Shown in pieces: positions 1-32,792 of a DNA stretch of 32,792 bases. The notes under the pieces are model-generated. The model made no database searches and was not told the origin of the DNA. It saw nothing but the letters and a program-made list of their open reading frames with translations. Made by a program: the position numbers and the translations under genes. Positions within the stretch are counted from its first letter, which is position 1, and the number at the start of each line of letters is the position of its first letter. Source of the DNA: Candidatus Aquidulcis frankliniae (GTDB lineage Bacteria; Chloroflexota; Limnocylindria; Limnocylindrales; Limnocylindraceae); the NCBI GenBank assembly GCA_009925905.1, contig RFPZ01000003.1, positions 1 through 32,792 of the forward strand. The letters run 5' to 3'.

Positions 1-191
1 TCGCTGCCGATGGGCATCTGCTCTTCGGAGTGCTGCACCCAAACCACTGGCGTACCAGCGGCCCGGGCGGCGGTAAGGAGCGTTTGGATGTTGGCGATGA
101 CTGCCTCGCGCTGAAACGCAGCGCCGACGACGCCGACTTGTACGTCGATGATCAGGAGTGCCGTGTTGTGGCGCTGGCTGAGCGTGCTCAA
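1..191 (-). CDS. Isochorismatase-family cysteine hydrolase (N-terminal part; runs off the window)
   Basis: Not in the ORF track. Manual translation from TTG at 191, which overlaps the DinB stop as TTGA: MSTLSQRHNTALLIIDVQVGVV...AARAAGTPVVWVQHSEEQMPIGS. TALLIIDVQ and PVVWVQH are family motifs. Confidence 0.88.
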   Translation of the reverse strand, partial: MSTLSQRHNTALLIIDVQVGVVGAAFQREAVIANIQTLLTAARAAGTPVVWVQHSEEQMPIGS

Positions 192-688
192 CCTTGCAAG
201 CCGTCGTTATACGTCCAGACGTCGAGCGCATCGAGGTCGAGTGAGGTGTTGCCATTTGCGGCGAGTGCACCAGCGATCTGAGCGCGATGCTCGGTGGCGT
301 GGTGCACGGCTTGATTGACGAGGACCCAGCGGGGAACGGAGATCTCTTCGCCGCCGTACGAGATCCAGGTGAGGATCTCGTCGCCCGGGCGTTGTGCGCC
401 TGCAAGGAGTTTGGCATCGGCAACCTTGACGACAGCGGCAAGGACTGCGAGATCGGCGACGGTGCTTGGGAGCTCGCGCTTCTCGGCGCGCGGCTCACCG
501 TGCAGACGCTGAGCGTAGTTTTCGGCGGCCGTCACGAGGTGGTGGGCGATAGCGCCAACGCTCCATTCGGAGCCTGGCGAGGTGAAGGCAAGCGCATCGG
601 CAGGTAGCGCTGCAAGCAATGTGAACATCTGGGTATTCGCCCACGCCATGTGCATGAGTTGGCGGTTGAGCGTTTCGTTTTCTGTCAT
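188..688 (-). CDS. DinB family protein
   Basis: MAWANTQM, WSVGAIAHHL and HHATEHRAQI histidine motifs. ATG 688 is preferred over the track start at 724 because a TACGAT -10 box lies at 698-703. Confidence 0.85.
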   Translation of the reverse strand: MTENETLNRQLMHMAWANTQMFTLLAALPADALAFTSPGSEWSVGAIAHHLVTAAENYAQRLHGEPRAEKRELPSTVADLAVLAAVVKVADAKLLAGAQRPGDEILTWISYGGEEISVPRWVLVNQAVHHATEHRAQIAGALAANGNTSLDLDALDVWTYNDGLQG

Positions 689-723
689 AAGAAGGGAATC
701 GTACCTGATGCTACGCTCCCGCA

Positions 724-1380
724 ATGCCTACTGAAAAGCTTTCAACTTGCGACGCAATCTTGCAGGCGACCATCGCCGAAATAACGAGCGCTGGCGCTGA
801 AACCTTCACCCCCCTTACGGTTTGCAAGCAACTCGGAATTAAGCCGAACCTGGTGAACTACCATTTCAAATCACGTGAGGGGCTGATTCGAGAGGCGGCC
901 GTCACCTCATACGAAGAGTATGGACGAGGCTTCGTGAAAGTGTGGGAGCAGCTCGGCCATGCGCCGCGCGAACATTTTGCCGCCGCACTGAAATACCAGG
1001 TCGACTGGACCGTCTCACACAGCTCCATCATGCACCTCATCACTAACGGCAAAGCGGAAGATTTTACGAGTGAGCAACGCGATCGCATCGCCAAGTCGCT
1101 GCTACAGAACGTGTCGCTGCTCACCACAGCCGTTGGTGGTGTGGTTGACGGCGCGCCCTGGGACCACGTGGCCACTACAGCCGACGTCGCGCGACGACCA
1201 GAGCTTGGCTATGCAGCGGGTGCCGTCTCCTGGATGGTGAGTGGTCACGCGGCATGGAAGGCGGGACCACTCGTGCAGGTCACCCAAGGCATTCCGGAGA
1301 GCGGCTCAATCAATAACGTAGATCAACAATTGCTCGCGATGGCGTTTGCCATCGTTCGCTACTTTGGTGACAAGAGCTAG
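724..1380 (+). CDS. TetR/AcrR family transcriptional regulator
   Basis: N-terminal HTH ILQATIAEI...TVCKQLGIKPNLVNYHFKSREGL. Divergent from the DinB gene across 35 bp. Confidence 0.88.
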   Translation: MPTEKLSTCDAILQATIAEITSAGAETFTPLTVCKQLGIKPNLVNYHFKSREGLIREAAVTSYEEYGRGFVKVWEQLGHAPREHFAAALKYQVDWTVSHSSIMHLITNGKAEDFTSEQRDRIAKSLLQNVSLLTTAVGGVVDGAPWDHVATTADVARRPELGYAAGAVSWMVSGHAAWKAGPLVQVTQGIPESGSINNVDQQLLAMAFAIVRYFGDKS

Positions 1381-1392
1381 TCGGCGCACCGC

Positions 1393-2364
1393 TTAGCGAC
1401 TTGTTCGTTCTCTCCGACGCAGCGCAAGAAGCACCGCCGACACTGCGACGGCGCCGATCGAGGCGAGTAGCACCCCAAGTTTTGCAGCACTCAGCGCTGC
1501 GTCAGACGTGAACGCGAGTTCGCTAATGAGCAGCGACACGGTGAAGCCGATTCCAGCGAGTGCACCGATGAGGGCAATGTCCATCCACTGCACGCCAGGT
1601 GAGAGCTTCGCCCCCAGCACCGTGGCCAGCCGTGCGGCAAGGATGATCCCCACCGGCTTACCGACAACGAGCCCAACGAACACGCCCAGTAGGATCGGCG
1701 AACTGATCACTGATTCAAATTCGATTGAACGAAGGTCAACCGCCGCGGCGAAGAGGGCAAAGAGCGGCACAGCGATCACGGCACTGATTGGATGAAAGCG
1801 CGAGACTGCGATCCATTCAAGGCTGAGGCCGGCCGAATAGAAGAGGGCAATCACCAGGATCGCACCGAGATCGTCAACAATCGCTAGCGTCAGCAGGAAC
1901 GTGCGCACGCCGGCGGGGAGTCCGCGGCCGAGCACCGCCAGTACCGCGAGGGCGAAGGCAATATCGGTGGCCATGGGGATCCCCCAGCCGTTTGCGGCAC
2001 CAGCTGCACCGCCTTGGCTAATCGCGACATAGAGGAGCGCAGGGACAGCCATGCCGCCGAGTGCGGCGGCAACGGGGAGCACCGCCTGGCGCGGCTTAGA
2101 GAGCGTGCCAACGACAAGCTCGTGCTTCAGCTCGCCTCCGATGACAAAGAAGAAGATGGCGAGGAGGGCGTCTGCAGTCCACTCCTGAATCGTGAGGTTG
2201 AGGTGGAGCGAATCAAGGCCGATGTGGGTCGTCGCAAGCGCATGGAACGCGCTCGAGAGTGGCCCATTGGCGAGGAGCAGCCCAATGATCGCAGCAACGA
2301 TCAGCAGCGCGCCGCCTGTAGTCTCGCCCTGGAGAAATGCACGTAGTCGCTGCTGGTTGGTCAT
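1393..2364 (-). CDS. nhaA: Na+/H+ antiporter NhaA with in-frame internal deletion (possibly non-functional)
   Basis: Has FFFVIGGELK, GWGIPMATDIAFAL, LAIVDDLGAI, GKPVGI and AGIGFTVSLLI. Only 323 aa and lacks the SGVHAT helix region. Confidence 0.9.
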   Translation of the reverse strand: MTNQQRLRAFLQGETTGGALLIVAAIIGLLLANGPLSSAFHALATTHIGLDSLHLNLTIQEWTADALLAIFFFVIGGELKHELVVGTLSKPRQAVLPVAAALGGMAVPALLYVAISQGGAAGAANGWGIPMATDIAFALAVLAVLGRGLPAGVRTFLLTLAIVDDLGAILVIALFYSAGLSLEWIAVSRFHPISAVIAVPLFALFAAAVDLRSIEFESVISSPILLGVFVGLVVGKPVGIILAARLATVLGAKLSPGVQWMDIALIGALAGIGFTVSLLISELAFTSDAALSAAKLGVLLASIGAVAVSAVLLALRRRERTSR

Positions 2365-2450
2365 CGGCGTATCGTATCGCGCGCGAGTCAGTTTGAGCGA
2401 CGACTTATACTTCCCGCACCAGAGCCGTTGAGCTCTCTATTGGAGGTGCT

Positions 2451-2795
2451 ATGGCAACCAAGCGCAAGGCCGCAGCGAAGCGAGCCGCAACCGTTGAGCT
2501 CTCCCTCATCTATCCGAAGACATCCTCGCGGTTGCTGAACGGCCTCTTCTTGAAGTGGCTGCTCGTGATCCCGCACCTCATTGTGTTGAGCCTTTTCGCC
2601 GTGCTGGTCAGCTTCCTTATGTTCTTCGCCTGGGTGGGCATCTGGATCAACGGTCGCTATCCACGACGCCTCTGGGAGGTGAACGCCTCATACCTGCGTT
2701 ACACCACAAGCGTTAATGCGTATCTAGTACAGCTCACCGATGAGTACCCGGCCTACCCAGAGAATCCACTCACTACATCGCGAAAGCGTCGGTAA
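2451..2795 (+). CDS. DUF4389-type small membrane protein
   Basis: WLLVIPHLIVL...GRYP...NAYLVQLTDEYP pattern; GGAGG Shine-Dalgarno (SD) upstream. Confidence 0.8.
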   Translation: MATKRKAAAKRAATVELSLIYPKTSSRLLNGLFLKWLLVIPHLIVLSLFAVLVSFLMFFAWVGIWINGRYPRRLWEVNASYLRYTTSVNAYLVQLTDEYPAYPENPLTTSRKRR

Positions 2796-2799
2796 TAGC

Positions 2800-3276
2800 A
2801 TGCCGAATACCAATCCTTGTCTCTGGTTTGATGGCACCGCCGAGGAAGCGGCAAATCTGTACGTGTCCGTGTTCCCTAATAGCTCTATTGATGAGGTCGT
2901 GCGGACACCAGGCGACTATCACGCGGGAACGACGGGGAGCGTGCTTGCCGTCCGCTTCACGCTTAACGGGGCACCGTTCCTGGCTTTGAACGGGGGCCCG
3001 ATGTATCAGTTCACGCCTGCCGTGTCGTTCCAGATTGATTGCGCAGACCAGGCGGAGGTGGATCACTTTTGGGAGGCGTTGACCAAGGGCGGCGAGCCGG
3101 GTCAATGCGGATGGTTGAAGGATCGATTCGGACTCTCGTGGCAGGTAAATCCGCGAGAGATGAACCAGTACCTCGGTGGGGCTGATGGCGCGGGTGCCGC
3201 CCGTGCCCAGCAGGCCATGATGAAGATGGGGAAGCTGATCGTCGAGGATCTCCGACGGGCCTACGAAGGGGAGTAG
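2800..3276 (+). CDS. VOC family protein, PhnB / 3-demethylubiquinone-9 3-methyltransferase-like
   Basis: PCLWFDGTAEEAANLY, ALNGGP and CGWLKDRFGLSWQV motifs; start reassigned to ATG 2800. Confidence 0.9.
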   Translation: MPNTNPCLWFDGTAEEAANLYVSVFPNSSIDEVVRTPGDYHAGTTGSVLAVRFTLNGAPFLALNGGPMYQFTPAVSFQIDCADQAEVDHFWEALTKGGEPGQCGWLKDRFGLSWQVNPREMNQYLGGADGAGAARAQQAMMKMGKLIVEDLRRAYEGE

Positions 3277-3296
3277 CGCGCGGGGGCTCGCCGCAT

Positions 3297-3316
3297 TGAA
3301 AAATTTTCAGTAGTAT
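3297..3316 (+). promoter_or_regulatory. AT-rich inverted repeat TGAAAA-TTTTCA next to the -10 box TAGTAT
   Basis: Palindrome at about 3297-3309 in GC-rich context; TAGTAT 3311-3316 lies 6 nt before ATG 3323. Confidence 0.45.
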
Positions 3317-3322
3317 GTGGCG

Positions 3323-3907
3323 ATGCTTGCGCAGTGGGATTGGACCGGTCTATTCGGGGGGCTGATTAGCTTCCTCGTCGTGCTGTACGTGCAGCGCACG
3401 CAGCGCATTCGCAGCACCCGCGGCACCACCGTGAGCATGATCGCCTTTGCTGGCCTGGTCGCCTATGTGTGGGCGCCGATCGGCTTCCCCAACTCCGATT
3501 GGTCGCGTGCGCCGATGGGCACCGATGTGATTCGGCTGATCCCAGTGATCAATTTTGACCCGGCACTCCTGCAAACCCAATGGTTGCTCGTGCAGGTGAG
3601 CATGGGTGCGGCTACCTTCTTTCTCGCAACCCTTGCCCTCTACGGCGATGCGCGGCGGGCGGCCTTCGCCGTCATTGGCATCATGGCCGTGGGGCTGGAG
3701 ATCAGCCAGGCGCTCTCGAACTACTTCTCAAGCCCAGTACCGCCCTACCGCGTAGACGTGCACGATGTTCTGGCGCGGGCCGCTGGCGCGCTTGCTACCT
3801 ACGTTCTACTCAAGATCATCGGCGCGATATGGCGCCTCTTGGTTCAACCCTCGTTCGCGAAGAGCGGCCTCATCGGCTTTATTGATGGGGTCACGCGCCG
3901 TATCTAG
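3323..3907 (+). CDS. VanZ-like membrane protein
   Basis: Several TM segments and C-terminal LEISQ...RVDVHDVLARAAG, resembling the VanZ E-x2-Q...D-x2-D motif. Confidence 0.65.
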   Translation: MLAQWDWTGLFGGLISFLVVLYVQRTQRIRSTRGTTVSMIAFAGLVAYVWAPIGFPNSDWSRAPMGTDVIRLIPVINFDPALLQTQWLLVQVSMGAATFFLATLALYGDARRAAFAVIGIMAVGLEISQALSNYFSSPVPPYRVDVHDVLARAAGALATYVLLKIIGAIWRLLVQPSFAKSGLIGFIDGVTRRI

Positions 3908-3961
3908 TGGTTGCAAGCTGTTGCAGTAACGACCTCCGCGCGGAGGCGATACGATAGCGAC

Positions 3962-4054
3962 ATGACCGCAGCTGCACTCATTGCCCAAGCCGCTGGCGAG
4001 CCGAGCATCTGTCGATGCCCGTCGCTCTCCTTCGGGCCGTCCTGCGCGCGCTGA
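3962..4054 (+). CDS. Putative leaderless Cys-containing leader peptide (30 aa) of cysK-cysE
   Basis: TACGAT 3950-3955, 6 nt, then ATG. Sequence MTAAALIAQAAGEPSICRCPSLSFGPSCAR*, with Cys codons at 4010, 4016 and 4043. Ends 81 nt before cysK. Confidence 0.65.
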   Translation: MTAAALIAQAAGEPSICRCPSLSFGPSCAR

Positions 4055-4127
4055 GGCGATCGCAACCGGGGACCAAACGGCAGAGGGGGCGGCGGTTGTA
4101 GTCCACCGCCCACCATGTAGCTGGAGG
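4019..4127 (+). promoter_or_regulatory. Putative attenuator with mutually exclusive stems upstream of cysK
   Basis: 4019-4029 can pair with 4085-4095 (11 bp, 3 GU). Alternatively 4091-4096 pairs with 4105-4110. SD GGAGG at 4123-4127. Confidence 0.5.
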
Positions 4128-4135
4128 TACCCAAC

Positions 4136-5125
4136 ATGACCGTTCACAACCCAGGAATCTTTTCTGACAACGCCATCACGATCGGTCGCACCCCGTTGGT
4201 GCGCCTGAATCGTGTTACCGACGGCGCCGCCGCAACGGTGCTCGCCAAGATCGAAGGGCGCAACCCTGCCTACTCTGTGAAGTGCCGCCTCGGCACCGCC
4301 ATGGTGCTCGACGCAGAGAAGCGCGGCGTGTTGAAGCCTGGGATGGAGATCGTGGAGCCGACGAGTGGCAACACCGGCATCGCACTTGCGATGGTCGGGG
4401 CCGCACGAGGCTACAAGGTGACCCTCACCATGCCCGACACCGTGAGTATTGAGCGACGCAAGTTGATCGTTGCCTACGGCGCAACGCTGGTGCTCACCGA
4501 AGGTGCGAAGGGCATGCCCGGCGCGATCGCGAAGGCCGAAGAGATTGCCGCCTCGGACCCTGCACGCTACGTGCTGTTGCAGCAGTTCAAGAATCCAGCC
4601 GGCCCAGCGATTCACGAGTCAACCACCGGGCCAGAAATTTGGGACGACACCGACGGCAAGATCGACATCTTTGTTGCAGGGAGTGGCACTGGCGGCACCA
4701 TCACCGGCGTCGCGCGCTATTTGAAGAAGGGTCGTGGCAAGGCGGTGCAGATTGTTGCCGTTGAGCCAGCTACGAGCCCGGTGATTGCGCAACGCATGGC
4801 GGGCCAGCCGAATCAGCCAGCACCACACAAGATTCAAGGGATCGGGCCTGGCTTCGTGCCAGACATCCTCGACATCTCGCTGATTGACCAAGTTGAGTCG
4901 GTGACGAACGAAGAGGCGATCGCCATGGCGCGTCGAATCGCTCGTGAAGAGGGGATCCTCGTGGGTATCTCGTGCGGCGCTGCGGCACACGTTGCGCTGA
5001 AGTTGGCGCATCTGCCAGAGAACGCTGGGAAGACGATTGTGGTGGTGCTGCCAGATTCGGGCGAGCGCTACCTGAGCACCGCGCTCTACGAGGGTCTCTT
5101 CGATGCGAACGGCATCGCCCTGTGA
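4136..5125 (+). CDS. cysK: Cysteine synthase A (O-acetylserine sulfhydrylase)
   Basis: NPAYSVKCR (PLP lysine), [23 protein letters not shown] and [10 protein letters not shown]. Confidence 0.97.
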
Positions 5126-6012
5126 GCCTTGACGCAACCGAACTGAGTCGCACACTGACCGCCGCTGACGCTGCCCTGGCGGGTGGTGCGGTGGCGGCTG
5201 GCGACCGTCCAACGCGCGGTGAGATCACCCGCGTGCTGGCTGAGCTTCGTTCGGCGCTCTTTCCGCGTGAACTCGGCGTTGCCGCAGATGGTGAGGCGGC
5301 GGTTGCCGCACACCTTGCCTCGGCGCTCGCTGGACTGCGCGAGCAGATCCGACGTTGCATCGTGCTGTTTGCTGCCGAGCGACCAGGTGAGGGACTCGCT
5401 CCAGATCAGGTCGATCGCGTGACGAACGCGTTTGCTGCGGAGCTCCCCACTATTCGCACGCTGATTGAGGGGGATATCGCGGCGGCCTTTGCGGGAGATC
5501 CAGCGGCACGTAGCCGATCAGAGATCCTGCACGGGTACCCAGGCGTACGCGCAATGATCGATCACCGCATGGCCCACCTGCTCTATACGTTGGGGGTTCC
5601 ACTCCTGCCGCGCATCGCGTCGGAAGCCGCTCACTCGGCGACGGGGATCGACATTCACCCGGGTGCAACGATCGGCGAGCGCTTCTTCATCGACCACGGC
5701 ACCGGCGTGGTGATTGGCGAGACGGCGATCATCGGCAGTGGCGTGCGCCTCTACCAAGGCGTGACGCTTGGTTCCAAGAGCTTCCCGAAGGGTGACGATG
5801 GCAACCTCGTCAAGGGGCAGCCGCGCCACCCAATCATTGAAGATGATGTGGTGATCTATTCGGGCGCTACGGTGCTTGGCCGAATCACGGTTGGGCGTGG
5901 TTCAACGATCGGCGGCAATGTATGGCTGACCAAGAGCGTTCCTGCCGGGAGCCAACTGTCGCAGGCGCGCGTGCGCACCGACGAGCTTGCAGCCGAGGGT
6001 TCGGGGATCTAG
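5122..6012 (+). CDS. cysE: Serine O-acetyltransferase (EpsC-type)
   Basis: [37 protein letters not shown] and RHP. GTG start overlaps the cysK stop (GTGA). Confidence 0.95.
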
Positions 6013-6036
6013 CGCCCGGCGGGATAGAATCCCGCC

Positions 6037-6093
6037 ATGCCCACACGCCTTGCATTAGTAAACGCACTCGCCCGCGTCGCCGTGCGCTCATGA
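6037..6093 (+). CDS. Putative leaderless uORF (18 aa) coupled to the ABC exporter
   Basis: TAGAAT 6025-6030, 6 nt, then ATG. Sequence MPTRLALVNALARVAVRS*; its stop overlaps the downstream ATG as ATGA at 6090-6093. Confidence 0.55.
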   Translation: MPTRLALVNALARVAVRS

Positions 6094-7952
6094 GCGGTGG
6101 CATGGGTTCGGGGCGTGGGGGCCACATGTTCGGCGGCGATGACAGCGGCCCAACAAAGCCAGCCGGGGCGGCCCTGCCACTCCTACGACGCGCGGCAAAA
6201 TTCTTTGGCCCATATCGCGGACGACTCGGCGTCATTGGGCTCGCCATCCTTGGGTCTAGCATCTTGGGGCTTGCGAACCCGTATCTTCTCAAGCTCCTCA
6301 TCGACGAGGCGATTCCGCGGCGCGACCTTGGCCTCCTGGCGCTCTACGCCGGGCTGATGGTGGTGGTGCCGATCATCAACGGCGGCATTGGGCTCGCCCA
6401 GGCGTGGCTCACCGCCTCGGTTGGCCAGTTCGTGATGCGCGACCTGCGCAACGCACTCTTCACCCACGTTCAGTCGATGCCGATCCGCTTCTTCTCGGAG
6501 ACGCGCACTGGCGAGATTCAGAGTCGCCTCACCAACGATGTCTCTGGCGTGCAGTCGGTCGTCAGTGATGCCGCTGCAAACCTTGCCTCAAGCATTGCGA
6601 TCGTTGTCTCAACGCTGGTGGCGATGACACTCATTGATTGGCGCCTCACTGCGGTGAGCATCGCCGTTGCGCCACTCTTCCTCTTCTTAACATCGAAGGC
6701 CTCCGCCGCGCGCCGCAAGGCGAGTGGCGAAGTGCAAACGGCGCTTGCCGACCTCACCTCCATTGCTGAAGAGCACCTGTCAGTCGGTGGCGCACTGCTC
6801 GCGAAATCATTCGGCCGTTCCGAGGCTGGTGCCGAGCGCTTCACGCAACGTTCTGGTGAACTTGCCACACTGCAGCTTCGCCAAGCGCTCACTGGCCGAT
6901 GGGTTGGCGTAGTGGTCCAGGTGGTCTTCAGCGGCATTCCAGCGCTGGTCTACTTCGCAGCGGGTTCGCTTGCTGTTGCGGGCGCGCCTGATGCGCCAAC
7001 CATCGGTGACATCGTTGCGTTCACCACGCTGCAAAGCCGACTCTTCTTCCCGCTTGCGTCACTGCTTGGCCTCCAGGTAGAGATCGGCGGCAGCCTCGCG
7101 CTCTTCGAGCGCATCTTCGCCTACCTCGACCTTGTTCCAGAGATTGTCGATGCGCCGAACGCGATCACGCTGACCCGCTCCGGCGTGCGCGGCCAGGTCT
7201 CGCTGCGCGACGTGAGCTTCCGCTATCCGCAGCCGCCCGAGGGGCAGGGCCGACAGCGGCGCGACACTTTCGGTTTGAGCAACATCTCGTTCACGGCGGA
7301 GCCGGGGAGCCTCACCGCTCTCGTTGGGCCATCGGGCTCTGGGAAGAGCACCATCTTGAGTTTGATCCCGCGCTTCTGGGATGCAGGCGCTGGCGCAGTA
7401 CAACTCGATGGCGTCGATGTGCGCGGAATCAAACTTCGCTCCCTTGGCGAGATGATCGGCGTTGTGACCCAAGAGACGCACCTGCTGCACGCGACCATTC
7501 GCGAAAATTTGCTCTATGCGCGACCTGGGGCGACCGATGCACAGATCCTCGTGGCCCTTGCGGGGGCATCGCTGGCCGAGCGCATCAAGGAGCTGCCGCA
7601 AGGACTCGATACTGTTGTAGGGGAGCGTGGCTACAAGCTTTCTGGCGGCGAACGTCAACGGTTGGCAATCGCCCGTGTGCTCTTGAAGGACCCACCCATC
7701 CTCTTACTCGACGAGGCGACCTCGGCACTCGACTCGGTTTCGGAACGCCATGTGCAACAGGCGCTTGAGCGCGCCATGGCCGGGCGCACCACCATCGCCG
7801 TTGCCCACCGACTGAGCACCGTGGCCTCGGCAGATCAGATCATCGTGTTGAATCACGGTGAAATCGTGGAGCGCGGGCGACACGAGGAGTTGCGCACACG
7901 GGGCGGCCTCTACGCCGAACTTGCCGCGGTGCAGTTCGGACTGCACGCGTAG
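6090..7952 (+). CDS. ABC exporter, fused permease/ATP-binding protein (MdlB/MsbA-like)
   Basis: TM domain with TGEIQSRLTNDV, Walker A GPSGSGKST, LSGGERQR, LLLDEATSALD and AHRLST. Start reassigned to ATG 6090. Confidence 0.93.
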   Translation: MSGGMGSGRGGHMFGGDDSGPTKPAGAALPLLRRAAKFFGPYRGRLGVIGLAILGSSILGLANPYLLKLLIDEAIPRRDLGLLALYAGLMVVVPIINGGIGLAQAWLTASVGQFVMRDLRNALFTHVQSMPIRFFSETRTGEIQSRLTNDVSGVQSVVSDAAANLASSIAIVVSTLVAMTLIDWRLTAVSIAVAPLFLFLTSKASAARRKASGEVQTALADLTSIAEEHLSVGGALLAKSFGRSEAGAERFTQRSGELATLQLRQALTGRWVGVVVQVVFSGIPALVYFAAGSLAVAGAPDAPTIGDIVAFTTLQSRLFFPLASLLGLQVEIGGSLALFERIFAYLDLVPEIVDAPNAITLTRSGVRGQVSLRDVSFRYPQPPEGQGRQRRDTFGLSNISFTAEPGSLTALVGPSGSGKSTILSLIPRFWDAGAGAVQLDGVDVRGIKLRSLGEMIGVVTQETHLLHATIRENLLYARPGATDAQILVALAGASLAERIKELPQGLDTVVGERGYKLSGGERQRLAIARVLLKDPPILLLDEATSALDSVSERHVQQALERAMAGRTTIAVAHRLSTVASADQIIVLNHGEIVERGRHEELRTRGGLYAELAAVQFGLHA

Positions 7953-7961
7953 CCCCTCAGT

Positions 7962-9017
7962 TCAGGGAGACGCAATCACCAGGCGCTGAAAACTCGACGG
8001 CACCTGCGCGCCATCAACGCTCCTGAACTGCGCGCTGTGTTCTTGCACTGACCAGCCGTTCGGGGAATGTGCGAGCAGTGCTTTCAATACGGCGTGCGCC
8101 TCCATGCGCGCGAGCGGTGCCCCAACGCAGGCATGCGGGCCGATCCCGAATGCAATGTGGGGTGACATCGCAGGGCGATCGAGGCGCAACTCAGCAGGGC
8201 AGGTGAAGATTGTTGCATCGTGATTCGCGGAGGCGAAATCGAGTCCAACATGCGGTGACTGTTCTGGGTCACCGCCGCTCTCTCCACGATCGATGCGCTC
8301 CATAAGCCCAAGCGGCGTCGTTAGGCGTAGCGTCTCTTCAATAAATGCGGTTCGCACCGCAGGATCGCCACGCAGTGCCGCAACGTGCGTAGGATGCGCC
8401 GCAACCATCCAGGCAATTCCAGCGATCAGGTTCATCACCGTGTCGCGACCACCCGCCAGTAGGAGACTGCCGACGCCGATCTGCTGGTCGCGCGTCAGGA
8501 GCACCCCGGCGATTGGGGTGCTTGCAAGCAGATTGAAGAGGCGTCCACCAGTTCCCGCCGCACCCTCATCGACCGCTCGCTCGAGGAAGGCAAGGAGGGC
8601 AGCCCCGTCGCGTCGCCCGTCGTGATCGCCCCAGACCGAAGGGCCCCACGACACCCACTCCTCAATGTCGCTCGGCCGATCGAGGAGTCGGGCGATCGTG
8701 CGAACGACGAGGGGGAGCCCAACGCCCCGAACTATCTCAAGCTCACCCAATTTGAGCGGTGCAACCAGTTCACGCGCATCTGCTTCGATCCCTTGCTGAA
8801 ATGGGGCAAGTGAACCCTTTGAGAAGAACGGCACAAGAAAGGCCCGCAACGCGGAGTGCAGCGGCGGGTCCGACTCGAGTGGGAGTTGCCGATAGGCGCG
8901 CACATCTTCATCGCCCTGATGGAGCGACGAGTACCGTTCGAAATCTCGCCCGGCCGCGCGGACCGACTCGTAGCCGGTAACGCGTGGCAGCCGCTCAACT
9001 CGTGAGGGGCCGCTCAT
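7962..9017 (-). CDS. Cytochrome P450 (compact, 351 aa)
   Basis: DPPLH, I-helix AGGRDT, ExxR (EETLR) and heme motif FGIGPHACVG. Confidence 0.93.
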   Translation of the reverse strand: MSGPSRVERLPRVTGYESVRAAGRDFERYSSLHQGDEDVRAYRQLPLESDPPLHSALRAFLVPFFSKGSLAPFQQGIEADARELVAPLKLGELEIVRGVGLPLVVRTIARLLDRPSDIEEWVSWGPSVWGDHDGRRDGAALLAFLERAVDEGAAGTGGRLFNLLASTPIAGVLLTRDQQIGVGSLLLAGGRDTVMNLIAGIAWMVAAHPTHVAALRGDPAVRTAFIEETLRLTTPLGLMERIDRGESGGDPEQSPHVGLDFASANHDATIFTCPAELRLDRPAMSPHIAFGIGPHACVGAPLARMEAHAVLKALLAHSPNGWSVQEHSAQFRSVDGAQVPSSFQRLVIASP

Positions 9018-9019
9018 AA

Positions 9020-9430
9020 CTAGCGGAGAGCAACCAAGATCGTGCCGGCAAGACCGAGGTTCACGATGTCGTTACCCGCCTCGAGCAGCAGCACGCCGAA
9101 TCCATGACCGGCAAAGATGCGATGGCTGAGGCCGCTGCCACCAACAATGCCGACGCCGATCAGGAGCCCAACGAGTGCGCCATCAAGCGGTGCGGTGATG
9201 TTGAGGGCGCTCAGAATGAGCGCGAGGACGGTGACCTGCAGGGCCTGGCCGATGAGAACAGAGCCGAAGGCAACCCCCATGTTGATGCCACCACCGGGTA
9301 CATCCTTGGGTCCTTTCCCCATCAGACGCCACCAGGTTGGGAAGAACGTTGCTGGTCCAAACCAGAGGAATCCGCTGACAAAGCTCACGACGGTTCCAGC
9401 AATGATTCCAATCACATTCACTTCAGGCAT
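9020..9430 (-). CDS. DUF1761-type membrane protein
   Basis: Four hydrophobic segments with N-terminal GFLWFGP..F...W; GGGAG SD upstream. Confidence 0.75.
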   Translation of the reverse strand: MPEVNVIGIIAGTVVSFVSGFLWFGPATFFPTWWRLMGKGPKDVPGGGINMGVAFGSVLIGQALQVTVLALILSALNITAPLDGALVGLLIGVGIVGGSGLSHRIFAGHGFGVLLLEAGNDIVNLGLAGTILVALR

Positions 9431-9515
9431 TTCACGCTCCCTCTTGTGCGAGCCGCATGGTCCGCTAGGCCCATTCTATCGCCTCACTTTGTGGTCACGC
9501 GGCTAGAATCTCCTC

Positions 9516-12221
9516 ATGCCATTTGTCGGCACCTCGCGTCGCACTGCTCGCTTCAGCGTCGCACTGCTCGCCGCCGCCATCCTATTTTCAGGTCAATCAG
9601 TGGCCCCGGTTGCGGCGACGGACTCAGTGGATTGGCGTTCGTGCGCCGCGCGCCCCGTGCCCCTTCCCCCAGGGCGCGAGGTCGATCCGGCACTCACCAA
9701 AGCCCTCACCGCAAAAGTCGTCGCCTGGCAGAAGGCGCGCCGCACTCGCCACGCTGGTGTCTCTGTCGCGATTCGATGGGACGATGGTCGTAGCTTTACG
9801 GCGGTTTCCGGGGTAGGCGACACCAAGAGCAAGCGCGTCGCCACCGTATCCATGCCATTTGCGATCGCTAGCACCAGTAAGGCATTCACCGCCGCAGTTG
9901 CGCTACTCCTTGACCACTGCGGGGTTCTGCCGTTGAGCACACGCGCCTCTGCGCTCGTTCCAGAAGCTGACGTGCGAGCTGAGGTGACCGTTGCGCAGTT
10001 GCTACTCCATCGATCTGGCATGAGCGATTGGCTGACCGATAAGGACTCCAGGATGGGATGGCTAAGTAGGAATCCGAACGCGAAGGTGACACCGCTCACG
10101 GCCGTGCAGGACCTGCTCCCGCCGACGGCCGTTGGCAGTTTCTCGTATTCCAATTCGGGTTTCACCCTCGTGACGATTGCCGCCGAACGCGCCACTGGCG
10201 TTCCCTGGAAAACGCTTGTTCAGTCGCTGCTCCTTGATCCAATGGGTCTGACCGAAACAGGGTGGGGACCAAAGGTAGGTGCAGCGCGGCCGCACATTGG
10301 TGGCAAGCCGTACGGCGTTGCGGGCTGGGGTCCCAGTAAGGCGGTCGGCATTGCGCTTCGCGGGGCAGGCGACATGTTCTCCACGCCGCGCGATCTTGCA
10401 AGATTTGGCGAACTTTTTTGGGGGAATCGACTTACCGAGGGGGAGCCAACCCTCGCCATGAACGGCATTGCCTATCAGACCTGGTCGTCGTGGCTCTACA
10501 ACTACGGCACCCAGGTTGACCGAACGTGGATTGGTGGGCTGCGCAGTTATGGCCACAACGGTGGATTTTCTGGAGTCACAAGTTCTCTGCATCGAATCCC
10601 CGCGCTAGGCATCACTATCGCGGCCGTCGCAAACGGTTCACCCACAACCAATTCGTTTGCTGATGATCTTGTGCAGGAGCTCTACAAGATGATTGATCAA
10701 CCCGCTGTTGATGGGAGTGGTGTGCCGCGCCTCACAGCCGCCGACAGCGGCGATCCTGAGCCACCCGACGCACCCGTTGCTCTCCCTGCGGATTACTGTG
10801 GCGACCCCACACCAAGCAGCAGCAGCGATGCGCTGGCTCCCCGCTGGATCGCCCTCGGTTCGTCCGCCGGTTGGGTCGGGAGCACGACATCAATGGTCGA
10901 ACTTCCTGATGGCCGCCTTGTTGTGGGGGGCACTGGATTAACAAAGGCGGCCGGTACCACCGTAGCTGGGCTGGCGGTGCGCGACCCGCGAACTGGGGCA
11001 TGGAAAGCGCTTGCGAGCCTCAAGACGTCGTCCGGACGCGTTGCTTCGGTGTATGGGCTCGCCGTCGACGCCTCACGGAACCTTCTCTATGTGGCAGGTA
11101 ACTTCACCAGCGTGACGCAAAGCAACCGTCGCGTTGCAGCGGTCGGGATCGCGCAACTCAATCTCAAGACGGGACTCTGGTCTAAGGTTGGCACTGGTCT
11201 TACGGGTAAAGGCATTTCCGTCAGAACGATCTCACTGGATCCAGGGACCGGCAACCTGCTGGTGGGAGGCCACTTCACACGCGCAGGCGGCGTCGCCTCG
11301 GCAAACATCGCAACGTGGAGTCCGACACGAAAGCGCTGGGTGGCACTCGGCGCCGGATTGAAGTCTGACGTTGTCACCGCCGCGGTCGCCGCCGACGGCA
11401 CTGTTTACGCCGGTGGACGATTTGCTGACGGCCTGGTCTCAACATGGAATCCCACGACAAAAGCGTGGGGCGTGATCGGCGACGCGCGACTCTTCTCTGA
11501 TCTTCCAACGAGCATGGTCGTTGATGCGCTCGGCCATCCGCTGATCGGACGAGGTGTTGGCTGGTACGGTGAAGCGGTTCAGGTCATCGAACCTGCGGCA
11601 CCGGGTGGCTGGGTTCCGTTGGGCGGCGGGGTGAGCTACCCGCGGCGCACTTCGTGGGTGACGGCAATGACGAAACTTGCCGACGGCACGGTCGCCGTTG
11701 GCGGCTACTTCGCCAAGGCTGGCGCACTGGACTCTCCGAACCTTGCGGTCTGGGACCCCATCACCCAGCGATACAGCACCATTGGGACAGGCCTTGCAGT
11801 TGAGCCCGATGCGCTTGCATCGAGCGCATTCGGGACCATCTACGCCGCGACGCGAGTGCGAAGCGCCGCGCCTGGTGGTAGCGGTGGGCGATGCATCGGG
11901 GTCTGGGCAAAACAGGCACCAGCCGCCCCTGTTGGAGCAACGCTCACGGCGGGTCGCGGCTCGATTCGCGTCAGCTGGATTCTTCCTGCCGACTCCACCG
12001 AAGCAACGGGATGGATCGCGACGGCAACGGCAAAAGGCCGCACAACCCGAAGCTGCACACTTGCTGGTTCGGCACTCACACAGGTGTCAGGCGCTGCCGC
12101 CATGTGCACGATCACTGGACTCATTAAGGGGGTCAGTTACAAGGTGACGCTCGTTGCCTGGTCTGCACCTTCCGGGCCATCGCCGCGAGTTGACGTCGGC
12201 ACCATTAAGACGCTTCGATGA
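9516..12221 (+). CDS. Secreted serine hydrolase (beta-lactamase/PBP fold) with C-terminal beta-propeller-like repeats and FN3-like domain
   Basis: Signal peptide; SxxK (ASTSK), LLLHRSG, YSN and HNGG; repeated LxVGGxFTxAGG...W units; C-terminal PAAP...VSW...YKVTLVA. Confidence 0.82.
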   Translation: MPFVGTSRRTARFSVALLAAAILFSGQSVAPVAATDSVDWRSCAARPVPLPPGREVDPALTKALTAKVVAWQKARRTRHAGVSVAIRWDDGRSFTAVSGVGDTKSKRVATVSMPFAIASTSKAFTAAVALLLDHCGVLPLSTRASALVPEADVRAEVTVAQLLLHRSGMSDWLTDKDSRMGWLSRNPNAKVTPLTAVQDLLPPTAVGSFSYSNSGFTLVTIAAERATGVPWKTLVQSLLLDPMGLTETGWGPKVGAARPHIGGKPYGVAGWGPSKAVGIALRGAGDMFSTPRDLARFGELFWGNRLTEGEPTLAMNGIAYQTWSSWLYNYGTQVDRTWIGGLRSYGHNGGFSGVTSSLHRIPALGITIAAVANGSPTTNSFADDLVQELYKMIDQPAVDGSGVPRLTAADSGDPEPPDAPVALPADYCGDPTPSSSSDALAPRWIALGSSAGWVGSTTSMVELPDGRLVVGGTGLTKAAGTTVAGLAVRDPRTGAWKALASLKTSSGRVASVYGLAVDASRNLLYVAGNFTSVTQSNRRVAAVGIAQLNLKTGLWSKVGTGLTGKGISVRTISLDPGTGNLLVGGHFTRAGGVASANIATWSPTRKRWVALGAGLKSDVVTAAVAADGTVYAGGRFADGLVSTWNPTTKAWGVIGDARLFSDLPTSMVVDALGHPLIGRGVGWYGEAVQVIEPAAPGGWVPLGGGVSYPRRTSWVTAMTKLADGTVAVGGYFAKAGALDSPNLAVWDPITQRYSTIGTGLAVEPDALASSAFGTIYAATRVRSAAPGGSGGRCIGVWAKQAPAAPVGATLTAGRGSIRVSWILPADSTEATGWIATATAKGRTTRSCTLAGSALTQVSGAAAMCTITGLIKGVSYKVTLVAWSAPSGPSPRVDVGTIKTLR

Positions 12222-13189
12222 TGCGGCGTCTAGCGCGATCGATGTGGAGCATCGTTGCACTCACACTCGTGATCAGCGGCTGCTCGATTGCGGTAACACC
12301 GACTGCGTCACCAAGCCCAACACCTGTGGCGAGAACCGAACCATTCAAGGTTGTTGGTTACATCACGCCCGCCGCGAACATTGACGCGATCGATTTCTCA
12401 CTTTTGACGCACGTTAACTACTCGTTCCTGATACCAAGAGCGAATGGCACGACACGCCCATTCGGTGCCCCGAATCACTTGCGCAAGGTCGTTGCGCAAG
12501 CCAATAAACATGGCGTTAAGGTGCTCATCGCCGTTGGGGGGTGGGGCTGGGATAAAGAGTTTGAGACGCTTGCAGCGGACCCAGCCATTCGCGAAAAACT
12601 GGCGAAACGCGTGGCAGAGTTCTGTGCGACCTATCGGCTCGATGGGATTGATATTGATTGGGAATATCCAAATGCCGGGGCGTCGGCGGCCAACTTCTCC
12701 GCCCTCGCCGTTGCCTTCCGCTCGGCGCTTCCAGCTGGGGCACTCGTCACCGCGGCAGTGCTAGCTGATGCAACAGATGCAGACGGAATTTCGACCTCTG
12801 CCGTAGGGCAACTCGACTTCATCAATCTGATGGCGTATGACGGTCCGCGGAACGATCACTCGTCATTTGCGATGGCCGAGCGATCAATCGCTACCTGGCT
12901 CGCCCGAGGCATTCACCCCAATAAGCTCGTGCTCGGCGTGCCCTTCTATGGGCGGCCAGGGAACGCCACGTATCGCACGCTTCTTGCAAGCGACCCAGCA
13001 ACGGCGAACGGCGATCGCATCCTCTTTCGAGGCGTGGAACAGAACTACAACGGCCCTGCAACGATTCGGCGCAAGACAGAGTTAGCCCTACAGCTCGCTG
13101 GCGGGATCATGATCTGGGAGCTCTCGCAGGATGCGCGCGGCAACGACTCACTCCTGCGCGTGATTGGCGAAACTGTCGCCGCCCCCTAG
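12218..13189 (+). CDS. Glycoside hydrolase family 18 (chitinase-like) lipoprotein
   Basis: Lipobox-like VISGC, AVGGW, catalytic DGIDIDWEYP, LMAYD, LGVPFYG and GGIMIWELSQD. ATGA overlap with the upstream gene. Confidence 0.9.
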   Translation: MMRRLARSMWSIVALTLVISGCSIAVTPTASPSPTPVARTEPFKVVGYITPAANIDAIDFSLLTHVNYSFLIPRANGTTRPFGAPNHLRKVVAQANKHGVKVLIAVGGWGWDKEFETLAADPAIREKLAKRVAEFCATYRLDGIDIDWEYPNAGASAANFSALAVAFRSALPAGALVTAAVLADATDADGISTSAVGQLDFINLMAYDGPRNDHSSFAMAERSIATWLARGIHPNKLVLGVPFYGRPGNATYRTLLASDPATANGDRILFRGVEQNYNGPATIRRKTELALQLAGGIMIWELSQDARGNDSLLRVIGETVAAP

Positions 13190-13204
13190 GGGTATCCTCC
13201 CCTC

Positions 13205-13996
13205 ATGCAATCGCTGCGAATTGAGAGCCTCTCCAATCCGGTCGTGAAGGGACTGCGCGCTCTTCGCACGCCCAAGGGTCGCGACGAGCAGCGCCTCTTT
13301 CTCGCTGAGGGTGAGCGCACGATCGCAACGGCCACCGCGGCAGGTTGGATTCCCGAGATGCTGCTGACGGCTGGCCCACTTCGCGCGCCGATCGATGGTG
13401 GAGCGAGCCACGCGCGCGAGTCGCTCTCCGTAACGACCGAAGTGTTGGCGAAGATCACGGGGCGTGATAACCCACAGGAACAGCTCGCCGTTTACGCAGA
13501 CCCTGCGCCAGAAGCCCAGGCAGTGGCAACCATCGACCCGACTCGAGCTGCGCGCTGGTTGATGCTTGAAGCGCCGCGCGACCCGGGTAACCTTGGGAGC
13601 GCGATTCGCAGTGCTGATGCCTGTGCCGCAGGCGGCGTCATCCTTGTGGGGAACACGTGCGATCCGTACTCCATTGAGACGGTGCGCGCAACGATGGGCT
13701 CCATCTTCACCGTTCCGATCTATCGCGCAACGCACGATGAGGCGGTCGCGCTGTTGAATCGCTGGCCAGGCAGCACCGTTGCAACGGCACTCGACGGAGC
13801 CTCCGACTACACCGAGATCACCTACACCGCGCCAAGCGTGATCGTGATCGGCACCGAAGCTGATGGGCTAAGTGCCAACCTACGTGGTGCTTGTGCCAGC
13901 GCGGCGCTGATCCCAATGCTGGGCACCGCTGAGAGCCTTAACCTCGCGGTCGCGTCCGCGATCATGCTCTACGCAGCAGAGCGAGCGCAGCGCTAG
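13205..13996 (+). CDS. TrmH/SpoU family RNA methyltransferase
   Basis: SLSNP, DPGNLGSAIRSADA, VRATMGS, GTEADGL and ESLNLAVA. Confidence 0.93.
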   Translation: MQSLRIESLSNPVVKGLRALRTPKGRDEQRLFLAEGERTIATATAAGWIPEMLLTAGPLRAPIDGGASHARESLSVTTEVLAKITGRDNPQEQLAVYADPAPEAQAVATIDPTRAARWLMLEAPRDPGNLGSAIRSADACAAGGVILVGNTCDPYSIETVRATMGSIFTVPIYRATHDEAVALLNRWPGSTVATALDGASDYTEITYTAPSVIVIGTEADGLSANLRGACASAALIPMLGTAESLNLAVASAIMLYAAERAQR

Positions 13997-15978
13997 CGCG
14001 AAAGTAGTTTCGCGATCTCGACTCCGAGCGGAGTAGCGAGACTGCGCGAGAATGTCTCCGTCATGTGGTCCTCATCGCGGTAGATCAACACGTTCTTGGC
14101 AATCGGCGAGCAGGGCCACGCGGCACAGATCTCGCCTGTCAGGTCAATCAACGTTGCTCCAGAAGCCTGGGCAGCCACACGTTCTGCGACGCCGATCTCA
14201 CCGTTATCTGCAGTTTCTTGAGTGAAGAGGCAGGTGCGAATGTCGCTCGCGTGCTTGGAGAGGCAGGCGGGGACGTCGCGGCCAGGATCTGGCGTATCGA
14301 CGAGAATCGCCGTTGTCCCTGGGAGACGGGCAACCATGTCGCCAAAAGCCGCTCCGGCGATCGTTGGTGTGACCCCTTCGGCGATTGGGCGGAAGGTGCG
14401 GCGATTCACGATGATGGTGAGCGTCGGCTTGATCTCGGAGAGACGTGCCACTGTTGCCTCGTTGAACGCGGTGCACTCACGGTACGCACGCTTTAACGCC
14501 AAGTTGCGCTGCGGGAGCGTTGTGAACGAGCATGAGACCTTTACGAACGTGAGCAGTCTCCACCCACGCTCGAGTGCGATCACCTCAATGGCGGGGAACC
14601 AATGCGACGCATGGGAGTCACCGACTAGCGCGATCGTGATCGCAGATCCCGGAACTCCGTATTCGCAGTCTGGCGGCGTCGTGACTCGTTCGAATGCGAG
14701 GCAGCCGTCGCCGCGCAGTCGCTCTTCGTCATCGCGCGCCGACGCCAGTGAGGGAGCAAGATCTTGAGGGAGTGCGATCGGTCCATTGCTTGCCGTCGGT
14801 GAGCCCGAGGGGCTCGCCGTTGGCTGAACAGCAACGACCGACGAGGGGAGCGCCGCGGCGAACCCCTGGGTGAAGAGGGCGACGGTGAGAATGCCCACCA
14901 CTCCGGCGCGGATCGCGCTCCACGAGGTGGCGCGACGAAACCGATCGCCGTACCGGAAGGGCTGCTCAACAAATCGCCAGCTCAACCAGGAGATGCCGAT
15001 CGCGGCGGCAACGGCAATCACTATTTCAACGCCTGTGAGTGCTCGCTCGAGGAACATGAGGGGGAGCACCAGAAGGGGCCAGTGCCAGAGGTAGAGCGAA
15101 TAGCTGATCTTTCCGAGGAAGCGGAGCGGTGCCGCTGTGAGGAGACGCACTGGTCCACTTGGCGCGGCACCACCGTAGAGGAGCGCGACGGCACCCGCGG
15201 TGGGGAGAAGCGCCGCCAGTCCTGGATAGGCTGTCTCCGAAGTGAGCGCTACCCCCGCCACAGCAACCGCGGCGAGCCCGGCCCACGCGAACGCGCCAGC
15301 GCGTCGCGAGGTGCCCATCACGCTGATGAGGGCGAGCAGGCCGCCCACTCCGAGCTGCCAGACGCGCGTCGGCAGCAGATAGAAGGCGCGCGAAGGGGAG
15401 GCATCGGTAAGCCACAGGCTGAGCGCAAACGAGGCGACCACACCAAGGAGGAGCGCCGCGATCAGGCGCCGCGAGCTGCCACCGCGCCAGGTAAGGAACA
15501 CGATGAGCGCCGGCCAGACGAGGTAGAACTGCTCTTCGACACTGAGGGACCAGAAGTGCAAGAAGGGCGACGGACTCGAAGTTGCGGCGAAGTAATCGAC
15601 CGAACCGATGAAACGCATGTTGGCAATCGAGAGCGCCGACGCTGCGCCATCGGCTGCCAACGCACTGCGATCAAGAGGCGCAGCGACGAGGAGTCCAATG
15701 AGGGAGATGACTGCGACAGCGACAAGCGCCGCTGGGAGGAGCCGCCGAATTCTCCACGCGTAGAACCGGGTGATGTTGAGACCACCTGGCTGCTGCGACT
15801 CACGCCACAGCTTGCCGGTAATCAAGAACCCGCTGATAACAAAGAAGACATCGACCCCTACGAATCCACCTGGCGTCCATGGGAGACCGGCGTGGAAGAG
15901 CAGCACGAGAAGAATCGCAATACCCCGTAGACCCTCAATGTCTGGGCGGAATTCGGTGGTGCTCAACGGAGCCTTCAT
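13993..15978 (-). CDS. Acyltransferase family 3 fused to SGNH domain (OafA/OatA-like O-acyltransferase)
   Basis: DIEGLRGIA, GGFVGVDVFFVISGFLIT, HFWSLSVEEQFY and ISYSLYLWHWP; C-terminal GDSHA and DEDH. Confidence 0.93.
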   Translation of the reverse strand: MKAPLSTTEFRPDIEGLRGIAILLVLLFHAGLPWTPGGFVGVDVFFVISGFLITGKLWRESQQPGGLNITRFYAWRIRRLLPAALVAVAVISLIGLLVAAPLDRSALAADGAASALSIANMRFIGSVDYFAATSSPSPFLHFWSLSVEEQFYLVWPALIVFLTWRGGSSRRLIAALLLGVVASFALSLWLTDASPSRAFYLLPTRVWQLGVGGLLALISVMGTSRRAGAFAWAGLAAVAVAGVALTSETAYPGLAALLPTAGAVALLYGGAAPSGPVRLLTAAPLRFLGKISYSLYLWHWPLLVLPLMFLERALTGVEIVIAVAAAIGISWLSWRFVEQPFRYGDRFRRATSWSAIRAGVVGILTVALFTQGFAAALPSSVVAVQPTASPSGSPTASNGPIALPQDLAPSLASARDDEERLRGDGCLAFERVTTPPDCEYGVPGSAITIALVGDSHASHWFPAIEVIALERGWRLLTFVKVSCSFTTLPQRNLALKRAYRECTAFNEATVARLSEIKPTLTIIVNRRTFRPIAEGVTPTIAGAAFGDMVARLPGTTAILVDTPDPGRDVPACLSKHASDIRTCLFTQETADNGEIGVAERVAAQASGATLIDLTGEICAAWPCSPIAKNVLIYRDEDHMTETFSRSLATPLGVEIAKLLSR

Positions 15979-15982
15979 CAGG

Positions 15983-16768
15983 CTATTCGCAGATCTGCGG
16001 CTTTGCTACTGGCACTGGCCGCGTCGAGGTTGTCGTATCAATGTACTTACCAATCACGACCATCTTGGTTCCGTCGTGACGGTCGGTCTCAGAGGTTTGC
16101 AGGATCACCCGGCCGTTCGGAACATCAGCAATGTCAGCCCATGTGGAGATGTGTTGTCGCACCTCGATAACGCGGTAGCGCACTCGTAGGAGCGTCGCGC
16201 CCGTGGCCTTCGGCAGAACATCAACCTCAATGATCTGTCCGAGCATCTGCTTCGGCGTCTTGTCGAGGAGACCGCCAAACTCCCAATAGCGACCGTGCGC
16301 ATAAATAAAGAGGACCCCAGTCTTACCATCCGCCTTCCCCTTCGTTGGCATCCATTCAGCAACACGACACCATGGGAACCGTGGCGAGCCATCGCCATCA
16401 AGAGGTGGACGAACGACTGGAAGATTGATCCAGACCCCGCTCACTAAGACGCGGACAGGATCACCAGCGACAGACGGCACGAGCAGGCTTGGGTCGACTG
16501 GTGGGAGGGGTGGCGGGGTTGTGCGCGATCGCTCTGAAGGGTCTGACGGTTCAACCTCTGGTGCTGGAGAGTCGCTGGAACCGGTTGATGGGTCTTCAGT
16601 GACAACGACAACCTCACCTGGGGCCCATGGTCCGATCTGCTGATCGATTCCCCACGTGACGAGCGCACCCGCAGCGAGGATGAAGGAGGTTGCAAGCAGG
16701 ATCGTTGAGCCAATATGTCGAAACGGCATGCGGTCACGACGAGTGCTGGGTTTGATTGGCGGCAACAT
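15983..16768 (-). CDS. Sortase-fold membrane-anchored protein with non-canonical active site (His/Ser/Lys)
   Basis: N-terminal TM, Pro/Ser linker, PVRVLV...INLPVV, FIYAH, YRV, ILQTS (vs TLxTC) and KMVVIG (vs RxxV). Confidence 0.6.
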   Translation of the reverse strand: MLPPIKPSTRRDRMPFRHIGSTILLATSFILAAGALVTWGIDQQIGPWAPGEVVVVTEDPSTGSSDSPAPEVEPSDPSERSRTTPPPLPPVDPSLLVPSVAGDPVRVLVSGVWINLPVVRPPLDGDGSPRFPWCRVAEWMPTKGKADGKTGVLFIYAHGRYWEFGGLLDKTPKQMLGQIIEVDVLPKATGATLLRVRYRVIEVRQHISTWADIADVPNGRVILQTSETDRHDGTKMVVIGKYIDTTTSTRPVPVAKPQICE

Positions 16769-16803
16769 AGGGAGAGTGTAGTGCGGGATGGCACACTACC
16801 CCC

Positions 16804-17958
16804 ATGCCACGAGAGACTCGAGCCACTGACCTGGGCATCCGAATCGGCCGGTTTACTTCTGGCCCAACGGATGGCATCACCGATGTTGCGGGCGTGCGCG
16901 TTGCTGCCACCACAATCATCAAAGGCGACGGCGCACTCGAACGTGGCGTTGGGCCGATTCGCACCGGTGTCACCGCCATCCTTCCTCGCCCTCTTGCCGA
17001 GATGGGGCACCCGCTCTTTGCTGGTACCCACAGACTCAATGGAAACGGCGAGCTGACAGGGTTGGAGTGGATCCGCGAATCAGGACTACTGACCTCGCCG
17101 ATCTGCCTCACCAACACGCATTCCGTTGGTGTCGTTCACGACGCCATGATTGCGTGGTCCCTCGATCACGTGCCTGACGCTCCACCATGGAGCCTCCCTG
17201 TTGCGGGGGAGACCTGGGACGGTGTGCTGAACGATGTCAACGGTTTCCATGTCACTGCGGCACACGCGCAGCAGGCGCTCGATGCTGCAGCGGCGCTGCC
17301 GAACGGTGCGCCGGTTCCGCGCGGCAATCAAGGTGGCGGGACAGGCATGATCTGCCACGGCTTTAAGGGCGGCAATGGCACAGCAAGTCGCCAACTCCCC
17401 GCAGAACTTGGCGGCTACACGATTGGTGTGTTCGTGCAGGCGAATCACGGTCGTCGCCATCGGCTTACGGTGCAGGGGAAACTACTCGGCGCTCCTGGTG
17501 GCCCACTCTCTACGGAGCACTACCCACTTCCGTGGGAGAACAAGGTCGGCGCTGCATCAAAGCCTGACGATCCTCGCGGCGGAGCCGGTTCGATCATTGT
17601 GATCGTCGCTACCGATGCCCCGCTGCTTCCGATGCAGCTTGATCGACTTGCGCAGCGAGCGGTGATCGGGATCGGCCGCGTCGGTGGTGTCGGCGAGCAC
17701 TCATCTGGCGACCTGGTGTTGAGCTTCAGCACTGCAAACGGACATCTCCCCGCAGAGGATCTTGAACCGAAAGAACCGTTTGAAACCTCGGTCACGATGG
17801 TGGTCAATGCACACCTCTCCGCGCTCTTCGAGGCGACCGCTGATGCCACCGAGTCGGCGATCCTTGATGCCCTCTTCGCCGCAGAATCGATGACCGGGGT
17901 GGATGGCGCAACAGCCGTTGCCCTTCCTCTCGACATCGTGCGCGCAGCGCTGGACTAA
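16804..17958 (+). CDS. P1/S58 family peptidase (DmpA-like aminopeptidase)
   Basis: ITDVAGVRV, TGVTAILP, NGNGELTG, GGGTGM, KGGNGTASR, autocleavage GSII and SGD. Confidence 0.92.
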   Translation: MPRETRATDLGIRIGRFTSGPTDGITDVAGVRVAATTIIKGDGALERGVGPIRTGVTAILPRPLAEMGHPLFAGTHRLNGNGELTGLEWIRESGLLTSPICLTNTHSVGVVHDAMIAWSLDHVPDAPPWSLPVAGETWDGVLNDVNGFHVTAAHAQQALDAAAALPNGAPVPRGNQGGGTGMICHGFKGGNGTASRQLPAELGGYTIGVFVQANHGRRHRLTVQGKLLGAPGGPLSTEHYPLPWENKVGAASKPDDPRGGAGSIIVIVATDAPLLPMQLDRLAQRAVIGIGRVGGVGEHSSGDLVLSFSTANGHLPAEDLEPKEPFETSVTMVVNAHLSALFEATADATESAILDALFAAESMTGVDGATAVALPLDIVRAALD

Positions 17959-17967
17959 GATCACCAC

Positions 17968-19080
17968 ATGAATCTGCCGAATCCCCTCCGCAGCGATGAG
18001 TGGCCACAGTCGATTCGCCTAATGGCGTGGGCGACACTTGCAAGCGTCGCACTTGTCGCAATCATGGCGGGGCTCGGCGTTGTAACCACCCTTATCTCGG
18101 CTCAGGGTCCACTTCTCTACGCCCTCGCGGGTGGGTGGTTGCTCGCGGCGCTGGCTGATGCGCCGATTGATTGGCTTGTTGCACGTGGCTGGAGGCGCAC
18201 GCGCGCAGCGCTGCTCGTATGGATTGCCGGTGCAGTCCCCGTTATCGTCATTGCGATTGAACTCGCGATCGCCTTCGCGCAGTCACTCGGCGGAATCATC
18301 GCTGGGCCAGAGCCGACGTCGGCAGAGGTCGGCGCAATGGTGGAACGGCTCAGCGCCCTGCTAAGTTCTATAGGCTTAACGGTTGATCTTGTTCCGCTCG
18401 CAACCACGGTGATCCTAGCGATTCGCGAAGTGGCAACCTCTCTGCAATCGAATATCGCAGCGATTGCGGCTGGTGCGATTGGCGCGCTTGGCCCGCTCAT
18501 CTTGGCGATCGGTATCGGCATCATTCTCTCGGCAAACCCCGCCCACCTTGACTCTGTTGATCAGCTTGCAACGCGCAGCCGAGTGCGCAGCGCACAGCGT
18601 TCGCGCAAGATTCTTGAAGAGATCATCGCGCGGTTCATTGGTCGCCACGTCGCCCTCGGATTTGTCTACGGCGTGATCGTCTATGTCGGCGCAACGATTG
18701 CTGGAGCCGATGGACTCCTCGCCGCAGTGCTCGGCGGCATCGTGATGGCGATCCCGTCAATTGGCCAGGGTGCTGCGGTCTTGCCGCCGCTTGCACTCGC
18801 CATCTTTGCTGCGGGACCATACGTACTCCCTGGCTCGGTGGTGATTATCGTGGGCTGGTTGCTCTGTGCCACCCAGCTCGCCCCACGGCTGATGAACGGC
18901 GTGCTGCACCTCTCGGGCACCACCGTCTTCATTGCGGGTAGCATCGGCGGTCTTGTGGGTGGCGTCCTCGGAGCGATCTTCGCCCTGCCGGTAGTGGCTG
19001 CTGTTGCCGCCATTCGTCGTGACGAATCACCAATCCGTACGACCAATACCAAGCGCACTACTAAGATCAAGCGCCGCTAA
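17968..19080 (+). CDS. AI-2E family transporter (PerM-like)
   Basis: 370-aa polytopic protein with IPSIG, LAPRLM and GGLVGGVLGAIFALP. Confidence 0.75.
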   Translation: MNLPNPLRSDEWPQSIRLMAWATLASVALVAIMAGLGVVTTLISAQGPLLYALAGGWLLAALADAPIDWLVARGWRRTRAALLVWIAGAVPVIVIAIELAIAFAQSLGGIIAGPEPTSAEVGAMVERLSALLSSIGLTVDLVPLATTVILAIREVATSLQSNIAAIAAGAIGALGPLILAIGIGIILSANPAHLDSVDQLATRSRVRSAQRSRKILEEIIARFIGRHVALGFVYGVIVYVGATIAGADGLLAAVLGGIVMAIPSIGQGAAVLPPLALAIFAAGPYVLPGSVVIIVGWLLCATQLAPRLMNGVLHLSGTTVFIAGSIGGLVGGVLGAIFALPVVAAVAAIRRDESPIRTTNTKRTTKIKRR

Positions 19081-19115
19081 TCCACCCCTGCCACGCTGCG
19101 GGCAGGAGGTGAACC

Positions 19116-20432
19116 ATGGATGAGTTGCTCTTTGCTCGAGCGCAGATGGGCCTCAGCCTGATCTTTCACATCGTATTCAGCGTGCTTGGGATGGCGCTTC
19201 CAGTGCTGATCGTGGGCGTCGAATGGAAATCACTCCGCGACCCGAAGGGTCCATGGCTTGCACTGGCACGCACCTGGTCTAAGGCAATGGCAGTTCTCTT
19301 CGTCATTGGTGCCGTATCTGGCACAGCGCTAAGTATGGAATTCGGCCTTTTATGGCCCACATTCATGCGACAAGCGGGGGGCGTGATTGGTCTCCCATTT
19401 GCACTTGAGGGGTACGCCTTTTTTGTCGAGGCAATATTCCTCGGCATCTATGTGTACGGATGGGACCGCCTCACGCCTCGCGCACATTGGCTAGTAGGAA
19501 TTCCAATCGCGATCAGCGGTATGGTCAGTGGTGCATTCATTACGATTGTTAACGCATGGATGAATGCACCGGTGGGCTTCGAAACTATCGCAGGTCCAAA
19601 CGGTCCAACTATTGATCAATCCAGCGCTGATCCGATTAGCGCGATGCTATCTCCAATGGTAATTACCCAGGTCCCTCACGTGATGCTCTCTGCACTTGTT
19701 GCGGTGGGTGGCGGTGTTGCCGCAGTCTACGCCTGGGCGTGGCTCAAGAATCGCACTTCAGCGTATAACCGCGCTGGGATGCTCGCCGGCACGGTGATGT
19801 TCAGCATCGCGATTCCGTTGCAGTTCATTTCTGGTCATCTCTCAACCGTAAAAATCTACGACGAGCAACCATCAAAGTTTGCCGCAGCGGAAGGCATCCT
19901 TGAAACTGGTCCAAACCAGCCGTTGCATCTCCCGTTCGGCTTGGAGATTCCGGGGTTGACAAGTTTCCTGATCAACTTCGATACGAGTACCGTCGTTACT
20001 GGACTCAACGACATCCCGTCAACTGATCTTCCAGAAAAGCCAGAGCTGGTACATCTCGCTTTTCAGCTGATGGTGGGGAGTGGACTACTCATGACGGCCG
20101 CAGCCGCTCTATTCTGGGCGAGCGTGCTGCGCAGGCGTCGAGCAGGAAAGCGACTTGAGCTACCTACAAATCGACTAATCCTATGGCTACTCGTACTTTC
20201 TGGCCCCGCCGGTTTCCTTGCTGTTGAGACTGGTTGGATGGTGACGGAGTATGGGCGTCAACCGTGGGTGATTCGAGGATTCCTGACAACCGCCGATGCA
20301 GTCACCAAGCAGCCAGGAATCGCCGGCACCTTCATCGCCTTTATGGTGCTTTATGCAGCGCTCGGAATCGTGCTCATTTGGGTGCTGCTACGGCTGCGCA
20401 CTGAACACCCAGATACGCGAATGGGGGCGTAG
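19116..20432 (+). CDS. cydA: Cytochrome bd ubiquinol oxidase subunit I (short Q-loop)
   Basis: FHIVF, GAVSGT, FGLLWP, EGYAFFVEAIF, NAWM, QPSKFAAAEG and GWMVTEYGRQPW; AGGAGG SD. Confidence 0.95.
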   Translation: MDELLFARAQMGLSLIFHIVFSVLGMALPVLIVGVEWKSLRDPKGPWLALARTWSKAMAVLFVIGAVSGTALSMEFGLLWPTFMRQAGGVIGLPFALEGYAFFVEAIFLGIYVYGWDRLTPRAHWLVGIPIAISGMVSGAFITIVNAWMNAPVGFETIAGPNGPTIDQSSADPISAMLSPMVITQVPHVMLSALVAVGGGVAAVYAWAWLKNRTSAYNRAGMLAGTVMFSIAIPLQFISGHLSTVKIYDEQPSKFAAAEGILETGPNQPLHLPFGLEIPGLTSFLINFDTSTVVTGLNDIPSTDLPEKPELVHLAFQLMVGSGLLMTAAAALFWASVLRRRRAGKRLELPTNRLILWLLVLSGPAGFLAVETGWMVTEYGRQPWVIRGFLTTADAVTKQPGIAGTFIAFMVLYAALGIVLIWVLLRLRTEHPDTRMGA

Positions 20433-20434
20433 CC

Positions 20435-21517
20435 GTGAGCGTCCCACTCGTCTACTCATCGATCGGCGACCTCGCCGACCCGAATATCACCTCACTCCTT
20501 GCTGCTGGCCTGATCATTGTTGCGCTGATCGCGTATGCGGTGCTCGGAGGCGCTGACTACGGCGGCGGCGTGTGGGATCTATTTGCGCGCGGGCCACGTG
20601 CGAAGGAGCAGCGCACCCTCATTGCGCAAGCAATGGGCCCGGTCTGGGAGGCCAATCACATCTGGCTGATCTTTGCAGTCGTCGTGCTCTTCACCTGTTT
20701 TCCGGCAGCGTTTGCTGTTGTTGGTGAGGCGCTCCCCGTGCCAATCTCAATCGCTCTTATCGGGATCTCGCTACGTGGCGCAGCTTTTGCCTTTCGTGCC
20801 AGCTACTGGGCTCCATCAGCATTCCGTGATCGGATGGGAACGATCTTTGGTATGGCCAGTTTAATTACTCCCTTTGGAATGGGCGCGGCACTTGCGGCGC
20901 TTGCATCAGGAGACATAACGCTGAACAGTGCAGGCGTAGTTGACTCATCAGTGTGGGCTGGTTGGCTTACTCCATTTGCGCTCGGTGTGGGTGCACTCGC
21001 ACTGAGCCTTGTTGCCTATCTGGCTGCCACATTTCTTTGCCTTGAGGCCGAAGGAAAGCTGCGTGAGGACTTCAGACAACGCGCACTTGGTGCCGCAGTT
21101 GCGGTCGGAATCACCGCAACGATCACCCTGCCGCTTGCGTCCGACGCGGTGCCATCACTCTGGGTATCCCTCACGCAGGGCGTTGCGCGGCCATTCCTTG
21201 TCATCGCGCCAACCTTCGGGGTCGCCTCGCTCGTAGCGCTGTACGTACGCCAGCATCGTCTTGCTGCCGTAGCTGCGGTCGGTCAGACCGCGGCGATCTT
21301 AGTCGGTTGGGGTGCCGCCTCGTATCCCTACCTAATTTTCCCGACGGTTACGCTTTCTGGAGCAGCGGCCGCGCCACAGGTGCAGCTCGCGATTCTGGTA
21401 GGTGCAGGTGCTGGCCTGTTAGTTTTGGTGCCGTCACTCTGGCTTCTCTTTAGTCTCTTTAAGGGGAAGATGCCGGGCATGGTCGTTTCGCCAAAGGGGG
21501 CCCGACCGCGAAGATAG
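20435..21517 (+). CDS. cydB: Cytochrome bd oxidase subunit II
   Basis: YAVLGGADYGGG, GPVWEANHIWLI and LRGAAFAFR; directly follows cydA. Confidence 0.93.
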   Translation: MSVPLVYSSIGDLADPNITSLLAAGLIIVALIAYAVLGGADYGGGVWDLFARGPRAKEQRTLIAQAMGPVWEANHIWLIFAVVVLFTCFPAAFAVVGEALPVPISIALIGISLRGAAFAFRASYWAPSAFRDRMGTIFGMASLITPFGMGAALAALASGDITLNSAGVVDSSVWAGWLTPFALGVGALALSLVAYLAATFLCLEAEGKLREDFRQRALGAAVAVGITATITLPLASDAVPSLWVSLTQGVARPFLVIAPTFGVASLVALYVRQHRLAAVAAVGQTAAILVGWGAASYPYLIFPTVTLSGAAAAPQVQLAILVGAGAGLLVLVPSLWLLFSLFKGKMPGMVVSPKGARPRR

Positions 21518-21539
21518 AGAGCGGGTGTAGCCTCTAGTG

Positions 21540-22799
21540 ATGGCAACTGCACGAACCCGATCTCGTCTCACTCCAACTTGGCGTGGGCCGTTCCGCCACC
21601 GAAACTACCGTCTCTTCTGGTTCGGGCAGCTCGTTTCACTGGCAGGCACCTGGATGCAGTCCATTGCGCAGGCCTGGTACATCACCGAACTCACCCACGA
21701 ACCGGCATGGCTCGGCATTGTTGCCGCTGCGCAGTTCACCCCAGTGATGATCCTCGGCCTCTTCGGCGGCGTCCTTGCCGACGCGCTCCCCAAGCACCGT
21801 GCGCTGATGGGGACCCAGGTCAGCCTCATGGTCCTCGCCATGCTGCAGGCCGCGCTTGTCGCTACGGGCCTAATGACGTTGCCCCTCCTCATTCTCATGG
21901 CCGTGATCCTCGGCGTCGTCAATGCCATCGACATGCCCGTTCGGCAATCGTTTTTTAGCGAGATGGTTCCCGAAGATGAGGTAGGTCGTGCCGTTGCCAT
22001 GAATTCGGCGATGTTCAATGGCGCGCGCGTGATCGGCCCTGCGATTGGTGGCGTGTTGATCGGCGTCATCGGAGTGGCCGGCTGCTTTGCAGTGAATGGC
22101 GCAAGTTTCCTCGCCGTGCTGTTGGCCCTCCTCTTTATGCGTGCTGATGAGCTTCGCCCCGCGCCGCGCACACCTCGCCCACGAACGGTCGCTGACGTGC
22201 TGATCAGCCTCGCCGAGGGAGTTCGGTTTGTGATGCGCACGCCTCTCATCGCCCTCTGTGTGTTTGTGATCGGCGTGGTCTCTGGTGTGGCGATGAATTT
22301 CAACGTGATCGCTCCAATACTCGCGCGAAACGTGTTGGAGATTGGCGCGCCAGGCCTCGGGCTGCTGATGGCCGCTATTGGGTTCGGGTCACTGAGTGGT
22401 GCACTCGCAGTTGCCATGTTGCGCCAACCACGTACCGCCGTGACCATTGGAGGCGCAGCAGCGCTTGGTGTTCTCTCCATCGTGGCCGGCGCTGTCAGTG
22501 GGAGCGGAGCACCGTGGGCTGCACTCGTTACCGGCTTCGCCCTATTTGGCGCTGGTTTCGGTGCGATCGCCATGGCGGCAACCGCGAACGCATCGATTCA
22601 GACATCTACCCCGCCAGCACTCCGCGGTCGGGTGATGAGCGTGTATACGACGGTCTTTGCTGGCTCAACCCCGATTGGCGGACTTGGGACGGGTGCGGTG
22701 GTTTCGTTGATCGGAGCACCAGGCGCGTTGATCGTTGCAGGCGGGTTGGCGCTGATCGCCACGGCGTACGCGGCAACGCGGTGGCGGGCAATCCTCTAG
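21540..22799 (+). CDS. MFS transporter (MFS_3 / efflux-like)
   Basis: FRHRNYRLFWFGQLVSLAGTWMQ, GGVLAD and LRGRVMS; about 12 TM. TAGCCT lies 6 nt before ATG 21540. Confidence 0.92.
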   Translation: MATARTRSRLTPTWRGPFRHRNYRLFWFGQLVSLAGTWMQSIAQAWYITELTHEPAWLGIVAAAQFTPVMILGLFGGVLADALPKHRALMGTQVSLMVLAMLQAALVATGLMTLPLLILMAVILGVVNAIDMPVRQSFFSEMVPEDEVGRAVAMNSAMFNGARVIGPAIGGVLIGVIGVAGCFAVNGASFLAVLLALLFMRADELRPAPRTPRPRTVADVLISLAEGVRFVMRTPLIALCVFVIGVVSGVAMNFNVIAPILARNVLEIGAPGLGLLMAAIGFGSLSGALAVAMLRQPRTAVTIGGAAALGVLSIVAGAVSGSGAPWAALVTGFALFGAGFGAIAMAATANASIQTSTPPALRGRVMSVYTTVFAGSTPIGGLGTGAVVSLIGAPGALIVAGGLALIATAYAATRWRAIL

Positions 22800-23717
22800 C
22801 TAGGGGAGGCGCACGCGGCGCCAGGAACTCTCGTTCCCAGCCGCATCAATCAGGCGCACCTCAACGGTGACGCCGCGCATCAACAAGACAACCTTCCCAC
22901 CCGTAGATTTCATGAACGGGCCGATTTCAATCTCATCACCGGCGGTGAACCGGAGCGGCTTCTCGTAGCCAACGCGAACCTCAACGGCAACGGTGCCGGT
23001 TCCCGTATCGCTACCCGCAACCGTAAGTAGAAATGGAGGCGGGTTTCCACGCGATGCCCGTCCTTCGCGCACGCGCACGCTGCTGATTCGTGGATCGGTG
23101 CGATCTCGCCCAGCGACCACCGCGAACGGCGTTCGCTCTGAGCCACCAACGAATCGCATCCATACCATTGCGCTTGATGTGCCGAGCTGTGGAAGTCGCG
23201 ACCAGCCACGTACCTCGCGGATTGTGTAGGTGCGTGCTGTGCGGAAGGTTTGTCGGTCGGCTACCTCGATAGCACGGGCACCCGGCGGCGCATAATCCTG
23301 CAGGACCTGCAGCGCGAGGTCGGCATCAAACGGTGAACTAGCAGTGGCGGCGGCGAGAAGATCGCCGAGGGTAAGCTCTGGCGGGGTTGGCGCGGTCGGC
23401 TCCTCACTTGGAGAAGCGTCTGCCTCGCCACCATCGCCACCTTCACTATCGCTGGCAGCAGGGTCGGGCTCCTCCCCCGGATCCTGACCAGGGTCGGGCT
23501 CTGGTTCTTCTTCAGCAGGGGCGGAGGCATCAGGGTCGCTGCCCTCATCTGGGTCGGAGCTCTCGTCGGCGATTGGATCCCCATCAATCGGCTCTTCGTC
23601 GGCCGCAGCGACGAAGCCAGCGCCCAGCCCAAACGTCCGCGGCGCGGCGACAGAGCCAACGATCAGGGCGACCAGAGCCGCCGCCACAAGCCAAGGAGTT
23701 CGCTGAGTGCCCTTCAT
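22800..23717 (-). CDS. Hypothetical secreted protein with acidic Pro/Asp/Glu linker and C-terminal Ig-like domain
   Basis: Signal peptide, low-complexity DPDEGSDPDASAPAEEEPEPDP region, and DRTDPRISSV...DAAGNES. Confidence 0.6.
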   Translation of the reverse strand: MKGTQRTPWLVAAALVALIVGSVAAPRTFGLGAGFVAAADEEPIDGDPIADESSDPDEGSDPDASAPAEEEPEPDPGQDPGEEPDPAASDSEGGDGGEADASPSEEPTAPTPPELTLGDLLAAATASSPFDADLALQVLQDYAPPGARAIEVADRQTFRTARTYTIREVRGWSRLPQLGTSSAMVWMRFVGGSERTPFAVVAGRDRTDPRISSVRVREGRASRGNPPPFLLTVAGSDTGTGTVAVEVRVGYEKPLRFTAGDEIEIGPFMKSTGGKVVLLMRGVTVEVRLIDAAGNESSWRRVRLP

Positions 23718-23768
23718 ATTCCTAGTGTGGCAGGTGCGCGTGCCAGCAGCGTGGCACGTGCGAGATAC

Positions 23769-25283
23769 CTATTCAGCGACGAGGAACGCCTCAAACTGCC
23801 ATGGGTCGGACGGCACCGGCTTGGCGGGGTCAGGGAAGAGCTCGAGTCGGTCTTGCAGCGGCGTCCAGTCCACGGGGCCGGACCAGCGTGTGCCGATGTA
23901 GCGACGAATGTCGGCTAGAAGTTCATCGTGTGGCAACTCATCTGGAACTCGAAGCCCTTCGTTCGGATGCCGCAGGAGCCACGCCACAGCCGCAATCACC
24001 GACCCTGCTACCTGTAGCGTGGTCGCCGAGTGCCCGGCTAGGTTGGCGCGCGCCTCGTCAATGCCAAGTAGCGAACCGCTCCACCACGCCTTGAGTGGGT
24101 GACCGAGCAACAGAACCCCCAAGCGATCCTCGCCGCGAATGATCTCGTTGTTCAGCAGGCGGAACCGTTCTGGATGCTTCCAATTGTTTCCGCGCAGCTC
24201 ATGCACAGAGGCAATGGCAGAGTCTGACGGGCAGTAGGCGTAATAGACCGTAGGTCGATACTGCGCGCTTCCATCGGCTCGCCTAACAGTCAGCCAGTCA
24301 CTCATGGTGAACGCCTCGCCGTGGCGAATCAACATTCCGATCGTTGGCAGCCCCTCCTCGGCGGCGCGCGCAGGTTCGGCGCCGGGAACCCAGGTGCGCA
24401 CGAGCGTCTCCATGCCCGCGCGTTGAATCAGGATCTGATTGCGAGGGCCGTCGCCAGTATGTGAAAGCCCACGTTGCGGGAGTTCTTCCTCGTGTGTACC
24501 CCAGCCAAGTTCTGCGGGAGCAACACCCTCTTCGTAGAATCCTTCTCCCGACCAGGTGTTCACAAACTCGCCAACCTCTTTCGGCTGATCAGTGTGCTGC
24601 GTGTCGCGCTCTGCAATCTGAATCACTTTGACGCCAGACGCCTCTGCGATTCGCCCATGATCTCGATCCGCCAGCGCGTCGGTTAGGGCTTCGCGTGCGG
24701 AACCCGATACAAGTCCGCGATTTAGGAGCGCTGCACCAAGCTCTTCAAGTGCGAACTTCACCTCGTGGCTGACCCAGCCGGGGTTGGCGCCGTGCTCAAC
24801 AATGGCGCTTGGACCGCTGTTGTCACCCCAGCTGCGAATCATCTCGCGCATAGCCATGTGGCGGGCATACAGCGTTCGTGAGGTTGGCTCTTGCTCCGAG
24901 ATGTTTGTATACGGCTCCCACACCTCAACGCTCGTGTTTAGGTAGCGCACGCCGGCAGCACGACACCAACCGATGATCGTGTTGGCATCAATGTTCCAAG
25001 CGAGGTCAAGGAGTATGTCGCCGCTGGAGAGTCGCTCGGCCAAGAACGACGAGAGGTTCTCGCGCGTCACGGCAGCCTGCTCATACGTAACCCCTGCTGC
25101 AATGGAATCGGCGATGCGATGGCGTGTGTCCGCCATCTCCACGACGCGAATAGATCGTGGATCAAACCCAAGGTCGCGGATCATGAGCGGAACAACCGCC
25201 TGGCCAATGGAGCCACACCCGAGTACGAGCGTTCGTGCCGGGCGCGGCACTTCTGCCGCGACCATCGGGGCAGCAGCGGTCAC
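23769..25283 (-). CDS. hss: Homospermidine synthase
   Basis: Rossmann GCGSIG, YLNTSVEVW, HGANPGWVS, AERDTQ, FVNTWSGEGFYEEG.PAELGWG, HGEA, YRPTVYYAY and ATTLQV. Confidence 0.9.
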   Translation of the reverse strand: MTAAAPMVAAEVPRPARTLVLGCGSIGQAVVPLMIRDLGFDPRSIRVVEMADTRHRIADSIAAGVTYEQAAVTRENLSSFLAERLSSGDILLDLAWNIDANTIIGWCRAAGVRYLNTSVEVWEPYTNISEQEPTSRTLYARHMAMREMIRSWGDNSGPSAIVEHGANPGWVSHEVKFALEELGAALLNRGLVSGSAREALTDALADRDHGRIAEASGVKVIQIAERDTQHTDQPKEVGEFVNTWSGEGFYEEGVAPAELGWGTHEEELPQRGLSHTGDGPRNQILIQRAGMETLVRTWVPGAEPARAAEEGLPTIGMLIRHGEAFTMSDWLTVRRADGSAQYRPTVYYAYCPSDSAIASVHELRGNNWKHPERFRLLNNEIIRGEDRLGVLLLGHPLKAWWSGSLLGIDEARANLAGHSATTLQVAGSVIAAVAWLLRHPNEGLRVPDELPHDELLADIRRYIGTRWSGPVDWTPLQDRLELFPDPAKPVPSDPWQFEAFLVAE

Positions 25284-26260
25284 TTCAGGGATGCAATGAG
25301 ATCAGCGACGAATCGCGGACCATCAACCTTCATCGGCACTCGGACGAGTGGCGGAGTTGAATCCTTGCCGCCGTTGCGCTCCCGAGTCTCGCGAGCGTCG
25401 GCCGCTGGAGCCATCCAGGCACGTCGGTCGATGATCGTTGCGCCGCGCGTTGGACCGGTGGTATTCACCTCCACGGCGCGATCGAGCCACTCGGTCATAT
25501 AGGTGGGGTCGGCCACGATGCCCGCGGCGAGCGGATCATGCAGCGGGCATTCGCGCGTGCCGAACGTTCGCTGATAGACATCGAGGTAGTGGCTCAACAC
25601 GCTCAGCGCAAACTTCGAGCGCACCGATCCGATCGCCTCAATCTCGGCAAGCTCTTTGGTGCGGAGTCGTGTGACCTGCGTGACGTCCAGGCCGACCATG
25701 GTGACTGGCCATTCGGCGCCAAAGACGAGATTGGCCGCCTCAGGGTCGTGCCAGATGTTGGCCTCGGCAGTGGCAGAGGCGTTCCCTTCGTGCGCGATCG
25801 CACCACCCATCACTACAACCGAGCGCACGCGTCCGGCAAGTTCTGGATCAAGGCAGAGGGCGAGTCCGAGGTTGGTCAATGGACCGACAGCGAGTAGGTC
25901 AATCTCCCCGGGCATCTCGCGGGTAAGGCGCAACATCTGTGAAACCGCATCTTCGGCAACGGGTCCGCGCTTCGGCGCGGGCTGGTTCGTATTGCCGAGA
26001 CCATCTTCACCGTGTACCCACTCTGCAGTGGCGAGTGGCTGGGCCATTGGTCGTCGCGCGCCGATCGCGACCGGAACATCATCGAGGCCGCAGAGCTCCA
26101 GTAGTCGGCGGGCGTTGGTGGCCGCGAGATCTGACGGGATGTTGCCGTGGATGCTGCCAACAGCGATCAGTTCAACATCGCTGCGCCCGGCGAGGTGAAG
26201 CATGGCGATCGCATCATCGATCCCCACGTCGGCGTCGAGCAAGATTTTTCGGCGTTCCAT
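25280..26260 (-). CDS. Nucleoside hydrolase (IUNH family)
   Basis: DADVGIDDA, VHGEDGLG, GPLTN, AEANIWHDPEAA and LHDP. Confidence 0.93.
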   Translation of the reverse strand: MERRKILLDADVGIDDAIAMLHLAGRSDVELIAVGSIHGNIPSDLAATNARRLLELCGLDDVPVAIGARRPMAQPLATAEWVHGEDGLGNTNQPAPKRGPVAEDAVSQMLRLTREMPGEIDLLAVGPLTNLGLALCLDPELAGRVRSVVVMGGAIAHEGNASATAEANIWHDPEAANLVFGAEWPVTMVGLDVTQVTRLRTKELAEIEAIGSVRSKFALSVLSHYLDVYQRTFGTRECPLHDPLAAGIVADPTYMTEWLDRAVEVNTTGPTRGATIIDRRAWMAPAADARETRERNGGKDSTPPLVRVPMKVDGPRFVADLIASLK

Positions 26261-26373
26261 AAGGGGGAGAGTGTACGGGTTTCGCCCCCCGCCTGCGCAC
26301 CTGATGCGTGCCTAAAGTGCGCCAGGCCCCTGCTACGATCGCCCAGAGTTATTCAAGGAAGGCGAGGGGATCC

Positions 26374-27159
26374 ATGCCACACCTGGCGCTCGTGGTGCAC
26401 TCCTACGTAGACGAAGATCCGCGCGTCCGTCGTGCCGCCCGCGCCGCGGTCGCCGCTGGTTGGCACGTCAGCATCATCTCGCTACAGCGCGATGGCGATC
26501 CGGCTCGAGGTGAGCTTGACGGTGCCCAACTCTACCGCCAGCCTGTGCAGCGTCATCAAGGGGCGGGGATCAGCACCTATGTTGTGGAGTATGGGCGCTT
26601 CGCCGTGCGGGCTGCCCGTGAGCTGCTCCGCATTGACCGAGAGCGCCCGATTGATGTTGTCCATGCCAACAGCGTTCCAGACTGGCTCGTCTTCGCGGCA
26701 GTTCCACTGCGCCGGCGCCATCGCATCGGTCTGATCCTTGATCTGCACGAAGCGTCACCAGAGCTCTTCCGCCTCGGCCGCGTGCCATTTGAGGCGGTGC
26801 CAGCGCTGGTTCGCGGCGCCGACATTGCTCTCGCGCCAACGCGGCTTGACGAGTTCACCGATCTCTCAATCTCCAACAAAGTGTTCGAAGGGATGGCGAG
26901 CGGTCGCCTCGTCCTGGGAACACGTCTGAAGACGCTGGACGATCTCGTGCCTGAAGAATCTGTTGCTCGCTACACATCGGGGAGCGCCGAAGAGGCTGCC
27001 GCCGTCATCCGTCGACTAGCGTCAGATCCAGCAGAGCGCGCAAGCCGCATTGATTCTGGCCTTGCGGCGATTCGCGGCGGACTGAGCTGGGAGGCGGCTG
27101 GTGCCGCCTACGTCCAGCGACTTACCGCGCTGCTGCCGCCGCCCGTCGACCCTCGGTAA
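26374..27159 (+). CDS. GT4 family glycosyltransferase with in-frame internal deletion (possible pseudogene)
   Basis: N-terminal DPRVRR...DVVHANSVPD...LDLHE joined directly to C-terminal GRVP...ADIAL...NKVFEGMASG. Only 261 aa. Confidence 0.78.
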   Translation: MPHLALVVHSYVDEDPRVRRAARAAVAAGWHVSIISLQRDGDPARGELDGAQLYRQPVQRHQGAGISTYVVEYGRFAVRAARELLRIDRERPIDVVHANSVPDWLVFAAVPLRRRHRIGLILDLHEASPELFRLGRVPFEAVPALVRGADIALAPTRLDEFTDLSISNKVFEGMASGRLVLGTRLKTLDDLVPEESVARYTSGSAEEAAAVIRRLASDPAERASRIDSGLAAIRGGLSWEAAGAAYVQRLTALLPPPVDPR

Positions 27160-27661
27160 CCCAGGAGCTCTTCGGCACCGGTTGCTTCGGCGGCCGCTCA
27201 CCAAATCGTCGCTTCCACTCACGTCGCCCGGAGAGGTAGCGCGTGACCTCAAGATCAGCCGCCCTGATCGCCGCGCCGCGCAGCCAGGTGCGGTGCAGTT
27301 CAAAACACCGTTTCGCCCACGCATCGCCGTGGGAGTCACCACTGATGAGGTGCGCAAGTTCATGGAGTGCGGTCCCCTTGTCGTAGGAGCAGAGGAACAT
27401 CTCACCGGTCTCGGTGATCACCCAACCGAACGGGTGCGAGGGTTCGCGCCGCGCTCCGGTGTGGTCGTGGATGCGCACCCACTCGAGCCTGCGTTTAGCA
27501 CGCACTGTCGCACGCGCGAGCAACTCGAGCGTTGGGCGCCAGTGCGGCCAGGCGGCAGCGGTAAAGCCACGCATCGGGCGAACTTCAAAGGGAAGGTCAA
27601 GCGCCCATTTCGGCGCCTCGGTCCAACGGCCAGCGATCTTGACGCGATACATACGGCTCAT
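27122..27661 (-). CDS. Small zincin-like (SprT/YgjP-like) putative metallopeptidase
   Basis: TALHELAHL followed by SHGDAW; TAGGGT lies 6 nt before the ATG. The 3' end overlaps the GT4 gene by 38 nt. Confidence 0.7.
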   Translation of the reverse strand: MSRMYRVKIAGRWTEAPKWALDLPFEVRPMRGFTAAAWPHWRPTLELLARATVRAKRRLEWVRIHDHTGARREPSHPFGWVITETGEMFLCSYDKGTALHELAHLISGDSHGDAWAKRCFELHRTWLRGAAIRAADLEVTRYLSGRREWKRRFGERPPKQPVPKSSWVTEGRRAAAAAR

Positions 27662-27708
27662 GGCTTCACCCTATCGCGGTCTAAGTATTGCCGGCGTATC
27701 GCGGTGGG

Positions 27709-28494
27709 CTAGCGGAGGGCGCTTGCACCCACTGAGCGCACACGCTTCAAGAATGCTCGGGTACGGGCATCACGCGGTGCGCCAAAGATCTTCTCTGGCG
27801 AGCCCTGTTCAATAATGCGTCCGCCCTCGAGGTAGCAGATGCGGTCGGCAACATCGGCGGCGAAGGCCATCTCGTGGGTTGCGATCAACATTGTCGCGCC
27901 ACCCTTTGCCAGTGCGCGCAGCGCCTCGAGCACGTCGGCAACTAGGACCGGGTCAAGCGCGCTGGTGATCTCATCAAGCAACAAGACTTTCGGTTCTGTT
28001 GCCAGTGCGCGCGCAATCGCGACGCGCTGCTGCTGCCCGCCCGAGAGGCTGTCGGGATAGGCGTTCGCCTTGGCGGCAAGGCCAAGCTGCTTCAAGAGCG
28101 CACGTGCGCGCTTCTCCGCAGCAGTGGGGGTCAAACCGAGGGCCACACGTGGTGCAAGTGCCACATTCTCGAGCGCAGTGAGGTGCGGGAAGAGGCTGAA
28201 CCCCTGGAAGACGATGCCGAGCTGGCGGCGCGTCTCATCCGCATCGCGGTCATCGGCACTCACAGCGCGACCGTCGAGCGCGATGCTGCCGGCGTCAATC
28301 GGCTCGAGAAGGTCGGCGCAGCGGAGCAGGGTTGACTTGCCTGAACCCGAGGCCCCAATCAGGCAGACCACCTCGTGCTCCGCGAGCGTAAGGTCGATCT
28401 TGTCGAGCACCAGTGCCCGCCCATAACGCTTCGAAACGCCGCGCAGCTCAAGCACTGGCGCGGCTGCAATCCGCTTCGCTTTCACGCGGGCCAT
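27709..28494 (-). CDS. Polar amino-acid ABC transporter ATP-binding protein (GlnQ-like)
   Basis: GASGSGKST, LFPHLT, LSGGQQQRVAIARAL, LLLDEITSALDP and THEM. Confidence 0.95.
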   Translation of the reverse strand: MARVKAKRIAAAPVLELRGVSKRYGRALVLDKIDLTLAEHEVVCLIGASGSGKSTLLRCADLLEPIDAGSIALDGRAVSADDRDADETRRQLGIVFQGFSLFPHLTALENVALAPRVALGLTPTAAEKRARALLKQLGLAAKANAYPDSLSGGQQQRVAIARALATEPKVLLLDEITSALDPVLVADVLEALRALAKGGATMLIATHEMAFAADVADRICYLEGGRIIEQGSPEKIFGAPRDARTRAFLKRVRSVGASALR

Positions 28495-29300
28495 CAGCGT
28501 GCTCCTCCTTGCTGAGCGGCGCGATCCTTGGCGGCGAGGCGATCAACAAGTCGCGTCATTGGAATCGTGATCACCAGGAAGATCAGCGCCGTTGTCATCA
28601 GTGGTGTGAAGTTGAAGTTGGCCGACTTCAGAATCTGTGCCTGCTTAAAGGCCTCGACGACACCGAGAATCGAAACGAGTGCAGTGTCCTTCTGCAGTCC
28701 GATAAAGTCATTCAACAACGGCGGCACAACGCGACGAAGCGCCTGCGGCAGCACCACAAATCGCAGCGCCTGGAAGCGCGTCAGGCCAAGGGCTCGTGCG
28801 GCGCGCTCTTGCGACGGGTGAATGGATTCAATGCCGGCCCGGTAGACCTCACTCACGTAGGCGCTGTAGATCAGTACAAGGGTGACGAGCGCCCAGAAGA
28901 ACGGCTCCTTCGGCACGCCAGGAAGTCGAAGTGCGGGAACGCCGAAACCGAGCACGTAGATGAGCAAGATGCTGGGCACTCCACGGAAGAAGTCGGTGTA
29001 GATGGTGGCAAAGATGCGTAGTGGCGCAAATGCAGGGTTCGTGATGGATCGGGCAAGAGCAATTAGGAGCCCGATCGGCAGAATGAGGATCTCTGCCAGC
29101 ACGAAAAGTTGGATGTTGATAAAGAACGCACCCACAACATCAGGGAGCGAAGTAGAGAAGTATGTCCCATCAAAGAAGGCCTTCTGAACGAGTGGCCAGC
29201 TCGGCGATGATCCGATCGCGATCGCGAGCAGCGTCGCGACAAAAAGGGTGCTGACGACGGCGACGAGGGTTCCCTTGCGGGCCGACCTCGCCGCCGTCAT
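28494..29300 (-). CDS. Polar amino-acid ABC transporter permease (HisM-like)
   Basis: FFRGVP, SAYVSEVYRAGI, VVLPQA and KDTAL. Confidence 0.95.
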   Translation of the reverse strand: MTAARSARKGTLVAVVSTLFVATLLAIAIGSSPSWPLVQKAFFDGTYFSTSLPDVVGAFFINIQLFVLAEILILPIGLLIALARSITNPAFAPLRIFATIYTDFFRGVPSILLIYVLGFGVPALRLPGVPKEPFFWALVTLVLIYSAYVSEVYRAGIESIHPSQERAARALGLTRFQALRFVVLPQALRRVVPPLLNDFIGLQKDTALVSILGVVEAFKQAQILKSANFNFTPLMTTALIFLVITIPMTRLVDRLAAKDRAAQQGGAR

Positions 29301-29312
29301 CGTGCGATTCGC

Positions 29313-30233
29313 TTACTTCAGGACTGGCGCGCTCGCCTTGTCCGCAATCCACTCGGTGAGCAGTGCCGCCAGCGTGCCATCGGCCTTAAGGGCATCGACA
29401 ACGGCTGAAACACATGCCGTGAGTGCTGAGTCCTTCTCGAGCACGATTCCGAACTGCTCTTGGACGCCGCCCTCCGATGGGAGCTGTCCAACGATGATGC
29501 CGCCCGTGAGCTGCGCATCACGCATGTAGAACGCAGTTGGAACGTCGGTCACGATGCCGTCAATGATGCCGCCATTCAGCGCAGCAACGGCCTCGTCGTT
29601 CGTATTAAACACGGCGGCTTCGGTGTCTGGCTTGATGACGTTATTGATTGCATCGAGGCTCGTCGTGCCGATCTGTGCACCAAGCTTCGCCGTCTTCAGT
29701 TCGGCAATGCTCGTTGCGCCAGCAATTGGCGAACCCTCGATCGTCACCACACCCTGGGCAACGTCGTAGTACCCGCTGCTGAAATCAATCGCCTCGGCGC
29801 GCTCCGCCTTGATCGAGACCTGATTCAGGAAGAGGTCAAAGTCCTTTGCGCCAGGCGCGAAAGATGCATCAAAGGTGGTGTGAATCCACACCACATCGGC
29901 AGTGGCGAAGCCGAGCTTCTCGGCAACGGCGTATGCCACCGCTCCCTCATAGCCCTGACCCTTTGCTGGATCATTGTTGTAATCACCGGTCCACACCGTG
30001 GCGCCCTCATTGCCACCCTGGAACCACGGGCTGTAGGCCGGGTTGTCGGTGGAGAGAGTGAGCTTCCCTGCCGTCTTCAGTGCCAACTTGTCTTTTGCGC
30101 ATGAAGCGTCAAGAGATGCCGATGGTGAAGCTGCGGAGCCGCCACAGGCGGCGAGGAACATCGCCATCGCCATGACCACGACCGCCATACGTGTGGTCTG
30201 GCCGATTGCGATGCGTGAGCGCGTTGTGCTCAT
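29313..30233 (-). CDS. Polar amino-acid ABC transporter substrate-binding lipoprotein
   Basis: Lipobox LAAC, ERAEAIDFSSGYY and GAQIGTT. ATG 30233 is 7 nt from the GGAGG SD, whereas ATG 30239 is only 1 nt from it. Confidence 0.92.
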   Translation of the reverse strand: MSTTRSRIAIGQTTRMAVVVMAMAMFLAACGGSAASPSASLDASCAKDKLALKTAGKLTLSTDNPAYSPWFQGGNEGATVWTGDYNNDPAKGQGYEGAVAYAVAEKLGFATADVVWIHTTFDASFAPGAKDFDLFLNQVSIKAERAEAIDFSSGYYDVAQGVVTIEGSPIAGATSIAELKTAKLGAQIGTTSLDAINNVIKPDTEAAVFNTNDEAVAALNGGIIDGIVTDVPTAFYMRDAQLTGGIIVGQLPSEGGVQEQFGIVLEKDSALTACVSAVVDALKADGTLAALLTEWIADKASAPVLK

Positions 30234-30303
30234 ATCCATACCTCCTGTACAGCCGCTATTGGCGACGATCTGACACAGCGTCAGTGCGACGGTGGGGCGG
30301 TGA

Positions 30304-30339
30304 TCAGCGCGCGGCGCGCCGTCGACGTTGTGTCCCCAC
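30304..30339 (-). CDS. Putative leaderless Arg-rich leader peptide MGTQRRRRAAR of the ABC importer operon
   Basis: Extended -10 TGcTATCCT (30355-30347), 7 nt, then GTG GGG ACA CAA CGT CGA CGG CGC GCC GCG CGC TGA. Confidence 0.6.
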   Translation of the reverse strand: MGTQRRRRAAR

Positions 30340-30379
30340 GTGCGGAAGGATAGCAGGGGGGTGCTGGCTCGAAACCGCG

Positions 30380-31225
30380 CTACGCGCGGGTAATCACGAC
30401 AGGAGTTCGGCGGACTGCACCGTATCGCTCAGCGGCACTGCCGCGATTGATCGCTAGGGCAAGCCGCCCAGCCGAATCGATGTAGCAGAGCGGCTCTTGC
30501 TCGGGCACATCGCCGAAGCGGTTCGCCCAGACGGTGGTCAGCTGCTTGTCGCCAACGCTGATCTTCAGCGGCTCCCCGGCCGTCAGGGCGCCGATCGACG
30601 ATTCGATGGCCTGGCGGTCGCCCGTCAGCACCAAGGTTCCGAATCCATCCACGATGCGAACGGAGGTATGCAGCACCCCGTCGCCGATCTCAATCGGCAA
30701 CTTAGTCGCGGGAACGAGGTCGCCGGGGGAGATCGGCGAGCCAAGGTCGCCGAAGGGGACCCCCGCCGCAAGGTGCGCAGCTACCGGCGCAAAGAGGTCG
30801 CGTCCGTGGAAGGTGTGCGAGCGGCTTGAGCCCCACCAGCGCTCGTCGTCAAGGATCACCGCCGCCACCGCGCCACCAAGCGCAGCCGCAGCGGGCAGAA
30901 GGAGTCCGTTGTCTGGGCCAATCAACACATCCCCACGTCCACAGCGAACGGCGATCGGCCGTCGCTGCGTGCCTACGCCAGGATCAACCACCGCGACATG
31001 CGCCCCGATCGGTAGGTGCACGAGTGATTCAACGAGCGCTTCAGCCCCGGCCTCGACGTCATACGGAGGGATCGCATGGGTGAGGTCAAGGGTCCGCGCC
31101 TCTGGGGCGATCCCCAGCACCACGCCCGAAAGAACTCCTGCAGAGGGGTCACGCAGCCCAAAGTCGGTCATAAAGGTGACCAGCCGTGGTTGCGCGTGCA
31201 TGGGACCAAGTGGATCAAAACTCAT
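30380..31225 (-). CDS. SAM hydroxide adenosyltransferase / DUF62 (chlorinase-fluorinase superfamily)
   Basis: TDFG, VVDPGVG, GPDNG, TFHGRDLFAP, DGFG and AINRGSAA. Confidence 0.9.
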   Translation of the reverse strand: MSFDPLGPMHAQPRLVTFMTDFGLRDPSAGVLSGVVLGIAPEARTLDLTHAIPPYDVEAGAEALVESLVHLPIGAHVAVVDPGVGTQRRPIAVRCGRGDVLIGPDNGLLLPAAAALGGAVAAVILDDERWWGSSRSHTFHGRDLFAPVAAHLAAGVPFGDLGSPISPGDLVPATKLPIEIGDGVLHTSVRIVDGFGTLVLTGDRQAIESSIGALTAGEPLKISVGDKQLTTVWANRFGDVPEQEPLCYIDSAGRLALAINRGSAAERYGAVRRTPVVITRA

Positions 31226-31266
31226 GGAGCGCAGCGTAGCGGAGGCGATTCAATGAGGTGCTGGGG

Positions 31267-31740
31267 TCAACCCCAGCGCGAGAGCTCCGCTTCAATGTTG
31301 AGTGGCTGCACCACGGCGTGTTCGGCGTAGTCGCCCCACGCGTCCGCTGGAACCTGCCACATGATTTCGAACTCGTTGCCGTCGGGATCCGCGCCGTAAA
31401 GGCTCTTACTTACTCCGTGATCACTGGCCCCGGTGAGTGCACCGAGCTCACCGAGCGCCTGCGCCGCTGCGGCGAGGTCGCGCATCGTTGGAACCTCCCA
31501 AGCGAGGTGATAGAGGCCGGTTCCGCCACGTGCTGGTCGGGGTGCCTCGGGCCCAACCTCAAAGAGGCCAAGGTCATGGTGATTCGTGGTCGTTGCTGAA
31601 CGCATGAAGATCGCCTTCCCGCCGAACTCTTCGCTCACCTCAACGAAGCCGAACGCCCGCGTGTAGAACGCGGACGCCTCCTTCACGTTGCGAACAAAGA
31701 GAACGGCGTGGTTAAGGCGCGAGATGCTGAAAGAGCTCAC
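31267..31740 (-). CDS. VOC family protein (glyoxalase/extradiol dioxygenase-like)
   Basis: LNHAVL, HHDLGL, GLYHLAW and DHGVSKSLYGADPDGNEFE. Confidence 0.9.
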   Translation of the reverse strand: MSSFSISRLNHAVLFVRNVKEASAFYTRAFGFVEVSEEFGGKAIFMRSATTTNHHDLGLFEVGPEAPRPARGGTGLYHLAWEVPTMRDLAAAAQALGELGALTGASDHGVSKSLYGADPDGNEFEIMWQVPADAWGDYAEHAVVQPLNIEAELSRWG

Positions 31741-31982
31741 GCAGTGAACTCCCTGGCAATCGTGCGCTGCACCGCGAAGTAGGTCGTAAAGTGCAGCACC
31801 GCATAGATCAGGGCGATTCCCTCTTTGAACGAAATCAGTAGTTCGTTCGTTGGATCAATTGGCGATACCGGAATCACTCCTAGAGCCAATCCAAGAGGCG
31901 AACCGAGTGACATTAGCAAGACGACTAGCGCGGCGCGATCCCACATGTATCGGCGCCATGTGCCGACAAAGATCCGCGCCAC
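31737..31982 (-). CDS. Small membrane protein or 3' remnant of a larger gene
   Basis: Two hydrophobic segments; stop overlaps the VOC start (GTGA). No SD, and the frame stays open up to the LUD stop. Confidence 0.4.
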   Translation of the reverse strand: MARIFVGTWRRYMWDRAALVVLLMSLGSPLGLALGVIPVSPIDPTNELLISFKEGIALIYAVLHFTTYFAVQRTIAREFTA

Positions 31983-32015
31983 GATGCCAGCCGCAGCAAC
32001 GCCACCCGGCGCGCA

Positions 32016-32627
32016 TTAGAAACCAAGCTCCTCTGCGACGATCACCACGTCAATGCGACCTGGGAACTCGTTGTGAATCGTGAGCGTCTTGTTGATCGCG
32101 CTGTTTACACCGTAAGCGGCCTGCGCGCGAACATCCTCAAGTGGCAAGGTATAAGTCGCGATGCGCTCTGTAGCCTCGGCGAGGTCGCTGACGATCTTCT
32201 GTGCGCCAACAACAAACACCACGTGGCCCGCGCCATAGGCATATGCCGGGAGCTGCGATCCGGTCGCAGAGGCCATCATGAGTTCACCGGTTTCGGTGAC
32301 AGCGTGCACGCTGCCAACGGCAAATGCTGGAGCCGAACCGATTGCGCGCATCTCGGCGCCCTGCGTGTTGCGATCAAGTGCATACATCTTGTCGCGCAGG
32401 CTCTTGTATGGAGCGGCATTCAGCGCTTCGGTGAGACCCGTCGCATCGAGCGTTGCCGAGGTGAAGGTGAAGACCTCCGAACCTGCTGGAATTAAGGCGA
32501 GCACCGCATCTTTGGCGGCTGCCCCATTGGCGACAACCTTTGCGGCGAATCCGTGCTTGTTGAGCGCCGCTACGGCGCGATCGATCTTGGCGGCGTCGGC
32601 CACCTGTTTGAATCGTGCTGCTGACAT
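32016..32627 (-). CDS. LUD (LutC/YkgG-like) domain protein
   Basis: GSVHAVTETG, SATGSQL and VVGAQKIV; AGGAGG SD before ATG 32627. Confidence 0.85.
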   Translation of the reverse strand: MSAARFKQVADAAKIDRAVAALNKHGFAAKVVANGAAAKDAVLALIPAGSEVFTFTSATLDATGLTEALNAAPYKSLRDKMYALDRNTQGAEMRAIGSAPAFAVGSVHAVTETGELMMASATGSQLPAYAYGAGHVVFVVGAQKIVSDLAEATERIATYTLPLEDVRAQAAYGVNSAINKTLTIHNEFPGRIDVVIVAEELGF

Positions 32628-32670
32628 CGTGGACCTCCTGTGTGCCAACTCCTGTGCGAGCGCTCAGGTA

Positions 32671-32729
32671 GTTGCAGACGCAACCATACCCCTTGACCAA
32701 AATGATTGCAAGTGCAACTATTGCAATCA
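32671..32729. promoter_or_regulatory. Divergent promoter region with TTGC...GCAA inverted repeats (putative repressor operators)
   Basis: GTTGC-agac-GCAAC at 32671-32684 and TGATTGCAA-N9-TTGCAATCA at 32703-32729. Minus-strand promoter: TTGCAA (32711-32706), 17 nt, TATGGT (32688-32683). Confidence 0.65.
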
Positions 32730-32792
32730 ATGGCAACAACAAAAGAGCCCGTGAGCGCCGAGATTGAAGCACTCTCCGCAGTGCTTGGTACC
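32730..32792 (+). CDS. N-terminus of a divergent gene, possibly a transcriptional regulator
   Basis: ATG 32730 is open to the window end (MATTKEPVSAEIEALSAVLGT) and sits immediately after the inverted repeats. Product is unknown from sequence alone. Confidence 0.45.
   Translation, partial: MATTKEPVSAEIEALSAVLGT

Follow-up and report, generated by a model that had tools for sequence, protein, structure and literature searches.

Upstream of the cysteine genes cysK and cysE of Candidatus Aquidulcis frankliniae, we identified a conserved leader that is, on balance, probably a cysteine-responsive leader-peptide attenuator on a leaderless mRNA, switching between a hairpin (P1) and an alternative helix (2:3) and acting on translation. 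The window, i.e. the whole stretch of DNA that was analysed, comprises 32,792 nucleotides of contig RFPZ01000003.1 (assembly GCA_009925905.1). The leader is conserved, its open reading frame (ORF) is under coding selection, its RNA contains a hairpin and alternative complementarities, and members of the family are linked to two cysteine loci. We infer for it a start at the ORF, a ribosome stall at a Cys codon, the assignment of ON and OFF states and a translational output. The sensor side, made up of a leaderless translated ORF, an invariant rare Cys codon, the conserved hairpin and the two cysteine operons, is well supported. The general idea of a leaderless Cys-sensing attenuator was put forward in an earlier note on this DNA and is supported by the family, the promoter geometry, Cys17 and the cysteine loci; its wiring had to be revised with regard to Cys19, the C-rich segment and the role of the 2:3 helix. 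The features are listed in Table 1.

Table 1 Features of the leader and adjacent genes in the window, and nucleotide diversity (pi, from 41 type-A leaders; leader nt 1 = 3962).
Feature	Coordinates	Strand	pi	Description
Two-part motif TTGCAA, 4-5 nt, TGCAGTAAC-like	3911-3930	+		about -52 to -32 from the proposed start
-10-like hexamer TACGAT	3950-3955	+		6 nt before ATG 3962
Leader ORF	3962-4054	+		proposed leaderless start A3962; 30 codons in 17/17 first variants; HMM matches
Hairpin P1	3995-4030	+		inner stem 4005-4009/4014-4018, loop UGUC 4010-4013, outer stem GGcGAGC/GCUCuCC; segment 1 = 5' arm, segment 2 = 3' arm
Cys17 codon UGU, proposed sensing codon	4010-4012	+		TGT in 99/99 unique variants
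Segment 2 (CCGUCGCUCUC)	4019-4029	+		P1 3' arm; alternative partner 4085-4095
Hairpin H2	4036-4081	+		sORF end, stop codon and post-stop GGGGACC..CGGC (4068-4081); RNAalifold consensus and window MFE; region nearly invariant
Segment 3, G-rich (GGGGGCGGCGG)	4085-4095	+		invariant in 39/39 type-A leaders; pairs with segment 2
Segment 4, C-rich	4103-4114	+		variable; probably not essential
cysK Shine-Dalgarno GGAGG	4123-4127	+		8 nt before ATG 4136; opening energy 7.8 kcal/mol in the free leader
cysK (cysteine synthase A)	4136-5125	+		NCBIfam equivalog TIGR01139, 450.9 bits (cut-off 350.95)
Serine O-acetyltransferase (cysE-like)	5122-6012	+		NF041874, 159.5 bits (cut-off 150); TIGR01172, 164.5 bits, below cut-off 210.65
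Promoter spacer			0.286	
Leader nt 19-134	3980-4095		0.024	
Non-coding nt 94-134			0.034	inside nt 19-134
Stretch with C-rich putative anti-SD			0.236	nt -40 to -17 from the cysK ATG
SD to ATG			0.093	
cysK third codon positions			0.243	

A leader ORF family ahead of two cysteine loci

The ORF encodes MTAAALIAQAAGEPSICRCPSLSFGPSCAR*, with 30 codons followed by TGA (4052-4054) and Cys at positions 17, 19 and 28. The C-R-C and the third Cys near the end that the earlier note had described are present exactly. The peptide family follows the pattern M-[TS]-A-A-x-L-I-A-x-x-A-G-E-P-S-I-C17. A profile HMM made from five peptide variants gave 48 matches in all, and full-length matches with an E of 1e-13 or better were found in 37 of the 42 genomes of the genus (Ca. 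Limnocylindrus), including the window's own genome (G000; 1.23 Mb, 90% complete). The genomes carrying the leader ORF measure 0.7-1.4 Mb and many are incomplete. The same search in 159 sister-family genomes gave no credible match (best E = 0.0013). A 29-base core of the ORF was present in 16 species-genome records, labelled as Chloroflexota, Ca. Limnocylindrus or Ca. Aquidulcis MAGs, in some cases just as 'bacterium' and in one as Thermoflexus hugenholtzii.

We also searched 185,579 species genomes with a back-translated pattern, which returned 64 stretches, 41 of them confirmed. All 41 come from the same Chloroflexota clade, and this search found the peptide family nowhere else among those genomes; the earlier suggestion of a lineage different from the mycobacteria is borne out, the clade being Chloroflexota and not Actinomycetota. 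A metagenome scan returned 113 stretches, of which 83 were confirmed and 80 kept. The species-genome and metagenome sets together hold 99 unique nucleotide variants and 40 peptide variants, all from one genus, so that counts over them are not independent. Exceptions to the length of 30 codons are the G054 type (29 codons) and one copy in G023 (24 codons). The latter, at the second locus of G023 (L232, G023:C90:5736-5807), is without a TAnnnT hexamer and forms the in-frame end of an open frame of 311 codons; there it may belong to the upstream gene as its tail. When G000 was scanned for leaderless-looking sORFs with at least two Cys codons, 23 of 137 qualified, none of them convincing beyond the two family members. 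The leader ORF is far from a chance occurrence.

The leaders fall into types according to the genes that follow. Type A, to which the window belongs, is found ahead of cysK-cysE. The GTG start of the cysE-like gene (5122) overlaps the cysK TGA (GTGA; window 5117-5125), and this overlap suggests translational coupling of both genes. A fused ABC permease/ATPase (5922-7952) comes after cysE and overlaps its end by 91 nt as listed; its best NCBIfam matches are MsbA and the CydC/CydD thiol exporter, all under cut-off. Type B leaders precede genes for a DUF4395 membrane protein, a rhodanese-ThiF (MoeB/MoeZ-like) protein, a ThiS/MoaD-like carrier (CysO-like) and a CysK/M-family synthase (CysM), a gene set which we take to be a CysO-CysM type of route. 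No close cysK ortholog was found in type B genomes. Type B' leaders stand ahead of DUF4395 alone, in genomes that also have type A.

The second leader copy of G000 (contig C7:1594-1683, locus L110) reads MSAAEFIASVAGEPSICRRSHAPGLRPLAR; it contains one Cys, and its ATG is preceded by TACGAT at a distance of 7 nt. It follows nifS-nifU-like genes, named from Pfam hits of syntenic genes in G004 and G003 and from sequence, and precedes a gene for a DUF4395 membrane protein; the contig stops at 2600. The leader ORF therefore precedes cysteine-related genes at several loci, namely cysK-serine O-acetyltransferase, the C7 copy and the type B operon. Genomes seemingly have either cysK-cysE with a second locus of DUF4395 only (L106 in G004:C37, L107 in G010:C21) or a single sORF-DUF4395-MoeZ-like-CysO-like-CysM operon (L108 in G003:C3), a pattern that is limited by the incompleteness of the MAGs (54-93%). 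In sixteen cysK neighbourhoods of the sister family the genes are arranged as cysE-cysK or cysO-cysM, and none of these neighbourhoods contains a related sORF.

Promoter geometry and an upstream motif

In 98 of the 99 unique variants a TAnnnT hexamer precedes the ORF start, with a spacing of 6 nt in 56 of them and of 7 nt in 42, and it takes nine different forms. The TACGAT spaced 6 nt from the ATG that the earlier note had remarked on is confirmed by this conservation, and it also matches a genome-wide peak. Among the 1616 ORFs of G000 with at least 150 codons, 101 have a TAnnnT starting at -12 and 23 have one starting at -13, compared with 0-12 at every other offset, and the TACGAT of the window spans -12 to -7. 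According to the part of the source drawn on here, TAnnnT at such an offset is a signature of leaderless genes in high-GC bacteria, reaching about 4.7% in four of twelve Chloroflexi genomes (PMC3160421); the share in G000 is higher. A sigma-70 consensus scan of 3700-4300 gave no promoter, and the -10-only signature of G000 was found instead. Because the TAnnnT geometry is kept in 98 of 99 variants and the genome peaks at -12, we judge that the leader ORF probably has a leaderless start at or beside A3962. One metatranscriptome contig (3836-3998) spans 3962 and counts against this, the RNA data being assembled contigs of riverine metatranscriptomes, which carry no starts, strands or levels.

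Upstream of the hexamer, the two-part motif is kept in type A, B and B' promoters amid variable flanks and is absent in G023. It is possibly an operator common to both sORF-led loci. Loose regular expressions for the motif matched G000 202 times and then 40 times, mostly within genes, and only four of the matches were alike. Look-alikes are present in the window (32706-32745) and on G000 contig C10 (L235; about 1430-1475, minus strand), the latter upstream of a 99-residue FUR-family gene (Pfam FUR, 35.1 bits).

Selection on the peptide and a single proposed sensing codon

We compared the peptides of 32 unique sORFs and found that A3, I7, A8, A11, G12, E13, P14, S15, I16 and C17 are invariant, with L6 kept in 30. 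Seven of the ten invariant residues are encoded by 2-4 synonymous codons, and P14, I16 and C17 by one codon each; with L6 included, A3, L6, I7, A8, A11, G12, E13 and S15 use 2 to 6 synonymous codons. The codons of Ser15 in the 99 variants comprise AGC (47), TCC (31), TCG (20) and TCA (1), i.e. a switch between the AGC and TCN families. Since these residues are kept across synonymous codons, including the Ser15 switch, the comparison indicates that the ORF is translated and that the peptide itself is under selection. Residues 18-28 vary freely, and the ending A-R-stop is conserved. The nascent peptide is thus conserved at the amino-acid level up to the proposed stall site.

The pattern searches demanded a Cys at position 17, so that the invariance of this residue is circular, which does not apply to the choice of its codon. 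TGT makes up 23% of Cys codons in G000, where Cys accounts for 0.69% of all codons and we detected one tRNA-Cys(GCA). Among the 48 matches of the unbiased HMM search, GEPSIC was present at 36 of 36 places examined. The other Cys residues behave differently. Cys19 is replaced by Arg in both B and B' leaders and by Tyr in one variant of type A, and G023 has lost Cys28; leaders of types B and B' contain one Cys only, and consecutive Cys codons (CC) occur solely in the G054-type leader. This pattern indicates that Cys19 and Cys28 are dispensable. Conservation of the Cys codons in relatives, which had been proposed as a check, is therefore found for Cys17 and fails for Cys19 and Cys28.

The conserved N-terminal peptide goes beyond what simple attenuation requires. 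It is unlikely, though worth weighing, that the leader encodes an arrest peptide, whose ..AGEPSI nascent chain would itself halt translation at codon 17, much as TnaC or SpeFL does, intrinsically or via a sulfur-pathway metabolite, with the supply of Cys-tRNA being secondary. Such a function would account for amino-acid selection on residues 3-17 next to free variation at 18-28, for the retention of one Cys codon only in the paralogs, and for the fixed 30-codon length with its conserved A-R-stop ending, and with codon 17 being decoded the whole conserved peptide would sit in the exit tunnel. However, the invariant codon is a Cys codon in a Cys-making operon, which plain tRNA sensing explains, and we know of no arrest motif that resembles this peptide. 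A tentative elaboration, which we hold to be rather doubtful, is that the 16-residue nascent chain makes the UGU a dedicated sensor, either by rendering the peptide bond at codon 17 hypersensitive to Cys-tRNA or through a metabolite sensed in the tunnel.

Structure of the leader RNA

P1 is formed by codons 11-16 together with codons 18-24, places the Cys17 UGU in its loop and is predicted in all leader types. Four different inner stems were observed (GCAUC/GAUGC, CCGUC/GACGG, CCGAG/CUCGG and GUCGA/UCGAC), and the outer stems co-vary. Compared with 1000 synonymous recodings, P1 was more stable in 9 of 9 sequences (z -1.0 to -3.9; -2.65 in the window), five of which ranked at 1.2% or less. In 21 type-B/B' sequences, the four shared P1 pairs were paired in every case; two of the four were changed on both sides, probably in one evolutionary event. 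We rejected a T-box-like reading, in which the loop UGU would meet the anticodon of tRNA-Cys, since in both type A and type B' the loop measures only 4 nt and no T-box model matched.

The 3' arm of P1, segment 2, has an alternative partner in segment 3. The complementarity between 4019-4029 and 4085-4095 pointed out in the earlier note is present and comprises 11 bp, including three G.U pairs. In the window this 2:3 duplex has an energy of -22.8 kcal/mol, compared with -16.9 +/- 2.8 kcal/mol for shuffled sequences, a modest excess, as 4% of 200 dinucleotide shuffles were as good. The duplex recurs in diverged relatives with changed sequences, and in types A and B it reaches -19 to -25 kcal/mol (-15.2 in one type-B leader) with z of about -2 against shuffles; in type B' it was not better than chance. 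RNAalifold gives the 2:3 helix, with H2 enclosed by it, as the consensus structure of types A and B. In the free RNA, segment 2 is predicted to pair inside P1 in 29 of 33 leaders. Equilibrium folding of the window gave no 2:3 pairing, even with a mask for the stalled ribosome, and the stability of the whole leader equals that of shuffles (z -0.07).

That the region might be a known riboswitch had been named beforehand as a finding that would overturn the idea. Rfam 15 covariance models gave no credible match in 3700-4400 at E up to 10, and none in the paralogous loci at E up to 1.

Predicted masking of the Shine-Dalgarno sequence and the direction of the proposed switch

We assessed accessibility of the Shine-Dalgarno sequence (SD) by its opening energy, as the mean unpaired probability over GGAGG is misleading when two central bases are always unpaired. 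Opening energies were 3-11 kcal/mol in all leaders. A clear anti-SD, located within about 10 nt past the sORF stop, pairs with the SD in a long-range stem in type B as well as in the diverged type-A leaders from G023 and G054. Among leaders of the main type A, the outer G residues of the SD are usually paired, with a partner that differs between sequences. The post-stop GGGACC..CGGC carries the largest share of SD pairing in 9 of 19 type-A leaders; the window is not among them. Here masking is weak and its partner ambiguous: the SD is predicted to pair with the 5' end of the mRNA (3965-3976 with 4116-4128, p 0.83-0.99), a pairing unkept in most relatives.

With Cys17 in the A site, a ribosome would, by standard toeprint geometry, cover the mRNA to about nt 61 (about 4022). 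A stall at Cys17 would therefore melt P1 and free most of 4019-4029, and for this reason the 2:3 helix is more likely the starvation (ON) structure than the repressed one. In equilibrium folding of type A, a mask on nt 1-61 (3962-4022) or on nt 32-61 did not open the SD systematically. We then imposed two paths, OFF with P1 formed and stall with nt 1-61 covered and 2:3 formed. On the stall path the SD was easier to open in 28 of 33 leaders, including the window (5.4 to 4.1 kcal/mol, i.e. -1.3 kcal/mol). By type, this was seen in 13 of 17 type-A leaders (mean -0.8 kcal/mol), both diverged type-A leaders (-2.9), 10 of 11 type-B leaders (-1.5) and 3 of 3 type-B' leaders (-3.0); four of the 17 type-A leaders go the wrong way, the shift is a small one, and the leaders compared are related to one another. 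The modelled direction fits ON under starvation.

Taken together, the attenuator that we favour would work as follows. Transcription would begin at or next to A3962, and 70S ribosomes would at once translate the 30-codon ORF. The sensing codon would be the single invariant, wobble-read UGU of Cys17, placed after the conserved 16-residue nascent peptide and in the P1 loop. With Cys-tRNA plentiful, the ribosome would reach the stop codon and leave, P1 (1:2) would re-form, and the post-stop stretch would pair with the cysK SD region, keeping translation of cysK-cysE low. With Cys-tRNA scarce, the ribosome would wait at codon 17 on segment 1, and the freed segment 2 would clamp segment 3; this clamp would lock the post-stop stretch into H2 and leave the SD freer, turning the operon ON.

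The same Cys17 sensor could instead act on transcription, through Rho-dependent termination in an untranslated leader or early cysK as set by the alternative folds, which we regard as quite unlikely. G000 encodes Rho, SD masking in type A is weak with an inconsistent partner, and the leader has no intrinsic terminator: no terminator-like site was found in 3962-4136, the sole one in 3700-4300 being at 3821-3836. There is also a precedent in that Rho has been proposed for actinobacterial cys leaders in the consulted part of PMC1262725. These points are offset by the C-rich stretch, a possible Rho loading stretch, being not conserved, by the clear anti-SD within about 10 nt of the stop in type B and in G023/G054, and, as weak evidence, by metatranscriptome contigs that join the leader to cysK.

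Extent of the conserved core

We calculated nucleotide diversity along the leader. Leader nt 19-134 evolved about ten times more slowly than third codon positions of cysK. Because the diversity of the C-rich stretch is near-neutral and CCGCCC occurs in one leader, the profile indicates that the functional core ends at the G-rich segment and that the C-rich element is dispensable.

Conservation of the non-coding nt 94-134 equals that of coding positions. This, together with the conserved peptide and the shared upstream DNA motif, which implies at least one further control layer, could be accommodated by an element that does not sense cysteine, either a small protein with a function of its own or a 116-nt structured RNA core bound by a protein or ligand. 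We consider this highly improbable, given the missing Rfam match, a global stability equal to shuffles and a C-terminal half of the peptide that is not conserved as protein; the place ahead of two different cysteine operons and the invariant rare Cys codon favour cis-sensing.

The wiring first suggested was that 4019-4029 pairs with 4085-4095 when no ribosome is stalled and 4102-4115 masks the SD (OFF), and that a ribosome stalled at Cys17/19 masks 4019-4029, so that 4102-4115 is taken up by the G-rich segment and the SD becomes accessible (ON). All three complementarities are present in the window, the 3:4 hairpin is part of its MFE structure, and a ribosome halted at Cys19 would sit on most of 4019-4029. 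Of these pairings, that of the G-rich segment with the C-rich one (GGGCGG with CCGCCC at 4106-4111) exists here and is peculiar to the window, CCGCCC being found in 1 of 39 aligned type-A leaders. The complementarity of 4102-4115 to the SD is real as far as CCACCA (4110-4115) matches UGGAGG with a central A.A mismatch, and its role as an anti-SD is not sustained by its near-neutral evolution (pi 0.236 compared with 0.243). With Cys19 missing in types B and B' and in one type-A variant, segment 2 inside P1 rather than paired with 4085-4095 in the predicted free RNA, a Cys17 stall that would free rather than mask most of 4019-4029, and an SD of the window that stays closed under both ribosome masks at equilibrium, this is the least credible of the readings.

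Comparison with known systems and implications

The closest parallel to the proposed attenuator is in mycobacteria. In M. smegmatis, ribosomes that stall on the Cys codons in leaderless sORFs release an RBS from sequestration (10.1101/834739), and the mycobacterial sORF Rv2334A precedes cysK1-cysE, with Ms5788A being another polycysteine leaderless sORF (Canestrari et al. 2020, 10.1101/834739). As those sORFs are described in the portion of that report used here, the leader resembles them in being a short unannotated ORF that contains Cys codons, is placed at the 5' end of the mRNA and precedes cysteine operons at two or more loci of a genome, and in the proposed effect of a stalled ribosome on pairing around the downstream RBS. 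The search criterion given there for mycobacterial sORFs is at least two consecutive Cys codons (10.1101/834739), whereas the window has C-R-C and a distant Cys. By the same partial description, the leader is set apart by belonging to Chloroflexota, by one invariant UGU with optional further Cys and no Cys run, by its strongly conserved N-terminal peptide and by the display of the Cys codon in a conserved hairpin loop. Candidate Cys leader peptides have also been listed before cys/cbs operons of Mycobacterium, Propionibacterium acnes and Bifidobacterium longum (Seliverstov et al. 2005, PMC1262725). Going by the excerpted account, they likewise precede cysteine operons without an obvious intrinsic terminator, but they have Cys runs near the stop and no conserved hairpins, in contrast to the single mid-ORF Cys and conserved alternative helices found here.

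Like trp/his attenuators, the leader has a regulatory codon in its ORF and overlapping 1:2 and 2:3 helices that would be chosen by ribosome position. Unlike them, it has no U-tailed terminator as a 3:4 element, it is leaderless, its output is probably translation initiation and segment 4 is not conserved. The proposed arrest of a ribosome on a short leader ORF to expose the next RBS is shared with ermC/cat attenuation and with TnaC/SpeFL arrest, and as in the latter the tunnel of the stalled ribosome would contain a conserved nascent peptide; in contrast to all of these, no drug or ligand is known here, and the role of the peptide in stalling is putative.

Literature searches at the level of titles and the beginnings of abstracts turned up no description of such an element in Chloroflexota or beyond Actinobacteria; at this level, cysteine sensing by leaderless sORFs has been demonstrated only in mycobacteria and predicted only in Actinobacteria. 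The leader described here would bring the same logic to another phylum with a new design, in which a single invariant, rare Cys codon is combined with a conserved nascent peptide and a codon-presenting hairpin. This suggests that 'ribulons' arise independently wherever leaderless translation is common, and it would make the leader a compact case for how few regulatory codons a leader peptide needs. If the nascent chain does turn the UGU into a dedicated sensor, the leader would represent a new class of arrest peptide that coordinates two cysteine-synthesis routes in genome-streamlined freshwater Chloroflexota.

Follow-up and report, generated by a model that had tools for sequence, protein, structure and literature searches.

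Here, we describe two leader regions on opposite strands of a 32,792-nucleotide stretch of DNA from Candidatus Aquidulcis frankliniae (contig RFPZ01000003.1, positions 1 to 32,792; the window), one upstream of cysteine-synthesis genes and one upstream of an amino-acid transporter operon. Leader 1 (+ strand) consists of a -10 box, TACGAT (3950-3955), followed after 6 nt by an ATG at 3962 that opens a 30-codon short open reading frame (sORF; 3962..4054), a putative leaderless Cys sensor with the translation MTAAALIAQAAGEPSICRCPSLSFGPSCAR-stop. An 81-nt spacer (4055..4135) with a G-rich block at about 4082-4096 and the Shine-Dalgarno sequence GGAGGTA at 4123-4129 separates this sORF from cysK, encoding cysteine synthase A (4136..5125; NCBIfam TIGR01139, 450.9 bits against a cut-off of 350.95; Pfam PALP). 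The next gene (5122..6012, + strand) encodes a cysE-like serine O-acetyltransferase (NF041874 (EpsC), 160.1 bits against a cut-off of 150; Pfam Hexapep) that scores 165.1 bits with TIGR01172 (cysE), under the cut-off of 210.65, and the choice of start codon is uncertain, since the gene's open frame extends back to 4972, overlapping cysK.

Leader 2 (- strand) has a -10 box, TATCCT (30352-30347), within an extended -10 element, TGCTATCCT (30347..30355), that forms the promoter of the transporter operon. After 7 nt, a GTG at 30339 opens an 11-codon frame (MGTQRRRRAAR, ending in TGA; 30304..30339), and a 70-nt spacer with GGAGGTA at 30245-30239 leads into three genes for a polar amino-acid ABC transporter (27709..30233, - strand): a binding protein (30233-29313; Pfam SBP_bac_3), a permease (29300-28494; BPD_transp_1) and an ATPase (28494-27709; ABC_tran). 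The binding-protein gene most likely starts at ATG 30233; an earlier ATG at 30239 lies only 1 nt past GGAGG and is not retained in distant relatives. Every substrate-specific NCBIfam model scored below its cut-off for this transporter (best scores: Lys/Arg/Orn binding-protein subfamily, 87.8 against 256; cystine permease, 120.5 against 300).

Background frequency of the shared features

An earlier note on this DNA, whose description of the two layouts is borne out feature by feature, read both leaders as leaderless sensors (for Cys and Arg) in a general system that may replace transcription factors, with the shared Ala-Arg-TGA tail as a possible termination or pausing element. Its remark that neither operon adjoins a regulator gene holds for the immediate neighbours, which encode an (R)-SAM hydrolase-like and a weak VanZ-like protein. 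The closest gene that resembles a regulator, at 724-1380, encodes a TetR protein.

The tail itself, the 10-mer CGCGCGCTGA, has exactly two copies in the window, one on the + strand (4045-4054) and one on the - strand (30313-30304), and at least two copies also arose in 18 of 100 shuffles of the window. The 1.23-Mb draft genome holds 17 copies, where Markov models of orders 1-5 predict 17.9-25.2, and none of the 17 closes a called gene. Ala-Arg is the commonest C-terminal dipeptide of called genes (33/1085), and the leader 2 copy forms the loop and 3' arm of an RNA helix. On these two grounds, background frequency and placement in a helix, CGCGCGCTGA is not supported as a common termination or pausing element; its sharing is a coincidence of GC-rich sequence.

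The rest of the shared layout, a -10 box 6-7 nt before the start, a cluster of one codon and a strong GGAGGTA, is present in both leaders and favors a general system, but part of it is generic. Of 1002 called genes, 101 have TANNNT exactly 6 nt upstream of their first start codon and another 20 have it at 7 nt. Leaderless initiation is common in this genome, with 268 long ORFs at spacings of 6-7 nt compared with 52-77 at control spacings. GGAGGTA is uncommon: it lies before 4 of 1045 called starts and, in addition, before the leader 2 gene. This rarity again speaks for a common system; the motif is simply a strong Shine-Dalgarno sequence. Codon enrichment, which the note proposed as a check, is weak evidence for sensor ORFs on its own: in a set of 4175 ATG/GTG ORFs (8-40 codons) that begin in non-coding DNA, no residue is more frequent than Arg (14.3%), 1.0% of the ORFs contain RRRR and 4.3% contain at least three Cys, and by composition alone the leader 1 sORF is unremarkable. 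Leaderless sORFs of 2-60 codons with a non-coding start show no bulk excess either (46 at spacings of 6-7 nt, 41-56 at three control spacings), which counts against a general system.

A conserved, probably leaderless sORF upstream of cysK-cysE

Leader 1 belongs to a genus-wide family of leaders. The pattern GGNGARCCNWSNATHTGY gave 72 matches in 40 of 42 genus genomes, against 0 matches for its reversed control. We distinguish 53 loci, with 19 before cysK, 23 before a DUF4395 gene and 9 before a rhodanese gene, and 2 further loci, counted with the DUF4395 type, whose contigs break off too early; Pfam hits to DUF4395, Rhodanese and SufE confirm the identity of downstream genes. All 53 carry TANNNT 6-7 nt before the start, and start codon, frame and length are retained throughout. 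The genome of the window has at least one paralogue of its own, on contig C7 before a DUF4395 membrane-protein gene, and in close relatives a family leader precedes a rhodanese-SufE pair. TACNNT with 6-nt spacing is common to all 19 cysK-type loci. A scan of species-representative genomes recovered the leader 1 sORF at 17/17 loci, each with TANNNT 6 nt before ATG/GTG and cysK downstream; the start codon, a length of 29-30 codons and the TGA stop are retained in 17/17 related genus loci.

The leader 1 transcript is predicted to begin at the A of ATG 3962 and would be leaderless. No canonical -35 hexamer was found 16-18 nt from the -10 box. An unstranded inverted repeat, TGCAA-N4-TTGCA (3912..3925), centered about 44 nt 5' of the predicted transcription start and retained in the majority of same-genus cysK loci, may be a promoter element or the site at which a regulator binds; a related string, TTGCA-N6-8-GCAGTAA, has 3 genome copies (at leader 1, before the C7 paralogue and on contig C14). 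An RNA-library contig covers 3836-3998 and crosses the predicted start, which means read-through from the upstream gene, DNA in the library or a start that is not exclusive.

The family signature, G-E-P-S-I-C (3995..4012, + strand; GGC GAG CCG AGC ATC TGT in leader 1), ends on the first Cys codon. Between classes its codons vary synonymously: Gly as GGC/GGT/GGG/GGA, Glu as GAG/GAA, Pro as CCG/CCC and Ser as AGC/TCG/TCC/TCA. Codons of invariant residues that vary number 5 in the cysK type and 10 in the DUF4395 type when read in frame, against 0-3 in shifted frames, and isolated third-position changes span codons 1-17. This pattern indicates that the first 17 residues of leader 1, ending in G-E-P-S-I-C, are under amino-acid-level selection. 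A point against a Cys sensor is that Cys codons are few: the cysK type has C-R-C and one more, and the other two classes have a single Cys. Two classes share the Ala-Arg-stop ending with different stop codons (TGA or TAA/TAG); its retention can be taken in favor of the note's model and fits common descent. The third class stops right at the Cys codon, after 16 residues rather than 30.

We weighed two other roles for this conserved core. One is that it acts as RNA, as a hairpin or a protein- or ligand-binding element, with translation incidental. A stretch of 27 nt around the Cys codons shows no change even where cysK leaders are only 74% identical overall, which also fits a purely RNA-level element; a hairpin, GCAUC-UGUC-GAUGC, can be formed over the Cys codons, and a hairpin in shifted register can be drawn by eye at the same place in the DUF4395 and rhodanese types. 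Core changes between classes are nevertheless only synonymous, the Ser switch between AGC and TCN needs several substitutions, and the third-position pattern across codons 1-17 and the start codon, frame and length retained at every locus are likewise against it, as is the absence of any Rfam match for leader 1. We regard this explanation as decidedly unlikely. The second, that the GEPSIC peptides work in trans as functional small proteins, for instance in sulfur handling, and not as sensors in cis, we hold to be very improbable: 16-17 residues are conserved at the amino-acid level, the Cys is invariant and family members adjoin rhodanese, SufE and cysK genes, but the region after the Cys is variable or, in the 16-residue class, absent, and each copy lies directly 5' of a different sulfur gene, on the same strand and with its own promoter, which is the layout of a cis leader. 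A search for a related protein family found none and was uninformative. In these comparisons, leader 1 behaves as a conserved leaderless sORF that is translated and positioned for control of cysK-cysE; most likely it is a cysteine sensor for the cysteine-synthesis genes that follow it.

How such a sensor might act was approached by folding. In the RNAalifold prediction, the G-rich block pairs with the C-rich stretch 3' of the Cys codons and the Shine-Dalgarno region pairs with sORF codons 10-12; compensatory change affects only 3 of its 40 pairs. Across cysK-type leaders, 1 to 86 of 100 shuffles of matched composition did at least as well as the post-Cys/G-rich pairing (73 of 100 for the window's own leader), and constrained folding with a ribosome at the Cys codons left predicted Shine-Dalgarno accessibility unchanged in all 8 leaders tested. 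No intrinsic terminator was found in leader 1, and the genome has a Rho gene. For the transcription start, a stall at Cys, the sense of regulation and its output, we infer the following. When charged tRNA-Cys is scarce, the ribosome would pause on one or more Cys codons, its tunnel occupied by the conserved nascent peptide, and would cover the C-rich stretch just 3' of them; the RNA would then stay in a form that permits cysK-cysE expression, possibly by keeping the ribosome-binding region open, by analogy with the mycobacterial Ms5788A leader, or alternatively by keeping Rho off the transcript. When Cys is plentiful, the ribosome would finish, the leader would refold and cysK-cysE expression would drop. 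The same sensor, with its own promoter, would act before the DUF4395 gene and, in close relatives, the rhodanese-SufE pair, so that the three kinds of leader would form a small, ribosome-run cysteine/sulfur regulon.

An independent leader lies on contig C100, where a leaderless Phe/Tyr peptide, MVNRFFFRYPA, with a G+C-rich hairpin and U-run (an intrinsic terminator), precedes an aro operon encoding DAHP synthase, EPSP synthase and shikimate dehydrogenase. Leader 1, the C7 paralogue and this leader therefore support the existence of tiny leaderless sensor ORFs in this organism. The note's broader proposal has some support to this extent.

A structured 5' untranslated region upstream of the transporter operon

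The region from 30340 to 30239 (- strand) folds as a 5' UTR of about 100 nt that ends in the Shine-Dalgarno sequence (30245-30241). It contains helices P1 (30339-30334 with 30297-30292), P2 (30321-30315 with 30311-30305), P3 (30284-30280 with 30274-30270) and a weak P4 (30264-30262 with 30256-30254), all on the - strand. Standard pairs fill 98.6% of 428 pair cells. Nine pairs, carried by P1-P3, have changes in both partners, and sliding the partners by 1-3 columns leaves 0-3 such pairs, although the 25 sequences form essentially two clades and these compensatory changes may reflect few independent events. G-U is tolerated (7 U-G at pair 59/71 and 5 at pair 23/33), which favors an RNA helix over a DNA palindrome. 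Upstream, CTGCTATCCT is found in 26 of 27 aligned genus loci, the remaining locus being a run of N there, and no -35 hexamer was found. A covariance model of the UTR (R1) has one site in the window's own genome and sites in 5 of 6 further genus genomes, with none in 144 genomes from other families of the class; against Rfam 15 (4227 families) there was no match at E up to 10.

The Arg-rich frame of leader 2 (11 codons, within P1 and P2) is poorly kept. Its start is GTG in 13 of 25 genus genomes and GCG in 12, and its TGA is present in only 2 (the window's own genome and G006); the frame extends to 27 codons in ten genomes and stops after 3 in one (G025), the RRRR run is lost in G014, and the conserved block falls in different reading frames in different clades. 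The missing start, the rare TGA and the 3-codon stop rule out a conserved Arg sORF, and the frame is a by-product of GC-rich helices. The leader is most likely a cis-regulatory RNA that begins at the transcription start of the transporter operon. Of the two sensors that the note had proposed, only the Cys one is thus kept. A general system of Cys and Arg sensors draws some support from the 13 genomes in the window's clade that retain GTG where the transcript is predicted to begin. Against it stand its poorly conserved Arg member, its tail at background frequency, the presence of RRRR in 1.0% of non-coding sORFs and the below-cut-off scores of every substrate-specific model for the transporter; sequence comparison with relatives has largely refuted it, and we consider it extremely unlikely.

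A separate suggestion is that a translated leaderless sORF was added to the RNA structure of leader 2 within the window's clade and contributes to control, for example by opening P1 and P2. The GTG is at the predicted transcript start in 13 of 13 clade genomes, 12 of these have an open Arg-rich frame, either 11 or 27 codons long, and a 5' RUG is described as sufficient for leaderless translation in mycobacteria (10.1101/834739). The U of GUG is, however, explained by its P1 partner, with U-A and C-G covarying; the length of the ORF is not conserved, with a stop at codon 4 in G025; and persistence of the frame carries little weight because the clade is 81-97% identical. We think this gain unlikely. 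Taken together, the two leaders are probably unrelated and their 10-mer coincidental, leader 1 being a translated, Cys-sensing leaderless sORF and leader 2 a regulatory folded 5' UTR.

Comparison with known systems

Arrest peptides that sense metabolites or tRNAs, such as TnaC, SpeFL, SecM and ErmCL, have a conserved nascent peptide upstream of a critical codon, and those that stall at termination place this codon at the stop. In layout only, the GEPSIC class ending in Cys-stop resembles them, with a putative stall-at-termination geometry. The C100 Phe/Tyr leader is like classical attenuators (pheL/pheA, trpL and hisL type) in its hairpin and U-run before DAHP synthase and unlike them in being leaderless, with no Shine-Dalgarno sequence in front of its sORF; lacking a terminator, leader 1 falls outside this type. 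Leader 2 is comparable to Rfam riboswitches and structured 5' UTRs, being multi-helix, covarying and ending at the operon's Shine-Dalgarno sequence, but it matches no Rfam family, and among the genomes searched it was confined to this genus, as a single copy in each.

Candidate cys-operon leader peptides in Actinobacteria, for which Rho-dependent termination was proposed (Seliverstov et al., 2005, PMC1262725), share with leader 1 a short ORF with Cys codons 5' of a cys operon and the absence of a conserved terminator hairpin. They have Cys runs near the stop with no conserved non-Cys motif described, and do not come from Chloroflexota.

The closest parallel is in mycobacteria, where Cys-rich leaderless sORFs that precede cysK1-cysE, or a small hydrophobic protein together with the cysA2 sulfurtransferase, are described as responding to cysteine via ribosome stalling (10.1101/834739; Shell et al., 2015, PMC4633059). 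These polycysteine attenuators (Ms5788A, Rv0815A and Rv2334A) form a 'Cys ribulon', a 'ribulon' being the earlier proposal of sORFs in place of transcription factors (Canestrari et al., 10.1101/834739). In the account of Ms5788A given there, the ribosome-binding region is kept open and pairing of the Cys codons with the Shine-Dalgarno region defines the mechanism, a pairing that folding did not find in leader 1. As those reports present the Cys ribulon, leader 1 resembles it as an unannotated leaderless sORF that is the first cistron and has no intrinsic terminator, in having several independent loci for one sensor amino acid, and in a close match of targets (cysK-cysE, a thiosulfate sulfurtransferase (rhodanese) and a small hydrophobic protein). 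The leader 1 family differs in lying in Chloroflexota rather than Actinomycetota, in having C-R-C or a single Cys in place of a polycysteine tract, and in conserving a 16-residue peptide ending in GEPSIC over three paralogous classes. The idea of sORF sensors has thus already been published for mycobacteria, and leader 1 and its family would represent a variant of it in a Chloroflexota lineage.

A probable cysteine leader and its peptide family

Both amino-acid leaders proposed in an earlier note lie exactly where it had placed them, with the -10 boxes, start codons, spacers and GGAGGTA motifs it described and with the downstream genes it implied, cysK with a cysE-like gene for one and a polar amino-acid ABC transporter for the other. 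Leader 1, on the forward strand, has a -10 box TACGAT (3950-3955) placed 6 nt ahead of an ATG at 3962, a 30-codon sORF (3962-4054 including the stop; MTAAALIAQAAGEPSICRCPSLSFGPSCAR), and an 81-nt spacer with GGAGGTA at 4123-4129, after which cysK begins at ATG 4136. The cysK product scores 450.9 bits against TIGR01139 (cut-off 351), and the next gene encodes a cysE-like acetyltransferase. The reading frame of this second gene is open from 4972, which would let it share as many as 154 nt (4972-5125) with the end of cysK; its true start is probably near 5122, giving a 4-nt overlap typical of translational coupling.

A search for the leader returned 18 loci with similarity, one of which is interrupted by a contig end, and all 17 remaining same-genus cysK loci retain the -10 box, the 6-nt spacing, a start codon, a frame of 29-30 codons and a TGA stop. 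The gap between -10 box and ATG is 6 nt in all 19 distinct cysK-type loci, which equals the leaderless spacing found genome-wide. Substitutions in codons 1-17 of these loci are mostly isolated and in third positions, and the variable codons that keep an invariant amino acid number 5 in frame, versus 0 and 3 in the shifted frames. The Cys codons of leader 1 are arranged as C-R-C plus one later Cys. Leader 1 is a real sORF, and for this leader the reading of the earlier note, a putative cysteine sensor, was right.

Contigs assembled from four metatranscriptome runs cover cysK, cysE and parts of leader 1. One (4038-4422) bridges the leader into cysK, a weak link given that library DNA is possible. 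Assembled contigs cannot reveal a 5' end or regulation, and these prove nothing on the 5' end of leader 1, because another (3836-3998) crosses the predicted transcription start at 3962. Contigs of two riverine RNA libraries (X1 and X2) match only the invariant leader core (3998-4037), and both of their flanks are those of a diverged relative of the L017 leader type, so that these libraries must contain the leader of two species or more.

Leader 1 belongs to a wider family defined by the peptide core G-E-P-S-I-C (GEPSIC). When the window's own genome was screened for leaderless sORFs, a paralogue emerged on contig C7 (1594-1686, forward strand, locus L086; MSAAEFIASVAGEPSICRRSHAPGLRPLAR), located 65 nt ahead of a gene for a DUF4395 membrane protein. 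A third class, found in close relatives, has 16 codons, MTS(M/T)QLRALEGEPSIC followed directly by TGA, and lies upstream of a two-domain rhodanese gene; the gene after the rhodanese is SufE by Pfam in G003, the sole locus at which the next gene was scanned. By synteny, the third-class copy of the window's organism falls beyond a LUD-domain gene (32016-32648), past the end of the window's contig, and it is absent from the assembled contigs of this genome.

A degenerate G-E-P-S-I-C pattern gave 72 matches in 40 of the 42 genus genomes, versus none for the reversed pattern. The fetched DNA holds 53 distinct family loci: 19 before cysK, 23 before DUF4395 genes, 9 before rhodanese genes, and 2 more, counted beside the DUF4395 group, whose contigs break off too early. 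All 53 have TANNNT 6-7 nt before the start codon. The six core codons differ between classes only synonymously, including AGC versus TCG, TCC or TCA for Ser, and this pattern of codon change is strong evidence for selection on the peptide. The sequence after the Cys codon is variable or absent across the classes; Ala-Arg-stop is retained in both 30-codon classes, with TGA in one and TAA or TAG in the other. The DUF4395 and rhodanese classes have one Cys each, and two adjacent Cys codons occur only in one cysK variant (L018/L068). A conserved, translated-looking sORF, predicted to be leaderless and carrying an invariant Cys codon, precedes each of three sulfur or cysteine gene sets.

The family has a narrow distribution. 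The cysK-type leader pattern was found at 17 loci in a scan of species representatives, all in Candidatus Limnocylindrus, Candidatus Aquidulcis or unclassified Chloroflexota metagenome-assembled genomes, and the exact pattern occurs nowhere else among approximately 185,000 representatives. No GEPSIC copies were found in 23 genomes of the neighbouring family, apart from two single scattered pattern matches. A sample of 401 genomes from the phylum similarly gave scattered single matches only. In many of them the degenerate slot codes for a residue other than Ser, and some of these larger genomes were hit by the reversed pattern as well. One in-genus match (G185:C3) was rejected as chance, being a 30-codon frame without leaderless architecture, and a match to the same 18-base string in G184:C66 was also taken as chance. 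In f2, a family of the same order, no such sORF is present at the cysK homologues, where the neighbours are cysE-cysK or a CysO-like protein upstream.

How the cysteine leader could act

If leader 1 works as its counterparts do in mycobacteria (10.1101/834739), a ribosome that is waiting for Cys-tRNA would hold it in an expressing state. No terminator-like site was detected in 3850-4200 around leader 1, nor in 30180-30450 around leader 2. RNAalifold pairs sORF codons 10-12 of leader 1 with the Shine-Dalgarno region, without covariation, and the C-rich stretch after the Cys codons with a G-rich block; only 3 of its 40 pairs show covariation. Constrained folds in which a ribosome footprint covered the stop or any of the Cys codons left predicted Shine-Dalgarno accessibility unchanged in 8 leaders. 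Duplexes between the post-Cys stretch and the spacer (RNAduplex) reach -23 to -35 kcal/mol, as do many composition-matched shuffles; the exceptions are leaders L017, L018 and L128, for which 5, 1 and 2 of 100 shuffles, respectively, were as good. Folded as single sequences, neither leader 1 nor leader 2 is more stable than shuffles (z = 0.14 and 1.06). The window's genome encodes rho, making a Rho-dependent route possible for leader 1, as has been proposed for actinobacterial cys leaders (PMC1262725).

The leader 1 promoter has no -35 hexamer at the usual distance, and it carries a conserved inverted repeat centred near -44, with a similar motif ahead of the DUF4395 leader. Control by a transcription factor may thus operate here as well, and this possibility weakens the proposal of the earlier note that tiny leaderless sensor sORFs stand in for transcription factors in this organism; that such sORFs exist is upheld. 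The region 3912-3949 holds the inverted repeat TGCAA-N4-TTGCA, the string TTGCAGTAAC and, after them, a second and short inverted repeat, CCTCC GCGC GGAGG (3933-3946), whose sequence varies among relatives while its hairpin potential seems to persist. The region could combine a regulator site with the terminator of the upstream gene.

A folded RNA ahead of the transporter operon

Leader 2, on the reverse strand, has TATCCT (30352-30347) placed 7 nt ahead of a GTG at 30339, a short frame (30339-30304 including the stop; MGTQRRRRAAR) and a 70-nt spacer before GGAGGTA; ATG 30233 is the best candidate for the start codon of the binding-protein gene. The operon encodes a polar amino-acid ABC transporter, for which all substrate-specific NCBIfam models score below cut-off. 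The earlier note took the frame to be an arginine sensor, and comparison with relatives does not sustain this. Of 25 same-genus genomes, 13 have GTG where the transcript is predicted to begin and 12 have GCG. TGA occurs at the same place in only two of the GTG genomes, those of the window's organism and G006, and 10 of the 13 read on to 27 codons. The Arg run is broken to R-R-P-R in G014, and in G025 the frame stops after 3 codons, ahead of any Arg codon. The invariant block GCGCCGCGC is read in a different frame, from an internal ATG, in some distant genomes.

Rather than an Arg sORF, leader 2 is a folded RNA. Downstream of a conserved extended -10 element (TGCTATCCT), it forms three helices with compensatory changes (U-A/C-G in P1; C-G/U-A in P2; C-G/G-C and U-A/C-G in P3) and a weak fourth helix, P4. 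Standard pairs fill 98.6% of 428 pair cells, and 9 pairs have changed on both sides, versus 0-3 when partners are slid by 1-3 columns; independent compensatory events are few, because the sequences fall into what are essentially two clades. G-U pairs are frequent, which favours an RNA helix rather than a DNA palindrome. A covariance model locates a single site in the window's genome, has hits in 5 of 6 other genomes of the genus, and detects nothing in 144 genomes that belong to four other families of the class. Two complementary invariant stretches were also noted on the reverse strand, GCCGC atop P2 (30316-30312) and GCGGC just before the Shine-Dalgarno sequence (30254-30258), which by their complementarity could form a pseudoknot or an alternative pairing.

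The ten bases shared by the two leader ends, CGCGCGCTGA, which the earlier note suggested were a termination or pausing element, are a chance coincidence, even though the observation itself was accurate and formed the statistical core of its argument. The string occurs twice in the window, as it does equally in 18 of 100 window shuffles, and its 17 copies in the draft genome (1.23 Mb, 61.8% G+C, 154 contigs, 89.6% complete) are at background frequency, with 17.9-25.2 expected under Markov orders 1-5, a result that the earlier note itself had given as grounds for refutation. None of the 17 copies closes a called gene; Ala-Arg is the commonest C-terminal dipeptide of called genes (33/1085). In leader 2, the string makes up the loop and the 3' arm of helix P2.

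Leaderless starts, other leaders and known systems

The first start codon is preceded by TANNNT at a distance of exactly 6 nt in 101 of 1002 called genes, and at 7 nt in 20 more, together about 12% (121/1002), over a background of approximately 3 per spacing. ORFs of at least 80 codons with leaderless architecture number 268, versus 52-77 at control spacings (3.5-5 times). Leaderless mRNAs therefore seem to be normal in this lineage, whose same-genus genomes span approximately 0.7-1.4 Mb, and leaders 1 and 2 use the two favoured spacings (6 and 7 nt). The general attenuation system that had been proposed is partly borne out. Leaderless sORFs in bulk show no excess (46 at spacings of 6-7 nt versus 41-56 at control spacings), but their list includes both Cys leaders as well as a leader of a clearly different, third type, which lies on contig C100.

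The C100 leader (locus L085, 604-639, forward strand) has TTGACC, 17 nt, TAGAGT, 6 nt and an ATG opening the peptide MVNRFFFRYPA. A conserved hairpin and U-run come after it, followed by genes for DAHP synthase, EPSP synthase and shikimate dehydrogenase. Among 19 anchorable loci, 18 retain the leaderless sORF (30 were fetched, of which 9 were not anchored and 2 were incomplete), with peptides of two clades, M(V/A)NRF(F/Y)FRYPA and MTTYRYF(R/M)SPV. This leader looks like a classical aromatic-amino-acid attenuator, but leaderless. Two screens of the whole genome, one for amino-acid runs in sORFs and one for terminators in 5' UTRs, which did not single out the trp, his, leu, ilv or thr operons, turned up no convincing case other than the Cys and aromatic leaders. 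Separately, contig C96 (7472-7591, forward strand) has a leaderless 39-codon hydrophobic ORF, MTNSALLLTPAFGGLFVLFAALIGGISNLLGLLIQPRRG, with a terminator-like hairpin after it, 124 nt ahead of a 580-residue gene; it may be a genuine small membrane protein.

We consider the GEPSIC peptide the more interesting result and the structured transporter leader second. The former is a candidate cysteine-specific arrest peptide. A fuller reading, which we put forward tentatively and think rather unlikely to hold as a whole, is that the conserved 16-residue peptide is a new cysteine-specific ribosome arrest peptide, in which one Cys codon alone, placed in one class immediately ahead of the stop, reports the supply of cysteine or Cys-tRNA; that a streamlined freshwater Chloroflexota thereby runs a cysK-cysE, DUF4395 and rhodanese-SufE regulon by ribosomes, with an origin independent of the mycobacterial polycysteine leaders; and that leader 2 represents an undescribed class of cis-regulatory RNA for an amino-acid transporter. 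To our knowledge, cysteine-sensing leaderless sORFs have been experimentally shown only in mycobacteria. Were the reading true for this uncultured, genome-reduced lineage of some 1.2-1.4 Mb, it would point to ribosome-run regulons being older or more easily evolved than thought, nearly the same targets as in mycobacteria would be governed by a sensor built differently (a conserved peptide and one Cys codon, with no Cys run), and a compact, sequence-defined candidate arrest peptide would be available to test. It would also help to explain how biosynthesis is controlled in very small genomes with few transcription factors. The lesson of leader 2 is that GC-rich RNA helices can give rise, as a side effect, to an sORF seen in a single sequence, and that comparison with relatives separates such cases cleanly.

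The concept of leaderless sensor sORFs is already in print. In mycobacteria, Cys-rich leaderless sORFs were reported in 2015 before cysA2 (thiosulfate sulfurtransferase) and other Cys genes (PMC4633059), and in 2020 these were shown to be cysteine-responsive translational attenuators, with one example before cysK1-cysE and one before a small hydrophobic protein and cysA2; the replacement of transcription factors by sORFs was also proposed there (10.1101/834739). For Actinobacteria, candidate cys leader peptides without terminators had been predicted in 2005 (PMC1262725). Our search of a library of open-access papers found no description of leaderless sORF leaders or of the GEPSIC peptide in Chloroflexota, and a recent paper on this lineage contained none of the pertinent terms. 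The window's organism is known only from metagenome-assembled genomes. Among known RNA families (Rfam 15), leader 2 has no match at or near the gathering score; there are none in the whole window at gathering thresholds and none for either leader at E up to 10. Classical leader-peptide attenuators have an intrinsic terminator, a hairpin plus U-run, with an alternative antiterminator; such a terminator is present in the C100 leader, and none was found at leaders 1 and 2.

Leader 1 probably works like the mycobacterial Cys family, the ribulon that it resembles in architecture and in near-identical target genes; like the mycobacterial sORFs, its family lies upstream of, and in an operon with, genes of cysteine or sulfur metabolism. 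Mycobacterial leaders have at least two consecutive, usually C-terminal, Cys codons, whereas the window's sORF has none consecutive, and we therefore file leader 1 as a variant, not a member, of that family. In mycobacteria, a duplex between the Cys-codon region and the Shine-Dalgarno region is relieved by a stalled ribosome; here, the predicted pairing of codons 10-12 with the Shine-Dalgarno region shows no covariation, and duplex energies are no better than those of shuffles in most leaders. Leader 1 belongs to another phylum, Chloroflexota, and, unlike the mycobacterial leaders, its family has a conserved 16-residue peptide common to three paralogous classes, in one of which the Cys codon is directly followed by the stop.
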